DNA of 64,000 nucleotides from assembly GCA_045614255.1 (NCBI GenBank), contig JAZLCN010000054.1:34531-98530 (forward strand). Direction: 5' to 3'. This DNA is from Prevotella sp. Lineage in GTDB: Bacteria > Bacteroidota > Bacteroidia > Bacteroidales > Bacteroidaceae. Of this stretch, positions 1 to 64,000 are shown in pieces. A program made the position numbers and the translations under genes. Below the pieces are notes generated by a model that was given only the letters and a program-made list of their open reading frames with translations, did no database searches and was not told where the DNA came from. Position 1 is the stretch's first letter. Every line of letters starts with the position of its first letter.

Positions 1-1722
1 GTTTACCTGTGGCGAAGCAAAGGCTGTGCGTGCTGTTGGTGCCTTCCACTCATAGCCGGCGCCAATATTTACAAGATGTCCCTTGCCAAGATTGAAGCTG
101 GCACCAATCTTGCCGCCTCCATCGAGGAACTTGGCTGAGCCGCTCTTGCCGAAAGAATTGTCTTTAGCCAGTCCGTTGCGCATCTTGCCTTCGCGCTGCA
201 TGGTAAGACCACTGATACGACCGTTAACAAACACACGCGCAAAGCTGAAATCATGTGAATAGCCAGCCCATGCTGTGGCTTTATTAACGAATATGTTATA
301 GTCGTATGCAAACTTATCGCCCACACGCACTTCTGCGTTAGGATTGTTGAGGTCGTACTGAACCTCGTCTGAGTTTTCAGCATAGGTACCTACCACATAA
401 GTGTTGATGTTGCGGAACTTGCTGGCTCCGAGCAGGTCTTCCATTGTCTGATAGTGCAATCCCTTGTTGGTAGAAAGTGTTATTCCAGCATTGAGAACCG
501 AGTTTTTGCCCAGTTCTTTGCGCAATACAGATGCCAGGTTGAGTGTCAGCTGGTCGTCATGATAAGCCTGCTGGTAGTACATAGCGTCTGCTCCTTGCTG
601 AGAAGCCATCTTGTTGGCATAGTAAAGGCGGTCCCAGTTAATCTGGCGGTTGGCCTTTGATGCGCTAAGGTAGTCGTAAGCAGCCTGCCAGTTGCCAAAG
701 GCTGTCGCTGTTCTGTTCTCACCGTCTGCTGGATCCCAAACGTTATAGTGATAACTTGGCATCAGACTGTAGTAGTCTGGTGCAGGATTGGTACTGTTGT
801 TGTAGTTGAGTCTTGAACTGCTATACATTGAATATTTGCCCAGCAAGGTTGTTGTGAGCTTGGTCTTCTCGTCGATGGTGAAGTCCCAAGTGAGCAGGGC
901 AGTAGGAGCAAAACTCTCTATTACGCGGGCGTTGCGCTTCTCGCCGTTCTGATAACCCCAGTTGGGATTATAGTGATTGTCGTTGGCAATCCAGTACATC
1001 TCGTCTGTGCTGGCTGCCTGGGCAGCACGCTCGGTAGGGTTTCCCCATGTAACAAGCGACAGACTGTGCTGGTCGTTGATAATCTTCTCAACACCGAAGA
1101 AATAAGAAAGGGCGTTATAGAATGTTCCTTCGATATATCCTTCGGTGGCTCCTCTGTAGGTCAGTGCGGCAGAGTAAGACCATCCTTTGTCGTTTATGCC
1201 AGAATTATAAGAATACATACCCCTGAATGTGTAGTTGCGGTTGGCACCAGCCAGCGACACCCTATGACCAGAAGGCATTGTGCTTGGGCGGAAGTTGTAG
1301 TTGTTAGAACCGCCAAGGGCTGTTATGGCGAAACCATTGTCCTCGAAAGGCAGCGACATCTCGACGTTGCGTGTCTGGTTGTTCAGACCGCCAACATTAG
1401 AGAAATTGAACTCGCCCCTTTCAATGTCGTTGAGCGGGTTGCCATTGACGTAGATTTCATTATACTTTGAATTGTAAGCCCTGTACTTGAATCTGGCAGC
1501 ACTGAATCGGTAACCTACGTTTCTTGCATAGGTGTTGCTGTTGGAACCAGCAACAGAGATGTTTTGCGAAACATCATCGTCTTCTCCGAGCTGAGCTTCA
1601 GTGAAGGTGAATGCCTGTTCATCCTGAGCCACATTGCCCAGTCCAAGCGAATCGACTTCCTGAGCAGCAACAGATGAAGCACTGCAAAGGGCAATCACAG
1701 CTAATTTTAGTTTATTTTTCAT
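1..1722 (-). CDS. TonB-dependent receptor-like outer membrane protein, truncated by the window edge (missing from the ORF track)
   Basis: Manual translation from ATG at 1722: MKNKLKLAVIALCSASSVAAQEVDS... (signal peptide), plug-like GYRFSAARFKYRAY..NEIYVNG, then Tyr/Asn/Gly-rich beta-barrel-like sequence open to position 1. Confidence 0.8.
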   Translation of the reverse strand, partial: MKNKLKLAVIALCSASSVAAQEVDSLGLGNVAQDEQAFTFTEAQLGEDDDVSQNISVAGSNSNTYARNVGYRFSAARFKYRAYNSKYNEIYVNGNPLNDIERGEFNFSNVGGLNNQTRNVEMSLPFEDNGFAITALGGSNNYNFRPSTMPSGHRVSLAGANRNYTFRGMYSYNSGINDKGWSYSAALTYRGATEGYIEGTFYNALSYFFGVEKIINDQHSLSLVTWGNPTERAAQAASTDEMYWIANDNHYNPNWGYQNGEKRNARVIESFAPTALLTWDFTIDEKTKLTTTLLGKYSMYSSSRLNYNNSTNPAPDYYSLMPSYHYNVWDPADGENRTATAFGNWQAAYDYLSASKANRQINWDRLYYANKMASQQGADAMYYQQAYHDDQLTLNLASVLRKELGKNSVLNAGITLSTNKGLHYQTMEDLLGASKFRNINTYVVGTYAENSDEVQYDLNNPNAEVRVGDKFAYDYNIFVNKATAWAGYSHDFSFARVFVNGRISGLTMQREGKMRNGLAKDNSFGKSGSAKFLDGGGKIGASFNLGKGHLVNIGAGYEWKAPTARTAFASPQVN

Positions 1723-1878
1723 AGTTAAATATTATATATTTTATTTTATTTTTCTAAGGTGCAAAGTAAGTAATTTTAATCTGAAAAATAAAAGTTTTTT
1801 GATTGTTTTTTCAATATTCATGCCATTTTATCAGTTTAAATGCCGATATTTGCACAATAAAAAACACAAAGTATATTT

Positions 1879-2934
1879 ATGAAGAAGTTTTTAATGTCTT
1901 TGGCACTGCTTTTTGCAGTTGGCCTCACACAGTCAATGGCACAGGAGAAGAAATTCTCTGTATATGCCGTAGGATTTTATAATCTGGAGAACCTGTTTGA
2001 CACTTGTCATGACGCAGGAAAGAATGATTATGAATTCTTGCCTGAAGGAACATATAAATGGAATAAAATAAAATATACTCACAAATTGCGTAATATGGCG
2101 CGTGTGCTGTCAGAGATGGGCACCGACATGCTGCCAAAGTCTATTGGGTGTGCAGTAATCGGTGTGAGTGAGGTTGAGAACTCAAAAGCGCTCGATGACC
2201 TTGTGGCACAGAAGCCATTGGCACAGCGTGGCTATAAGTATTGCCATATAGAAGGTCCCGACAGAAGAGGCGTGGACTGCGCTTTGCTCTATAATCCGAA
2301 ATTGTTTCAGGTGCGCGATGTAAAGCTTGTGCCTTTTATTCAGGAACTGGAGAAAGACAGTAACTATTATACCCGTGGATTCCTTACCGTAAGCGGAACA
2401 ATGGCTAACGAACATGTGACAGTTGTCGTAACCCATCTGCCAAGTCGCTTTAATGGCTCTTTCTATCGTGAGATTGGAGGCAAGCAGCTGAAAGCTCTCA
2501 AAGACTCTCTCCTTTTGGACGACCCAAAGGTTAAGGTGATAATTATGGGTGACATGAACGATGACCCGATGGACCCTTCAATGGCAGAGAAACTGGGGGC
2601 TAAGCGAGAGATAAGAGATGTAGGTGATGGCGACTTGTACAACCCTTGGTGGAATGTGCTGGCTAAAGAGGGGAGGGGTACATTGCTTTATAATGGCGCA
2701 TGGAATCTGTTTGACCAGATTGTGATGTCGCCAGGATTATTGTGCCGCGACAAGAAAAAAGACTATACCACACTGAAATATATCAAGCACCAAATTTTTA
2801 CTCGCGACTATCTGTTCCAGCAGGAAGGTAAATACAAGGGCAATCCTCGTAGAACACATGCCGGCGGCTCATGGCTTGACGGATACAGCGACCACTTGCC
2901 AACAATAGTATATCTGGCTAAACAGCAAAAATAA
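1879..2934 (+). CDS. Secreted endonuclease/exonuclease/phosphatase (EEP) family nuclease
   Basis: Signal peptide; EEP motifs FYNLENLFD, VSEVEN, THLPSR, MGDMND, LFDQI, YSDHLP. Confidence 0.9.
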   Translation: MKKFLMSLALLFAVGLTQSMAQEKKFSVYAVGFYNLENLFDTCHDAGKNDYEFLPEGTYKWNKIKYTHKLRNMARVLSEMGTDMLPKSIGCAVIGVSEVENSKALDDLVAQKPLAQRGYKYCHIEGPDRRGVDCALLYNPKLFQVRDVKLVPFIQELEKDSNYYTRGFLTVSGTMANEHVTVVVTHLPSRFNGSFYREIGGKQLKALKDSLLLDDPKVKVIIMGDMNDDPMDPSMAEKLGAKREIRDVGDGDLYNPWWNVLAKEGRGTLLYNGAWNLFDQIVMSPGLLCRDKKKDYTTLKYIKHQIFTRDYLFQQEGKYKGNPRRTHAGGSWLDGYSDHLPTIVYLAKQQK

Positions 2935-2936
2935 CT

Positions 2937-3500
2937 TTGACAGAACATCATCCCTTTAAACCATTCTTGCCTGAGAATGCGCGCCTGCTCATGCTTGGCA
3001 CATTTCCACCAGCCCAGAAGCGTTGGTGCATGGAGTTTTATTATCCCAATTTTATTAATGACATGTGGAGGATAATGGGATTGTGCTTCTTTGACAACAA
3101 GTTGTATTTCGTGGATGAGGCGGAGAAAAAATATAAACTTAATCTGATAATCCCATTTCTTGAAGAAAAGAGAATAGCATTATATGATACTGCAACAGAA
3201 GTAATAAGAACAAAGAACAACGCCTCTGACAAAGACTTGCAGATTATAACGCCAACCAATCTTGACGCCATGCTGCGCCAGTTGCCAAAATGCGAGTTCG
3301 TAATAACGGCAGGGCAATTGGCTACGGAAGTTTTCTGTTCACATTATAATATTGATGTGCCTAAGGTTGGAGAGTTTTCGGAGTTTGCGCTCGATGGGCG
3401 TTGTCTCAAACTTTATCGCATGCCAAGTTCGTCAAGGGCATACCCAATGAAGGTGGAGAAGAAGGCCTCTTTTTACAATATTGTTTTTAAGCATTTATAA
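2937..3500 (+). CDS. Uracil-DNA glycosylase superfamily protein (family 6/HDG- or MUG-like)
   Basis: LMLGTFPP, FYYPN..NDMWRI and MPSSSRAY motifs; TTG start 2 nt after the upstream stop. Confidence 0.8.
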   Translation: MTEHHPFKPFLPENARLLMLGTFPPAQKRWCMEFYYPNFINDMWRIMGLCFFDNKLYFVDEAEKKYKLNLIIPFLEEKRIALYDTATEVIRTKNNASDKDLQIITPTNLDAMLRQLPKCEFVITAGQLATEVFCSHYNIDVPKVGEFSEFALDGRCLKLYRMPSSSRAYPMKVEKKASFYNIVFKHL

Positions 3501-3511
3501 AAATAACGAAT

Positions 3512-4126
3512 ATGACAATTATAGGCATCGCCGGTGGTACTGGTTCCGGCAAAACAACTGTAGTAAGAAAGATAGCAGAGTCGCTGCCGCCGCATTATGT
3601 GGCTGTGGTTCCACTTGACTCTTATTATAACGATACCACGCACATGACAGATGAGGAGCGAAGTGCTATTAACTTTGACCATCCGGATGCCTTCGACTGG
3701 AAACTGCTGATAGAGCATGTAAAACAGTTAAAGGCGGGCAATGCCGTTGAGCAGCCAACATATTCTTATATAGAAAGTAACCGTCAGAAAGAGACTGTTC
3801 ATGTAGAACCGAAGCCTGTGATAATAATCGAGGGCATCATGACCTTGCTTAACAAGAAGTTGCGAGAGATGATGGACCTGAAGATATTTGTTGATACAGA
3901 CTCAGACGAGCGACTTATCAGAAACATACAGCGTGATGTTGTAGAAAGAGGACGCACTGTAGAAATGGTTATCGACCGCTATCTGAAAGTGCTCAAACCT
4001 ATGCACGAACAGTTTATCGAACCAACAAAAAAATATGCCGACCTTATCATCCCGCAAGGCGGTGATAATAAAACCGGCATTAATATCCTCAAATCATATA
4101 TTGAGGGAATTGTTTTGAAGTTATGA
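3512..4126 (+). CDS. udk: Uridine kinase
   Basis: GIAGGTGSGKTT P-loop, DSYY, NFDHPDAFD, IIEGI, RNIQRDVVERGR. Confidence 0.95.
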   Translation: MTIIGIAGGTGSGKTTVVRKIAESLPPHYVAVVPLDSYYNDTTHMTDEERSAINFDHPDAFDWKLLIEHVKQLKAGNAVEQPTYSYIESNRQKETVHVEPKPVIIIEGIMTLLNKKLREMMDLKIFVDTDSDERLIRNIQRDVVERGRTVEMVIDRYLKVLKPMHEQFIEPTKKYADLIIPQGGDNKTGINILKSYIEGIVLKL

Positions 4127-4153
4127 GTTCGCTTCGCTTAAAACCTCAAAACC
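4127..4153. repeat. Short 8-mer array (AAAACCTC x2) and GTTCGCTTCGCT motif between convergent genes
   Basis: Read directly: gttcgcttcgcttaaaacctcaaaacctcat. Confidence 0.5.
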
Positions 4154-5116
4154 TCATCTATGTCCGCCAAAATTGCCTCTCCTATTGCCTCCGCCGTTAG
4201 ATTGGCCTTGTAACTTTACTCTTGGAGAATTTCCCCTTAGAGACTCTATGCGCCCCTTGTTTAGTCCGCTATTGCTTGGGCGTATTGATGTGCCTTGGTT
4301 GCGATTAATTGTTGAAGGACGTCTTGATGTTGTGCTACTGCTGTTTCTGTTGTTGCCAAAACCTCCACGCTGCCCTCCAGACACTCCGTTTGTATTACGC
4401 TCACCATTGTTTATAGAAGGTCTGCTGCCATGATTCTGCTGATTGTCATGACGGTCTATAGCATTATTCTTATTATTGACTCTGTCGTCTCTACGTTTTC
4501 CAAAGTTGCTGTTGCCATGGTTATTGTCTCTACCGTTGCGATTTACAGTAACAGTTGTGGAACTTCCAATACCATTAGGTCTGTTTCTATACTCTCCACG
4601 GTCCCATCTGTCGCGCATGCCACCATGGTTGCGGCTACCGTTTGAGCGGAAATGACTAGTGCGGCCATGATAATAGCCATGCTGCCCGTGATGTCTCCAG
4701 CTGTGACCTCCTCTATATGTTGCATAAAAAGCTGGTCGGCCAAAGTACAAGTAGTGGCGGCGTGGATAGCGTGCGTATATCCTAAAGTGCCAGTAACCAG
4801 CATCCCAGTATAGTGGGCGGAAGAAATAAGCTGCAGCACGGAATGCATTCCACTGCCACTCCAAGAGGATATAGCTCATGTCGAGATTGCGGCGCTCCCA
4901 GTATGTGCCGAATACGTCATTGCGACTGGTTACTCCCATCAAGTAGTCAAGATTAATCTCATAAGCGGCCTCATACTGCTCAGATGACAGATTGAGCTCG
5001 TATGCCATCTTGTCTGTAAGGAACAGGGCTTCGTTACGTGCCTGCTCGTATGTCATCGCATTGGCTGATAAACTTATTGTCAGCATTGCAACTATTGATA
5101 ATATTATTCTTCTCAT
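4154..5116 (-). CDS. Hypothetical secreted protein with an aromatic-rich middle region and a long disordered R/G/N/S-rich tail
   Basis: Start reassigned to MRRIILSIVAM (ATG 5116), which gives a signal peptide; helical N-domain TDKMAYELNL..; low-complexity C-terminal half. Confidence 0.75.
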   Translation of the reverse strand: MRRIILSIVAMLTISLSANAMTYEQARNEALFLTDKMAYELNLSSEQYEAAYEINLDYLMGVTSRNDVFGTYWERRNLDMSYILLEWQWNAFRAAAYFFRPLYWDAGYWHFRIYARYPRRHYLYFGRPAFYATYRGGHSWRHHGQHGYYHGRTSHFRSNGSRNHGGMRDRWDRGEYRNRPNGIGSSTTVTVNRNGRDNNHGNSNFGKRRDDRVNNKNNAIDRHDNQQNHGSRPSINNGERNTNGVSGGQRGGFGNNRNSSSTTSRRPSTINRNQGTSIRPSNSGLNKGRIESLRGNSPRVKLQGQSNGGGNRRGNFGGHR

Positions 5117-5155
5117 ATCAATGTGGTTTTTTGCGTTAAACTTACTTTTCTGATG

Positions 5156-5163
5156 CAAAAATA
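5156..5163 (-). promoter_or_regulatory. Bacteroidota -7 promoter element TATTTTTG
   Basis: Matches TAnnTTTG about 40 nt upstream of ATG 5116. Confidence 0.6.
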
Positions 5164-5185
5164 CTAATATCTATAAATAAAGACA

Positions 5186-5220
5186 AGGGAAAATCCCTAA
5201 ATGATTAGAGGGAAATCCCT
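5186..5220. promoter_or_regulatory. Two palindromic boxes AGGGAAAATCCCT / AGGGAAATCCCT (candidate operators)
   Basis: Boxes at 5186-5198 and 5209-5220, between two divergent -7 elements. Confidence 0.5.
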
Positions 5221-5269
5221 ATTCGTTTGTTTTTTACTAAAATACAACATTTTTCTCATATTTTATAAT

Positions 5270-5277
5270 TATCTTTG
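5270..5277 (+). promoter_or_regulatory. -7 promoter element TATCTTTG for wzi
   Basis: Consensus TAnnTTTG just upstream of ATG 5286. Confidence 0.65.
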
Positions 5278-5285
5278 CAACTGCA

Positions 5286-6866
5286 ATGAGAAAACCTTTT
5301 ATATATATATTATTTGTTTGCGCAACAATTTCCTTGGGAACAAATGCACAAACAAAATTGCCTGATTTGACAGAAGGACTGGAATATAGCCTCTCTGCAG
5401 AGGGGTCTGTGGCTTTTGGTGAAAACACTCCCTTATGGCTGAATGCAAACAAATACGGATTAAGTTCGCTGGAGAAGGAGAATGGATATCTCCGCGCCTC
5501 TTTACAGCGTCCGCTAAGCGTTGACTCAGACAGGAAATGGGCATTGGGGTATGGCGTAGACGTGGCTGCCGCTTATAATTATACAAGTAACATAATCATT
5601 CAGCAGGCATATGCAGAAGCGCGCTGGCTGAATGGTGTGCTGACTGTTGGAAGCAAGCATTTCCCAATGGAACTGAAAAACCAAGAATTGAGCAGCGGTT
5701 CGCAGACACTTGGCATAAATGCACGGCCAGTGCCACAGGTGAGACTGGCATTGCCTGATTACTGGACACTGCCTTTTACCAACGGATGGGTAGGCATTAA
5801 AGGACATGTGGCATACGGAAAGATGACAGACGATAACTGGCAAGCTGATTTCACGGAGAGAAAGAGTAAATATGGAGAAGGCGTATTATATCATAGCAAG
5901 GCAGGTTTCATAAAAATTGGTAATGAATACCGTTTCCTGCCTGTGTCACTGGAACTGGGCGTAGAGATGGCATGCCAGTTTGGAGGTAGAGCGTATAATG
6001 TGATTGGAGTAGAAGGAGGATCGCGTGACGTTATTGAAAACGAAAGCGGACTTGGAGCTCTCTTTGATGCATTTATCCCAGGCGGTTCCGATGCACCAGA
6101 GGCGGAGTATAAGAATGTATCGGGAAATCATTTGGGTAGTTGGATGTTCCGCTTGAACTTTGATTATGATAACTGGTATCTCGGATTATATGGCGAGCAC
6201 TTCTTTGAAGACCATTCTTCAATGTTCTACCTTGATTATGACGGATATGAAGAAGGAAAACCAAATACAGTAAGAAAAGACAACCGCTATATTCTTTATG
6301 ACTTCAAGGATATGCTGGTAGGAGCAGAACTGAAACTGAAGAATTGCAGATATCTTAATGATATTGTGGTAGAATATCTGTATTCAAAATATCAGAGCGG
6401 TCCAATCTATCACGACCATAATCAAAATGTTTCTGGTCATATAGGAGGTATAGATGATTATTACAATAATTATATATACCCGGGATGGCACCATTGGGGA
6501 CAGGTGATAGGAAATCCATTGTATCTGTCGCCAATATACAATGAAGATGGAAAGTTAATGGTTAAGAACAATCGTTTATATGCATTCCATTTAGGACTGA
6601 GTGGTGATCCGCTTAATGATTTGCACTACCGAGTTCTTGCTACCTATCAGAAAGGATTTGGAACATACAGGGCACCATACCCGAACCCACGCCATAACGT
6701 GAGCGTGCTGGCTGAGCTTATATATGAATTCCCTGAAACCTCTAAATTTACAGGATGGAGCATCCGTGGAGCATACGGAATGGACAATGGAGGACTGCTG
6801 GGAGATAACCATGGAATACAACTTACAATAGCAAAGACCGGAATACTTGATTTTAAGAAGCAATAA
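5286..6866 (+). CDS. wzi: Capsule assembly Wzi family outer membrane protein
   Basis: Signal peptide; PLWLNANKYG, LSSG..SINARPVPQ-like segment, GNHLGSW, YFEDHS-like motifs; adjacent to a polysaccharide locus. Confidence 0.8.
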   Translation: MRKPFIYILFVCATISLGTNAQTKLPDLTEGLEYSLSAEGSVAFGENTPLWLNANKYGLSSLEKENGYLRASLQRPLSVDSDRKWALGYGVDVAAAYNYTSNIIIQQAYAEARWLNGVLTVGSKHFPMELKNQELSSGSQTLGINARPVPQVRLALPDYWTLPFTNGWVGIKGHVAYGKMTDDNWQADFTERKSKYGEGVLYHSKAGFIKIGNEYRFLPVSLELGVEMACQFGGRAYNVIGVEGGSRDVIENESGLGALFDAFIPGGSDAPEAEYKNVSGNHLGSWMFRLNFDYDNWYLGLYGEHFFEDHSSMFYLDYDGYEEGKPNTVRKDNRYILYDFKDMLVGAELKLKNCRYLNDIVVEYLYSKYQSGPIYHDHNQNVSGHIGGIDDYYNNYIYPGWHHWGQVIGNPLYLSPIYNEDGKLMVKNNRLYAFHLGLSGDPLNDLHYRVLATYQKGFGTYRAPYPNPRHNVSVLAELIYEFPETSKFTGWSIRGAYGMDNGGLLGDNHGIQLTIAKTGILDFKKQ

Positions 6867-6869
6867 CAG

Positions 6870-7301
6870 ATGAGAAATATCTTATATACTATAGCAATAT
6901 GTCTTTTTCTTACCACTTCATGTACTTTTGACGTATCTGATAATGGTGATTTAGATGGATATTGGCAACTGTCGGCTGTTGATACATTGTCAAATCAGAA
7001 ATGTGTTAATATGCGTGACTCCGGAATATTCTGGGCCGTTCAATTTGAAAAACTGGTTACCAGCTCTGTTAATCCGGTAAGTGAAGTTATCTTTGATTTC
7101 AAACAAACACCTGACTCTTTGACTCTCAGTAATCCTTATGTTTTATATCGTGACTCATCTGACATAAAAATTACGAATACAGATAGGTTGAGAAAATATG
7201 GTGTAAACAACCTTGAGGAACGATTCAGAATAGTGAGATTAGATGATTCAAGGATGATATTGGAAACAGAACTGCTGAGGTTGAACTTCAGAAGATATTA
7301 G
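6870..7301 (+). CDS. Lipocalin-like lipoprotein
   Basis: Lipobox LTTSC; GDLDGYWQL motif typical of Bacteroidota lipocalin-like domains. Confidence 0.75.
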   Translation: MRNILYTIAICLFLTTSCTFDVSDNGDLDGYWQLSAVDTLSNQKCVNMRDSGIFWAVQFEKLVTSSVNPVSEVIFDFKQTPDSLTLSNPYVLYRDSSDIKITNTDRLRKYGVNNLEERFRIVRLDDSRMILETELLRLNFRRY

Positions 7302-7397
7302 AAAATATAAATTTATTTGCATTGTTTTAAAAAACTATTTTATTTTATACAATAATCATTTAAAAAAATAGTTATAAAATAAAAATAAAGATTGGCA

Positions 7398-7991
7398 ATG
7401 AATGCTTTTGAAAGATATATAAAACGTTTTTTTGATATTGTTATAGCGCTCTTTTGTTTGATTGTTTTCTCGCCGCTGTTTCTTATCTGTTATATCATGA
7501 TAAAGAAAGACGATGGTGGCACGGCAATATTCAAACAAGAGCGAATAGGCTATAAGGGCAGACCTTTTTATATACTAAAATTCAGAAGCATGAGAATGGA
7601 TGCCGAGAAAGACGGACCGGCATTGTATAAAGACCAAGAGGATAATAGACTAACATCAGCAGGAAAATTTTTGAGGGAACATCATTTAGACGAACTTCCA
7701 CAATTGTGGAATGTTCTTAAAGGTGACATGTCTTTCATTGGTCCACGCCCAGAGCGCGAGTTTTTTATAAAACAGATTATGGAGCACGATTCAAGATATG
7801 AACAGCTCTATCAGTTGCGTCCGGGCGTAACATCATACGCTACATTGTATAATGGATATACCGACACCATGGAGAAGATGTTGAGGCGCCTTGAATTAGA
7901 CCTGTACTATCTAGAGCATCATTCTTTATGGTTTGACATGAAGATATTATGGATGACTTTTACCAGTATAGCTTTTGGAAAGAAATTCTGA
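7398..7991 (+). CDS. Priming sugar (phosphoglycosyl) transferase, WcaJ/PglC C-terminal type
   Basis: KRFFDI, FKQERIG..G, KFRSM, LDELPQLWNVLKGDMSFIGPRP, RPGVT; ATG at 7398 preferred. Confidence 0.92.
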   Translation: MNAFERYIKRFFDIVIALFCLIVFSPLFLICYIMIKKDDGGTAIFKQERIGYKGRPFYILKFRSMRMDAEKDGPALYKDQEDNRLTSAGKFLREHHLDELPQLWNVLKGDMSFIGPRPEREFFIKQIMEHDSRYEQLYQLRPGVTSYATLYNGYTDTMEKMLRRLELDLYYLEHHSLWFDMKILWMTFTSIAFGKKF

Positions 7992-7998
7992 TATAGAA

Positions 7999-8024
7999 AA
8001 AAGAGTGACGGTGGTCACTCTTTT
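7999..8024. terminator. Bidirectional intrinsic terminator overlapping the GH16 stop codon
   Basis: AAAAGAGTGAC-GGTG-GTCACTCTTTT perfect stem between convergent genes. Confidence 0.8.
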
Positions 8025-8842
8025 AGTTTATATATTTTTACCCAGTCTATATCCATATAGGCAGGATATGTTGACGGGTCGGGCACCGGAAGCCAGTTAG
8101 TATCACCACCGACTTGCATGTCTATCATTAAGTAGTATTCAGTTCTAAAAGGATATTGTCCGATACCTTCACCTTCAATGCGGTTGTATCGAAATGTCTC
8201 TTTGTTGTTAATGCTGAATATTAGCATGTCGGGGAGAATCTCAATGCCATAGATATTATATTTCTCTGTATCTATACGCTCCTGGGTGTTATTTTTAATT
8301 GGCTTTTTCTGATGCATTGTGTAATAGCAGTGTGCTGCTTGACGAGCGCACCATCTGGTTTCAGACTCAAGGATGTCGATTTCAGCATATTCCGGATTTG
8401 GCCAAACCTTGTCAGGCTCTGTTCTTAGCAGCCAAATGGCGGGCCAAGTGCCTTTCGCTCCTTTTATGCGGGCTTTTACTTCTACTTTGCCATATCTTAT
8501 ATTTATCTTATTCTGTGTTGAAATGCCGCCAGTGAGATATGTGGCAGTGTCATTGGGCTCTATTCCTTTATTCTGGCGTGCATAAAGGCGCATACGTCCT
8601 CTGCTCTGTTTGTAAAGGCTTTCATTGCTTGACATATATTTGCTCCATGAGTAAGGCTGTCTCTTTATCTTGCCCCATGCTTTGCCGTTAATGTTTTTGC
8701 CGTTAAAATCGTCTTCGAAAAGCAACTCATAGTTGCTGTTACGCTGGCGAATGTCACTTAGTGCCAATGAATGAAGCGAACTGAGAGGTGATGAGAAAAA
8801 GACCATCAATAGGAAGATGGCCAGATTGAAGATATTTCTCAT
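8015..8842 (-). CDS. Glycoside hydrolase family 16
   Basis: LLFEDDFNG, YGKVEVKA, GTWPAIWL, catalytic EIDILE, YLMIDMQVGG, MDIDWVKIY; N-terminal signal. Confidence 0.88.
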   Translation of the reverse strand: MRNIFNLAIFLLMVFFSSPLSSLHSLALSDIRQRNSNYELLFEDDFNGKNINGKAWGKIKRQPYSWSKYMSSNESLYKQSRGRMRLYARQNKGIEPNDTATYLTGGISTQNKINIRYGKVEVKARIKGAKGTWPAIWLLRTEPDKVWPNPEYAEIDILESETRWCARQAAHCYYTMHQKKPIKNNTQERIDTEKYNIYGIEILPDMLIFSINNKETFRYNRIEGEGIGQYPFRTEYYLMIDMQVGGDTNWLPVPDPSTYPAYMDIDWVKIYKLKE

Positions 8843-9597
8843 ATAATGCTTTTCATGAATCCTTTAAACAAGTAAGAAACGAAATAGATAGAAGAGCGGA
8901 AAAGATTGATGTTTTCAACATCCCTTAAGATGTGCCATTGCCAAGACATGTTGCGCAGTTTGTTTGAAGACAATGAATTACTGTGCTCGCGATAGAGAGC
9001 TGTGATAGTTTTTGTGTTGCGGGCAATGTATCCTTTCTTTAATATGGAAAGCCAGAATGCATAGTCTTCGTGATGTATGTCGAGATAATATTTCTTGCCC
9101 ACCTTTGATACATCGAATATGCCGGTGAGATTGCCAATGACGTTACTGTATAACAGACGCTGATAGTCAGTATAGCGTGGCGCTTTTACAATACGTGCAG
9201 AGCGGTGACTGTGTTCGTCAATCTTTTCATAATCTGAATATACAACAGCAGTACGCTTATCTCTGAACATCTCCAGCTGCTGTCTTAACTTGTCTTTCAG
9301 CCAGATGTCGTCAGAGTCAAGAAATGCAATATATCTACCAGTTGCAGCCTGAATGCCAATGTTGCGTGGCGATGATGGCATGCGATTGGGCGCAGGATTG
9401 TGAAACAACTTGATGCGCTTGTCATTCTTCGCATATTCCTCAACAATCTCGCACGACTTGTCTGTGCTGCCATCATCAACAACAATCAGTTCCCAATTCG
9501 TGAATGTCTGCACACGAACAGAATCTATTGCCTCTGCAACATATTTCTCGCTGTTGTAGAGTGGCATGACGACTGATATTTTTACTTGTTTGGCCAT
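8839..9597 (-). CDS. Glycosyltransferase family 2 (TuaG-like)
   Basis: SVVMPLYN, VVDDGSTD, FLDSDD, HEDY. Confidence 0.92.
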   Translation of the reverse strand: MAKQVKISVVMPLYNSEKYVAEAIDSVRVQTFTNWELIVVDDGSTDKSCEIVEEYAKNDKRIKLFHNPAPNRMPSSPRNIGIQAATGRYIAFLDSDDIWLKDKLRQQLEMFRDKRTAVVYSDYEKIDEHSHRSARIVKAPRYTDYQRLLYSNVIGNLTGIFDVSKVGKKYYLDIHHEDYAFWLSILKKGYIARNTKTITALYREHSNSLSSNKLRNMSWQWHILRDVENINLFRSSIYFVSYLFKGFMKSII

Positions 9598-9619
9598 ATA
9601 GTATGAGGTAAATTTTTAA

Positions 9620-10555
9620 TCATTTCTGAGTTTTTGCGGTTCCTGGTCTCCTGCTGCTGAGCCAATAGTATAACTTAGGACAATATATATTTAGTTCTCT
9701 GGCTACGAAGACCAAAAAATACTTTATTTTTTGATGTCTTTTCATGAAAAGCATCTTATCTGCAGTAGAACGAAGAGGGTGATTGAAGAACTCACGACGT
9801 TCAGCTATACTCATTTCAACAACTTTTGCTTTTTCTGATTTTTCAGAGTCATGGTCATTGTCACATATTCCACAGACTGATGGAGTGGTCAAAACGGGTA
9901 TTCCTTTATTGTTGGCTCTTATACCGTATGCCCAATCGCCGCAGCAATGTATATAATCGTTGCCTAATAGTCCGATAGCATCCACTGTATCTTTTGATAC
10001 TAACAGGATATTTGCGCATGTCATGCTACAGGGTTCAGGTTTGCCTGTAGGTTCAACAACTTTAAAGCGTCCAATGACAGGAAAACTATATACAATTCCT
10101 CCATAGGTAAATTCTTTTCGGTCTGTGCTACAGCATGTCCCTACATAAACTCCGCTTTTACCTTTTGTAGTGATGGCATAGTGGTGGGTTTGCAATAATT
10201 GTTCGAATGTATTCTTTTCAAACAAGGTGTCGTCATTCATAAGCAGATAGAAGTCCCATTTGTTATGCATCTTATATGCTTCTTGCCACGCTTCTTGCAT
10301 TCCGCCTGCCCAGTATAATGTACCAGAACCTTTTATTATAAATATGTCTTTGTCATGAAATTCTATTTTAATAGCTTCAGATGTGCCATCAGTGCTACCG
10401 TCATCAGTAATGAAAAATGCTAGATTTATTTTTTCTGATGTTGACGAGTTGCATGTACTCTCTGCTTCAAAAACCGAATGCAGTGACTTTATTGTCAGCT
10501 CTTTTCGGTTATGGCAGGTTAGGATAACAGCTATGTTGTATGTTGTTATTGTCAT
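9620..10555 (-). CDS. Glycosyltransferase family 2
   Basis: LTCHNR, TDDGSTDGT, LYWAGGM, LMNDD. Confidence 0.88.
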   Translation of the reverse strand: MTITTYNIAVILTCHNRKELTIKSLHSVFEAESTCNSSTSEKINLAFFITDDGSTDGTSEAIKIEFHDKDIFIIKGSGTLYWAGGMQEAWQEAYKMHNKWDFYLLMNDDTLFEKNTFEQLLQTHHYAITTKGKSGVYVGTCCSTDRKEFTYGGIVYSFPVIGRFKVVEPTGKPEPCSMTCANILLVSKDTVDAIGLLGNDYIHCCGDWAYGIRANNKGIPVLTTPSVCGICDNDHDSEKSEKAKVVEMSIAERREFFNHPLRSTADKMLFMKRHQKIKYFLVFVARELNIYCPKLYYWLSSRRPGTAKTQK

Positions 10556-10561
10556 CGCTTA

Positions 10562-11755
10562 TTATATGGCATGCAGAAAATCTATAATCTTTTCTGTTTG
10601 CTTTTTAGGTGTCTTGTTATTATATATAAACTCTGAGGCCTTAACGCCAAAGGCATTTAACTCGCTTGTCGGCTTGCTGCAAATCTCCATCATCTTGTAG
10701 GAAAGATGTTCTACATTTTCTTCTTCAATGAATAGCAGGTGTTCATGATAGTCTGTAGGTATGCAAGGCAGTTTAAACATCAGGGTAGGAGTTCCGGATG
10801 CCATATACTCCAATGTCTTTGAAGGAAAGAAATAACTGGTAAACTCCTCGCTGGGTGGTACAGGATTAACCAATAATGTTGCCTGACGTTGTTTTTCCGT
10901 CAACTCCTTACGAGTCATCCTCTCCATATAAATTATTCGTTTATCTTTTTCCGCACGGGCCTTAATCACTTTTTCAAATTCACCATTACCTCTTATCCAT
11001 AACTGACAGTTTGCATCCTTTATCTTGTCAAATGCTTCAAGTAATATTCCAATTCCATATCTTGCCCCTAAATTTCCTGTATACATTATTGATTTCACAC
11101 TACTCTCTTTTTTGTTTATTAAGGCAGGATTTGACTCATTATTGTATATTCCCTCCATCAACAGCCAAGGCTTATTGCCTACTGGCATTTTATCTTTCAT
11201 CCCTTCAGCCAAGAATATATAACCATCAATAAATTCGTAATGACTGCCTTTTTTGGCATTTGTCAAAGGAGAAATTTTATTATTCAGCCTTGTTAGTATC
11301 GTCTCATGAGGTACTGTATATTCAGGTAAGTCAGTCAGCAACATTACAATTTTCACATCGGGATGCAGTTGCTTTAGTTTGGTTATTATCTCAATATAAT
11401 GATAGTTATAAAAGATTATAACTTTATCGCCTTGAGTCTCATCACACCATTTCGTAGATTCTTTCAATACTCTACGCTTTGTGTCTATCCTTTTAAAATA
11501 TGTTATGTTCAAATACCCTATACTATCCATATTTTCCCCACATGCAGACGGAACAAATGGCGTTTTACAGAAAGGAGGGTAAGAACCCATTAATGGCACA
11601 TTCAAAATAGAATACTTAACATCATTCTCATCCAATCCACGTATTATAGCCTTAGATAAGTTATGCGCAGCCCAGTCCAAGCCAATCTTAGAAATTGACG
11701 CACATTGCTCTATAATACTATCAGGATAGTATTGGGACACGAAAAGTATTCTCAT
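10562..11755 (-). CDS. Glycosyltransferase family 4
   Basis: MYTGNLGARYG, LLVNP, FPSKTLEYMASGTP. Confidence 0.88.
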   Translation of the reverse strand: MRILFVSQYYPDSIIEQCASISKIGLDWAAHNLSKAIIRGLDENDVKYSILNVPLMGSYPPFCKTPFVPSACGENMDSIGYLNITYFKRIDTKRRVLKESTKWCDETQGDKVIIFYNYHYIEIITKLKQLHPDVKIVMLLTDLPEYTVPHETILTRLNNKISPLTNAKKGSHYEFIDGYIFLAEGMKDKMPVGNKPWLLMEGIYNNESNPALINKKESSVKSIMYTGNLGARYGIGILLEAFDKIKDANCQLWIRGNGEFEKVIKARAEKDKRIIYMERMTRKELTEKQRQATLLVNPVPPSEEFTSYFFPSKTLEYMASGTPTLMFKLPCIPTDYHEHLLFIEEENVEHLSYKMMEICSKPTSELNAFGVKASEFIYNNKTPKKQTEKIIDFLHAI

Positions 11756-11830
11756 TTATATAACTTTATTATATATTATATAACGTTGTTAATTCCTAAA
11801 TATTGTCATTTCCTATAATGATGACAGTTT

Positions 11831-13006
11831 TTATTGGAGAAATAACAACTTATACAAGTCCTTAATCTTACCCCAATCAAATAATGGGTAGTTAACATTA
11901 AAATTTCTTATATTATTTGATAGTAAATCTCGCAACTCTTCCTCTTCTATGAGTCTTAACATTGCCTCTGCAAGAGCTTGCGCATCATTTACCTTGAAAA
12001 GAATTCCATTCTTATTATCTATTATTTCTTTAAATCCTTCTAAATCTGATGCAATGATAGGAGTGTTAAAAACAAATGTTGTTTGTGGTATGCCACTTTG
12101 TGACATCGTTTTATACGGGCACAAAACTGCATAAGCATTAGTTATTATATATGCCAGTTCCCTATTAGGAATAAATCGTGGCAAGACAACAAAGCGCTTG
12201 TGGGTAATGATCTGACTCAATATCGGATCATTTCCTCTACCCGCCAATACGATTCTGTAATTTTGCATTTTATCTCCTAAAATATCAACAGCTTCTTTTA
12301 TTAAAGCCAGACCTTTATATGGCAACATATAACCATAAAAGAGGAAATATTTTGCAGGTAAAGACTCCATTGGAGGCGTCTGTGGAATTGAAGAATATGC
12401 CTCAAATAATCCAAAAGGAACTATCTTTATTTTATCTTTGATTATCCCATTTATATTTATAATATTATTATAACTATTTTTGGAAAAAACTATTATTTCA
12501 ATTTCTTTTTGTATAGCTGCTTTTACAAGTTTAGAAGGCTTTAACGATGGATTGAAGTGATTTAAGACTTCATGCAACGACAAAACAACTTTTGAGTTCA
12601 AATATTGTAAAAAATAAATATATCTATCCATATCGTAATTAGCAACTATATTTACGAGTAAATATCCTTGCTTATCAATCTGTCTAGCTATATTCCTAAT
12701 CTGCCTTTTTATAATATACTCAGCTATATTCCTAATGACAGGAACCGTTTTATAAGGACGCATTGTTTTCACCAAAAACAGATTCAGATTTTCACAGTCT
12801 GCATACGACCGTATTACTTTCATCTTCTGTTCTGGTACTTTTGTTATACCGATACCATCAGTACTAAAACAACATTCTGTACTTTCTGGCTCTTGAATCT
12901 TATCAAGATAATAAATATCTATAGCAAAGCCATCTTTGCACAATTGTTTAGCAAGCGGCAATGTACTTCCTAAAAAACCTTCCTCTATAAACGCTATCCT
13001 TTTCAT
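11831..13006 (-). CDS. Glycosyltransferase family 4
   Basis: FLFYGYMLPYKGL, PYKTMSQSGIP, PIIASDLEGFKEII. Confidence 0.88.
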   Translation of the reverse strand: MKRIAFIEEGFLGSTLPLAKQLCKDGFAIDIYYLDKIQEPESTECCFSTDGIGITKVPEQKMKVIRSYADCENLNLFLVKTMRPYKTVPVIRNIAEYIIKRQIRNIARQIDKQGYLLVNIVANYDMDRYIYFLQYLNSKVVLSLHEVLNHFNPSLKPSKLVKAAIQKEIEIIVFSKNSYNNIININGIIKDKIKIVPFGLFEAYSSIPQTPPMESLPAKYFLFYGYMLPYKGLALIKEAVDILGDKMQNYRIVLAGRGNDPILSQIITHKRFVVLPRFIPNRELAYIITNAYAVLCPYKTMSQSGIPQTTFVFNTPIIASDLEGFKEIIDNKNGILFKVNDAQALAEAMLRLIEEEELRDLLSNNIRNFNVNYPLFDWGKIKDLYKLLFLQ

Positions 13007-13014
13007 AGAGATAA

Positions 13015-14238
13015 TTAATTCTGAAAAGAATTTAGTATATTATTCATCATCCCAAGATATTTGGCATAATAATCATCCGCAAATTTTATCATTGAGGAAG
13101 AATTAAAATTCTTGAATTTATCATATACATAGCTAGCACATGGAGATTTAAATGTTTTTGAGATACAACTGACTCTCCATTCTGCCAACCCTGCAGAGTC
13201 AAGCAAATGCTTAATTTTACTTGACTTATCTGTTGTTATTATGCCATTAAGTCTTTTCAGACCATAGTTATCAAAACTAAAGAATGGGACAGAATTGTGT
13301 ATGGAAACAACAATTGGATGCATATTATGACCAATATATCCTGAAGAATACTTAATCAGAGCAAACCAGTCTATCGGTGATAACGGCAGATGAATTTCTT
13401 TATTTAATCTACCAAAACTTTCTTTTTGCGAGAAAGGAAGTTTTACACAGGTATAGCCATCTTTTGCCGCCAAGATTTGAAATTCATCCAACCACTTCTG
13501 TGACACAGTTGTAGCATTTATAAAACTCATAAGTATATATTTTTCTGGAAGTTCATACTTATCGAGAATTTCATTCTTATTAGGGAGCAATCCCTCTGCA
13601 TTATATTTAAAAGCAAAGACAGGATCAGGAGTTACTTCAGGGTCTACCTTATTTTTTGTAATATGGCAAAACATCTTTTTTGTCCAAGTATCACGAACCG
13701 ACACATAAGAATATTGTTCTATTTGTTTCGCCATCTGTCTGCATAGTTGATTAGAGAAAAACTTATATTCGGAATCCTGGCTTGATGCGGAGAGCAAGGC
13801 AACAGGAACTTTCTTAGGCAGAAGTTCATTCCATGTAGCCCAGAAAGGGTTTGGGAAGATCCTGTCACTTGTAGCATGCTCTATTGCAACAATTCTTTTA
13901 CACGGAAATATTAAACGTTCCCATTCCGTATGATGCTGACAAACCGCATCGCTACCAATAATTACCGCCTCTATTTTTTCTTGTAATATAACAGATGCCA
14001 CATCATCGTCTGTTCTACAGAGCTTAGTCTCAGTCCATATTGTTTCTCTTATTTTTTTTTGACATAACAATTGAGATTCAATGGTATGACTCTCATAAGA
14101 ATACTCCATGTCTTCTGAAATCCAGTTGATGACAATTGGCAAATATCCTTTGTTCTTAAGAAACATATATGTGGACAACAACTGTAATGTTGCACCGAAA
14201 TTTATAGCTGAATGGTATGCTAAAAGTCCTATTTTCAT
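13015..14238 (-). CDS. Polysaccharide pyruvyl transferase family protein
   Basis: MKIGLLAYH..NFGATLQ, IGSDAV, SVRD, PDPVF, NMHPIVVSI; ATG 14238 overlaps the upstream stop (ATGA). Confidence 0.85.
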   Translation of the reverse strand: MKIGLLAYHSAINFGATLQLLSTYMFLKNKGYLPIVINWISEDMEYSYESHTIESQLLCQKKIRETIWTETKLCRTDDDVASVILQEKIEAVIIGSDAVCQHHTEWERLIFPCKRIVAIEHATSDRIFPNPFWATWNELLPKKVPVALLSASSQDSEYKFFSNQLCRQMAKQIEQYSYVSVRDTWTKKMFCHITKNKVDPEVTPDPVFAFKYNAEGLLPNKNEILDKYELPEKYILMSFINATTVSQKWLDEFQILAAKDGYTCVKLPFSQKESFGRLNKEIHLPLSPIDWFALIKYSSGYIGHNMHPIVVSIHNSVPFFSFDNYGLKRLNGIITTDKSSKIKHLLDSAGLAEWRVSCISKTFKSPCASYVYDKFKNFNSSSMIKFADDYYAKYLGMMNNILNSFQN

Positions 14239-14789
14239 ATAATATGCATTCGACAATATGGTGAATACTTTAAATTTTGTTCTTTTCTTTCCCCTATCTT
14301 CGCTGCTGGTATTCCACCCATTACTGTATAGGGAGCTACATCCTTGGTTACAACAGCTCCAGAGGCGATTACAGCCCCCTTCCCTATTCTAACTCCTGGC
14401 AATATAATTGCTCTACTGCATATCCATGCATAGTCTTCTATAATAACTTTTCCTCCAATGCTCCTAAAATCAGCCGAATTCATATCATGATGAAGAGTCC
14501 ATATTATAGCATCATAAGCAATTGTTACATTTTCTCCAATATCTAAACCTTTACGTGCATCTAACAAAACCTGTGGTCCTATACTGCATCCATTTCCTAT
14601 ACGCAACCCCTTAGGATTACGTATTTTAACAGATGAGAATATTGACACCTTACTCGCAATGCTAGCCCCCATACGTCTTAGCAAAAACGACCTGATATGT
14701 GTCGAAGGAATATGTTGCCAGAGATTCATTTTCATGAATCCCCATGACATTCTCCAACATTCTATTTCTTTTTTTATGAAAGCTTTCAT
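14235..14789 (-). CDS. Hexapeptide-repeat O-acyltransferase
   Basis: Left-handed beta-helix repeats; IEDYAWI, ILPGVRIGKGAVIASGAVVTKDV, GGIPA. Confidence 0.88.
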   Translation of the reverse strand: MKAFIKKEIECWRMSWGFMKMNLWQHIPSTHIRSFLLRRMGASIASKVSIFSSVKIRNPKGLRIGNGCSIGPQVLLDARKGLDIGENVTIAYDAIIWTLHHDMNSADFRSIGGKVIIEDYAWICSRAIILPGVRIGKGAVIASGAVVTKDVAPYTVMGGIPAAKIGERKEQNLKYSPYCRMHII

Positions 14790-16309
14790 ATTTTGTATTT
14801 TATTTTTCTCAGAACATGAACTATCTTTTGCTTCTCACTATGCGTTAGAATAAGATAATATGCCAAAAGGCTATAGACAACTATTCCTAAGCCAAACACG
14901 ATCATTAGGCGAGCCATTGATTCATCCATAACATTACATACCCCCCAAAGGAATATTAAAGTTGCTATATGGATTATTATAAGCGGTACAATTAATTTTG
15001 AAACATATTCCTTTACAGATATTCCTATCTGTTTTTTTGCAAAATATAGTCTAAAACATAGAGCGAAGACTTCTATCACGCATGCTATTATCAATGCAAC
15101 CTCAGCTTTTTGCCCTTGAGCTATAGAGAAATAAGACAATGGTAATATTGACAACATCAGTATGCAGATATTTATTGTGTACCATTTTATTTTACCAGTT
15201 GACTGTATTGCAGACATTAATCCTGAAGACAACTGAAAAACAATAGATAATATTATAATAAGCCTTGTAAATTCCTCTGTATTCTCTGGAATATCAGAGA
15301 GCCACAATTTCAGGATATAATGAATTTCTATGAAAATTGGCATAGCCACTATGCCAATACTCAGTGTTGAGAATTTCGTTAAACCTAGAACCAAAGCATT
15401 CATTTTATTTTCATCTTTGCTTCCATGGCTTTCCATCAACTGAGGATTAATACTTTTTTGTATCGTTTGCGAGAAATATCCAAGCACACCATTAACCTGA
15501 TTGCTTATACCATATGCCGCATTGATTACTGTACCGAAAAAATGGTTTAAAACCAAAGCAATCCCTTGGTTTCTACCTATAATAGCTATTGAGGCAAGGG
15601 TATTCCACCCTGCAAAACTGCATAAATCCCGAAATAATTGCTTATTTTTACAATAATGCCTTGATATAAATATATTGCTGTACATTTTTTGTACATAAAT
15701 AAACTTCATCAAGAAAATTACTATCGCAATAAACATTATCATATAACCATAATAATTAAGCCTGTCTCCTGATATATATGGTAATGATAATGCTAAAAGT
15801 AATTTCAGTAATACCTCTGCAGTTCCAATTATTGAAAAAACCAACATATCCTCCTTTGCATTCATGATAGCATCAAATGGAACTGCAGTAATAGTAAAAA
15901 ATATACTTACAACAAGATAGTGAAACAAATTACGGGCTATAGTAACACTATCTGATGGTATATTCATCACATGATTCAACAGTAAAGGGATGGAAAATTC
16001 TACAAGTAAAATAACAATTATACCTAATATTATATGCAAAACAAGGCTTAGATTATATATCTCCAACAATTTTATAGAATCTTTTTCACCAATACAGACA
16101 GAAAAAAAACGCTGTGTAGATACTGTCATAGCTCCATTAAGGAAAGCAAGCATAGCAACAACTCCTGCAATAAGATTATATAATCCAAATCTTTCAGCAC
16201 CTAAATTACCCAATACGATAGGTACTGTCCACAATGATATAATCATGCAGAGTAACACTTTCGTGTATAAAATAATGGTATTTATAATTATCTTATTTGT
16301 TCCTCTCAT
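14786..16309 (-). CDS. wzx: Polysaccharide flippase (Wzx/MOP family)
   Basis: About 12-14 TM segments; LG...FGLYNLIAG, STQRF, GVVINAAYGI-like, PQLMESHG. Confidence 0.85.
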   Translation of the reverse strand: MRGTNKIIINTIILYTKVLLCMIISLWTVPIVLGNLGAERFGLYNLIAGVVAMLAFLNGAMTVSTQRFFSVCIGEKDSIKLLEIYNLSLVLHIILGIIVILLVEFSIPLLLNHVMNIPSDSVTIARNLFHYLVVSIFFTITAVPFDAIMNAKEDMLVFSIIGTAEVLLKLLLALSLPYISGDRLNYYGYMIMFIAIVIFLMKFIYVQKMYSNIFISRHYCKNKQLFRDLCSFAGWNTLASIAIIGRNQGIALVLNHFFGTVINAAYGISNQVNGVLGYFSQTIQKSINPQLMESHGSKDENKMNALVLGLTKFSTLSIGIVAMPIFIEIHYILKLWLSDIPENTEEFTRLIIILSIVFQLSSGLMSAIQSTGKIKWYTINICILMLSILPLSYFSIAQGQKAEVALIIACVIEVFALCFRLYFAKKQIGISVKEYVSKLIVPLIIIHIATLIFLWGVCNVMDESMARLMIVFGLGIVVYSLLAYYLILTHSEKQKIVHVLRKIKYKI

Positions 16310-17486
16310 CTAATCTTACTTTTCCTGAAACATAGCCAATTGTTAATAATATTATATTAAACCATGAATAAATTGCCACATGCGACATCATAGAAAGGCA
16401 TAGATATATTGTAGTAAACATTGCTAATGCTGGTGCATAGCTTGTCTTATTTTTTATATGTAAGAACACATTCCCTATTAGTGAAAGGAATGCGAATAAA
16501 TATAGTACCCCTCCCATCAACCCGTAATCATACGTTATTTCAAGAAAATCATTATGTGCACTCACACCAACAGACGCGTCTTGCGCCACAGCGTTATATC
16601 CATGCCCGAAAACTAATGAAAAGAAATCTGAATTATTGATCATATTGGCAACAACACTCCATACAATAGTTCTGTCACTACCTCCATCATCTTCCATGCC
16701 TGCAAAACGCTCCATAAGATTATTATCATCCGTATCAGCCATGAAAATAAAAATCGTCGTAAGTAATCCAATTACCACAAGTGATGTAATAATATGTTTC
16801 ATGTTAAATTTCTTAGAAATTAACGCAGAAACAAAACCATAAGATATTAATCCACATCCCATTGCGACGATACCGCCTCTCTTAATTGATGATATTAAGA
16901 TTATACATGTGAAGATAACAAAAAATATCTTGCGTTTATTCCCACATACGAGCATTATTAACGGCAGAATATACAACGTATAATATGAAATAATCATTGG
17001 GGGCAATTCAAAATACATAGATATATATTCTACATATACCCTTATGTATGATATGGCAAAGGCACATGATGCAAAACAGAAAAACCAGCTAAACAACTTA
17101 CTGTCTCCATGGTTTTGTAAATAGTTAAACGGAAGAAGCAAACTAAAAAAAGGTATTAAGTGCTTAACCAATACCATAACGCTTTCCATTGAGTCACCCT
17201 TAATCTCATTATTGATTATGGGTATAAAAACCCAAGTCATATACAACAGATACAATGTCATTGTCGCTGTTGGCCTATATGCATTATAATGAGGGATAAA
17301 ATAAAGTATAAGCACAGAAGCAGATATCACCATTGCCAAAAGACACAGCATTGTTCTAGCGCCTTTTATTCCATCGGAACTATGTTCCTGCCCCTGCATA
17401 TCTATACACAAAAATAAAACTAAAGCAAACATACATAATATAAAATATATTATGGATATTGTGTTATATCTTAGCTGTAGTTTCAT
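16293..17486 (-). CDS. wzy: O-antigen polymerase/ligase family (Wzy)
   Basis: Polytopic; SIKRGG, SDRTIVW, FGHG, SAHNDFLE..YDYG; MKLQL start at 17486. Confidence 0.75.
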   Translation of the reverse strand: MKLQLRYNTISIIYFILCMFALVLFLCIDMQGQEHSSDGIKGARTMLCLLAMVISASVLILYFIPHYNAYRPTATMTLYLLYMTWVFIPIINNEIKGDSMESVMVLVKHLIPFFSLLLPFNYLQNHGDSKLFSWFFCFASCAFAISYIRVYVEYISMYFELPPMIISYYTLYILPLIMLVCGNKRKIFFVIFTCIILISSIKRGGIVAMGCGLISYGFVSALISKKFNMKHIITSLVVIGLLTTIFIFMADTDDNNLMERFAGMEDDGGSDRTIVWSVVANMINNSDFFSLVFGHGYNAVAQDASVGVSAHNDFLEITYDYGLMGGVLYLFAFLSLIGNVFLHIKNKTSYAPALAMFTTIYLCLSMMSHVAIYSWFNIILLTIGYVSGKVRLDERNK

Positions 17487-17523
17487 TATGTATATTGATA
17501 GCAACTGAAATTAAGAACGGTAA

Positions 17524-18570
17524 TTAATGTTCTTTTCTCAATATAAAGAAAACTGTTATAATTGTTGACAATATCAACATTCCTGCCACAAATATCATTC
17601 TCTTTGGGCCTGCTGCTTTTATAGGCACAGTAGGACTGACAAGTGTGGTAAACACAGGAGTTTTTTCTTGTAGTTTAGCCTTCATAGCCTCCAGTTGAGT
17701 ACACATCGCAGTATATGCGTTCTGCTTAAATTGCACTTCGTTTTCTAATTTCTGACGTTTAGAAATTGTTTTTTGCAACACTGCACCCATATTTCTGTCA
17801 GTGAAGTTACTAAATGCCTCAACAGCATCATCATATTCCTTTCTTGTACTGTCAACAAGATGCTTATAATAATCTACATCAATACGAGCTTTGCTCGTAC
17901 GATAATCCGTTATAAAATTCTGCAGCCTCACCCTTATACTATCTGCTAATAGAGCACAGATGACTCTATCTTGATCTTTTACAGAAAGTGATATGACATC
18001 TGTCTTTTTATCAACACTACAGCCTATATTTTTCTTTACTTTCTCAACAATTCCGTAATCATATTTTGATAACATAAAAGGATTCAGTTTCTTACCAATA
18101 CTTGGCCCAGATTGTTTATCAGTAGACAACAAACTTTTCAGATAATTACCAATCTTCACAAAAGGATAAGTCAGCCAATTTTGCTTCTGATGCTTTGTTA
18201 AATATGTATAATAGTCCGTGACAACACTGCTATCCACTGTTGCCACCTGAATATCCATCAGGCTGACAATAAATTCATTAGATGACAGCAAATCCGGATA
18301 CAGCATTGGATAAATAGCATCATTGTTGGCTCCTCCAAGATTAATGCCAAAATTTGACGCTATAGATGAAAGCCCTCCATCTATATTTTCACCTGTCGTT
18401 TCAGGTGCCATTGAAAGGCTGCAAACATAATATCTTGGTTGTGGTAATATCCAGATACATGATAATATAAAGACTACTGGCCACACTTTAAAGAAAACTT
18501 TTTTGTTCTTCCAAAGCGTCTTAGCAATCTTTCCAAGATCAATTACATCTTTTGTCTTTTTATCGCTCAT
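17524..18570 (-). CDS. wzz: Chain-length determinant Wzz/FepE family
   Basis: Two TM segments flanking a coiled-coil periplasmic domain; IYPMLYPD, PTVPIKAAGPKR; no kinase domain. Confidence 0.85.
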   Translation of the reverse strand: MSDKKTKDVIDLGKIAKTLWKNKKVFFKVWPVVFILSCIWILPQPRYYVCSLSMAPETTGENIDGGLSSIASNFGINLGGANNDAIYPMLYPDLLSSNEFIVSLMDIQVATVDSSVVTDYYTYLTKHQKQNWLTYPFVKIGNYLKSLLSTDKQSGPSIGKKLNPFMLSKYDYGIVEKVKKNIGCSVDKKTDVISLSVKDQDRVICALLADSIRVRLQNFITDYRTSKARIDVDYYKHLVDSTRKEYDDAVEAFSNFTDRNMGAVLQKTISKRQKLENEVQFKQNAYTAMCTQLEAMKAKLQEKTPVFTTLVSPTVPIKAAGPKRMIFVAGMLILSTIITVFFILRKEH

Positions 18571-18593
18571 AAATATTGTTTCGTGTTAGGTTA

Positions 18594-21098
18594 TTAAAGA
18601 ATATTAGCAATTGTAGCAATCATCGTTGCAATAGATGCTGTACCTGTACCAATAGTCATGATTTCGGCTGGTGTCATCTTGCTTGCCTTTGGTTTGCTTG
18701 GCACGATGATTTCGCATCCAGGCTCTGGCTTTGTCTTATAGCCGGCTCTTGCTACCGTACCATTCATATAAATAATGTATGTGCGGCTCTTCTTGGCGCG
18801 GTTGCCCCAACCACCAGCCTGGTCTACATAATATCCAATGCCTTTGCCTTCACGATAGGCTACTGTATTTGGATACATCACGTCTCCGCTTATCTTTACT
18901 GTGTTTGAGAACTCTGGTATGATGATGCGGTCACCCTCGCGTAGTACGATGTCGTCATCACTTCCTGGCTTAGCCATTGCCTTGTCAAGGTTTATACCCA
19001 CATAATATGTATAGCCCAAATCAAGCTTCTTGATATTTACAGAGTCTTTTTCGCCGCTTTGCATCTGTGCCATCTTCATTACGCTTTCCATTCTCAGGCG
19101 CTCCTCTGGTGTTATTCTTCTTTCGAGTCGCGCTCCTTTCGCATAAGCCGTAGGCATCAGTCCGCCTGCCTGTGTGATAATCTCACTCAGACGCTGGTTC
19201 TTTTTTGATAGGGTATAGGTGCCACCAAACATAATCTCACCCTCAATAGTTACGTTCTGCTGCTCTGAATAGCCAGGACTCTTGCGCACATATACCTCAT
19301 CATAAGGTTTCAATACAAAACCAATCTGACCATCAATAACAAAACCATCTTTTATCTTAAATGTAAATGTTTGTGCAATCGTGTCTGTCGCGTTGGTAGC
19401 ATAAGGGTTTACTATTCTTCTTGCCACATCCACCTTCATTACAGAAGCTGCATCTTTCAATCCGCCAGCCTGGAGGATGAAGTCCTCTATTGATTCGTTG
19501 TCGGCAAACTGATAGACACCAGGATACATAACCTCGCCATGTATGGTAAGTGTCTGCTCGGCCAAAAGTTCCTTCTTGCTTGGTATATATAGCACGTCCT
19601 CGTTGCGCAGTGGAATGTCTGCCACAGTGCCGTTGAGAATTCCCGCCACGTCTACAGCCAGCACCTCAAGTGTGCGGTCTGATTTCATTCTGTGCATAAC
19701 GCCACGGGCAGTGAAAGCCTGTTCTGTTACGCCTTCGGCTGTCTCAATAAGAGAGCGTACAGAGTTGATGCTGCCGCCCACCTGATACATTCCAGGACGG
19801 AATACAGCACCCTTGATTTCTACCATGTTTGAGTAGCGTGGAATTATAGAGTCTACGCTCAATGAGTCTTCATCGCAGAGGCGGAAACCATTCATCTCAA
19901 ACTCTCCTACGTTATAAACAGAATACTGAGTGCCAGCCTTGCGTACCAGTCTTATTGTCTTTCTGTAAGCATCGCCCGTAAAACCTCCGGCATATTGAAG
20001 CAATGTGGCAACACTTTCTTCTTTCTTCATCTCATAGAACATCGGACGCTTAACTTTTCCTGTTATGTTAACAAGACAATCGTAAGGACCAACCACGATA
20101 ACGTCGTTGTCGGTAAGCTTAACATTTCCAGTTAGTTTGCCATTTAATATATAATCGTAGATGTCGACTGTGGTAACCAGTTTGTTGTTGCGATAAACCT
20201 TAATATCACGGAGTGTACCTATATCGTTTATTCCGCCTGCCATATATAATGCGTGGAATACAGATGAGAATGCAGACAAAGTGTATGTGCCTGGCGTAAC
20301 AACCTCACCCATAACGTTTACCATGATAGTCTTTGTTTGCCCTACGGTCAAGCGAATGTTGGAACTCTCATAGCGTGCTCCCAATTCTCTGCGCAATTTC
20401 CTGTTTGCCTCTTCCACAGTCATTCCTGCCACATGAACAGGTCCAAAACCTTCAATTACTATATTGCCGTCTGGTGTCACAGTACCTTCAATGTTGTTGC
20501 TTGAAGCTCCCCAAATATCAATAAACACAGCGTCGCCCGCTCCAAGACGATAGTCGCTTGGTGTAGCTATATTCATGTTTGGTTCGAAGGTCAGTTCTTC
20601 GTTGTTGAAGATATCGCGGCCGAAGACTTTTTTATTCTTGTCAGCCTTTTCTTTTTCAAGCAATCGCTCAAGCATAGCTGTTGAGTCTGGCATAAATGAG
20701 TTCAACTCATCCTGCATCTCCAAAAAGTCTTCATCTTTTTCGTTATACGTATTTGTTGGTATGCGGTTTCCGTCTTTCTGACGATATTGCGACACACTTC
20801 CCAGACCAGCTTTCTTGCCGTTGTTTTTGCGCAGTCTATCTTTGCCAGTATTGGTAATGTCTTTTGTGCCTAAGCCACCGTCGCTCATCTGACGCTCATA
20901 TTTCTGTTTTACTTTTTTCAACTGCTCAATGGTCACACCACGCTTCATCAGTTGTGTGACAATCTGCTGCTGAGATGTACCTTTTTCTTGCTCTTCCATA
21001 ACAAATGCAATGATTTGCTGGTCTGTCATAGAAGACTGTGCCATAACTGCGCCTGCAGTCATAATCATCATTAAAACTGTAAGGATATACTTTTTCAT
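18594..21098 (-). CDS. wza: Polysaccharide export protein with multiple SLBB domains (Wza/KpsD-like)
   Basis: FEPNMNIATPSDYRLGAGD, repeated GEV..PG / GAV..PG SLBB motifs, C-terminal PGCEIIVP. Confidence 0.9.
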   Translation of the reverse strand: MKKYILTVLMMIMTAGAVMAQSSMTDQQIIAFVMEEQEKGTSQQQIVTQLMKRGVTIEQLKKVKQKYERQMSDGGLGTKDITNTGKDRLRKNNGKKAGLGSVSQYRQKDGNRIPTNTYNEKDEDFLEMQDELNSFMPDSTAMLERLLEKEKADKNKKVFGRDIFNNEELTFEPNMNIATPSDYRLGAGDAVFIDIWGASSNNIEGTVTPDGNIVIEGFGPVHVAGMTVEEANRKLRRELGARYESSNIRLTVGQTKTIMVNVMGEVVTPGTYTLSAFSSVFHALYMAGGINDIGTLRDIKVYRNNKLVTTVDIYDYILNGKLTGNVKLTDNDVIVVGPYDCLVNITGKVKRPMFYEMKKEESVATLLQYAGGFTGDAYRKTIRLVRKAGTQYSVYNVGEFEMNGFRLCDEDSLSVDSIIPRYSNMVEIKGAVFRPGMYQVGGSINSVRSLIETAEGVTEQAFTARGVMHRMKSDRTLEVLAVDVAGILNGTVADIPLRNEDVLYIPSKKELLAEQTLTIHGEVMYPGVYQFADNESIEDFILQAGGLKDAASVMKVDVARRIVNPYATNATDTIAQTFTFKIKDGFVIDGQIGFVLKPYDEVYVRKSPGYSEQQNVTIEGEIMFGGTYTLSKKNQRLSEIITQAGGLMPTAYAKGARLERRITPEERLRMESVMKMAQMQSGEKDSVNIKKLDLGYTYYVGINLDKAMAKPGSDDDIVLREGDRIIIPEFSNTVKISGDVMYPNTVAYREGKGIGYYVDQAGGWGNRAKKSRTYIIYMNGTVARAGYKTKPEPGCEIIVPSKPKASKMTPAEIMTIGTGTASIATMIATIANIL

Positions 21099-21153
21099 AT
21101 ATTTATAATGTACGTGTACTAATATAATTAACTAAATTATCTCAAAATTATTG

Positions 21154-21161
21154 CAAAGATA
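21154..21161 (-). promoter_or_regulatory. -7 promoter element TATCTTTG for the wza operon
   Basis: Reverse complement of CAAAGATA, about 55 nt upstream of the wza ATG. Confidence 0.6.
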
Positions 21162-21305
21162 CTTATTTTATATCAGTTTTACGGCATTCTTGTTGAGAAT
21201 TTAGTATTGTGGGCATATTATCGGTTTAAATTTTAAAAGATGTCTTTATATTTCAGTGTTGAGAGGTAGCTTGTAAATCATAAGATATCGAAAAACTTAT
21301 TCATA

Positions 21306-21345
21306 AAAAGAGCGAGATTACATTATCATGCAACCTCGCTCTTTT
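21306..21345. terminator. Intrinsic terminator downstream of the desulfidase-like gene
   Basis: AAAAGAGCGAG...CTCGCTCTTTT 11-bp stem. Confidence 0.75.
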
Positions 21346-21360
21346 ATATTTTTCAACTGT

Positions 21361-22650
21361 TTAGCAGTTTTTATGTGTCATAATATCGAGCACCATCTCA
21401 TCTGTCTGCCTCATGGCATCGGCGCCGATAGATGTCAGGTTATGGATGCTGCGGTCTACATCATCATCAATAATGCCCTCTGCGCTTGTAACGCATTTGC
21501 CTTCCATTGCAAGCAGTGAAGACAGAATGGCTGTTGATACGCCAGAGGCAATTTTCAGTGAGCAACTTGGCTTAGCACCATCGCAAATCATGCCAGTCAG
21601 GTTGGCAATCATGTTCTTTACCGAACGGCAGATGCGCTGATAGTCGCCACCCATGAGATATGTTATGCCGCAACTGCTGCCGATAGATGCTACAACACAT
21701 CCGCACAGCGCAGACAATTTACCCAGACTCTGCTTGATATAGATGGCAGTAAGGTGACTGAGCGTTAGGGCGCGTATCAGTTCCTCTTCAGTATTCTCGT
21801 TTTCAATGGCATAAACAGCCACGGGATTGGTGGCACAGATGCCCTGGTTGCCACTTCCTGAATTGCTCATCACAGGAATCATGGCGCCTCCCATACGTGC
21901 GTCACAGGCAGATGCAGTCTTAGCAATTATATGTGAGAAAATAGAGTTGCCAAAGATTCCCTTGCTCATCGGACGGTCAATGGTTTTACCAAGGTTGTGT
22001 CCGTAGTTGCCCTTGATGGCAGCCTCTGCAGCCCCCATGTTGTAGGTCATGGTTTCTTTCATAAAGGCAATCTCATCGAGTGGGGCAGTGGTGGCAAAGT
22101 CATGTACCATCTGCATGTTGAGCATGATGTCATCATCAGCAGCAGTGCTTGTGCTTTGTGCTTTCTTGTCAAGGATTACCTCATCGTTATGCTCTACATA
22201 AACAAAGTTTGTGTGACTCCCTGATATAATGGCCTTGGCTGACATGCCTTCGCTTACACACGATACCTCTATATATAGTTTCTCGCTGATGTTCTCTTTC
22301 AGGCGAATGTCAATATGCTTGCCCTCAATATACTTTTTACCCAGTTCCAATGTCTCAGGCGTTAAGTCTTTCAGTACTTCCAACTGATATTCCGATTTGC
22401 CTATAAGAGCTCCCAATGAAATTGCTATAGGGAGTCCTATCAGACCTGTGCCTGGTATGCCAACGCCCATGGCATTCTTTAGCACATTGGCACTCAGCAG
22501 TACGTTAATCTTTTCAGGTGTCTTGCCCAGCAACTCTGCTGCCTTCGCTGTGCACAATGCAACAGCCATAGGTTCTGTGCATCCCATTGCTGGTACCACC
22601 TCTTTATGTATCAGAGCTATGATTCTCTCTCTTGTTTCTTTGGCTATCAT
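21361..22650 (-). CDS. Serine dehydratase alpha-like / L-cysteine desulfidase (UPF0597, YhaM/CyuA-like)
   Basis: PAMGCTEP, KNAMGVGIPG, MSNSGSGNQG, LCGC, GMICDGAKPSC. Confidence 0.85.
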   Translation of the reverse strand: MIAKETRERIIALIHKEVVPAMGCTEPMAVALCTAKAAELLGKTPEKINVLLSANVLKNAMGVGIPGTGLIGLPIAISLGALIGKSEYQLEVLKDLTPETLELGKKYIEGKHIDIRLKENISEKLYIEVSCVSEGMSAKAIISGSHTNFVYVEHNDEVILDKKAQSTSTAADDDIMLNMQMVHDFATTAPLDEIAFMKETMTYNMGAAEAAIKGNYGHNLGKTIDRPMSKGIFGNSIFSHIIAKTASACDARMGGAMIPVMSNSGSGNQGICATNPVAVYAIENENTEEELIRALTLSHLTAIYIKQSLGKLSALCGCVVASIGSSCGITYLMGGDYQRICRSVKNMIANLTGMICDGAKPSCSLKIASGVSTAILSSLLAMEGKCVTSAEGIIDDDVDRSIHNLTSIGADAMRQTDEMVLDIMTHKNC

Positions 22651-22682
22651 GGCATTTGTGATGCTTAATTATTAATGCTCAA

Positions 22683-24728
22683 TTATTTCTTGAAGTTCTT
22701 CAGACCGAGTTTCAAGAAATCTACGTATGCCTCAATATCCTCGTCGTATGAGCGGCTGCCAGCAAGTGGTTTGCCTTCATTGTCGAGCAATACATAGAAT
22801 GGCTGAGTGTTAGCTCCCACCTTCACACGCTGCAGATAGCTCCACTTGTCGCCTACGGTGCGCAGTGTGCGCTGCTGACCGTTCTCTGTTACCTGTATAG
22901 GCTCGTCGAGTGGAGTCTTGTCGTCAACAAACAATGAGATAAGCACATATTCCTTGTTCAGAATCTCTGCTACAGTTGGGTCGGTCCATACGGCAGCCTC
23001 CATCTTACGGCAGTTTACGCAACCAAATCCAGTGAAGTCAACCATCACAGGCTTGCCTTTGCGTATAGCCTCCTTCATTCCCTCCTCATAGTCAGTAAAC
23101 TCTGCTTCTACGGCAACCTTCTGAAGGTTGAAGTCCTGTGTGTTCATTGGTGGTGCAAATGCACTGATAGCCTTCAATGGAGCACCCCATAAACCAGGTA
23201 TCATATAAATGGTAAATGCCAGTGAAATCATTCCGAGGAAGAACTGTGGCACATTAGTGCGGTGCTCAGGATCATCGTGTGGGAACTTGAGCCATCCCAG
23301 CAGATATATGCCCATCAGTCCGAAGATTACAATCCATAATGAGATGAATACCTCACGGTCGAGGATGCCCCATCCGTAAGCGAGGTCGGCTACAGAGAGG
23401 AACTTCAGTGCGAAAGCCAACTCGATAAAGCCGAGCACAACCTTAACCACATTCATCCAACCGCCTGACTTAGGTGCAGACTTAAGCAGACTTGGGAACA
23501 TGGCAAACAGTGTGAATGGTATTGCCAATGCCACAGCAAAGCCAAGCATACCGATTGTTGGCGCAACAATGCTTCCTGATGTTGACATTGTAACAAGCAG
23601 CAGACCGATGATAGGACCTGTGCAAGAGAATGAAACCAATGCTAGTGTAAAGGCCATGAGGAAGATGCTGAGCAATCCGGTTGTTGCCTCAGACTTTTGG
23701 TCAATCTTATTGCTCCATGATGAAGGCAAGGTTATTTCAAATGCACCGAAGAACGATGCTGCAAACACTACAAGGAGCAGACAGAAGAAAATGTTAAACA
23801 CGGCATTTGTTGACAGGGCATTCAATGCGCTTGCGCCAAACAGCAGTGTAACAAGCACACCGAGCGTAACATATATCACAACAATAGAAATACCGTATGT
23901 TACGGCCTCGTTGATAGCCTTGCGCTTGTCCTTGTTGCGCTTCAGGAAGAAGCTCACAGTCATAGGAATGATTGGCCATACGCATGGGGTGAGCAGTGCG
24001 AGGAAACCGCCAATAAGTCCGGCAAGGAAGATGTATGCCAATGAATAATCTACAGGACTTTCCTCAAAAGCCTTCAACTCGTCGATTACAGGAGACCAAA
24101 GATCGTTAGAGGCTTTGGGAGTTTGAGACTCTGAAGTCTCTGCAGGCAGTGGCTCTGTCTTGGTTGTGTCTGTTTTTACAGTCTCAGCCTCTTTTTCCTC
24201 AGCTTTTGCCTCTTCTGCTTTCTTTTCCTCGGCCTTTACCTCTTTAGCAGCAGGCTTAGCAGTCTCTGCTACAGCAGGCGATACACCAGCTTTTACGAGT
24301 GACGCTTGTGAAGGTGGCATGCACATCTCATCGTTGCATGCTCCATACTCAAGATAGCAGTCTATGTCGTAGTTGGGCTTTGTGAACTTAATTTTCTGTA
24401 CGAACTTACCGCTGCCCTCAAAGTAGCGCAGGTTCATTCCGAACATATTATCAAACTTCTCAACCTCTTTGCCTACAGGCTTCAGTTTGCCAACTAATTC
24501 CGCACCATCCATCTTGTTTACAATCAGTGCTGCAGATGTTGGACCGTCATTGCCCAAGTCTGTTGAATACAAATGCCATCCGGCATCAATTGTTGCAGAG
24601 AATATTATCTCTGCCTCTGCGCCTTTTAGCATCTTTAGCTCAGAGCTGATTTTTACTGGATCCATCATCTGTGCCATGGCAAAGATGGTAGAGCACAACA
24701 TAAGAATTGATAATAAGATTTTTTTCAT
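22683..24728 (-). CDS. dsbD: Protein-disulfide reductase DsbD family (N-domain, CcdA-like TM domain, thioredoxin domain)
   Basis: GACNDEMCMPP, LTPCVWP, FSCTGP, GGWMN, FTGFGCVNCRKME. Confidence 0.88.
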   Translation of the reverse strand: MKKILLSILMLCSTIFAMAQMMDPVKISSELKMLKGAEAEIIFSATIDAGWHLYSTDLGNDGPTSAALIVNKMDGAELVGKLKPVGKEVEKFDNMFGMNLRYFEGSGKFVQKIKFTKPNYDIDCYLEYGACNDEMCMPPSQASLVKAGVSPAVAETAKPAAKEVKAEEKKAEEAKAEEKEAETVKTDTTKTEPLPAETSESQTPKASNDLWSPVIDELKAFEESPVDYSLAYIFLAGLIGGFLALLTPCVWPIIPMTVSFFLKRNKDKRKAINEAVTYGISIVVIYVTLGVLVTLLFGASALNALSTNAVFNIFFCLLLVVFAASFFGAFEITLPSSWSNKIDQKSEATTGLLSIFLMAFTLALVSFSCTGPIIGLLLVTMSTSGSIVAPTIGMLGFAVALAIPFTLFAMFPSLLKSAPKSGGWMNVVKVVLGFIELAFALKFLSVADLAYGWGILDREVFISLWIVIFGLMGIYLLGWLKFPHDDPEHRTNVPQFFLGMISLAFTIYMIPGLWGAPLKAISAFAPPMNTQDFNLQKVAVEAEFTDYEEGMKEAIRKGKPVMVDFTGFGCVNCRKMEAAVWTDPTVAEILNKEYVLISLFVDDKTPLDEPIQVTENGQQRTLRTVGDKWSYLQRVKVGANTQPFYVLLDNEGKPLAGSRSYDEDIEAYVDFLKLGLKNFKK

Positions 24729-24943
24729 TATGTTATCATTTTTGTTTTTCAGGTTGCAAAATTACAAAAAAACTGGGATATAGGCGAATAAAGATTACTT
24801 TATTTAACTTATTGACTATAAAGAACTATAATTTAAGCGAAGAATAAACATGTAAAATTTATTCATTGCGATATTTTGCTATATTTGTCAATAGATTTTA
24901 CCTCTTCTGACTGATGATATTTGAGTCAGTTTGATTTTTTAAA

Positions 24944-25032
24944 AAAGAATTATTCGGATTATACGAATGGTTATATCTCTTGTGTTAAAACAATAACACT
25001 GATATTTCTTCGTATAATCCGAATAATCCTTT
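24944..25032. repeat. Long palindromic element, 9-bp-period family (copy 1)
   Basis: Perfect 19-bp inverted repeat ATTATTCGGATTATACGAA (24949-24967) / TTCGTATAATCCGAATAAT (25009-25027), with inner ATATC/GATAT and GTGTT/AACAC stems. Confidence 0.8.
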
Positions 25033-25056
25033 GCTCAGAAAAAAGCAATAGTTGGG

Positions 25057-25692
25057 TTACTGCATCTTCTTAAGCAGTTCCTCGGCAGCCTTTTTCTTTG
25101 CTTCCTCTATCTTTTGCGCTGCTGCATCCTTTGCATCTTCTACTTTCTTTGCTGCTGCATCCTTTGCCTCTTCTACTTTCTTTGCAGCTGCTTCTTTTGC
25201 TTCTTCTACTTTGTCAGTCGCAGCTTCCTTAGCATCTTCTATCTTTTGCTCAACAGCCTCTTTTGCGTCTTCCACTTTTTCTTCTGCTGCTTCTTTTGCA
25301 TCCTCAACAGCCTCTTCAGCCTTTACTGGTACATTAACAAAAGAATCGATAAGTTTGCTTACTGCCTCGTCACCGCCAGTTGCTTCCTTAATCTTCTCTG
25401 CATTCTCCTCAACGAAGCTCTTTATCTGCTCCTGATATTGCTTAGCTGCCTCTGTGTCACCCTTGGCCACCATCTCTGCCAGTTTGTTAACTGCAGTTTG
25501 TACAGCTTCGCCAATAGCCTGACTGTCACCAGCTTCAATTTTTTCCTTCAGTTGGTCTACTACACCCTTAGCTGCTTCTAAGCTTGTGCTTACTTCAGTT
25601 TCGTCAGCAGGTGCCGCACTCTGACTCTTGTTTCCACAAGATGTAAGGCTCATGGCTGCTATTGCCATTGCCATAATGAAAAATTTCTTCAT
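25057..25692 (-). CDS. Lipoprotein with seven 11-aa LEA-like repeats
   Basis: MKKFFIMAMAIAAMSLTSC lipobox (ATG 25692); K(V/I)E(D/E)AK(E/D)AAxx repeats. Confidence 0.8.
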   Translation of the reverse strand: MKKFFIMAMAIAAMSLTSCGNKSQSAAPADETEVSTSLEAAKGVVDQLKEKIEAGDSQAIGEAVQTAVNKLAEMVAKGDTEAAKQYQEQIKSFVEENAEKIKEATGGDEAVSKLIDSFVNVPVKAEEAVEDAKEAAEEKVEDAKEAVEQKIEDAKEAATDKVEEAKEAAAKKVEEAKDAAAKKVEDAKDAAAQKIEEAKKKAAEELLKKMQ

Positions 25693-25737
25693 GTTGTTTT
25701 GTTTAATTGATTGATTATTTATATAAATATTTCTCTG

Positions 25738-25745
25738 CAAATATA
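25738..25745 (-). promoter_or_regulatory. -7 element TATATTTG
   Basis: Consensus match upstream of the lipoprotein gene. Confidence 0.55.
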
Positions 25746-25822
25746 TACGTTTTCTTTCTCTCTGCCAAACTTTTAAGTTATTTTCGTATTTTTATTATTG
25801 TATCTTAAGTTTCAGATGGTTA

Positions 25823-27097
25823 TTAAATCTTAGTTACAATAATATCTTTTAGGTTGGTTGTATATTGTTTGGATAAGTATTCGTTTTTCAGATGCCAGTT
25901 TTTGCTGTATCCTTGTACTGCCATTCTGATAGTATTGTGCCCGTTCTTGCGGTTTATCTCATCTATAGCCTTGGCCAGTGCTGCTTGTTTTTCTCTGTCT
26001 ACATTGTCGAACAAATTGCCTTGGATGGCATTGTCCTCACAAGTGTTCCATACAATAACGCCTGCTTTCTTATAATGATAAGCGCCTTCACGCCATGCCT
26101 CGCGGAGGGTTTTCACTGCGGTTGCCACTATTTCTTGCATGTCGTTGGTGGGAACGGTAAGATGTATGTTGCTGTAAATATAGTTTTGTGGCGCGTTTGT
26201 GCAAAAACGGCTTGTGTGGGCAAAAACCGTCATCGCTCCGCATACGATATGGTCTTGTCGGAGCTTGTGTGAGCATGTTGCCGCAAAATTAGCGATGGCC
26301 TCTTCCACATCTTCTAGTTTGCTGAGTCCTATGCCAGAAAAACTTCTGCTGGTGCATATAGATTTTTTATGTGGCAGTTCTTCTATTGACACGCAGCTTT
26401 CTCCGCGCAGTTCCTTCCATGTGCGAACCCCAGTCACGGTAAGTTCTTTTCTTATCCAACTTTCACTGCGTTGCGTCAGGTCCCATGCTGTGTGGATGCT
26501 GTGATATGCCAGTTTCTTTGCGTGTCTATGCCCAATGCCCCATACGTCCTCCACGGGAAACAGTCTGAGCGCCTTCTCTCGTTTCTCTTCAGAGTCAATC
26601 ATGCATACACCTTCATAGCCTTTATGCTTTTTGGCAAATTTTGATGCCATCTTTGCCAATGTCTTTGTGGGGGCGATGCCCAATGAAATAGGAATGCCAG
26701 TACCCTTGGTGATGTCTCTCACCATCTTCTTGCAATAGATGTTAAGCTGTTCAGAATCCCCCATGCCTGACAGGTCGAGAAAGGCCTCGTCAATGGAGTA
26801 GATGTCCAGTTGGGGTGTATATGTGGAGAGCAGCGACATAACCCTTCGGCTCATGTCGCCATAAAGATTGTAGTTTGATGAGAAAACCGCCACATTATTC
26901 TTGTCAAGCATATCCTTAACCTGATAGAACACGTCGCCCATCTTAATGCCCAAGGCCTTGCTTTCCTCGCTGCGCGCTATCACGCAACCGTCGTTGTTGC
27001 TTAGCACCACAACGGGTTTGTTTCGCAAGTCGGGGTGAAACACCCTCTCACACGAACAATAGAAATTATTGCAGTCTGCAAGACCAAACAGTTTCAT
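25823..27097 (-). CDS. umuC: Y-family DNA polymerase V catalytic subunit
   Basis: ADCNNFYCSCE, VVLSNNDGCVIARS, YSIDEAF, TKTLAK, C-terminal LSKQYTT (DUF4113-like). Confidence 0.93.
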   Translation of the reverse strand: MKLFGLADCNNFYCSCERVFHPDLRNKPVVVLSNNDGCVIARSEESKALGIKMGDVFYQVKDMLDKNNVAVFSSNYNLYGDMSRRVMSLLSTYTPQLDIYSIDEAFLDLSGMGDSEQLNIYCKKMVRDITKGTGIPISLGIAPTKTLAKMASKFAKKHKGYEGVCMIDSEEKREKALRLFPVEDVWGIGHRHAKKLAYHSIHTAWDLTQRSESWIRKELTVTGVRTWKELRGESCVSIEELPHKKSICTSRSFSGIGLSKLEDVEEAIANFAATCSHKLRQDHIVCGAMTVFAHTSRFCTNAPQNYIYSNIHLTVPTNDMQEIVATAVKTLREAWREGAYHYKKAGVIVWNTCEDNAIQGNLFDNVDREKQAALAKAIDEINRKNGHNTIRMAVQGYSKNWHLKNEYLSKQYTTNLKDIIVTKI

Positions 27098-27099
27098 GA

Positions 27100-27543
27100 T
27101 TACTTTCGCAGTTGTTTAATTGTATAGGTGAGCACTCCCCATATCATGAACTCATTGTCGGTTGTTACTTTTATCGGTTCAAAGTCTTTGTTGTGGGGTA
27201 TAAGCCAGGCGCAGTTGTTTGCCTCGTCAAGCTGAAACTCTTTCAGCGTAAACTCCCCGTCGATGAATGCTACCACGAAATCGCCGTTTTTGGCTTCGAG
27301 CGACTTGTCAATCACCACGATGTCTCCGTCGCAAATTCCAGCCTCCACAAGTGAAGACCCCGATACTCGCGCCAGAAAAGTTGTCTCCTTGCGGCGTATC
27401 AGTTCCTTATTCAGGTCAATACTGTCGGTCAGGTAGTCTTGCGCAGGACTGGGGAAGCCTGCTTTGATGCCACCGTCAACAAACGACAAGTCTATTATGG
27501 TAGACGTGTCGGCAGAATATATATGTAGTTTTATATCTTCCAT
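27100..27543 (-). CDS. umuD: UmuD/LexA-type S24 peptidase
   Basis: AGFPSPAQDY cleavage site, VSGSSL (Ser), FTLK (Lys), IWGV; ATG 27543. Confidence 0.92.
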   Translation of the reverse strand: MEDIKLHIYSADTSTIIDLSFVDGGIKAGFPSPAQDYLTDSIDLNKELIRRKETTFLARVSGSSLVEAGICDGDIVVIDKSLEAKNGDFVVAFIDGEFTLKEFQLDEANNCAWLIPHNKDFEPIKVTTDNEFMIWGVLTYTIKQLRK

Positions 27544-27552
27544 TTCTGGGTG

Positions 27553-27599
27553 CAAAAATACAAAAAAACTCTCTCTTAACCTAAATCGCTTATTAGATT
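27553..27599 (-). promoter_or_regulatory. umuDC promoter (-7 TATTTTTG) with an overlapping imperfect palindrome AACCTAAATCGCTTATTAGATT
   Basis: -7 element at 27553-27560; palindrome at 27578-27599 (14/22 positions self-complementary). Confidence 0.45.
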
Positions 27600-27709
27600 T
27601 TTGGTTGCTTGTTTCGTTATTTTTTGATAATATTTTTCATGTAATCCTAAGGAATATAACTGGTTTTATGACTGAAGATACATAAATAAATATTGCGAGT
27701 AGGGGAGTG

Positions 27710-27912
27710 TGCAGCAAAACAAGTTGAATTGGTCTGCGAAATGATAGATATTGCTTTGCGAAATGATAGGTTTTGAAGACCAATTCAAGTTGTTTTGCAG
27801 CAGTGACGATAGTGATGTTACGAAAAAGTTTATCACTTTTGGAAACAAACTGATAGTCAATGTATTAAGATTCAAAGTGACGATATCGCGAAAAAACTTA
27901 GAAAATAAAAAT
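27710..27912. repeat. AT-rich dispersed element with 25-bp inverted repeats and 22-bp internal periodicity
   Basis: Inverted repeat at 27710-27734 / 27778-27802 (2 mismatches); TGCGAAATGATAG at 27735 and 27757; shares TTGCTTT-N5-ATGATAGGTTTTG with 52779-52803. Confidence 0.65.
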
Positions 27913-27982
27913 CGCCAATCTCACGTTAATGAAATTGGCGAAATATGAGTTGTTTAAATTCTTGTCATTTTATGCGATACGC

Positions 27983-28567
27983 TTAGTCAAACCTTTTGCT
28001 GCCGCCCCCTTCGTATGTGTTGTGGGTATTACCAAGGTCTGGATTGCTGCCAAGGTCTGGGTCGCTGGTCCATACCCTTTTTATTATGGGTTGGTTGTAT
28101 TTTTTGCGTAAAGTGCCAACGTATAGCAGCAGGTTCTTGTATTTAATTGTCGGTATGACAATTCCGAAGATGCCTATTCCTGAGCGTCTGCCTTCAGGAT
28201 AGATGTTGTTGTAGATGCGCGTTGTGGCATAGAAAGTGTGCTTGTGCACCTCTATCTTGTTGTATTTGAAGAAGTCTGCCATAACTTCTTTCGCCTCTGT
28301 TGAGTCAACGTAAGTGAAGAAAGCAGAGAAATTGTTTACAACACAATCAATCTCATCTTCCTTTGACTCAATGTTTGCCGATATGCTTTGCCTTACATTG
28401 TCAACTGTTTCGGCATACATGGTTTTCTCATCTGGTACACTGAAATAAGCGGCTGTAAGAAGCAGCGCGATAACGGCACACAGAATAATTGCCTTTCCGA
28501 GGCAGCTGCGGTAAAACTGCTGCAGGAAAGACTCTTGCTCATAATTTCCTTTTCCAATTTTTTGCAT
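27983..28567 (-). CDS. Conserved hypothetical membrane-anchored protein
   Basis: 194-aa ORF with one N-terminal TM segment, in an operon behind folE. Confidence 0.65.
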   Translation of the reverse strand: MQKIGKGNYEQESFLQQFYRSCLGKAIILCAVIALLLTAAYFSVPDEKTMYAETVDNVRQSISANIESKEDEIDCVVNNFSAFFTYVDSTEAKEVMADFFKYNKIEVHKHTFYATTRIYNNIYPEGRRSGIGIFGIVIPTIKYKNLLLYVGTLRKKYNQPIIKRVWTSDPDLGSNPDLGNTHNTYEGGGSKRFD

Positions 28568-28606
28568 GGTTCTCTCCTTTTTAAGTTTGGTTGATAATTA
28601 GTTTTT

Positions 28607-29209
28607 TTATTTATTGTGTATCAGGTTCATAAATTCCTGACGTGTTTTTGCTTGGTTGAAGGCTCCGCTGAAATCGCTTGTCGTGGTTATAGAGTTCTGT
28701 TTCTCAACACCTCTCATCTGCATGCACATGTGTCGTGCCTCTACCACCACCATAACTCCGAGCGGATGAAGTGTCTGCTCAATACATTCCTTTATCTGTA
28801 AAGTCATCCTTTCCTGCACTTGCAGACGATGTGAGTAAATGTCCACCACACGTGCTATCTTGCTAAGGCCTGTGATGCAGCCGTTGGGTATGTATGCCAC
28901 ATGCACTTTGCCGTAGAATGGCAGCATGTGATGCTCGCAGAGCGAGAAGAAGTCGATGTCTTTTACTATCACCATCTGACTGTAGTCTTCCTTAAACAGC
29001 GCGTCGGTAAGTACCTTATGGGCATCCATGGTGTAGCCTCTGGTAAGCACTTGCATTGCTTTCGCAACACGCATCGGTGTTTTCTGCAGTCCTTCGCGTT
29101 CGGTATCCTCTCCAAGCAGTCCTAATATACTGTGATAGTGGGCTGCCAGTTCGTCAAGCCCTTCGCGAAACTGATTGTCGCCTATCGTTTCTCCTGTCTC
29201 TATTGCCAT
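28607..29209 (-). CDS. folE: GTP cyclohydrolase I
   Basis: [41 protein letters not shown]. Confidence 0.97.
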
Positions 29210-29246
29210 TAGTTTCCCTTATGAATGTGCAGTTGTTTCTGCTACT

Positions 29247-29834
29247 TTAAAATTGTACGGTAATCTTGCCTTTTACTATTGTGGCCTGATTATATCCGAG
29301 CTGTTTAACGGCTATAAGCATTTGATGGGCCTCCTCGTATGAGCGGTAGTTACCCACCCTGCATATCCAGCGTGGTGAGAAGAAATTTACATAAACCTGC
29401 TCATCTGGGAAGTTTATTTTTATTGCGTTGCCTGTGCGCTGAGCTGTCTGGCGCGCGTTCTTGTTGTTGCCGCCAGCATATACCTGTACCCTGTAGCCTA
29501 TAGTCTTGTAGGTTTTAGGGCGAGTTATCTGTCCGTACTCAGTATCTGCGCTTTCTGTTTTACTGTTAGCACCAGTGCTCTCGCTTTTTAATGGAGTCTT
29601 GACAGATGGTTTGCTGGCATTACCCGCATCAGTTGTTGCAGACTCCGCCTTTTTGGTGGCCACAAATGTAGACCATGCCTTGCCGTTTACCAATTCGTCT
29701 ATTGCCGCATCCTGATGAACGGTAACGGTGGCGTTGTCGCGCCCTTTCTTTTTCAGGTTATCCATAAACGACTGTGCCGTTGATGTTATCACGGAACACG
29801 CAAATGTAATTATTATGGCGACGAATTGTTTCAT
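29247..29834 (-). CDS. SPOR domain-containing protein
   Basis: Signal peptide; V.VHQDAAI; GYRVQVYAGG..F.SPRWICRVGNYRSYEEA. Confidence 0.85.
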   Translation of the reverse strand: MKQFVAIIITFACSVITSTAQSFMDNLKKKGRDNATVTVHQDAAIDELVNGKAWSTFVATKKAESATTDAGNASKPSVKTPLKSESTGANSKTESADTEYGQITRPKTYKTIGYRVQVYAGGNNKNARQTAQRTGNAIKINFPDEQVYVNFFSPRWICRVGNYRSYEEAHQMLIAVKQLGYNQATIVKGKITVQF

Positions 29835-29877
29835 TTCTTGTTAGATAAGTTTGTTTGTTGGATTGCTTTTAACAAAT

Positions 29878-29914
29878 AGGGAAGTGTGTGGAGATGCCTC
29901 CACACCTATTCCCT
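29878..29914. terminator. Intrinsic terminator after tpiA
   Basis: GTGTGGAG-ATGC-CTCCACAC stem within AGGGAA..TTCCCT. Confidence 0.7.
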
Positions 29915-29923
29915 TTATGCTAT

Positions 29924-32026
29924 TTATTTCTTCCAAGCGTCAATAATACCCTTGAAATCAGCTGCCTTCAGTGATGCGCCACCGATAAGACCGCCGTCAA
30001 TGTTAGGCTTGCTGAACAGCTCTGGAGCATTGCTTGCCTTGCAGCTTCCGCCATAGAGGATAGAAATCTCGTCGGCAACATCCTGGCCATACTTCTCAGC
30101 GATAATCTGGCGGATGTAAGCGTGAATCTCCTCAGCCTGCTCTGCTGTAGCTGTCAGACCAGTGCCGATAGCCCAGATTGGCTCGTAAGCAATGATAATC
30201 TTCTTGAAGTCCTCTGCTGACAGGTTGAATACGCTGCCTTCGAGCTCAGCCTTAACAACCTCGTTCTGCTTGTTGGCCTCGCGCTCTTCCTTGCTCTCAC
30301 CGATACAGAAGATAACCTTAAGGTCGTTCTTCTGAGCGAGAAGCACCTTCTCCTTGAGAATCTCTGGAGTCTCGTTGTAGTATTCGCGACGCTCTGAGTG
30401 ACCTAAGATAACATACTGTGCACCAGTACTCTTTACCATCTCGGCAGAAACCTCGCCTGTGTAAGCGCCCTTCTCCTTGTCTGCGCAGTTCTCAGCGCCA
30501 AGGCCGATGATGTTTGCATCGAGCATAGGAGCCACTGTTGCCAGGTGGATGAATGGTGTGCAGATTACAACATCGCAGTTTGGCTTGTCTGCTGTAAGAG
30601 CCTCGTTCAGCTCCTTAGCCAGAGCAACACCTTCTTGCAGGTTCATGTTCATCTTCCAGTTACCTGCTACAATTTTCTTTCTCATTTCTTTTCTTTTTAA
30701 AAGTTTAAATATCCTGTTTGATTCTTTTTTGTTCTTAATCCACTTTGTCCATGCCCAGATTCTGTCTGCAAGGCATAGTATAAATAGCGGCAGCGCAAAC
30801 CACATGAGTATTATTAATATCTTCTGCTCTACGGGCTTTTCTGTGATAGAGCCTAAAGGCAGATTCTCAAGTCGGTCTGTGTTCTCTTCTATTACTGGCA
30901 ACTCGTTTTTGCCCCACTTGCCTATTACCGTTCCGTTCTTTAGGAGCACTAGACCAGGATTGCTGCGCACGATAGTCTTCAGCACTATCTCATCTGTATG
31001 ACAGTATGCGTATTCTGCGCCTGTCATCAAGGTCCACTGCCTTATGCCTTTCTCTCCGCTTGCTGTTAGGCAGTAGAACGGATAGCCTTTTTCGCGAGCA
31101 TAGTCGTGTGCCTGATTTATGAGGTCAAGGCTGCTGTCGTCCGCACTTTCCAGATGCGGTGCCACGAGCAGGAATGTATATCCGCTGTCTGCTATAATCT
31201 GCTCTGTTATGTCAGTCCCGTCTTCAACGGTAACCACCGAGAAATCGCTTATCTCAGGTTGGTAACCTTCTGTTAACTGTACTGTTCGGCTGTCAACAAA
31301 CGTCCATGTAGAGTCTGGGTAGTCGTTAATTGTAAACTCCTTTTGCACCCCGTTTTTCTCCAGTATGAAAGTTGTCTCAAATTGCGGCTGCTCAGCATCC
31401 TCGGGTATTTCCATTGCCTTTCTTATATCTGCTCCCACATGGTAGGGGCGGAAGTCAAAAGGCGGCAGGTAATATATAGAGTATCCCGAGATAGTAAGTA
31501 TGAATATCCATGAGAAATTCATTACTATCCACTGATTGGCCAGACTGATAAATCGCACCATCTTCAGTGGGCGTATGGCGCTAATTACAGCGGCCAACAG
31601 CAACACCACGTTTTTCCAGAATGTCTGCCAGTTGGTAAGCTTCACAGCATCACCAAAACAGCCGCAGTCGCTAATGGGATTGCTAAGAGCAAGCCACAGA
31701 GTGAGCGGCGTCATGACCAGCATGAGCAATACTACAAGTCGAGTGGCAACTCTGCGGTGGATAGCAAACAGCAGACAGATGCCTAATATAAACTCTGTTG
31801 CCGCCAATGCCACTGATGCCAGCAGCGCTGCCATATCGGGAAGGTATTCTGTTACGCCTAATGCCTCTGCATAGTCGATAATCTTATATTTCGTGCCAAG
31901 CGGGTCTACAGCTTTGACGAAACCAGATAATATAAACGTCAGCGATACTGTCAAACGGCAGATGTTGACAATAACACCTGTAACCGTGTTTTTCCAATAT
32001 GATTTGGCCGACGTACTGTTTCCCAT
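29924..32026 (-). CDS. tpiA: In-frame fusion of a BT_3928-like DoxX/MauE-thioredoxin-like membrane protein with triosephosphate isomerase (TPI domain 29924-30685)
   Basis: N-terminal part: [39 protein letters not shown]-terminal part: [44 protein letters not shown]. Confidence 0.9.
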
Positions 32027-32031
32027 TAACC

Positions 32032-32580
32032 TTATTCGCTCAGTTTAATAACTCCAAATACGGCATAATTGATAATGTCCATATAATTAGAGTCGATGCC
32101 CTCACTAACAAGTGTGCCGCCCTCAAGGTCTTCTATCTCCTTTATGCGTTCAATCTTGGTTAGTATGAAATCGGTATAACTGCTTACGCGCATAGAACGC
32201 CACGCCTCATCATAGTCGTGGTTTTTGCGCTTCATCAGTTCAAGGGCTTCTGTTGCATATTTGTCATAGAGTGCCAAGGCCTCTTCTGCATCAATGTCAA
32301 CGGTGTCGGCAAAACCGTGGTTTATCTGTATCAGTCCCACGATGCCATAATTAATCAGCGCCACAAACTCAGGACGTATGCCTTCGCCTACCTTTGACTC
32401 TTTCTTTATCTCAAGTGAGCGTATGCGCTTGGCTTTGATAAAAAGCTGGTCGGTAAGTGAAGATGGGCGTAATATGCGCCATGAGGCTCCATAGTCGTGA
32501 AGCTTCTTGCCAAACAGCGAGCGGCATTCTTTCAGTGCTTCCTCAAACTGCTTATTGGTTTTTGCTATGTCTTTTGCCAT
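32032..32580 (-). CDS. DUF1599 domain protein (two tandem copies)
   Basis: [25 protein letters not shown] and [25 protein letters not shown]. Confidence 0.8.
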
Positions 32581-32634
32581 TGCCGTTAGAAATATTTTGC
32601 AAAATTAACCATTAATATTGACAATCCCAAATAT

Positions 32635-33105
32635 CTAAATTTCTTTTTGTTTCTTAAGTATATACTTGATTTTCTTGCATTGCACATCGTAGCAAGTCTG
32701 AAGACTGTCACGCTTAATGCGCATTAGCGTTAGTTGCTCAAGCTCCTCTGGTGTGGCCCTCAGTTGCTCGCGGTCTTTGTCCACTTTTGTTTTCAAGTAT
32801 TGGTAATTAATGATAGTGGCTTGCAAGGCACTGTCTGTAAGGGCGAGTTCTTCTCTTGTCTGCTGGAGCGATATGCTCTGGTGTAGCTTGAGGGCTTTCT
32901 TGCGCACCTCAATGGCTGTTGGGTAGACCTTTCTGAGAGAGTCTATTTTCCAAAGGGCCTTGTTGTATTGCTTTTCTGCAAATAATCTGCTGGCACTTTC
33001 AAGCAGTTCTTCTGCCTCGCACTGAGCGTCAGGCTTGCAAGACAATGTTGCTGCAGCAACCAGTATGGCCAGAACAATAAATGCAAATCTTTTTCCCATA
33101 AACAT
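32635..33105 (-). CDS. Hypothetical lipoprotein, helical/coiled-coil
   Basis: Lipobox ATLSC; KIDSLRKVYP; heptad-rich tail. Confidence 0.65.
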   Translation of the reverse strand: MFMGKRFAFIVLAILVAAATLSCKPDAQCEAEELLESASRLFAEKQYNKALWKIDSLRKVYPTAIEVRKKALKLHQSISLQQTREELALTDSALQATIINYQYLKTKVDKDREQLRATPEELEQLTLMRIKRDSLQTCYDVQCKKIKYILKKQKEI

Positions 33106-33279
33106 TATAGTGTGAGTGTCTTATGTTTTTATTTGCAAAGGTAATAAAAAATCTTATTATTTTATTGATTAGTTTTGAAACATTAACTCATTTGCCTTAA
33201 AATATAATCTATATCATGTATTTTATTAATACAAACCACTTTTCTTTGTGCTCGAACGGCAAATAAGGAAAAAAATAAG

Positions 33280-33287
33280 TAACTTTG
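33280..33287 (+). promoter_or_regulatory. -7 element TAACTTTG for cca
   Basis: Consensus match; implies the start is ATG 33315 rather than 33285. Confidence 0.6.
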
Positions 33288-33314
33288 CAGTCTGTTTTAG
33301 AGTATTGCAGGATA

Positions 33315-34739
33315 ATGAAGATACTGACAGACAAAGAACTGGCACATGTTCTTGATAAGGATATTTTTCACAAGATTTCGGCCGCGGCAGATAAGCTGGG
33401 GCTGGAATGCTATGTTGTTGGCGGTTACGTGCGCGATATATTTCTTGAGCGCCCAACCAATGATATTGACGTGGTTGTGGTAGGAAGTGGTATACAGGTG
33501 GCAAGCGAACTGAAACAGATGCTTGGTCGTAAGGCGCATTTGTCGGTGTTCCGTAATTTCGGAACCGCTCAGGTTAAGTGGCGTGACACAGAAGTTGAGT
33601 TTGTTGGAGCGCGTCGTGAGAGTTACAATCGCAACTCACGCAAGCCCATTGTGGAGGATGGAACATTGGAGGATGACCAGAACCGCCGCGATTTCACAAT
33701 CAACGCTATGGCTGTTTGTCTTAATGCTAATCGCTTTGGTGAACTTGTAGACCCGTTCTATGGCATAGAAGACCTTGAGGACGGCATAATCCGCACTCCG
33801 CTTGATCCCGATATTACATTCTCTGACGATCCCTTGCGCATGATGCGCTGTATACGTTTTGCTACGCAGCTAAACTTCATGATTGATGACGAAACATTTG
33901 AGGCGCTTGAACGGAATGCCGACCGCATAAAAATTGTCAGCGGCGAACGCATAAAGGATGAACTGAACAAGATTATGATGACCAGCACGCCGAGTCGTGG
34001 CTTTGTGGACCTGCAGCGCTGCGGTTTGCTTAATCTGATTATGCCAGAGCTAGCGGCACTTGACATCATCGAAACGAAAAACAACAGGGCGCATAAGAAT
34101 AATTTCTATCACACTCTTGAGGTGCTTGATAATGTGTGTAAGCGCAGTGATAACCTATGGTTGCGCTGGGCCGCGCTGCTTCATGATATAGGCAAGACAA
34201 AAAGCAAGCGCTGGGATAATGTCATTGGATGGACGTTCCATAACCATAATTTCCTTGGTGCCAAAATGGTGCAGCCTATGTTCCGCCGTTTGGCATTGCC
34301 ATTGGACGCAAAGATGAAGTATGTTGAGAAACTCGTAGATTTGCACATGCGGCCGATTGTTATCGCCGATGAGATTGTTACAGACAGTGCAGTGCGCCGT
34401 TTGCTTAATGATGCCGGTGATGATATTGATGACTTGATGATACTGTGCGAGGCGGACATTACCAGCAAGAATGAAGGCAGGAAAAAGCATTTTCTTGAGA
34501 ACTTCCGTATGGTTCGTGAGAAAATTGCTGACCTCAAGGAAAAAGACTACAAGCGTCTGCTGCAACCTTGCATAGACGGAAACGAGATTATGGAAATGTT
34601 TAATCTTAAACCATGCCGTGAGGTAGGAGAGCTGAAGAAGTTTCTTAAAGATGCTGTGCTAGATGGCAAAGTGGTTAACGAGCGTGAGCCGCTTATGGCA
34701 TTATTAATGGAAAAAGCCACTAAAATGGGTATTAGATAA
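33315..34739 (+). CDS. cca: CCA tRNA nucleotidyltransferase with HD domain
   Basis: VVGGYVRD, DIDVV, RRDFTINA, DDPLRMMR, SGERI, LLHDIGK. Confidence 0.9.
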   Translation: MKILTDKELAHVLDKDIFHKISAAADKLGLECYVVGGYVRDIFLERPTNDIDVVVVGSGIQVASELKQMLGRKAHLSVFRNFGTAQVKWRDTEVEFVGARRESYNRNSRKPIVEDGTLEDDQNRRDFTINAMAVCLNANRFGELVDPFYGIEDLEDGIIRTPLDPDITFSDDPLRMMRCIRFATQLNFMIDDETFEALERNADRIKIVSGERIKDELNKIMMTSTPSRGFVDLQRCGLLNLIMPELAALDIIETKNNRAHKNNFYHTLEVLDNVCKRSDNLWLRWAALLHDIGKTKSKRWDNVIGWTFHNHNFLGAKMVQPMFRRLALPLDAKMKYVEKLVDLHMRPIVIADEIVTDSAVRRLLNDAGDDIDDLMILCEADITSKNEGRKKHFLENFRMVREKIADLKEKDYKRLLQPCIDGNEIMEMFNLKPCREVGELKKFLKDAVLDGKVVNEREPLMALLMEKATKMGIR

Positions 34740-34812
34740 CAGTTTTTATGTTTTAGGATAACAATAATTGTTAAAAATAATTATACAAAAAAACACCCAT
34801 AGATATTTTATG

Positions 34813-34820
34813 TAACTTTG
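34813..34820 (+). promoter_or_regulatory. -7 element TAACTTTG for the RND operon
   Basis: Consensus match about 85 nt upstream of ATG 34903. Confidence 0.6.
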
Positions 34821-34902
34821 CAATCCGAAAACTTAATGAGAGTATTTGAGTTTTCAAGGTGTTATGAATAAAAATAATTTAAAATAGTATTATAATTAAG
34901 GT

Positions 34903-36096
34903 ATGAAAAAGAACAAGATGTTTTTGGTTGCAGCAATAGCTGCGATGTTAGTGTCTTGCAGTGGCGGCGGAATGAAACTCGGTGATAATGAGTTTGCCGT
35001 TAGAACTGTTAAGACTGAAGGAACAGAGTTGCAGAGAACATATCCTGCAACAATTAAAGGTGTACAGGACGTACAGATTCGTCCGAAGATTTCAGGATTC
35101 ATTACTAAGGTTTGTGTTAACGAGGGACAGACTGTTCGCAAGGGGCAGACACTGTTTGTTATCGACAACGTAACATACGAGGCTGCAGCCACACAGGCTA
35201 AGGCTGCTGTGACATCAGCAGAGGCTTCTCTTAAGACTGCAAAGCTGGCATACGAGAACAGCAAATCTCTCTATGAGGGTGGTGTCATCGGTGATTTCGA
35301 GTGGCAGTCAGCTCAGAATACTTATGAGACAGCAAAAGCTGGTCTTGCTCAGGCTCAGGCAGCATACGCCTCAGCAAAGCAGAATCTTGATTTCTGCTAT
35401 GTTTCAAGTCCTGCCGATGGTGTTGTAGGCACACTGCCTTTCAAGGTAGGTGCACTGGTAAGTGGTTCAAGTGTAGAGCCTCTGACTACTGTTTCTGACA
35501 TCAGCTCAATGGAGGTTTACTTCTCTATGACCGAGAAAGATGCTTTGATGATGGGTAAGGACGAGGGTGGCATCAATGCCGCTGTTGCTGCACTTCCAAC
35601 AGTTAAGCTTCGCTTGGCAGATGGTACTGTTTATGAGCAGCCAGGAAAGGTTAGCAGAGCAAGTGGTGTTATTGACGCTGCTACAGGAACAATTACTCTT
35701 GTTGCTCAGTTCCCTAACCCAGATAAGGTTCTCCGTAGCGGTGGCGCTGGTCAGATTATCATTCCAACCACAGAGAATAATGCTATCCTTATTCCACAGG
35801 AGGCAACATCTGAGGTGCAGAATAAGAAGTTTGTCTATGTTTTAGATAAGGAAAACAAAGTTAGATACACTGAGATTACCGTTAATTCTCAGAACAATGG
35901 AAACAGCTATATCGTTACTTCTGGTTTGAAGGAGGGCGATAAGTATGTATCAAAGGGTATCACCAAGCTTTCTGATGGTATGGAGATTGTTCCTATCACA
36001 GAAGAGCAGTATCAGAAAAAGATTGATGATGCTATTAAGCTCGGTGAGAATCAGGCAAGCGCAACTGCTTTCATTGATATGATGAGCGGAAAATAG
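34903..36096 (+). CDS. RND efflux periplasmic adaptor (MFP) lipoprotein
   Basis: Lipobox LVSC; IRPKISGFI, V.SPADGVVG, DAATGT, FPNPD..LRSG. Confidence 0.92.
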   Translation: MKKNKMFLVAAIAAMLVSCSGGGMKLGDNEFAVRTVKTEGTELQRTYPATIKGVQDVQIRPKISGFITKVCVNEGQTVRKGQTLFVIDNVTYEAAATQAKAAVTSAEASLKTAKLAYENSKSLYEGGVIGDFEWQSAQNTYETAKAGLAQAQAAYASAKQNLDFCYVSSPADGVVGTLPFKVGALVSGSSVEPLTTVSDISSMEVYFSMTEKDALMMGKDEGGINAAVAALPTVKLRLADGTVYEQPGKVSRASGVIDAATGTITLVAQFPNPDKVLRSGGAGQIIIPTTENNAILIPQEATSEVQNKKFVYVLDKENKVRYTEITVNSQNNGNSYIVTSGLKEGDKYVSKGITKLSDGMEIVPITEEQYQKKIDDAIKLGENQASATAFIDMMSGK

Positions 36097-36106
36097 TAAT
36101 ATTTAG

Positions 36107-36180
36107 ATTATGAATTATGAATTATTAATTATGAGATGATATATATTAATCATAATTCTTAATTTCAATTCAAAATTATA
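36107..36180. repeat. Heptamer array TGAATTA followed by a reverse-complement arm (intergenic hairpin)
   Basis: attatgaattatgaattattaattatga ... tcataattcttaatttcaattc. Confidence 0.7.
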
Positions 36181-36194
36181 TAATAAAAGTAACT

Positions 36195-39100
36195 ATGACA
36201 TTTACAAACTTTATAAAGCGCCCGGTACTCTCGACGGTGATATCGATATTCTTCGTATTGCTCGGTCTTATTGGTCTTATTTCGCTGCCAATTGAGCAAT
36301 ATCCGAACATCGCACCGCCAACCATCAGCGTTTGGACATCATATCAAGGAGCTGACGCGCAGACTGTGCTCAACTCTGTTATCACTCCGTTGGAAGAGAG
36401 TATCAACGGTGTGGAGAACATGACATATTTGACATCATCGGCCACCAACGACGGTTCGGCTTCTATCACTGTTTATTTTGAACAGGGCTCTGACGCCGAC
36501 ATGGCTGCCGTTAACGTGCAGAACCGTGTGTCTCAGGCTCAGGCTCTTCTTCCTGCCGAAGTAACACGAGTAGGTGTGACCGTTTCAAAGCGCCAGACCT
36601 CACAGGTTATCATGTACACACTGACAACCGACGATGGCCGCTATGATGACGAGTTCCTGACAAACTATAACAACATTAACATCGTTCCTGCTTTGAAGCG
36701 TGTTAGTGGTGTAGGTGACGTGCAGTCACCAGGTTTGAAGACCTACTCTATGCGTATATGGTTGCAGCCAGAGAAGATGAAGCAGTACAACCTCATCCCT
36801 TCTGACGTGTCTGCAGCATTGGCCGAGCAGAATATTGAGGCTGCTCCAGGTAAGTTTGGAGAGCAGAGCGATGTGGCATACGAGTATGTTATGCGCTATA
36901 AGGGCCGTCTGAAAACAGCAGAGGAATATGGCGACATTATTATCCGTAGTGATGCCAATGGCCAGATACTTCGTTTGAAGGACGTAGCAAATGTAGAGCT
37001 CGGTGGTTTGCAGTACAACGTGTCAATGCGTAACAACAACAACCCTTCTGTGATGGGTATGGTTCAGCAGATTGCGGGTTCTAATGCTAACCAGATTGCT
37101 ACCGATGTTAAGAGCGTGCTTGAGGAGCAGGCAAAGAATTTCCCTCCAGGAGTGAAATATAAAATCAATTATGATGTAACCGAGTTCCTTTATGCGTCTA
37201 TCGAAGAGGTGGTGTTCACCCTCGTGCTCACATTGCTGCTCGTGTTCCTTGTGGTTTATGTGTTCCTTCAGGACTTCCGTTCAACACTCATCCCAATGAT
37301 TGCCGTTCCAGTGGCGTTGATTGGTACATTCCTTTTCCTCTGGATATTCGGATTCTCAATCAACCTGCTTGTGCTTTCTGCCTTGCTTTTGGCTATTGCC
37401 ATTGTGGTCGACGACGCTATTGTGGTTGTTGAGGCTGTGCATGCTAAGCTTGACCAAGGTTATAAGAGTGCTCTTGTGGCAAGTATCGACGCCATGAACG
37501 AGATTTCAGGTGCTATCATCTCTATTACCCTTGTGATGTCGGCTGTGTTCGTTCCTGTATCATTCATGGGAGGTATCTCAGGTACATTCTACCGTGAGTT
37601 CGGTATCACCATGGCTGTGTCAATCTTGATTTCTGCTGTTAACGCTTTGACTCTTTCTCCAGCTCTGTGTGCTATCTTCTTGAAGCCACACGAGGAGCAT
37701 GGCGACAAGAAGATGTCACGTGTAGACCGTTTCCATGCAGCATTCAATGTTCAGTATGAGAAACTTCTTGGCAAATACAAGAAAGGTGTAGAAAATGTAA
37801 TCAAGCGCCGTGTATTGGCTGCTTCTGCCATTGTAATAGGAATTGTGGTGCTTGTTGTCACAATGAATACCACAAAGACAGGTCTTATTCCTGATGAAGA
37901 TACAGGTACACTGTTCTGTACTATCTCTATGGCACCAGGTACCAGCCAGGCACGTACTCAGGAGGTTATTGACTATGTGGACAAGATGCTTGCAGCCAAC
38001 CCTGCTATCGAGAACCGTGAGCAGTTGGTAGGTTATAACTTCATTGCAGGTGCTGGTTCAGACCAGGCTACCTTCATCATCAAGTTGAAGTCGTTCCATG
38101 ACCGTCCAGCAGGATTCTTCTATATGCTCTCTGGATTGTGGGAGGGTGATGGCATCAGCAGATTCTTTGTTAATCCTCTGGCTAACACCTCTGTTCTTGG
38201 AACAATCTATAAGCAGACAGCAAGCATCAAGGATGCTCAGATTCTTGCATTTGCTCCGCCTATGGTATCAGGATTTAGTGCAACCAACGGTATCACTTTT
38301 GCTATGCAGGATAAGACTGGTGGTGATTTGAACAGATTCTTTGAGATTACAAAGAACTATCTGGCAGAGCTTAATAAGCGTCCTGAGATAGCAACTGCTA
38401 TGACATCATACAATCCTAACTATCCTCAGTACATGGTAGATGTTGATGTTGCTAAGTGTAAGCAGAACGGCATAGGTCCAAACACTATCCTTAGCACTCT
38501 GCAGGGTTACTATGGTGGTATGTATGCGTCTAACTTCAATGCTTATGGTAAGCTTTATCGTGTAATGATTCAAGGTTCGGTAGACAGTCGTATGTCACCT
38601 GATGGTCTCTCTAATATTTATGTGCGCACACCTAATGGTATGGCTCCAGTAAGTGAGTACTGTACATTGCGCCGTGTGTATGGACCTTCTAACATCAACC
38701 GCTTCAACCTCTTTACCTGTATCAACGTTAATGCTTCGCCTGCCGACGGCTATTCATCAGGTCAGGCTATTCAGGCTGTTGAGGAAGTGGCTGCACAGGT
38801 GTTGCCAGAGGGTTATGGCTTGGACTATTCAGGTCTTACACGTTCTGAGCAAGAGTCAAGCGACTCTACCGCTATCATCTTCGTGCTCTGTATCGTATTT
38901 GTATACCTCATTCTTTCAGCTCAGTATGAGAGTTACATCCTTCCATTGGCTGTAATCCTCTCTATACCGTTCGGACTCGCAGGAGCGTTCCTGTTCACTC
39001 AGATATTCGGTCATAGTAACGATATCTACATGCAGATTGCGCTCATCATGCTTATCGGTCTGTTGGCAAAGAACGCCATCCTTATTGTGCAGTTCGCTCT

Positions 39101-39434
39101 TGAGCGCCGCCGCATGGGTATGGCCATCAAGTACTCTGCAATCCTCGGTGCTGGTGCCCGTCTGCGTCCTATCCTCATGACCTCACTTGCTATGATTATT
39201 GGTCTGCTGCCATTGATGTTTGCAAGTGGTGTAGGTAAGAATGGTAACCAAACTCTTGGTGCGGCTGCCGTTGGAGGTATGCTCATTGGTACTCTTTGTC
39301 AGGTGTTCATTGTACCAGCATTGTTTGCGGTATGTCAGTGGGCACAGGAGAAGATTAAGCCAATAGAGTTTGATGACGATGATGCTCATGTTGACACTGA
39401 GCTGTTGCAATATACACATCCTGTGGAAAAGTAG
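36195..39434 (+). CDS. RND efflux permease (HAE1/AcrB family)
   Basis: FIKRPVLS, LPIEQYPNIAPP, IAIVVDDAIVVVE, AKNAILIV, RLRPILMTS. Confidence 0.95.
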   Translation: MTFTNFIKRPVLSTVISIFFVLLGLIGLISLPIEQYPNIAPPTISVWTSYQGADAQTVLNSVITPLEESINGVENMTYLTSSATNDGSASITVYFEQGSDADMAAVNVQNRVSQAQALLPAEVTRVGVTVSKRQTSQVIMYTLTTDDGRYDDEFLTNYNNINIVPALKRVSGVGDVQSPGLKTYSMRIWLQPEKMKQYNLIPSDVSAALAEQNIEAAPGKFGEQSDVAYEYVMRYKGRLKTAEEYGDIIIRSDANGQILRLKDVANVELGGLQYNVSMRNNNNPSVMGMVQQIAGSNANQIATDVKSVLEEQAKNFPPGVKYKINYDVTEFLYASIEEVVFTLVLTLLLVFLVVYVFLQDFRSTLIPMIAVPVALIGTFLFLWIFGFSINLLVLSALLLAIAIVVDDAIVVVEAVHAKLDQGYKSALVASIDAMNEISGAIISITLVMSAVFVPVSFMGGISGTFYREFGITMAVSILISAVNALTLSPALCAIFLKPHEEHGDKKMSRVDRFHAAFNVQYEKLLGKYKKGVENVIKRRVLAASAIVIGIVVLVVTMNTTKTGLIPDEDTGTLFCTISMAPGTSQARTQEVIDYVDKMLAANPAIENREQLVGYNFIAGAGSDQATFIIKLKSFHDRPAGFFYMLSGLWEGDGISRFFVNPLANTSVLGTIYKQTASIKDAQILAFAPPMVSGFSATNGITFAMQDKTGGDLNRFFEITKNYLAELNKRPEIATAMTSYNPNYPQYMVDVDVAKCKQNGIGPNTILSTLQGYYGGMYASNFNAYGKLYRVMIQGSVDSRMSPDGLSNIYVRTPNGMAPVSEYCTLRRVYGPSNINRFNLFTCINVNASPADGYSSGQAIQAVEEVAAQVLPEGYGLDYSGLTRSEQESSDSTAIIFVLCIVFVYLILSAQYESYILPLAVILSIPFGLAGAFLFTQIFGHSNDIYMQIALIMLIGLLAKNAILIVQFALERRRMGMAIKYSAILGAGARLRPILMTSLAMIIGLLPLMFASGVGKNGNQTLGAAAVGGMLIGTLCQVFIVPALFAVCQWAQEKIKPIEFDDDDAHVDTELLQYTHPVEK

Positions 39435-39529
39435 ACAAGTAGACGAGTAAACGAGTTGGCAAGTTACTTGCAACTAGTATTACGAAATAAACAAACAAGC
39501 AACTTATCAACTCGTTAACTCGTCAACTA
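39431..39529. repeat. Octamer array AGT(T/A)GAC(A/G) with an inverted arm
   Basis: AGTAGACA AGTAGACG AGTAAACG AGTTGGCA ... CAACTTAT CAACTCGT TAACTCGT CAACT; begins inside the TAG stop. Confidence 0.75.
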
Positions 39530-39541
39530 AAAAAATATACA

Positions 39542-40924
39542 ATGCAAATGAAGACAAGAAATATAATCGCAATAATGTCGGCAGCTGTTCTCATGAGCAG
39601 CTGTGGACTCTACAATAAGTACGACCGCCCAGAGGTAAACACCAAGGGACTGATTCGCGATGCTGTATCAGATACCGATACCCTGGCTGTGGCTGACACT
39701 GCAAGCTTTGGCAACTTGCCTTGGCGCAGTGTGTTTACAGACCCACAGTTGCAGTCGCTCATTGAAAAAGGTTTGGCAAATAATCCAGATTTGCTTAATG
39801 CCGCACTCAATGTTAAGCAGGTTGAGGCAGCATTGCTTATAGCTAAACTGGCTTTCATTCCGTCAATAACACTTTCTCCACAAGGAACACTGGCTTCATT
39901 CGATGGCGCTACACCATCAAAGTCATACTCACTGCCAGTGACAGCCAGCTGGAACATTGACCTCTTTGGCAATCTGCTTGCTACAAAGCGCGGCGCTCAG
40001 AAGAACCTGATAGCAATGAAGGATTACCAGCAGGCTGTTCAGACAAGTGTGATTACCAACATTGCCAATATCTATTACACCCTGATGATGCTTGACCGTC
40101 AGCTTGAGATTCTTAACGAGATGACAGGACTGGCAAAGGACTCATGGGATAAGATGAAACTGATGGAGCTTCGCGGTTCACGCCCTCACAGCACAAAGAG
40201 CGCTGAGGCAAGCTACTACTCTGTGCTTGCTCAGGTAGAGGAGATGAAACGCCAGATACGTGAGACAGAGAATGCTCTCTCACTCTTGCTTGGCGAACCA
40301 GGCCACGCTATTGCCCGTGGCAAACTTAGCGAGCAGTCGTTGCCTTCAGAGTTCAGCACAGGTGTAGGTATTCAGTTGCTCAACAACCGTCCTGATGTTC
40401 ACTATGCTGAGATGCAGTTGGCACAGTGCTTCCACAATGTTCAGGTGGCTCGCAGCCGTTTCTATCCAAACATAAGCATTAGCGGTACAGGTGCGTTTAC
40501 AAACAATGGTGGTGTAGTAAATCCAGGCAAGTGGTTGCTCTCGGCTGTAGGTAGTCTTGTTCAGCCGATATTTATGAACGGTCAGCTTATTGCCGGACTT
40601 AAGGTGGCTAAGGCGCAGCAGGAACAGGCATACAACTCATGGCAGAATGCAGTTCTTAAAGCAGGCAACGAAGTGAGCAATGCTCTTGTGGCTTATAATG
40701 CGAATGCCGAGAAGACACGTCTTGAGGAAAAGCAGGTGAATGCCCTCCGCACTGCCTATGAGAACGTAAAGGAACTTTATGGCAAGTCAAATGTGACATA
40801 TCTTGAGGTAATCAGCGCACAGTCTCAGTTGCTCAATGCTGAGTTATCAAAGACTGCCGATGAATTCTACAAGATGCAGGCTGTAGTAAGTCTGTATAGT
40901 GCACTTGGCGGAGGAAGATATTAA
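39542..40924 (+). CDS. TolC/OprM family outer membrane efflux lipoprotein
   Basis: Lipobox LMSSC; WRSVFTDPQLQSLI, NRPDV..AE, FYPNI, YSALGGG. Confidence 0.92.
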   Translation: MQMKTRNIIAIMSAAVLMSSCGLYNKYDRPEVNTKGLIRDAVSDTDTLAVADTASFGNLPWRSVFTDPQLQSLIEKGLANNPDLLNAALNVKQVEAALLIAKLAFIPSITLSPQGTLASFDGATPSKSYSLPVTASWNIDLFGNLLATKRGAQKNLIAMKDYQQAVQTSVITNIANIYYTLMMLDRQLEILNEMTGLAKDSWDKMKLMELRGSRPHSTKSAEASYYSVLAQVEEMKRQIRETENALSLLLGEPGHAIARGKLSEQSLPSEFSTGVGIQLLNNRPDVHYAEMQLAQCFHNVQVARSRFYPNISISGTGAFTNNGGVVNPGKWLLSAVGSLVQPIFMNGQLIAGLKVAKAQQEQAYNSWQNAVLKAGNEVSNALVAYNANAEKTRLEEKQVNALRTAYENVKELYGKSNVTYLEVISAQSQLLNAELSKTADEFYKMQAVVSLYSALGGGRY

Positions 40925-40929
40925 ATTTA

Positions 40930-41029
40930 AGTAGACAAGTAGACGAGTTGACAAGTTAATAAGTTAATGGCGTTTATAAATCAAATAACTCGTCACTCGT
41001 CAACTAAATACAACAACTCGTCAACTAAA
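40930..41029. repeat. Octamer array with an inverted arm
   Basis: AGTAGACA AGTAGACG AGTTGACA AGTTAATA ... ACTCGTCA CTCGTCAACT ... CAACTCGTCAACT. Confidence 0.75.
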
Positions 41030-41038
41030 TATAATAAT

Positions 41039-41812
41039 ATGATTAGCGACAAAGCATTAGTAAGCCCTAAGGCAAAGATAGGACAGAATGTAACAATCTA
41101 TCCTTTCGCATATATCGAAGACGATGTCGTAATAGGCGACAACTGTATAATCTATCCATACGTGAGCATTATGAACGGCACACGCATGGGCAGTGATAAC
41201 AAGGTGTTCCAGAACACTGTGCTCGGAGCAGAGCCACAGGATTTTAACTATCGTGGTGATGCCTCACAGCTCATCATTGGCAATGGTAATATCATACGTG
41301 AGAATGTGGTTATCAACCGTGCCACTTTCAGCGACGGACAGACTGTCATAGGCGATAAGAATTTCCTGATGGAAGGTGTTCACGTGTCTCATGATACCAA
41401 GATCGGTCGTGCCAATGTTTTTGGTTATGGTACAAAGATTGCTGGCGACTGCATCATCGGTGACCGTGTTATATTCTCTTCTGGAGTTATTGCCAACCCA
41501 GGCGCACGTGTGGGAGATGCTGCGATGATTCAGAGTGGTACACGTTTTAGCAAGGATATCCCTCCATTCATCGTCGCTACTGACAATCCTGTGCGCTTTG
41601 GCGGTGTTAATAAGACAATCCTTCGCAACTATAGTGTAGATGAGAAGGAAATAGCGCATATTGCCAATGCCTATCGACTGGTGTTCCATGGTCAGACATC
41701 TCTCTTTGATGCCATTCAGCAGATTAAGGACCAGGTGCCAGACAGTGATATGATTCAGAATGTTATCAGATTCTTGTCAGACACAAAACTTGGTGTAATA
41801 GGTACATATTAA
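41039..41812 (+). CDS. Acyl-ACP--UDP-N-acetylglucosamine O-acyltransferase-like protein (LpxA paralogue)
   Basis: MISDKALVSPKAKIG start; hexapeptide repeats; GAEPQDFNY, IRENVVINR, VHVSHD, DIPPF. Confidence 0.85.
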   Translation: MISDKALVSPKAKIGQNVTIYPFAYIEDDVVIGDNCIIYPYVSIMNGTRMGSDNKVFQNTVLGAEPQDFNYRGDASQLIIGNGNIIRENVVINRATFSDGQTVIGDKNFLMEGVHVSHDTKIGRANVFGYGTKIAGDCIIGDRVIFSSGVIANPGARVGDAAMIQSGTRFSKDIPPFIVATDNPVRFGGVNKTILRNYSVDEKEIAHIANAYRLVFHGQTSLFDAIQQIKDQVPDSDMIQNVIRFLSDTKLGVIGTY

Positions 41813-41832
41813 ACAGTTTTGTATATAATAAG

Positions 41833-41864
41833 AATGGCGGCAGATTAAACTGTCGCCATTTTTT
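41833..41864. terminator. Bidirectional intrinsic terminator
   Basis: AATGGCGGCAG-ATTAAA-CTGTCGCCATT followed by a T-run, between convergent genes. Confidence 0.75.
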
Positions 41865-41905
41865 ATTGTGTTACAATTCTACTAAAAGCGTAGTTTGATT
41901 AAGAC

Positions 41906-42370
41906 CTACTCAAAGTAGTAGAGGAATGTAGCAAGACCTTCAACTGCTTTCTTTTTCTGGTCTTTTATCTCAATTGCAAACTTAATCTCTGCCTTTACTG
42001 TTCCGCGCAGGTTGGCAATAGAGTTGAGGTCGGCAACGAGTCGTATTGACTCGCCAGACTTAACAGCCTGTCCGAACTTCATCTTATCCATGCCATAGTT
42101 TACCATCATCTTCAGGTTGTGTACCTCAATAATCTGGTTCCACATGTGTGGAAGCATAGACAATGTAAGGTAACCATGTGCTATGGTTGTCTTGAACGGA
42201 CTCTCTGTCTTTGCTTTCTCTGTGTCTACATGAATCCACTGATGGTCGAGCGTAGCATCAGCAAACATGTTGATGCGTTCCTGCGACAGTTCCACCCATT
42301 CGGATACACCAAGGTTCTGACCTTCCTTGGCTGCAAACTCTTCGTAATTGTTGATTATTAACTTGCTCAT
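41906..42370 (-). CDS. MaoC family dehydratase (hotdog fold)
   Basis: FADATLDHQWIHVD, TIAHGYLTLS, VNYGMDKMKF. Confidence 0.9.
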   Translation of the reverse strand: MSKLIINNYEEFAAKEGQNLGVSEWVELSQERINMFADATLDHQWIHVDTEKAKTESPFKTTIAHGYLTLSMLPHMWNQIIEVHNLKMMVNYGMDKMKFGQAVKSGESIRLVADLNSIANLRGTVKAEIKFAIEIKDQKKKAVEGLATFLYYFE

Positions 42371-42434
42371 AGTTTTTTCTTATTTTATGTTGTTGTAATC
42401 TGTCCATTTAAAAAGTATCCCAGCAAATAAGATA

Positions 42435-43211
42435 TCAATACGACGCCGTGCATGGTATGCCAGCGGCAATGACCTTATCCCTAATGCTGTTAAGTAAATC
42501 AGGCTCTGCTTTAAGCAATCCTTTTATAGGAGTCTCACGGTCGATGGTATATATCATCACGCTATGCGGTTTGATGTTTTTTAGTGCCTCAAGCCAAGGC
42601 GTCACGTATTGTTCGCCTGTGTTGTCTAAGTCCTCTCCCATGTGCTCGCCCTTCATGAACATAGTCTGTATTATCACATGCCCGTTGAATGCCTTTAGGT
42701 TCTCAATAATCTCAGGCAGGTTGTAAGTGCAAGCAGGGCGGTCCACCTTATTTATATATATAGGGTCAACAGTGTCAAGCTTCAGAATATTATTGTCAAC
42801 CTTCATCAAAGCCTCATGAACGGCATTGCGATGTATGAACGTTGAGTTTGATAAGACTGAAATTTTTGCTTTTGGAAAATATTTGTTGCGCAGGCCGATA
42901 GTATCGTCAATGATTTCCGCAAAGTCAGGATGGCATGTTGGCTCGCCATTGCCTGCAAAAGTAAGAACATCAGGTTCAGGACCATTGGCTGCCATATCTT
43001 GAAGCTTCCTCTCAAGTGCCTCGGCCACCTCGGTGCGTGTAGGCATTTTTTTCTTTGGTCTGTTGTCTGCATTCAATCCGCACTCGCAGTAGATGCAGTC
43101 AAACGAACAAACTTTACCGTCGGCAGGCAGCAAGTTGATGCCCAGCGACACACCTAAGCGCCTACTGTGTATAGGTCCGAATATCGGTGATGGGTATATT
43201 ATTGTGCTCAT
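42435..43211 (-). CDS. Radical SAM protein
   Basis: FGPIHSRRLGVSLG, CSFDCIYCECG, FAGNGEPT, LSN. Confidence 0.9.
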   Translation of the reverse strand: MSTIIYPSPIFGPIHSRRLGVSLGINLLPADGKVCSFDCIYCECGLNADNRPKKKMPTRTEVAEALERKLQDMAANGPEPDVLTFAGNGEPTCHPDFAEIIDDTIGLRNKYFPKAKISVLSNSTFIHRNAVHEALMKVDNNILKLDTVDPIYINKVDRPACTYNLPEIIENLKAFNGHVIIQTMFMKGEHMGEDLDNTGEQYVTPWLEALKNIKPHSVMIYTIDRETPIKGLLKAEPDLLNSIRDKVIAAGIPCTASY

Positions 43212-43220
43212 ATTTTTTTT

Positions 43221-43436
43221 AAGTTGACAAGTTGACGAGTTGTTTGATTAAGTTGACAAGTAGACGGGTTGACGAGTAGACAAGTTGTTTGATTGAGTTG
43301 ATAAGTTGACAAGTTGTTTGATTGAGTTGACAAGCAGACAAGTTATTAGAACCCGAGGTAATGTCCTCTATCTTCTTCTATCTTCTTCTATCTCCCTCTA
43401 TCTCCTTTTAATCCACGCATCTCTCATCCCTCATCA
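43221..43436. repeat. Composite array: octamer (43221-43344), decamer CTATCTTCTT (43368-43405), heptamer CTCATCC (43419-43436)
   Basis: Read directly; lies between a -7 element (43459-43466, minus strand) and the radical SAM start codon. Confidence 0.8.
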
Positions 43437-43458
43437 TTTATTTCATTCTCTTTCAACG

Positions 43459-43466
43459 CAAAGGTA
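43459..43466 (-). promoter_or_regulatory. -7 element TACCTTTG for the radical SAM/maoC genes
   Basis: Reverse complement of CAAAGGTA. Confidence 0.5.
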
Positions 43467-43571
43467 TTAAAAAAAGTCAGATGCTCGCAGTTAATACATG
43501 TTAAAACTGTATTTTTTAGTGGTTTTTTTTGTTACTTTGCAAGTAATTAGGTGTATTATAGCCAAATAAGA

Positions 43572-44450
43572 ATGGGTAAAAGACGTAAAAGAGCCAGCAA
43601 CCGCCGTGGTTTGCAGGTTGTTACTTTATGTATAAGCACAACAATGGTACTTGTTTTGCTGGGAATGGTTGTGTTCTCGGTGCTTACAGCTCGTAACCTT
43701 TCTGCATATGTGAAGGAGAACCTCACAGTTACTGTGATGCTAAGTGATAAGTCAAACGACAATCTCGCTAAACTTATGTGCCGCAATCTGTATAGTAGTG
43801 CTTATGTTCGCAATGTCGACTATATAAGTAAAGAGCAAGCAAAGATAGAGCAGACGGCTGCTATGGGCAGTGACCCGTCGGAATTTCTTGGTTTTAATCC
43901 TTTTACTGCGACCTTAGAACTGCAGTTGAAATCAGATTATGTCAACCGTGACTCTCTTAAGTGGATAGTTGCTGACTTAAAGAAACGTCCTCTTGTCACC
44001 GATGTGGCATATCAGGAAGACCTTATGGATAGTGTTAATGCTAATTTGCAGAAAATAAACATTGTGCTTGTTGCATTGGCGCTATTGCTCATGTGCGTTT
44101 CATTTTCTCTTATCAGCAACACCGTGCGTCTCGACGTGTATTCGCGTCGTTTCCTCATACATACCATGAAACTGGTTGGTGCCTCATGGGGATTTATCCG
44201 TCGTCCATTCGTTAACAAGGCTTTGCTTATAGGACTGCTTGCGTCGTTCTTTGCCTGTGTGGTATTAGCGGGTGGAGTATATGCGCTTTATAGGTTTGAA
44301 CCAAACATCCTTGTCATTATAACAATAAACGAACTGATTATCACAGGAGCATCAGTGTTTGTATTTGGAATATTAATCACGTTGATTTGCTCATACATAT
44401 CAGTAAATAAGTTCCTCAAAATGACAGCAGGAGAACTCTACAAGATATAG
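43572..44450 (+). CDS. ftsX: Cell division permease FtsX
   Basis: ISTTMVLVLLG, ISKEQA, FLGFNP, ISNTVRL..YSRRFLIHTMKLVGASWGFIRRPF. Confidence 0.92.
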   Translation: MGKRRKRASNRRGLQVVTLCISTTMVLVLLGMVVFSVLTARNLSAYVKENLTVTVMLSDKSNDNLAKLMCRNLYSSAYVRNVDYISKEQAKIEQTAAMGSDPSEFLGFNPFTATLELQLKSDYVNRDSLKWIVADLKKRPLVTDVAYQEDLMDSVNANLQKINIVLVALALLLMCVSFSLISNTVRLDVYSRRFLIHTMKLVGASWGFIRRPFVNKALLIGLLASFFACVVLAGGVYALYRFEPNILVIITINELIITGASVFVFGILITLICSYISVNKFLKMTAGELYKI

Positions 44451-44501
44451 TTCTGTTTGGGATCAACTTCAACAAACAACATGTAAACAAAGAAAATATA
44501 T

Positions 44502-44753
44502 ATGGATAATAGGAATTTTGCTTTTAAGCGTATTAATTTCATACTGCTTGCCATAAGCATGGCTATTGTAGTGATAGGTTTTCTACTTATGAGTGGTCCT
44601 GGGTCAACAGAGACAGAGTTCAACCCAGAGATATTCAGCGACCGTCGCATAAAATTGGCTCCAGTGGTGTGCCTTGTAGGTTTTCTTATGATGATAGTTG
44701 CTGTGATGTATAAGCCAAAGGCTAAGGAAGACAATTCAGAGAAAGATAATTAA
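44502..44753 (+). CDS. DUF3098 family membrane protein
   Basis: NFAF..INFILL, GFLLMSG, FNPEIFS.RRI..AP; usual neighbour of ftsX and uppP. Confidence 0.8.
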
Positions 44754-44758
44754 TTCAG

Positions 44759-45613
44759 ATGGATAATATGTCTGTATTTGAGGCGATAATCATCGCCATA
44801 GTAGAGGGACTCACCGAGTTTCTGCCTGTGTCTTCAACGGGCCACATGATTATAACCCAGAATGTGCTGGGCGTGGAGAGCACCGAGTTTGTCAAGGCAT
44901 TTACCTTTATCATACAGTTTGGAGCCATTCTGTCTGTGGTTGTACTGTACTGGAAACGTTTCTTCCAGCTCAATCGTACACTATTGCCCGAAGGCGCATC
45001 TAAACTAAAACAGTTTCTGCATAAGTTTGATTTCTATTGGAAACTGTTCGTGGCATTCATCCCAGCCGCAGTGCTTGGCTTGCTGTTCAGCGATGCCATC
45101 GACGCCATGCTTGAGCGTGTAGAGGTGGTTGCAGTGATGCTGGTTATTGGCGGTATCTTCATGCTCTATTGCGATAAGATATTCAATAAGGGCAGTGATG
45201 ACACTAAGTTCACTGAGAAGCGCGCCTTCATGGTTGGTCTTTATCAGTGTATCTCTATGATACCAGGTGTATCTCGCTCTATGGCAACTATAGTAGGAGG
45301 TATGTCTCAGCGCATGACTCGTAAGGCTGCGGCCGAGTTCTCGTTCTTCCTTGCAGTGCCAACAATGTTTGCTGCCACGGTATATAAGATGTATAAACTC
45401 TTCAAGGAGGGTGGCACAGAGATTATCATGGATAATATGGTTGTGCTTATTGTGGGCAATGTTGTAGCGTTTATTGTAGCCATGCTTGCCATCAAGTTCT
45501 TTATCAGCTATGTTCAGAAATATGGATTCAAGGCCTTTGGCTGGTATCGCATAATCGTTGGCGGCCTTATTCTCGTTTGGCTGTTGATGGGAAATAGTTT
45601 AGAGATGGTTTGA
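44759..45613 (+). CDS. uppP: Undecaprenyl-diphosphate phosphatase
   Basis: [40 protein letters not shown]. Confidence 0.95.
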
Positions 45614-45680
45614 TGAGATTGTGAGGTCGTAAGGTTGTGAGGTTATGAGTTACTAGCCACAACTAACAACCAGGCAACTT
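45614..45680. repeat. Octamer array TTGTGAGG with a C-rich downstream arm
   Basis: ttgtgagg tcgtaagg ttgtgagg ttatgagt ... ccacaactaacaacc. Confidence 0.6.
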
Positions 45681-45694
45681 AAAATTGGTTTAAC

Positions 45695-46417
45695 ATGGAC
45701 TTTTTAGAAGGCGAGATAATATATCTTAATAAACCCTACGGCATGTCTAGCTTCGGTGCGTTGGCGCGCATCCGCTATCTTATATCCAAGAAGATTGGAG
45801 TAAAACGGGTGAAGACAGGACATGCTGGTACGCTTGACCCTTTGGCCACTGGTGTGCTGATACTATGTACTGGTAAGAAGACAAAGGAACTGGACCAGAT
45901 GCTGTATCATAGCAAGGAATACACCGCAATATTGCAGTTAGGAGCAACAACTCCGAGTTTCGACAAAGAGCACACCGTTGACCATACCTATCCTACGGCT
46001 CATATCACGCGCGAACTGATAGAGGAGACGCTGAAACAGTTTGTTGGTGAGATAGAGCAGGTGCCACCAGAGTATTCGGCCGTTAAGGTTGACGGTAAGC
46101 GCGCATACAAGATTGCGCGAAAAGGAGAGGCTGTAGAACTAAAAGCCAAGACGCTGAAGATAGACGAGATAGAGCTGACGGCATTCGACCCGCAAAAAAT
46201 GCAGATGAGCATTCGCGTTGTATGCAGCAAAGGCACATATATAAGAGCACTTGCCCGCGATATTGGCAAGGCACTTGGCAGTGGAGCGTTCCTCGAAGCC
46301 TTGTGCCGTACACGTATCGGCGAGGTGCGCATAGAGGAGTGTATCACAATGGAAGAATTTCCGGAGTGGTTGGAGAAGGAAACTTCCCCTTGCCCCTCAG
46401 AAGTTGAGGCTGTCTAA
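45695..46417 (+). CDS. truB: tRNA pseudouridine(55) synthase
   Basis: KTGHAGTLDPLATGVL, PPEYSAVKVDGKRAY, CSKGTYIR. Confidence 0.96.
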   Translation: MDFLEGEIIYLNKPYGMSSFGALARIRYLISKKIGVKRVKTGHAGTLDPLATGVLILCTGKKTKELDQMLYHSKEYTAILQLGATTPSFDKEHTVDHTYPTAHITRELIEETLKQFVGEIEQVPPEYSAVKVDGKRAYKIARKGEAVELKAKTLKIDEIELTAFDPQKMQMSIRVVCSKGTYIRALARDIGKALGSGAFLEALCRTRIGEVRIEECITMEEFPEWLEKETSPCPSEVEAV

Positions 46418-46548
46418 GGTCAAAGGTCTAAGGTCAAAGGTCTGAGATCAAAGGCCAAAGGTCAAAGGGCTTCTTCTACGAACTCCATAAGTCCCAAAAT
46501 CCTAGAAACTCCAAAATTAAGCATTAAGAATTAAGCATTAAGCATTAT
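46413..46548. repeat. Heptamer arrays AAGGTC(A/T) and TTAAGCA in the truB-queA spacer
   Basis: ctaaggtcaaaggtctaaggtcaaaggtctgagatcaaaggccaaaggtcaaagg; ttaagcattaagaattaagcattaagcatta. Confidence 0.75.
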
Positions 46549-46559
46549 AATATATATTA

Positions 46560-47720
46560 ATGAAGCTATCACAATTTAAATTTAAATTGCCAGAGACTCA
46601 AGTGGCATTAGAACCGCCACATCTGGCTTTTGAGAATGAAGACGGAACAGTAGATAAGGTTTATCGTCGCGACGAATGCCGACTGATGGTTGTGCATCGT
46701 AAGAGTCAGACAATAGAAATGTACAAGAAAGATGCTGAAGGCAATGCAATGAAAGACGCCGAAGGCAATCCATTGTATATGACCTTCCGCGATGTGGTAA
46801 ACTATTTCGACGAAGGCGATGTGTTTGTGTTCAACGACACAAAGGTGTTCCCTGCGCGCCTTTATGGAACAAAGGAAAAGACTGATGCCAAGATTGAGGT
46901 GTTCCTGCTGCGCGAGCTAAATGAAGAACTGCGTCTATGGGATGTGCTTGTAGAGCCAGCCCGTAAGATTCGTATTGGCAACAAACTGTTCTTCGACGAA
47001 GATGGTCCAATGGTAGCCGAGGTTATTGACAATACCACAAGCCGTGGCCGTACATTGCGTTTCCTCTATGACTGTCCTCATGACGACTTCAAGAAAGAAC
47101 TCTTTGCCTTAGGCGAGGCTCCGCTCCCACGCTATATCGTTGACAAGCGTCCGGCAACAGCCGACGATATGGAAAACTTCCAAACTCTATATGCCAAAAA
47201 CGAAGGCGCTGTTACGGCTCCTTCAAGCGGACTCCATTTCAGTCGTGAGCTGATGAAGATTATGGAGATACGTGGCATTGAGTCGGCCTATATCACCGTT
47301 CATTGCGGACTGGGCAGTTTCGAACCTATCGAGGTTGAAGACCTTACCAAGCATAAGATGAACTCTGAGCAGATGATAATAGGCGCAGAGGCTTGTAAGA
47401 TAGTAAACTCTGCCAAGCAGGCAGGTCGTCGTGTCTGCACCATCGGCGTAAGCACTACACGTGCCACAGAAACAGCCGTAGGCACAGACGGATTCCTTAA
47501 GGAATACGATGGATGGACCAATAAGTTCATCTTCCCTCCATACGATTTTGGCATGTCAAATAGTATGATTTCAAACTTCTATCATCCAGAGTCAACTATG
47601 GTGATGATTACCGCAGCCTTTGGTGGTTACGACCTCGTGATGGATGCCTATAAGATGGCGGTGAAGAATGGATATAAGTTTGGCTGCTATGGCGACGCCA
47701 TGCTGATACTCGATGATTGA
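46560..47720 (+). CDS. queA: S-adenosylmethionine:tRNA ribosyltransferase-isomerase
   Basis: [60 protein letters not shown]. Confidence 0.93.
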
Positions 47721-48162
47721 GCATAACGTTTACCTTGGTCTTGGAGCCAATCTGGGAGATAAAGAGCAAACAATACTCCATGCGATATCTCTTATCGGCG
47801 AAAGGGTAGGGAGGGTAAGATACCAGTCAAGTATATACACCACCAATCCCTGGGGCTTTGTATCAGACAATAAGTTTGCCAATGCCGCCGTATGCTGCGT
47901 CACAATGCTCACCCCACGCCAAGTGCTTGAGCAGACGCAAGAAATAGAGCGTATGCTGGGAAGAACAACTAAGACCACTGGCACAGACTATCATGACAGG
48001 GCGATAGACATAGATATACTTATGTATGACGACTTGCATGTAGATGAACCAGATCTTAAGATACCTCATCCGCTGATGAGAGAGCGCGAGTTTGTGATGG
48101 TGCCTCTAAATGAGATATTCTCCCTGGCTGGTATGCCAGTCATTCAATCAGATATTAAATAA
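47713..48162 (+). CDS. folK: 2-amino-4-hydroxy-6-hydroxymethyldihydropteridine diphosphokinase
   Basis: [43 protein letters not shown]. Confidence 0.93.
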
Positions 48163-48195
48163 CTAAATTATAAATAACTATTGCTTTTTACAATT

Positions 48196-49683
48196 ATGAG
48201 AAAAGTTTTGATGTTTATGATGGCAGCGCTATTGGTTGCTTGCCAGTCAAACCAAGAGATTGCGAGCGATAATCCTTACAAGCAGTACACAGAAGGCCTG
48301 CCTTTTGAAATGCCAGAGGTTAAAGCTCCAGTGTTCCCAGACAATACCGTTCTGCTCAGCGATTTCGGAGCAGTGGGCAACGGTCAGCAGTTATGCACAG
48401 AAGCATTTGCCAAAGCCATCGATGCCCTTACAGCCAAAGGCGGCGGTAAACTTGTTGTGCCACGTGGTGTATGGCACACTGGTCCTATTGTTCTGAAGAG
48501 CAACATAAACCTTCATCTTGATAAAGGTGCAGTAATCCTGTTTGCAGCAGACGAGACACTCTATTCTCTTATCAAGACATCATTCGAGGGACTCGACACA
48601 CGCCGTTGCCAGTCACCGCTTAGTGCAGACAGTGCAGAGAACATTGCCATCACAGGTAATGGTGTAATCGACGGTAACGGACAGTACTGGCGTCCTTTGA
48701 AGCGCGAGAAGGTTACAGATGCCCAGTGGCAGAAATTCACATCTGTTGAGGGTGGTGTGCTCCATTCACCAAAGATGTGGTATCCATCAGAGGGATATGC
48801 CAAGGGTGCTAATGCAGCTAATATGAATGTGCCAACAAACATGAATACAGAGGAAGACTGGAACAGCATCAAGCGTTTCCTTCGCCCAGTGATGGTTAGT
48901 CTTGTTAACTGCAAGAACGTGCTTCTCAAAGACGTAATCTTCCAGAACTCACCAGCATGGAACATCCATCCTCTGATGTGCGAGAATATTATCATCGACG
49001 GTGTGCTTGCGCGCAATCCTGATTATGCTCAGAATGGCGATGCCCTCGACCTCGAGTCATGTAAGAATGCCCTTATCATCAACTCTGAGTTTGATGCTGG
49101 CGATGACGGTATCTGTATCAAGAGCGGTAAGGATGCCGACGGTCGCCGCAGAGGCAAACCATGCGAGAATGTGGTTGTAGACGGCTGTACCGTATTTGCA
49201 GGCCATGGCGGTTTCGTTGTAGGTTCAGAGATGAGCGGCGGCGTTCGTAATATTAAGGTGACCAACTGCCAGTTTGTTGGTACCGACGTAGGTCTTCGCT
49301 TCAAGAGCACCCGTGGTCGTGGCGGTATTGTAGAAAACATCTTCATCGATGGCGTTTCTATGTGCAACATCAAGAACGATGCCATTATCTTCAATATGTA
49401 TTATGGCGGCAAGTCTGTTGCTGAGGCTGTTGCCGATGGCGACAAACCAAACCATGCTGATGTTAAGCCTGTTGACGAGACTACACCAATCTTCCGCAAG
49501 ATAGATATCCGCAATGTTGTTTGCAATGGTGCAGGCCGTGCTATGACATTCAATGGCTTGCCAGAAATGCCTATCGATGGCATTAACCTCGAGAATATTG
49601 AGATTGTGGCCGACAAGGGTGATGAGTTCAACAACTCTATCAACATCACAAAGAACAATGTGAATATCATTGTTAAGGAATAA
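48196..49683 (+). CDS. Glycoside hydrolase family 28 lipoprotein (polygalacturonase-like)
   Basis: Lipobox LLVAC; NGDALD, GDDGICIKSG, GHGGFVVGSE, RFKS. Confidence 0.92.
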   Translation: MRKVLMFMMAALLVACQSNQEIASDNPYKQYTEGLPFEMPEVKAPVFPDNTVLLSDFGAVGNGQQLCTEAFAKAIDALTAKGGGKLVVPRGVWHTGPIVLKSNINLHLDKGAVILFAADETLYSLIKTSFEGLDTRRCQSPLSADSAENIAITGNGVIDGNGQYWRPLKREKVTDAQWQKFTSVEGGVLHSPKMWYPSEGYAKGANAANMNVPTNMNTEEDWNSIKRFLRPVMVSLVNCKNVLLKDVIFQNSPAWNIHPLMCENIIIDGVLARNPDYAQNGDALDLESCKNALIINSEFDAGDDGICIKSGKDADGRRRGKPCENVVVDGCTVFAGHGGFVVGSEMSGGVRNIKVTNCQFVGTDVGLRFKSTRGRGGIVENIFIDGVSMCNIKNDAIIFNMYYGGKSVAEAVADGDKPNHADVKPVDETTPIFRKIDIRNVVCNGAGRAMTFNGLPEMPIDGINLENIEIVADKGDEFNNSINITKNNVNIIVKE

Positions 49684-49704
49684 TTGGTAGTAGGCTGAGA
49701 TATT

Positions 49705-49775
49705 AAAGACAACGAATTAAGCGGATTATACTAATTCTTAGTTGATTAGTATAATAAGTTTAATTCGTTGTCTTT
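49705..49775. repeat. Long palindromic element, 9-bp-period family (copy 2); probable terminator
   Basis: Perfect 16-bp outer stem AAAGACAACGAATTAA/TTAATTCGTTGTCTTT and 10-bp inner stem TTATACTAAT/ATTAGTATAA, then a T-run. Confidence 0.8.
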
Positions 49776-49875
49776 TTTTATGCTCATACCTTTTGACTGA
49801 GGAAAGAATAACTAATACTTACTGCGCAAAGAGAAAAAACAGAATAAAAAACTTGTCTGATTAAAGAAAAAGCAG

Positions 49876-49883
49876 TAACTTTG
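49876..49883 (+). promoter_or_regulatory. -7 element TAACTTTG for rpsO
   Basis: Consensus match; implies a 5' UTR of about 100 nt. Confidence 0.65.
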
Positions 49884-49889
49884 CACCCG

Positions 49890-49989
49890 ATTTCGGAAAA
49901 TCCGATGCATCCGATGACGTCAGATGTTGTGATTAAGGCATTTATGCGTTTGAGGAATGTAATAATTAACTCATTAATCAAAAAAAACT
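49890..49989 (+). ncRNA. Candidate uS15-binding autoregulatory leader
   Basis: Hand-folded three-way junction: TGATTAA/TTAATCA, GCAT/ATGC, TGAG/CTCA, with GGC at the junction. Confidence 0.4.
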
Positions 49990-50259
49990 ATGTATTTAGA
50001 CAAAGCTAAAAAGCAGGAGATTTTTGCACAGCACGGCAAGTCTGCAACTGATACAGGTTCAGCAGAAAGCCAGATTGCATTGTTCACTTACCGTATCGCT
50101 CACCTCACAGAGCACCTGAAGCAGAACCACAAGGATTTTGTTACAGAGCGTTCACTGACAAAGTTGGTAGGTCAGCGCCGCGCCCTCTTGAAGTATCTTT
50201 ACGATCGCGACATCAACCGCTATCGTGCTATCATCAAGGCTCTCGGTCTGCGTAAGTAA
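49990..50259 (+). CDS. rpsO: 30S ribosomal protein uS15
   Basis: DTGSAESQIALFT.RI.HLTEHL, RSL.KLVGQRR.LL.YL, LGLRK. Confidence 0.98.
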   Translation: MYLDKAKKQEIFAQHGKSATDTGSAESQIALFTYRIAHLTEHLKQNHKDFVTERSLTKLVGQRRALLKYLYDRDINRYRAIIKALGLRK

Positions 50260-50287
50260 TTTCCTGTTTTCACAGATTAAAAAGACA

Positions 50288-50315
50288 AAGGGGTTGTGCA
50301 TCCGCGCAACCCCTT
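50288..50315 (+). terminator. Intrinsic terminator after rpsO
   Basis: AAGGGGTTGTGC-ATCC-GCGCAACCCCTT followed by ATTTT. Confidence 0.75.
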
Positions 50316-50364
50316 ATTTTATTCGTTTTTAGGCGATTTACATTGATATATAAAATAAATATTG

Positions 50365-50372
50365 TAACTTTG
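50365..50372 (+). promoter_or_regulatory. -7 element TAACTTTG for typA
   Basis: Consensus match. Confidence 0.6.
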
Positions 50373-50398
50373 CATCCGTTTTTTAAAGGATAAAGAAA

Positions 50399-52201
50399 AT
50401 GCAAGACATCAGGAATATTGCGATAATAGCCCACGTTGACCATGGCAAGACAACACTTGTAGACAAGATGATGCTAGCAGGCAATCTGTTTCGTGAGGGA
50501 CAGAACCTGAGCGGACAGGTACTCGATGCCAACGACCTGGAGCGTGAGCGAGGGATAACAATTCTTTCCAAAAACGTTTCAATAAACTGGAAAGGAACAA
50601 AAATCAATATCATTGACACTCCGGGACACTCTGACTTCGGTGGCGAGGTAGAGCGTGTGCTCAACATGGCAGACGGCTGTATCCTGCTCGTAGATGCTTT
50701 TGAGGGTCCTATGCCACAAACACGCTTTGTGTTGCAGAAGGCATTGCAGATTGGTTTGAAACCAATCGTGGTAGTCAACAAGGTTGACAAGCCCAACTGC
50801 CGTCCTGAGGAGGTTTATGAGATGGTGTTCGACCTGATGTTCTCGCTTAATGCCACTGAAGACCAGCTCGACTTCCCCGTTGTCTATGGCTCTGCCAAGA
50901 ACGGATGGATGGGCGAGGACTACAATAAACCAACCACCGACCTTACCTATCTCCTCGACAAGATAGTAGAGGTGATACCTGCGCCAAGAGTGATTGAGGG
51001 CACACCGCAGATGCTCATCACCTCGCTCGACTACAGCAGCTATACAGGACGTATAGCCGTGGGACGTGTTCACCGCGGCACTCTTGCCGAGGGCATGAAC
51101 ATCACTATCACCCATCGCGACGGAAAGCAGGAGAAGACTCGCATTAAGGAACTGCACACCTTCGATGGCATGGGCCATGTTAAGACCGATAGGGTGGAGA
51201 GCGGAGACATCTGCGCCATCATCGGACTGGAGAAGTTTGAGATTGGCGATACCATCTGTGATTTCGAAAATCCCGACCCGCTGCCACCGATAGCCATCGA
51301 CGAGCCAACCATGTCGATGCTCTTTACCATCAACGACTCACCATTCTTCGGTAAGGAGGGTAAGTTTGTTACCAGCCGCCATATCAACGACCGCCTGCAG
51401 AAGGAGCTTGAGAAGAATCTTGCCCTGCGTGTGGAGCAGTTTGAGGACAACACCGACAAGTGGGTTGTAAGCGGGCGTGGCGTGCTTCATCTCAGTGTGC
51501 TCATCGAGACCATGCGCCGCGAGGGCTACGAGCTTCAGGTGGGTCAGCCACAGGTAATATACAAAGAAATCAATGGCGTTAAGTGCGAGCCTATTGAGGA
51601 GATGACCATCAACGTGCCTGAGGAGTTCTCATCTAAGATGATAGACATGGTTACACGCCGCAAGGGCGAGATGACCTCGATGGAGAGTCAGGGCGACCGT
51701 GTTAACATTGAGTTTGATGTGCCTTCACGCGGAATAATCGGTTTGCGCACCAACATACTCACAGCCAGTCAGGGTGAGGCCATCATGGCCCATCGCTTCA
51801 AGGAGTACCAGCCATACAAGGGCGACATCACACGCCGCCTCAACGGAAGCATGATAGCACTGGAGTCGGGCACAGCCTATGCCTATTCTATAGACAAACT
51901 GCAGGACCGTGGAAAATTCTTCATCGATCCAGGCGACGAGGTTTACATGGGCGAGGTTGTGGGCGAGCATATCCATGACAACGACCTTGTGATAAATGTA
52001 GCAAAGGCAAAGCAGCTTACCAATACGCGTGCCAGCGGTAGCGACGATAAGGCCCGCATTGTGCCACGCACAGTTCTGTCGCTCGAGGAGGCTCTGGAAT
52101 ATATCAAACCCGACGAGCTTGTTGAGGTAACACCAAAGAGCATGCGCATGCGCAAGATAATCCTCGACCATAACGAGCGCAAGAAGGCAAACAAGGAGTA
52201 A
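50399..52201 (+). CDS. typA: Translational GTPase TypA/BipA
   Basis: [46 protein letters not shown]. Confidence 0.97.
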
Positions 52202-52228
52202 GAGAAGCACTGCATATCACTCTCTCTT

Positions 52229-52303
52229 CAACCACGAATTACGCTAATTTCTCTAATTTATATTCTTTAATATAATTAGTAGGATTAGAGTAATTCGTGG
52301 TTG
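52229..52303. repeat. Long palindromic element, 9-bp-period family (copy 3)
   Basis: Perfect 14-bp stem CAACCACGAATTAC/GTAATTCGTGGTTG; units cgaattacg ctaatttct ctaatttat. Confidence 0.8.
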
Positions 52304-52352
52304 TTTTAGTATATCCCTCAACCAGCTCTAAGGATTCGGATTAACGTTGAAC

Positions 52353-52522
52353 GATTAACGATTAACGATGAGCGTTGAACGATAAGGAATCTCAAAATCC
52401 TTATACAACAAAATTATATTAATTTCTGTCCAAATAATCCTTCAAATCCCAAAATCCTTAGAACGATTAAAGATTAACGATTAACGATGAGCGGTGAACG
52501 ATAAGAAATCCCCAAATCCTTA
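52353..52522. repeat. 51-bp direct repeat containing AACGATT heptamers
   Basis: Copies at 52353-52403 and 52472-52522, 4 mismatches. Confidence 0.8.
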
Positions 52523-52557
52523 GAAAAAATCATCAATTCTCAGTACCAAGATTTTTT

Positions 52558-52976
52558 GAAAAATTTTGACAAACCCCTCCCGAAAATCCCCAATTAACTG
52601 CCTCAAAACTCGAGAATTCTGAACAAAAAAATATTTTGCCCGAAAAAACGCCAAAAAATGCATATAACTCTAAAACCTTGAACCTCAAAACCTTATAACC
52701 TAAAACACGAAAGTGTGCAAAAAATTTGGCCTTTTTAATTTCCAAAACCTATCGTTTTACTCACCAAAACCATAGGTTTTGCTTTCCAAGATGATAGGTT
52801 TTGCAACGCAAAACCATAGAAAACGGAGCTCAAAACCTATGTTTTTGAAAAATAAAGTCGTGTTTTTGGCGTTTCAATACCATTTTTCTTGCTTTCAAAC
52901 CCCAATTTCTTCTCTAGATTGAAAAATAAAAATGTCAAAAATTTTCGGAATTTTTACTACGAAAATTTTTGACAAA
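52558..52976. repeat. AT-rich phased A-tract element (11/22-bp period) bounded by AAAATTTTGACA motifs
   Basis: CAAAACC/GGTTTTG units recur at about 11/22-nt spacing across 52743-52845; 12-bp inverted repeat at 52560-52571 / 52933-52944. Confidence 0.6.
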
Positions 52977-53001
52977 ATCATTTCAGAACTGTGACATAAA
53001 C

Positions 53002-53033
53002 AAAGCCGTTGATGTTTGAATGGCAACGGCTTT
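53002..53033. terminator. Intrinsic terminator after the DUF3990 cassette
   Basis: AAAGCCGTTG...CAACGGCTTT 10-bp stem. Confidence 0.75.
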
Positions 53034-53067
53034 ATATATTATTTGCAAGTTAGGCAAAAGAGAACGT

Positions 53068-53289
53068 TTAACTAAGTTCGGCCTCAAGTTCCTGATACAA
53101 AGCAACAGGTCCTAAATGCCACATTTTAGTGCTTTCAACCTTAAGTTTCTTATATAGTTTGGAAGCGTATATCTTTTTAATTGCATCAACAATGCTTATG
53201 TCTTTATACTCCACAAGCATGCTTGCCAGACAACTGACTTTTGAAGGCAGTAAAAGGTATAGATTTTCTTGATTGATTTCTCCTATCAT
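53068..53289 (-). CDS. Small helical protein, DUF3791-like
   Basis: 73 aa; [24 protein letters not shown]; 4-nt overlap with the upstream gene. Confidence 0.65.
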
Positions 53290-53768
53290 AATACAACTTC
53301 TTTAGCTTCAACGAACTTAATAGCCTTTAATGATTTCTCTGTATGAAATAAATACTGATCCACCAACTTGTATGCTTTTAATTCTTTTATGAGTGTTTGC
53401 TTGTCAATGATACCTCCTTCAAAAAGAGCAAAAGCCGCATAAACTTTATCGTTTGCAACAGGACCATATACGATATCGTAATCATGGTTGAAATCTTTCT
53501 GAGTGCGATTGCACATAACAAAATCTACCCATTCTTCAGATGGCTTGTCAAATGATAAAGAATTGAATTGCTTGATAGAACTTTCGTCAAGTTCATAAAC
53601 ATTAACAAAACCTGATAGGGTTTCGCTATCCAGTTTGCGTTTAACCCAATCTTCTGCTTGCTTATATGATGTGGTGGTATAAAATCCGGAACCATAATCT
53701 AAAGACCTGCTTGGTTTACGGATTTCCGGATTTTCAACTTTTTCTGTACTTCCGTGATATAGAATCAT
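53286..53768 (-). CDS. DUF3990 domain protein (predicted ADP-ribosyltransferase fold)
   Basis: [41 protein letters not shown]. Confidence 0.8.
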
Positions 53769-53986
53769 AATAAGTTCTTTTTTTTGCTGATAAATTCTTC
53801 AATATCTGCGATAAGCCACTGTCTGCTTTGAGTGTGTAAAACGTCGAAATAGTCCTTTAGATAATCGAATACTTCATACTCTGAAAATATTGCGACAACC
53901 TTGTCTTCGTCAAATCCTTTTTCATTCATATACTGTTCAATACAGAATGAAATAAAATATGTTATGTCTTTTAGATTCTTATCCAT
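53765..53986 (-). CDS. DUF3791 domain protein
   Basis: [32 protein letters not shown]. Confidence 0.75.
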
Positions 53987-54018
53987 ACACTCTACGGTCT
54001 TGTAAAAACAATATAAAG

Positions 54019-54495
54019 TTACGGATACACCAGATTCTCCTCCTTGATTACTTCAAGCACTTCGGTCAAGTATTTCTTTGCCTCAAAGCGTGCCATAGGC
54101 AGGTCTTGCAGCAGGTAGTTGCCACAGTCTTTTGGTGCTGCACCAGGAATCTCGCCATCGTAGTCGGCAATGAAACGGAAGGTGCGTGTCATCAAGTCGA
54201 CAATATCACGGCTCTCAAGGTCGCCCTTCAGCAATAGGTAATTGCCTGTTAGGCAGCCCATAGGGCCCCAATATACTATGCGGTCTTGCCATTCCTTATC
54301 GTTGCGCAGGAATGTTGCTGCTAGATGTTCAATGGTGTGCAGAGCACCCTGATGCAGAGCCGGTTCGCGGTTGGGCTCTTTCATTCTTATGTCGAATGTG
54401 GTGACGGTATCGCCACCCACGCTATCCTTGCGTGAAACGTAGATGCCACGAAGCAGTTTGTCGTGGTCGATAGTGAAGCTTGGTATTTTTTTCAT
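54019..54495 (-). CDS. luxS: S-ribosylhomocysteine lyase
   Basis: SFTIDH, FDIRMKEPN, HTIEH, GPMGCLTG, CGNY. Confidence 0.96.
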   Translation of the reverse strand: MKKIPSFTIDHDKLLRGIYVSRKDSVGGDTVTTFDIRMKEPNREPALHQGALHTIEHLAATFLRNDKEWQDRIVYWGPMGCLTGNYLLLKGDLESRDIVDLMTRTFRFIADYDGEIPGAAPKDCGNYLLQDLPMARFEAKKYLTEVLEVIKEENLVYP

Positions 54496-54500
54496 AATTA

Positions 54501-54570
54501 TGAACGATTAGCGATTAGCGATGAACGATTAGCGATGAACGATGAACGATTAACGATTAACGTTGAACGA
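54501..54570. repeat. Ten in-register heptamers T(G/T)A(A/G)CG(A/T)
   Basis: tgaacga ttagcga ttagcga tgaacga ttagcga tgaacga tgaacga ttaacga ttaacgt tgaacga. Confidence 0.9.
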
Positions 54571-54584
54571 TTACTATTGCAAAT

Positions 54585-54687
54585 AACTCGTCAACTCGTT
54601 TACTTGTCAACTTGTTTACTTCAACAAACAACTTGTCAACTTGTTTACTCGTCAACTTGTCAACTTAAAAAATCAACTTGTCAACTT
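54585..54687. repeat. Octamer array (CAACTTGT/CAACTCGT) overlapping the mtnN 3' end
   Basis: Read directly; the last codons of mtnN are AAG TTG ACA AGT TGA. Confidence 0.8.
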
Positions 54688-55362
54688 CAATAAAAAACTC
54701 TTTGTTACGTTAAACGAGTTGTCGGAAATCTTATCCCAGAAGTCGAAGTACTGTTGTGCTTTGTTGTCCTTGAGCGGTATGTCGCTGATGATGCGGAAAC
54801 TGATGAAAGGCACATCATACTGGTGGCATACATGGGCTATGGCTGCTGACTCCATGTCAACCGCCATGGCGTCGGGGAAGTTGGCTATGATGGAACTCAT
54901 CTTCTCACGCGAGTCAACAAACCAGTCACCAGTAACAATCAGTCCCTTGTTTATCTTTGTTCCGCAATCCACACTCATGGCTTTCTCTATGAGAGTGGCA
55001 TCAGAGTCGAAACGTGCAGGACAACCGATAATCTGTCCGTAAGCAACCTCGCTGCCACAATAAGCGTCATGATAGCAAGTTTGTGTGCTTGCCACTACCT
55101 CTTGTACCTCAAGTGATGTGTCTGCACCTCCAGCCACACCAGTAGATATTACCATGTCTGGTGCGAAAGCATTAATCATGTCGGTTGCGCCGATGGCAGC
55201 GTTCACCTTGCCGATGCCGCACTGGTGCATGATAAGGGTGCTGCTACCCATTGTTCCAGTAACGTAAACACGTCCATTGCGTTTGGTCTCTTCTGTATTT
55301 TCAAGTAACGATTTGATGCGCTGGAACTCTTTGTCCATTGCGATGATTATTCCTATTTTCAT
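54673..55362 (-). CDS. mtnN: 5'-methylthioadenosine/S-adenosylhomocysteine nucleosidase
   Basis: MKIGIIIAM..E, CGIGKVNAA, STGVAGG, GDWF, VDMESAAIAHVC, FRIISD. Confidence 0.95.
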   Translation of the reverse strand: MKIGIIIAMDKEFQRIKSLLENTEETKRNGRVYVTGTMGSSTLIMHQCGIGKVNAAIGATDMINAFAPDMVISTGVAGGADTSLEVQEVVASTQTCYHDAYCGSEVAYGQIIGCPARFDSDATLIEKAMSVDCGTKINKGLIVTGDWFVDSREKMSSIIANFPDAMAVDMESAAIAHVCHQYDVPFISFRIISDIPLKDNKAQQYFDFWDKISDNSFNVTKSFLLKLTS

Positions 55363-55373
55363 ATTGTTTTTTT

Positions 55374-55492
55374 AAGTTGACGAGTTGATTTCTAAGTTGA
55401 CGAGTTGACAAGTTGACGAGTTGTTTGATTCAGTTGACGAGTTGACAAGTTGATGAGTTGACAAGTTAATTGTTGAAGTTGACGAGTTGACG
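55374..55492. repeat. Octamer array AGTTGAC(A/G) directly upstream of the mtnN start
   Basis: About 12 units, interrupted by TGTTTGATT-like spacers. Confidence 0.85.
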
Positions 55493-55509
55493 ATTTATTT
55501 GCTATTAAA

Positions 55510-55566
55510 CTCTCATCCCTCATCTCTCATCCCTCATCTCTTATCTCTCATCCCTCATCCCTCATC
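55510..55566. repeat. Heptamer array CTCATC(C/T) overlapping the TolB-like gene stop
   Basis: The ORF ends ATG AGG GAT GAG GGA TGA. Confidence 0.85.
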
Positions 55567-57053
55567 GTTACTTTCTCTCCCTCAGAACCCTTCAGTGTAT
55601 TGGCGAAGTTGCGTGGATTGATGTCTACAGGTCCGTTCATAAACTCCACCACGTTGTAACTTAAAGTCATAACTTTATGTAGCTCGGGGTCTGCCTGTGG
55701 CAACTCGAATGGCTTAGAGGCATTGCCGTTGCTGTCGATATGAGAGATGAAAGGGCGAGTGTAGTTGCCATCATTGCGACGAGAGTTGAATATCATCCAT
55801 CTGCCGTTGCTTGACCATGAGTGATAACTCTCGCTCCTGTTGGAGTTTAGTCCGGTCATTGGCTTGCTCTCCATGGTGCGCAAGTCCATTATGTATAGGT
55901 CGGCATCGTTGTGCCAAACATGGAAGCAACCATATTCTCCCTGAGCGTATACAAGATAGTTGCCGCAAGGCGAGATGCGGGGCAGGGTAGCGCTCTTATT
56001 GGTTGCCGTGGCATCCCATATAATCTCAGTATCACCAAATCGCATTTCCTTTTCATAGAACGGTTTGCGGCAGATGCTGTATTTTATTTCGTTGTATCTG
56101 AAATTTGCGTCATACTCTTTGCCGATGGAGTCGCTGAACTCTATTCTTGCACTGCAATAGTAAAGCCATTTGCCATCTGGCGACCAGAATGGGAATGACT
56201 CCATCTCTTCTTTAAGGCAAGAGACTCGCATTATGGTGTTATTGTCGGCATCGAATAAAATCAGGTCGCTCTCGGTGTCAAACACCTCAACCTTATTCAG
56301 GTTTTTAGTGTGGAAGTTCTGTTGCGTGCGGTTTGATGAGTATGCTATCAGGTTAAGACGTGGATGCCATGCTGGATAGACACCTGCACTGAGCAGTGAG
56401 TCGTGCTTCATGTTTATCTTTTTAATTTTCCCGTCCATGGCAATGATAGTGCCACCGTTCTGCTGACGGGCATGGAACTGCATCTTGTTAGGATTGTAGT
56501 TCTGATAACTGTGGCAATTAATGCATTGCTCACCGCTCTCGCTGCTGCAAAGCATATTGTCGTAGATTACCGACTCGTCGAAATTCTCGAGACATCTTTG
56601 ATTTATGGTCAGTTGCTCGTATGTTACGTATGACGGCGGTATCAGTCGGTAACTGATATACGGATTGATGGAATCAGGAGACACACTAATGGCAAACGGC
56701 TTGTGCTGCGTCCATCCGTCATTGTTTTCGGTATAAACAGTAACCTGCAACTTATTGCCTTTGGCTTTGTTGAGCAGTTCTTTCCATTCATCAATGTCGG
56801 GCATAGCCTTTATTCCGCCGCACAATATCTCGCTGTCCTGATAAGATATGCGCGTCACCATGTTTGTGGCCTCGCCTTTATACATGAAACAAAGCGGTGA
56901 TATGTTCACTGGAATAGTTGTTTCAACATAATCAGGGTAAATATCAGGTATAGCCCCCGATTCTTTGTAATTCTCTGGAACCTTTATGTTGTTACAGGCA
57001 ACCAATGTTATGGTAGCAAAAACAACTGACAATATATATGTAATCTTTCTCAT
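55548..57053 (-). CDS. TolB-like/PD40 beta-propeller lipoprotein
   Basis: Lipobox TLVAC; CINCH; YPAWHP, FPFWSPDGKWLYY, LPRISPCG, YHSWSSNGRWMIF. Confidence 0.8.
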   Translation of the reverse strand: MRKITYILSVVFATITLVACNNIKVPENYKESGAIPDIYPDYVETTIPVNISPLCFMYKGEATNMVTRISYQDSEILCGGIKAMPDIDEWKELLNKAKGNKLQVTVYTENNDGWTQHKPFAISVSPDSINPYISYRLIPPSYVTYEQLTINQRCLENFDESVIYDNMLCSSESGEQCINCHSYQNYNPNKMQFHARQQNGGTIIAMDGKIKKINMKHDSLLSAGVYPAWHPRLNLIAYSSNRTQQNFHTKNLNKVEVFDTESDLILFDADNNTIMRVSCLKEEMESFPFWSPDGKWLYYCSARIEFSDSIGKEYDANFRYNEIKYSICRKPFYEKEMRFGDTEIIWDATATNKSATLPRISPCGNYLVYAQGEYGCFHVWHNDADLYIMDLRTMESKPMTGLNSNRSESYHSWSSNGRWMIFNSRRNDGNYTRPFISHIDSNGNASKPFELPQADPELHKVMTLSYNVVEFMNGPVDINPRNFANTLKGSEGEKVTMRDEG

Positions 57054-57067
57054 AATCTAACTTTCTG

Positions 57068-57150
57068 AGTAGTTAAAGGGAGTCAAAGGAAGTTATCGTT
57101 CGCTTTGCTCACTGAGGAGTTAAAGGACGTATGCTCCTCACAACCTCACA
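57068..57150. repeat. Short arrays GAGTTAAAGG / CCTCACAA with CGTTCGCTTTGCTC
   Basis: Read directly in the spacer between the DUF6057 and TolB-like genes. Confidence 0.55.
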
Positions 57151-58956
57151 TCAATACGTGTCGAAATCCTTCTCAAGGTAATAGTAATAAAAATATGTTT
57201 TGTCGAATTTGGTTTTCATCGCCTGTCTTTTAGCCGCTATAGGCAAATCGTTGAAGCGCCACATGTGACTTGCAAAATCATTGTAAGAATCTATCACCCT
57301 TTGGTCGAAAGGCATGTCCTCAGCATTCATTCCGCTATCTTTGCTTCTGGCCAACAGATAGGCTGCCTCTTGGATGTGCAGAGGCAGTTTGGTCTTGTCC
57401 TCAAGCAGTTTTATATAATGATATAAGTGAGGCCAAAACTGTCGCATGTCCTTTTGTGTCATTATTGCATGCAGAGCAAGTGTTTTGATGCTTAACACAT
57501 CGGTGGTATCGTTGGCGAAATCGCTGAGCAGAAATAGCTCAAGGAGATTTTGGTCGCTACCCATGAAGTCGTTGTAGGTCATTAGCGACTTAGCCTCTTT
57601 CATGTCATTGCTTTCAGGCAACAGACCTAGGCCAATTTTTACTTCATCTGACTCATTGTAGTTTCTTGTCTCTTTCAAGAGATTGGCATATTTCTCAGCC
57701 AGTTCCTTCTCCCCGTTTATGGTGGCACATTTTATTAGATATTTGTAGTTGTTGTGGCTCCAATCGTAATCTACAGAATGCTCTATGGCCCATCGGTTGC
57801 AATAGTTCATCTTGCCATAATGGTAGTATATGGCTGGTCCGATGATGTGCAGCATGCTTACATTTATTGCCGACTCTGGTTTCTTTCCTCCGTTGCGGAA
57901 GGTGAAAGCCTCATTGCTTAGTCTGCCAGTTTTAAACAGTGCCAAGTCACGCATCATCACAATGGCACGTGTGGGTTCGCCTGTATGCATCCTGTCTGTG
58001 CTTATCACCCCTTGCCAGTTGCTCTTCTCTACATGCTGAAGCATTTGCAGCTCACAGTTGTAATTGTCGTCATTATACCATCTGTGTTCGATGTATGCAG
58101 CCTCTGCAGATATAACAACAATGCTTGCAATAATCCATGCTATAGCCTTATTACATTTCTTCACGGCGAGAAGCTGAGCAAATGCAGCCATTACAGCGAG
58201 AGACGCAAAAAGCAGGAAATATGGAACATACTGTTCGTTGTCACAGTTGTCGAACTGTTGGAACATAGGTATTCCTGCTGTGTATGCCGATGTGACACTT
58301 GATAGATGATATATTGTGGCATACCAAATGATTGGCATAACCATCGCCACGGCAGTGGCAGCATAATTAATCCACTTGTGCCTCTTGTCAAGGTCTTTAT
58401 CCTTGATAACAAATATCACGCCAAGGGCAGTTGCCAGTAGTCCGTAGATGCCAAAAAGAGGATACAATGCAATAGACAGTATTGCTCCGATGCCACATTG
58501 GCGCAACTTATATATCAGCCATCCGCCCAGCAGAGAGACAATGATGCCTATCGTTGCGGTGAAAACATAACCTGGCGATTTAAGATAGAATATCCAATAC
58601 TCCAGCCCTACATTGGCTGCAAGCAGCATGGCAGCAGGGATTGTGGCGAGGACAGTATATCTTATAGGCAACTTCATTGTGTAAACGGTGAGCGCAATAA
58701 CACCAAACCACATGGCACACAGCAGATATATACCTTCTGTGTTGTGCAAGAATTGTGTGAGATAGGCTCCGCACCACGTTAGCAGTCCTGCAGGCTTTGC
58801 CATGCAACTGGCAAAATATGTGGCAGTGCTGAGGAAGGTGTTCTGTCCCTCGATGACATTCATCACGTTTACACTGCGTGTCAGTAACATAAATGCGGCG
58901 GTAGATGCGAATATGATGCCTATGATAATTGTTATAACTATATGTTTGCTCTTCAT
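57151..58956 (-). CDS. DUF6057 family polytopic membrane protein with a helical C-terminal domain
   Basis: About 9 TM segments; KPAGLLTWCGAYLTQF, G..NYCNRWAIE, IQEAAYL, TYFYYYY. Confidence 0.7.
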   Translation of the reverse strand: MKSKHIVITIIIGIIFASTAAFMLLTRSVNVMNVIEGQNTFLSTATYFASCMAKPAGLLTWCGAYLTQFLHNTEGIYLLCAMWFGVIALTVYTMKLPIRYTVLATIPAAMLLAANVGLEYWIFYLKSPGYVFTATIGIIVSLLGGWLIYKLRQCGIGAILSIALYPLFGIYGLLATALGVIFVIKDKDLDKRHKWINYAATAVAMVMPIIWYATIYHLSSVTSAYTAGIPMFQQFDNCDNEQYVPYFLLFASLAVMAAFAQLLAVKKCNKAIAWIIASIVVISAEAAYIEHRWYNDDNYNCELQMLQHVEKSNWQGVISTDRMHTGEPTRAIVMMRDLALFKTGRLSNEAFTFRNGGKKPESAINVSMLHIIGPAIYYHYGKMNYCNRWAIEHSVDYDWSHNNYKYLIKCATINGEKELAEKYANLLKETRNYNESDEVKIGLGLLPESNDMKEAKSLMTYNDFMGSDQNLLELFLLSDFANDTTDVLSIKTLALHAIMTQKDMRQFWPHLYHYIKLLEDKTKLPLHIQEAAYLLARSKDSGMNAEDMPFDQRVIDSYNDFASHMWRFNDLPIAAKRQAMKTKFDKTYFYYYYLEKDFDTY

Positions 58957-58998
58957 TGAGTATTTAAATAAAGCGTTGAGTTATTAATTTATATTTGG

Positions 58999-59057
58999 CA
59001 AAGTTAACCAAAAACTCTAATATAATGTTGCTTTTCCCGATATTTTTATTATATTTG
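58999..59057. promoter_or_regulatory. Divergent -7 elements (TAACTTTG minus strand, 58999-59006; TATATTTG plus strand, 59050-59057)
   Basis: Both match TAnnTTTG. Confidence 0.55.
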
Positions 59058-59096
59058 CATCGTTTTAAGAAGAAAATATAAACGTTTATAGATATA

Positions 59097-61610
59097 ATGA
59101 AAATTTTAAAGCAATGGCTGCCAGATATACTGGTAGTGATTTTATTTGCGGTATTGTCGTATGCCTATTTCTTCCCCGCAGCGACAGAAGGACGCATCCT
59201 TTACCGCCATGACGCTTCGGCAGGACGCGGAGCCGGACAGGAGCAAACGGAGTATTTAGAGAAAACAGGTGAGCGCACCAGGTGGACCAACTCTTTGTTT
59301 GGAGGAATGCCTACCTATCAGCTGGCTCCATCGTATGACAGTCAGGACACGCTGATATCCATCAGTTGGCTTTACCGCTTGGGATTGCCAGAGAATGTCT
59401 GGTATGTCTTTATCTATTTGCTGGGCTTCTATATTTTGCTCCGTGCTTTCGACTTCCGTCAGCATCTTGCTGCGCTCGGTTCCATTATATGGGCGTTTAG
59501 CAGTTATTTCTTTATTATCATTGCTGCCGGACATATCTGGAAAGTTATAGCTTTGGCATATCTTCCGCCAATGATAGCTGGTGTGGTGCTGGCATATAAG
59601 GGGAAATACCTGTGGGGATTGGTTGTTACAGCTATTTTTGCTGCGCTTGAGATATTTGCCAACCATGTGCAGATGACATATTATTATCTGTTTATTATCC
59701 TCTTCATGGTTATCGCCTATCTCGTTGATGCTATCCGCAACAAGAAGATGGCGCATTTCTGGAAAGCAACGGCGGTGTGTGCAGTTGGTGCACTGATAGG
59801 TATATGTCTGAACCTGTCAAACCTTTACCACACATGGCAGTATAGCAAGGAGTCAATGCGAGGAAAGAGTGAATTGGTGAAGGCTGATACTGCCAATCAG
59901 ACCAGTAGCGGACTGGATCGCGACTATATCACTCAGTGGAGCTATGGCATAGATGAGACTTGGACGCTCCTTATACCTAACGCAAAAGGTGGAGCACACC
60001 AGATAAAACTGGGCGAGGATGCCGATGCAATGGCGAAGGTCGATCCGCAGTTCCAGCAGATTGTGGCACAATGGTATCAGTATTGGGGCGAACAGCCATT
60101 TACTGCTGGTCCTGTTTATGTTGGCGCATTCGTAATGATGCTCTTCATCCTTGGCTGCTTTATTGTTAAAGGACCAATGAAATGGGCGCTGCTGGCAGCC
60201 ACTATCCTTTCGGTGCTGTTGTCGTGGGGTAAGTATTTCATGCCACTTACCGACTTCTTTATTGACTATGTGCCTATGTATGCCAAGTTCAGAACGGTTT
60301 CGTCGATACTTGTCATAGCAGAGTTTACCATTCCTTTGCTTGCTATAATGGCATTAAAGCGACTTGTTGACGAACCAGAGCTTATACGCACACGCAAGAC
60401 CAGCATCTTTATGATTGTAAGTTTTGCTTTAACTGCAGGATTGGCTTGGCTGTTCAGACTTATGCCAACATCATTCTTTGATTTTGTAAGCACAGCAGAT
60501 GCGGCCCAGCTTAGTCAGTATGTGCCACAGGACTATCTCGCTCCTATACTCGACAATATTTCTAAGGCTCGTATAGAGGTGTTTAAGTCAGACTGTATGC
60601 GCTCGGCATGGATAATAACCATAGGCACTGTGCTGCTGTTCCTATATAAGGCAAAGAAACTGAAGGCTGCATATATGGTTGGCGCAATACTTGTGCTTTG
60701 TCTCATTGATATGTGGCAGATAAACAAGCGCTATCTCTACGACGATATGTTTGTAAGTAAGACTGTGCGCGAGCAGCCTATAAAGATTTCACCTGCAGAG
60801 GAGCAGATTCTGAAGGACAAGGCGCTCGACTATAGAGTGCTCAACCTTGCCTCAAATACCTTTAATGAGAACGAGACCTCGTTCTACCTCAAGAGCATCG
60901 GCGGTTATCATGCAGCTAAACTGCGCCGTTATCAGGAGATGATAGACGCATATATCAGCAAGGAGATGATGGGCATATACGGTGCGGTATCACAGGCTCA
61001 GGGTGATATGACCAAGGTTAATGGCGACAGCATATATCCAGTGCTCAACATGCTCAACACAAAGTATTTCATCCTGCCATTGCAGTCGGGACAGACTGTG
61101 CCAATGCAGAATCCATATACATATGGCAACGCATGGTTTGTTGACAAAGTAAACTATGTGGACAATGCCAATGAGGAGATTGACATGGTGGGCAAACTGT
61201 CATTGCGCCATGAGGCAGTAGCCGACCGCAAGTTTGCTGCTCAGCTTGGCGAGAGTCAGGTGCAAGACAGCACAAGCATCGTGACCATCAAGAGCTATGA
61301 ACCAAACAAACTTGTCTACGATGTACATTCAACAAAGGGTGGAGTAGTAGTGTTCTCAGAAATTTATTATCCAGGATGGACAGCTACCGTTGATGGCGAG
61401 GAGGTAGAGTTGGGACGTGTTAATTACATTCTTCGTGCCCTCAATGTTAAGCCTGGCAATCATACTGTAGAGTTGTCGTTCTTCCCTAAATCTGTAGATA
61501 TAACAGAGACAGTGGCATACGTTTCATACGGCATCCTACTGATTGCTGTGCTCCTCCTTGTTTATTTTGAGTGGAAAGGAAAGAAAGACAAAATTGCTAA
61601 TGCGGACTAA
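59097..61610 (+). CDS. YfhO family membrane protein (putative GT-C glycosyltransferase)
   Basis: WTNSLFGGMPTYQ, AGHIWK, NHVQMTYY, YWGEQPFTAGPVYVG, SIGGYHAAKLRRYQ, VFSEIYYPGW, VNYILRAL. Confidence 0.85.
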   Translation: MKILKQWLPDILVVILFAVLSYAYFFPAATEGRILYRHDASAGRGAGQEQTEYLEKTGERTRWTNSLFGGMPTYQLAPSYDSQDTLISISWLYRLGLPENVWYVFIYLLGFYILLRAFDFRQHLAALGSIIWAFSSYFFIIIAAGHIWKVIALAYLPPMIAGVVLAYKGKYLWGLVVTAIFAALEIFANHVQMTYYYLFIILFMVIAYLVDAIRNKKMAHFWKATAVCAVGALIGICLNLSNLYHTWQYSKESMRGKSELVKADTANQTSSGLDRDYITQWSYGIDETWTLLIPNAKGGAHQIKLGEDADAMAKVDPQFQQIVAQWYQYWGEQPFTAGPVYVGAFVMMLFILGCFIVKGPMKWALLAATILSVLLSWGKYFMPLTDFFIDYVPMYAKFRTVSSILVIAEFTIPLLAIMALKRLVDEPELIRTRKTSIFMIVSFALTAGLAWLFRLMPTSFFDFVSTADAAQLSQYVPQDYLAPILDNISKARIEVFKSDCMRSAWIITIGTVLLFLYKAKKLKAAYMVGAILVLCLIDMWQINKRYLYDDMFVSKTVREQPIKISPAEEQILKDKALDYRVLNLASNTFNENETSFYLKSIGGYHAAKLRRYQEMIDAYISKEMMGIYGAVSQAQGDMTKVNGDSIYPVLNMLNTKYFILPLQSGQTVPMQNPYTYGNAWFVDKVNYVDNANEEIDMVGKLSLRHEAVADRKFAAQLGESQVQDSTSIVTIKSYEPNKLVYDVHSTKGGVVVFSEIYYPGWTATVDGEEVELGRVNYILRALNVKPGNHTVELSFFPKSVDITETVAYVSYGILLIAVLLLVYFEWKGKKDKIANAD

Positions 61611-61637
61611 CGAAGGTCTGCTGTAAATAACAAAGAT

Positions 61638-64000
61638 ATGAAAAAGTTGCTCTCTTTGCCTCCCAATCTGGTTGGCAGTTTTCATGAAGTTACGGGATTA
61701 GACCCACAAGAATATTTCTGCACCAACGACCCTGTTGGGTGTAAGTTAGGCAGTGGTGGCGGCACCACATGGCTTTTGGAGGAATGTCATCGTGCATGGA
61801 GCGATGCCTCTTTTGATGAATGGCTGGCATCAGACCGTAAGATACTCTTGCATGCTGGTGGACAGAGCCGGCGATTACCGTCGTATGCTCCGTCGGGAAA
61901 GATTCTAACGCCTGTGCCAGTGTTCCGCTGGGAGCGCGGCCAGCGTCTCAATCAGGATTTGCTTCGTCTGCAGTTGCCACTCTATGAGAGGATAATGAAG
62001 CAGGCGCCCGACAATATTCATACAATGATTGTGAGCGGTGATGTGTATATCCGTGCCGCAGAGCAGTTGCCTGCAGTGCCAGACGCTGATGTTGTTTGCT
62101 ATGGACTATGGCTCGACTCTTCAGTTGCCACCAGTCATGGAGTGTTTGTCAGTGAGCGCAGCACGCCGTCTGTATTAAAACAAATGCTGCAGAAGCCATC
62201 CATAGAAACACTTAACGATTTGCTTAAAGACCATTTCTATCTTACAGATATCGGAGTGTGGTTGCTTAGCGACCGTGCAGTGAAACTACTTATGGAGCGT
62301 TCAAAACGTAATGGCGAACTGATATGCTATGATTTGTATTCTGAGTTTGGATGTGCTTTAGGTACAAACCCAACTATCCTTGATGAGGAACTGAAGAACC
62401 TGAAAGTTGCCATTCTGCCTCTGCCAGGCGGTGAGTTTTATCATTATGGAACAAGCCACGAGATGATATCATCAACACTGGCTGTTCAGAATATTGTTAA
62501 CGACCAGCGTGAGATAATGCACAATGGACGCAAACCTCATCCGTCAATATTCGTGCAGAATGCTTATACAGGCATTAAGATAACAGCCGAGAACACTAAC
62601 CTGTGGATAGAAAACAGTTATGTGGGCAAGGGATGGACAATAAGCCACGATAATATTATAACAGGTGTGCCAGAAAACAACTGGGACATAACGCTGAAGG
62701 CTGGTCAGTGTGTGGATATAGTGCCCGTTGGCAGTCTGTCGTATGTTGTGCGCCCGTATAATATAGATGATAAGTTTGCAGGTGCTGCCCAGCAGACACC
62801 AATGTTCCCAGTGCTTGACGATATAGCAGAAATGGGCAAGGTGCTTGCTGACATGCTTGCAGGAAATTCAAATCTGGATGCATACAAACTGATGAGCGCT
62901 GAGGAAATATCCAATGAGGCTAATCTCGTTAGATTGGTAAAACAGCGCAATCAGTTCTGCAAAGGCAATTGGAAGGCTATAGCAGACAACTATGAGCATA
63001 GTGTTTTCTATCAGCTTGACCTCGACCATGCGGCACATCAGTTTGCAGCCAATGGCATTGAAGAACCGAAAGCAATATCTGATAAGGCTCCATTGCTCAC
63101 AAGAATCCACGATGCAATGTTCCGCTCTGAGTTGGCAAGACTGTCAGACAATGAATATAAGAGTGAGGAACAGAAGGCATTTGCCCTGCTCAGAGAAGGA
63201 CTAACAGAACCTGTGCTGGCAGAAAAACAGTCGCCTAAGATGTCGGTCTACTCTGACCAGATAGTATGGGGACGCAGTCCTGTGCGCATCGACCTTGCCG
63301 GAGGATGGACCGACACACCGCCTTACTGTTTGATGGAAGGTGGCAATGTGCTTAATATCGCAATAGAACTGAACGGACAACCGCCGCTTCAGACATATAT
63401 ACGACCAAGTAAAGAATATCATATTATCTGCCGAAGCATCGACCTTGGTGCAGTGGAGGTGATAGATACATACGAGCAACTGGCTGATTTCATGCATGTG
63501 GGCAGTCCGTTCTCAATACCAAAGGCTGCTCTTGCACTTGCTGGTTTCCTGCCTGGCTTCTGCAATGAAACCTATCCTTCATTGAAAGCACAGTTGGAAT
63601 CTTTCGGTTGTGGTATAGAACTGACATTGCTTTCGGCCATTCCTGCAGGAAGCGGACTCGGAACAAGCAGTATCCTTGCTGCGACGGTGCTCGGTGCTAT
63701 CAATGATTTCTGCTCATTGGCATGGGATAAGAGCGAGATTGGTCGCCGTACGCTTGTATTAGAACAGCTGCTGACCACAGGCGGTGGCTGGCAAGATCAG
63801 TTTGGCGGTGTGCTTGGCGGTGTTAAACTGCTTCAGACACAGCGTGGCTTTGAGCAGACACCGCTCGTTCGCTGGTTGCCTGATGATATCTTCACTCAGC
63901 CAGAATATGCACAGTGTCATCTGTTGTATTATACAGGCATCACCCGAACAGCTAAGAATATTCTTTCTGAGATTGTGCGCCGTATGTTCCTCAATCATAA
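61638..64000 (+). CDS. fkp: Bifunctional L-fucokinase/GDP-fucose pyrophosphorylase, truncated by the window end (missing from the ORF track)
   Basis: Manual translation: MKKLLSLPPNL, KLGSGGGT, LHAGGQSRRLPSYAPSGK, SPVRIDLAGGWTDTPP, PAGSGLGTSSIL, GGGWQDQ. Confidence 0.93.
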   Translation, partial: MKKLLSLPPNLVGSFHEVTGLDPQEYFCTNDPVGCKLGSGGGTTWLLEECHRAWSDASFDEWLASDRKILLHAGGQSRRLPSYAPSGKILTPVPVFRWERGQRLNQDLLRLQLPLYERIMKQAPDNIHTMIVSGDVYIRAAEQLPAVPDADVVCYGLWLDSSVATSHGVFVSERSTPSVLKQMLQKPSIETLNDLLKDHFYLTDIGVWLLSDRAVKLLMERSKRNGELICYDLYSEFGCALGTNPTILDEELKNLKVAILPLPGGEFYHYGTSHEMISSTLAVQNIVNDQREIMHNGRKPHPSIFVQNAYTGIKITAENTNLWIENSYVGKGWTISHDNIITGVPENNWDITLKAGQCVDIVPVGSLSYVVRPYNIDDKFAGAAQQTPMFPVLDDIAEMGKVLADMLAGNSNLDAYKLMSAEEISNEANLVRLVKQRNQFCKGNWKAIADNYEHSVFYQLDLDHAAHQFAANGIEEPKAISDKAPLLTRIHDAMFRSELARLSDNEYKSEEQKAFALLREGLTEPVLAEKQSPKMSVYSDQIVWGRSPVRIDLAGGWTDTPPYCLMEGGNVLNIAIELNGQPPLQTYIRPSKEYHIICRSIDLGAVEVIDTYEQLADFMHVGSPFSIPKAALALAGFLPGFCNETYPSLKAQLESFGCGIELTLLSAIPAGSGLGTSSILAATVLGAINDFCSLAWDKSEIGRRTLVLEQLLTTGGGWQDQFGGVLGGVKLLQTQRGFEQTPLVRWLPDDIFTQPEYAQCHLLYYTGITRTAKNILSEIVRRMFLNH

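Follow-up and report, generated by a model that had tools for sequence, protein, structure and literature searches.

Tandem arrays between the genes of the window

The window, a 64,000-nt stretch of the genome of a gut/rumen Bacteroidales (Prevotella sp.), holds genes whose spacers are occupied by tandem arrays of short units. Arrays were located by TRF, by direct reading and with our own script. From the region 36.1-55.6 kb the script returned 19 arrays that avoid gene interiors, and TRF or reading added arrays at 4140-4156 and in 57054-57150. All arrays named in a preliminary description of this DNA, at least 12 of several unit types, were present (TRF, reading). The features are as follows:

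4127..4156 (-): AAAACCTC x2.1 in a 27-nt convergent spacer (TRF and reading); past the stop codon of the minus-strand gene 4154-5116 it reads GAGGTTTT (G-rich)
36097..36194 (+): RND adaptor/permease spacer; AATTATG x4 (36107-36134) after the stop, complementary TCATAATT-type arm before the start; weak hairpin (MFE -15, z -1.3)
39429..39528 (+): permease/outer-membrane-factor spacer; G-arm AAGTAGAC x4.5 (39429-39464), C-arm TCAACTCG x2.8 (39507-39528); long hairpin ending 14 nt upstream of the ATG
40929..41028 (+): outer-membrane-factor/lpxA spacer; G-arm AAGTWGAC x4.6 and copies of C-arm AACTCGTCA, folding as a hairpin (z -3.0); lpxA in fact starts at 41039
43221..43344 (-): array of the AAGTTGAC family, containing a higher-order repeat of 29/45 nt; in the direction of the radical-SAM gene start (43211) it reads GTCAACTT
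43367..43435 (+): TCTATCTYCT x4.1, then CTCATCC units; C-type half of a divergent spacer, ftsX side
45614..45680 (+): uppP-truB spacer; TGAGGTTG x4.5 after the stop, CCACAAC-type C-arm before the truB start
46412..46547 (+): truB-queA spacer; GTCWAAG x8 after the stop, ATTAAGC x4.6 before the queA start
52339..52500 (+): GATTAAC/GATGAAC-family arrays (52339-52383 and 52462-52488) downstream of typA
52552..52982 (-): copy of a non-coding dispersed element, ~415-430 nt, with sharp ends of TTGTCAAAAAWTTTC
54500..54573 (-): AACGATT x10; read as AATCGTT (C>G 17:10), stopping 8 nt short of the luxS start
54581..54699 (-): AACTTGTC x10; reads AAGTTGAC (G>C 21:8) directly after the stop of a nucleosidase-like gene (54673)
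55369..55493 (-): AGTTGACG x12; read as GTCAACTC (C>G 30:9), it precedes the start at 55362
55510..55566 (-): CTCATCC x8; read as GATGAGG (27 G, no C), it spans the stop of a PD40-repeat gene (55548) and continues beyond it
57054..57150 (-): TTGTGAGG-type units after the stop at 57151, then CCTTTAACTCC/CTTTGACTCC units before the start at 57053; z -1.7 for the spacer

The polarity rule proposed for the window, with the G-rich strand following stop codons and the C-rich strand preceding start codons in mRNA sense, was confirmed for all 10 listed cases after stops and all 8 before starts. The G:C ratio in sense was 11:4 after the stop at 39434, 15:1 at 45613 and 27:0 at 55548, and 2:7, 9:30 and 10:17 before the starts at 39542, 55362 and 54495. 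As had also been stated, no major array breaks a gene; only four trivial rows of 2.5-2.9 copies fell inside window ORFs. Folding differed among the spacers. The hairpin at 39435-39541 reached an MFE of -35.1 kcal/mol (z -7.9), matched by 0 of 200 shuffles, and the uppP-truB spacer (45614..45680), whose arrays most congeners lack, forms a weak hairpin (z -1.4). The two arrays of the truB-queA spacer (46412..46547) are non-complementary and the spacer is unstructured (z +0.6), the array at 54581..54699 is not complementary to the adjoining AATCGTT array, and the C-type leader 55369..55493 is essentially unstructured as RNA (MFE -1.7, z +2.4).

Abundance and polarity across the genome

Genes were called with our own ORF and codon-usage caller (2157 genes, 85% coding), which gives approximate start positions. 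TRF detected 809 rows of period 7-10 in the whole genome, spread over 430 of 1306 intergenic regions, so that about one third of all gaps between genes contain runs of 7-10-base repeats; five within-spacer shuffles yielded just 5-21 such rows. The excess over chance is ~60-fold, and spacers hold nearly all arrays: 366 period-7 rows lay in 0.45 Mb of intergenic DNA vs 66 in 2.5 Mb of coding DNA. This one genome contains dozens of unit families that are unrelated to one another. The same families return at dozens of loci, carrying the same higher-order repeats and the same inner motifs outside the repeats; the inner motif AATTTGCTNCCGC / GCGGNAGCAAATT is common to cargo-less and single AATGAAG arms. 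About 18 arrays sit 8-12 nt upstream of a TAnnTTTG -7 box and may thus fall outside the mature mRNA.

A genome-wide repeat census with an orientation test, as the preliminary description had suggested, extended the rule from the window to the genome. Arrays within 30 nt after stop codons were G>C in 217:41 cases (p=4e-30) and those within 30 nt before start codons C>G in 121:37 (p=1e-11). Spacers with two arrays had the order GC 88 times and CG 3 times (p=1e-22), and complementary pairs less than 150 nt apart had the G-arm on the left in 52:3. The rule had been said to hold on both strands; it is strand-symmetric and strong in all four gene arrangements, including convergent (56:15) and divergent (34:10) spacers. 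Within families it is nearly absolute, e.g., 14:1 after stops and 1:19 before starts for AAGAATG. The TTAAGCA array before queA, initially listed as ambiguous, is no longer so at the family level: throughout the genome, arrays before starts show AAGCATT in sense 12:0, and arrays after stops show its complement 7:0 (family orientation 12:0 and 0:7).

Background G-depletion before start codons had been named among the observations that would speak against the proposal. Array-free 50-nt flanks had equal G and C (16.7% each, 479:507) after stops and 12.4% G vs 13.6% C before starts. Because these flanks lack the polarity, background composition does not explain it. Start-codon triplets were rarer on the sense strand before starts (151:31), and Shine-Dalgarno-like triplets were depleted there, too; a selective explanation of the polarity is inseparable from plain G/C content. 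Compared with background G-depletion, a shared origin or mechanism is the better-supported reading.

Cargo genes between complementary arms

The preliminary description had linked inverted arrays to small four-helix-bundle genes in Bacteroidota, and this link was verified. In this genome, all five IVP genes (four-helix bundle, PF05635/TIGR02436) lie between complementary arrays, as do both GxxExxY genes and one four-helix-bundle-plus-suffix gene, so that filled versions of the arrays do exist. All eight cargo genes are co-oriented with the upstream host gene, and the G-arm precedes the cargo's own start in 8/8 cases here and at most of 75 loci elsewhere. Among congeners, 23 of the 25 IVP loci with usable flanks had arms outscoring all shuffles, and the G-richer arm was on the left at 25/25; one of these loci (L065) has arms of the AAGTTGAC family, the main family of the window. 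Across many phyla, 67 of 75 IVP loci had significant arms (58 G-left, 5 C-left, 4 ties), with 7 as the best period in 55 loci. The order G-rich first and C-rich second, on either strand, is a property of the element class across phyla. None of 40 IVP loci tested was located in rRNA.

Arms and cargo duplicate as one unit. The alignment of the C13 and C31 IVP copies begins with the first G-arm unit and ends with the last C-arm unit, and their flanks are unrelated; homology that stops precisely at the outer ends of both arms identifies arms and gene as one unit. No target-site duplication was visible when these two cassettes were compared. Each of the ten commonest array families belongs to a cargo-bearing unit here or in a congener, as its arms or, for GATGAAC, as flanking arrays rather than arms. 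Full cassettes are far outnumbered by hairpins without cargo and by single arms built from these unit families. IVP number and array density correlated moderately (rho 0.56; 21 genomes, one 20-kb sample each).

The suggestion that the arrays may be decayed sites found no support. A profile search of all six-frame-translated spacers found no IVP remnants beyond intact or stop-bearing copies, and none in cargo-less loops. Orthologous spacers in 29 congeners were mostly 0-40 nt long and without arrays, which marks the arrays as lineage-specific gains rather than relics. The frdA-frdB spacer is filled in three species and measures 19-46 nt in the empty sites read. Elsewhere, congeners differ in the units found in a given spacer. 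Strains differ in the unit number of arrays, and one family can replace another: conspecific contigs showed indels in unit multiples and one family swap, always with polarity kept, and the luxS-side AACGATT array (54500..54573) varies in unit number.

Interpretation and alternatives

We lean towards reading the arrays as the arms of small, palindromic elements that sit between genes and form one class. Each arm would be a tandem run of a 7-10-nt unit, and arms may stand paired, orphaned or beside an arm of a different family. A full cassette would run from the host stop through the G-rich arm, a small cargo (an IVP four-helix-bundle gene, a GxxExxY nuclease-fold gene or non-coding DNA) and the complementary C-rich arm to the host start, a layout like that of an ORF-bearing 23S rRNA intervening sequence lodged between protein genes. 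Given the fixed order of the arms, the mRNA-sense rule follows automatically for any orientation of the neighbouring genes. Replication slippage may add and remove units. An element landing at any gene junction would presumably be tolerated only with the G-poor arm beside the start codon, where it would offer little structure and neither ATG/GTG/TTG nor Shine-Dalgarno-like triplets; its complement would then lie beside the stop codon, carrying stops in three frames. No dispersal agent was identified in the genome, which yielded a single, weak hit to a Y1 transposase and one reverse transcriptase.

In transcripts, complementary arms could form a long stem such as that predicted at 39435-39541. 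RNase III, which this genome encodes, could cut such stems, separating the cistrons and releasing a cargo RNA, by analogy with rRNA intervening sequences. The first and last arrays were complementary in only 45 of 142 multi-array spacers (shuffles ~20), so that most arrays cannot act as stems. The sense strand showed no G·U excess in hairpin stems (146 vs 154) or IVP cassettes (92 vs 112), and sense and antisense folding energies did not differ. From this, arm pairing looks maintained at the DNA level, or recent.

The arrays might instead be ordinary SSRs grown by local slippage, their polarity reflecting only two independent constraints on the RNA, which would keep leaders before starts poor in G and free of start codons and trailers after stops rich in stop codons and poor in C, with complementary arms and the IVP association as by-products and neither an element nor a cargo link. 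Length polymorphism between strains, different units in the same spacer of congeners, the two thirds of multi-array spacers that are non-complementary, the triplet depletion before starts and the unstructured C-type leader would all fit. Even so, we hold this unlikely: it leaves aside the identical inner motifs and higher-order repeats at dozens of loci, the joint duplication of arms and cargo and a complementary-pair frequency about twice the shuffled expectation, while the "wrong" G-arm before the cargo start and equally strong polarity in convergent spacers, which have no start codon, run against it.

Quite improbable, in our judgement, is that the arrays are binding sites of a post-transcriptional regulator or of a pentameric IVP/Avd-like protein, with orientation set by the strand or RNA bound. 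IVP genes are always accompanied by arrays, MacGregor proposed the same function for TAACTGA repeats, and, by our own reading, one IVP clade (L069, L070, L072, L076, L077, L092) uniformly has GGAGTTAA/GGAAGTTAA-like arms. However, other IVP clades have unrelated arms, so this link may be co-inheritance, and dozens of unrelated families face five IVP genes in one genome. Transposable elements of the REP/BIME or MITE type, with a genome-encoded transposase recognising repeated subterminal units, would account for the palindromic layout, intergenic location, high copy number and discrete cassette boundaries, and a separate 430-nt element is polymorphic between strains. We consider them very improbable, as so many unit families exceed what one transposase could serve, the sole Y1_Tnp hit is marginal (26 bits), arrays differ in unit number rather than in presence or absence, and the two compared cassettes lack target-site duplications. 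G-quadruplex/i-motif regulatory repeats (the reading of Rehm et al.) or intrinsic terminators are hardly credible: the positional rule matches that of G4-forming heptamers and hairpins do follow stop codons, but only 7 of 1028 arrays have at least four GGG runs, which contradicts quadruplexes, a terminator scan flagged 0 array hairpins (terminator-like sites 10 vs 15.1 in shuffles), and A-runs, not T-runs, lie 3' of the hairpins.

Relation to known repeats

STRR heptamers of cyanobacteria and long SSRs are tandem 5-11-nt units enriched in the non-coding DNA of certain lineages, and the arrays resemble them as short tandem units in such DNA; the term "long SSRs" reportedly goes with Mrazek et al. 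in 2007. These repeats are cited in PMC4679880. To our knowledge, neither a polarity rule nor a cargo link has been described for them. REP/BIME elements and MITEs, such as Correia elements, are likewise small palindromes, abundant between genes and able to fold in mRNA, whereas here the arms consist of short words in tandem, drawn from many families, with no clear RAYT/transposase and no target-site duplication seen.

ORF-bearing 23S rRNA intervening sequences are said to have been treated by Ralph and McClelland in 1993. Those of Leptospira, Coxiella and others contain an ORF for an S23p/IVP protein (bioRxiv 10.1101/2024.02.27.582315). They share the cargo family PF05635/TIGR02436, long-stem inverted repeats and sporadic distribution with the cassettes; in the latter, the host site is a protein-gene spacer and the arms are tandem 7-10-mers of fixed G-to-C polarity. 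RNase III excision, known from the rRNA sequences, would be a prediction for the cassettes.

The system is not unrecognised, as had first seemed possible: the orientation rule is already known for G-rich heptamers, GGGAATC in Xanthomonas and GGGGAYT in Nostoc PCC 7120 (Rehm et al. 2015, PLoS One, PMC4692102). Their G-strand lies ≤50 bp after the stop (sense) or ≤50 bp upstream of an ORF (antisense), whatever the ORF orientation; Xanthomonas has 70-75 convergent inverted GGGAATC pairs per genome, and the heptamers are transcribed, with function given as unknown (PMC4692102). Near-confinement of tandem units to spacers and the positional rule are shared. That study covers one G-tract family in each genome, read as G-quadruplexes, vs dozens of families with units of 7-10 nt here, nearly all without G-tracts. 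New are the many non-G4 unit families, the Bacteroidales host and the demonstrated IVP/GxxExxY cargo link, which that paper does not mention.

Intergenic TAACTGA direct repeats of marine Beggiatoaceae, cyanobacteria and a few Bacteroidetes (MacGregor 2015, PMC4679880) are also start-oriented heptamers with strain indels in 7-nt steps and one strand with stops in three frames. They differ in that only one unit is involved, usually in 2-6 copies, with hardly any inverted pairs and without a described cargo.

The dispersed 430-nt element

The element copied at 52552..52982 has ~35 copies in the genome and matched no Rfam family. The TRF repeats at 52670-52819 (TAAAACCT and a 22-nt repeat) are internal to it. 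It adjoins luxS in another strain, not here, and arrays of the GATTAAC/GATGAAC family often flank it.

Genome-wide census of intergenic arrays

The assembly (2.99 Mb, 67 contigs, 90% complete; contigs of this genome are numbered C, with the window at C54:34531-98530) was annotated with our own caller based on ORFs and codon usage, which gives approximate start positions, and TRF was then run genome-wide. Named relatives suggest that the organism is a member of the Bacteroidales from gut or rumen, probably Prevotella-like; the best-named IVP relative (IVP, the four-helix-bundle protein of 23S rRNA intervening sequences) was an uncultured Prevotella. The gene content of the window includes an RND efflux operon, lpxA, ftsX, uppP, truB, queA, typA, and luxS. 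All arrays listed in a preliminary description of this sequence, i.e., tandem runs of 7–10-nt units in intergenic spacers, were recovered by TRF and by direct reading of the window, and no substantial array lay inside any window gene, as that description had also stated.

Across the genome, the intergenic DNA (0.45 Mb) gave 366, 317, 115, and 112 TRF rows with periods 7, 8, 9, and 10, whereas the coding DNA (2.5 Mb) gave 66, 82, 27, and 6; in a separate list of non-coding arrays, the numbers were 384, 340, 127, and 125, respectively. The 809 period-7–10 rows were distributed over 430 of 1306 spacers (~1 in 3), against 5–21 after within-spacer shuffling. Dozens of unit families are represented, and the largest of these comprise 25–54 arrays each. 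With ~1000 arrays and one third of its spacers occupied, this genome represents an extreme case. Two stretches of the window were recorded alongside the census:

Window 10000-18000: low-GC block (0.33-0.36 vs ~0.44 elsewhere) with minus-strand genes, partly rejected by the codon-usage caller; it has the appearance of an island gained by horizontal transfer.
Window 25096-25305: 33/66/99-nt tandem repeat (74-76% matches) within the minus-strand ORF 25057-25740, which is a repeat-containing protein bearing no relation to the intergenic arrays.

Arrays are oriented relative to gene ends

Read in mRNA sense, arrays within 30 nt past a stop codon were predominantly G-rich (G>C 217:41, p=4e-30, genome-wide), and those within 30 nt ahead of a start codon predominantly C-rich (C>G 121:37, p=1e-11, genome-wide). 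The polarity rule proposed for the window thus extends to the genome, and all 18 of the originally listed stop-side and start-side cases conformed to it in the array list and on reading by eye. Inside single unit families, the orientation was almost absolute: the scores after stops and before starts, respectively, were 14:1 and 1:19 for the AAGAATG family, and 0:8 and 21:0 for the AACTCGTC family. The AAGCATT family, with equal G and C, scored 0:7 after stops and 12:0 before starts, which settles the orientation of the array before queA that had been called ambiguous.

As originally claimed for both strands, the rule applies whatever the gene arrangement, to co-directional spacers as well as to convergent (56:15) and divergent (34:10) ones. 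Its strand-symmetric equivalent is that, from either strand, G-type arrays come first and C-type arrays second: two-array spacers showed the order GC in 88 cases vs CG in 3, and multi-array spacers were of the G-then-C type in 122 cases vs 20 with a C-type ahead of a G-type array. Random orientation and background G-depletion before starts had been named as explanations that would remove the rule; neither applies, given the counts above and given that array-free flanks were unbiased for G or C after stops (479:507) and no more than slightly short of G before starts. A rare exception was seen in the uppP-truB spacer of the congener G051 (locus L049), a 171-nt TTTACTA/TAGTAAA hairpin with the C-type arm first.

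The rule is not without precedent, and the system, put forward as possibly unrecognised, is not so: Rehm et al. 2015 (PMC4692102) reported the same positional rule, intergenic bias, and convergent pairs for GGGAATC in Xanthomonas and GGGGAYT in Nostoc, which they read as G-quadruplexes without mention of IVP genes, and MacGregor 2015 (PMC4679880) described TAACTGA repeats oriented toward start codons. Like those heptamers, the ~7-nt units investigated here are strongly enriched in intergenic DNA, and their G-rich strand is in sense orientation after stops and antisense before starts regardless of gene orientation. In contrast, G4-forming tracts are not a feature of the present arrays, only 7 of 1028 having at least four GGG runs. 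Since the unit families are not prone to G4 formation, the G-quadruplex explanation falls away and the polarity rule is shown to be general.

Complementary arrays enclose small cargo genes

The preliminary description proposed that inverted arrays flank small four-helix-bundle genes, and rightly so. ORFs for IVPs (PF05635/TIGR02436, Avd-like) have long been established in 23S rRNA intervening sequences. In this genome, complementary arrays enclose all five clear IVP genes, each time with the G-rich arm to the left; none of the five is in the window. On our reading of the translations, the host sites are probably frdA-frdB, etfA with an acyl-CoA dehydrogenase gene, pta-ackA, kduI-kduD, and ychF-lgt. 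Both GxxExxY genes (PF13366/TIGR04256) are enclosed likewise, as is one four-helix-bundle-plus-suffix gene, and each of the eight cargo genes points in the same direction as the host gene upstream of it.

The cassette, i.e., arms plus IVP gene, is one unit. The copies on C13 and C31 share ~80% identity from the first G-arm unit to the last C-arm unit, with nearly identical arms and unrelated flanks; the unit adjoins the host stop codon on one side and ends ~10 nt short of the host start on the other. Complementary array pairs fell into two spacing classes, one of 0–150 nt (74 pairs, G-left 52:3) and one of ~400–700 nt (27 pairs, including four IVP cassettes). A non-repeat inner motif, AATTTGCTNCCGC / GCGGNAGCAAATT, is common to cassettes, cargo-less hairpins, and single arms of the AATGAAG family. 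Moreover, each of the ten commonest families acts as arm or flanking array of a cargo-bearing unit, here or in a congener: AATGAAG, GATGAGR (two canonical families), and AATTATG around IVP genes and AAGGATT around a GxxExxY gene in this genome; AAGTTGAC (again two canonical families), AGGAGTTS, and AGGAGTGA around IVP genes in congeners; and GATGAAC as flanking arrays of the 430-nt element, a separate non-coding dispersed repeat.

Individual cassettes showed the following features:

C38:9105-9740 and C19:93035-93223: GxxExxY arms belonging to larger 41-46-nt tandem units (array plus fixed linker), with 3-5 repeats on one side.
C13:27815-28114: in-frame TGA in the IVP gene of the etfA/acyl-CoA dehydrogenase site, with intact arms, the sole sign of cargo decay seen.

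Cassettes in congeners and other phyla

Among 40 congeners, the number of IVP genes ranged from 0 to 10 per genome. At the loci with usable flanks, inverted arms scored above all 30 shuffles in 23 of 25 cases, and the G-richer arm was on the left in all 25. A cross-phylum set of 75 IVP loci (Bacteroidota, Acidobacteriota, Planctomycetota, Cyanobacteria, Desulfobacterota, Clostridia, CPR phyla, Proteobacteria, and others) gave arms above all 20 shuffles at 67, of which 58 were G-left, 5 C-left, and 4 ties; 55 loci had a best period of 7, and 10 had one of 8. Array density, taken from one 20-kb sample per genome, and the number of IVP genes were moderately correlated (rho 0.56, p=0.009, n=21).

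ORFs of this family within stem-bounded 23S rRNA intervening sequences are classical (bioRxiv 10.1101/2024.02.27.582315). The cassettes share with these a PF05635/TIGR02436 ORF inside terminal inverted repeats that could pair into a stem, in this genome, in congeners, and across phyla, but they differ in location: all five IVP cassettes lie between protein genes rather than in a 23S rRNA helix, none of 40 tested IVP loci was in rRNA, and the assembly contains no 23S rRNA gene. In open-access text we found no paper that connects arrays of heptamers or octamers with cassettes for IVP or GxxExxY genes located between protein genes. What is notable here is the abundance of the arrays, their many non-G4 families, their turnover between strains, and the explicit tie to cassettes of the intervening-sequence type.

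Arrays turn over between strains and species

This genome and two congeners have an IVP gene with arms in the frdA-frdB spacer; the two congeners have other arm units and an IVP ~45% identical (by eye) to the copy of this genome; the empty sites examined measured 19–46 nt and had no arrays. In 29 congeners, the uppP-truB and truB-queA spacers were mostly 0–40 nt long, and a few species carried unrelated unit families there. Three conspecific or near-conspecific contigs kept the arrays of the PD40-nucleosidase-luxS spacers with indels of ~21–53 nt (21 = 3×7) and rearranged units. In one of the three, a contig from a giraffe co-assembly (L195) whose flanking protein is 98% identical, both arrays of the nucleosidase-luxS spacer (window 54496-54672), AAGTTGAC and AATCGTT, were replaced by GAGTTTR and CCTCATC with preserved junction sequences. 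The G-then-C order was preserved in every strain variant of these spacers. Searches for other contigs by the exact truB or lpxA protein returned none.

Taken together, these site and strain comparisons show that the arrays are lineage-specific gains with fast turnover and not relics. The suggestion that they are decayed sites of a cargo-bearing element found no support: a profile built from 25 IVP sequences and run against six-frame translations detected no IVP remnants in cargo-less spacers at E<0.1, except for three uncalled IVP genes. Because they are hypervariable between strains, the arrays can serve as practical markers for strains and are a probable cause of broken assemblies.

Folding and RNA-level signals

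Complementary outer arrays were found in 45 of 142 multi-array spacers (~20 expected). Two window spacers formed strong hairpins (z -7.9 and -3.0), four formed weak ones (z -1.0 to -1.7), and one had no excess structure (z +0.6); a long C-type leader in the window was less structured than all of its shuffles. Stems bracketing a gene, in which its 5′ arm pairs with its 3′ arm, numbered 18 of 103 vs 10.8±2.9 in shuffles, an excess that we judged to consist largely of the cargo genes themselves.

Compensatory selection at the RNA level should appear as a strand asymmetry, with a sense-strand excess of G·U pairs, which was absent from hairpins and IVP cassettes alike: 43 complementary hairpins gave 146 vs 154 G·U, and 57 IVP cassettes of known transcript strand gave 92 sense-type vs 112 antisense-type transitions, with 277 transversions and no wobble signal. 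Sense and antisense MFE did not differ either, for co-directional spacers or for the 43 hairpins. Looping out as an RNA stem, put forward in the preliminary description, is a hypothetical behaviour of such spacers. The genome encodes RNase III. Were the stems to undergo processing at the RNA level, a built-in processing or insulating module would be present at a large proportion of the operon junctions of such bacteria.

Possible origins of the polarity

The G-then-C order was violated only by cargo genes, which sit within the palindrome. The polarity is, moreover, strand-symmetric and found in spacers of both the convergent and the divergent kind; it is shared by different phyla, and family swaps leave it intact. 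From these features we infer that it is a property of the element class rather than of each gene end. A palindrome landing at any junction would be tolerated only if its start-side arm were free of G. Such an arm would offer few ATG/GTG/TTG triplets, few SD-like triplets, and little structure, and its complement beside the stop would be C-poor and rich in stop triplets. In the arrays, start-codon triplets (151:31) and SD-like triplets (126:28) were fewer in the arm beside the start, and stop triplets (207:53) were enriched in the arm beside the stop. Start-region tolerance appears to be the most economical selective reason for the polarity, although with the present data it is inseparable from raw G/C content. 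If it applies, the polarity would allow the rules of translation initiation to be assayed directly in bacteria that dispense with Shine-Dalgarno sites. Alternatively, the polarity may have a mechanistic origin, the arms being written or copied directionally. Avoidance of Rho, for which a C-rich 5′ arm would be a rut site, was down-weighted, as a cyanobacterial cassette (L154) and the Nostoc repeats have this polarity too; cyanobacteria are not known to possess Rho.

By analogy with the 23S rRNA intervening sequences, cargo-bearing cassettes and the far commoner cargo-less arrays might form one pan-bacterial class of "messenger-RNA intervening sequences", a reading that we regard as unlikely. 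Its members would be self-contained palindromes with tandem-word arms that are actively written or homogenised rather than products of passive slippage, either through arm-to-arm templated copying or through a process in which the Avd-like IVP protein takes part. Their G-to-C polarity, being obligatory, would act as a design rule letting them sit at any gene junction, and RNase III would cut operon transcripts at the elements, as it does at 23S rRNA intervening sequences.

Other candidate identities and minor features

An approximate 18 arrays, mostly C-arms of the AATGAAG family, end 8–12 nt upstream of a Bacteroidetes-type -7 box (TAnnTTTG), for example:

C19:2693-2773, array near a TAnnTTTG box.
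C2:8602-8806, array near a TAnnTTTG box.
C9:8719-8799, array near a TAnnTTTG box.

Some arms may therefore precede a transcription start or carry an outward promoter. As a general explanation, outward promoters were rejected: the motif accompanied 7.3% of arrays vs 6.5% of the background, with the 8–12-nt distance confined to a sub-family. The cassettes resemble MITEs in their inverted ends, but two homologous cassettes had no target-site duplication and no autonomous partner was found. Intrinsic terminators are contradicted by a scan that flagged none of the array hairpins, whose stems are followed by A-runs and not T-runs. CRISPR arrays have 24–40-nt repeats with unique spacers of similar length, as opposed to contiguous units of 7–10 nt. 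Candidate genes for repeat mobility were single:

C13:16326-16547: Y1-transposase-like ORF, the one marginal Y1_Tnp match (26.3 bits, E=1.5e-5) for a RAYT gene as expected of REP/BIME systems.
C51:42427-43140: the single reverse-transcriptase gene of the genome (516-aa frame).

Rfam families were detected neither in the window nor in the 430-nt element, which has one copy in the window:

Window 52552-52982, minus strand: 430-nt element.

This element is ~415–430 nt long and present in ~35 copies genome-wide (e.g., loci L272-L283); in another strain a copy lies directly downstream of luxS, a position free of it in the window. Its ends are sharp, with TTGTCAAAAAWTTTC at both, and its near-invariant core is rich in palindromes and devoid of an ORF. 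It often lies between GATGAAC/GTTCATC arrays.
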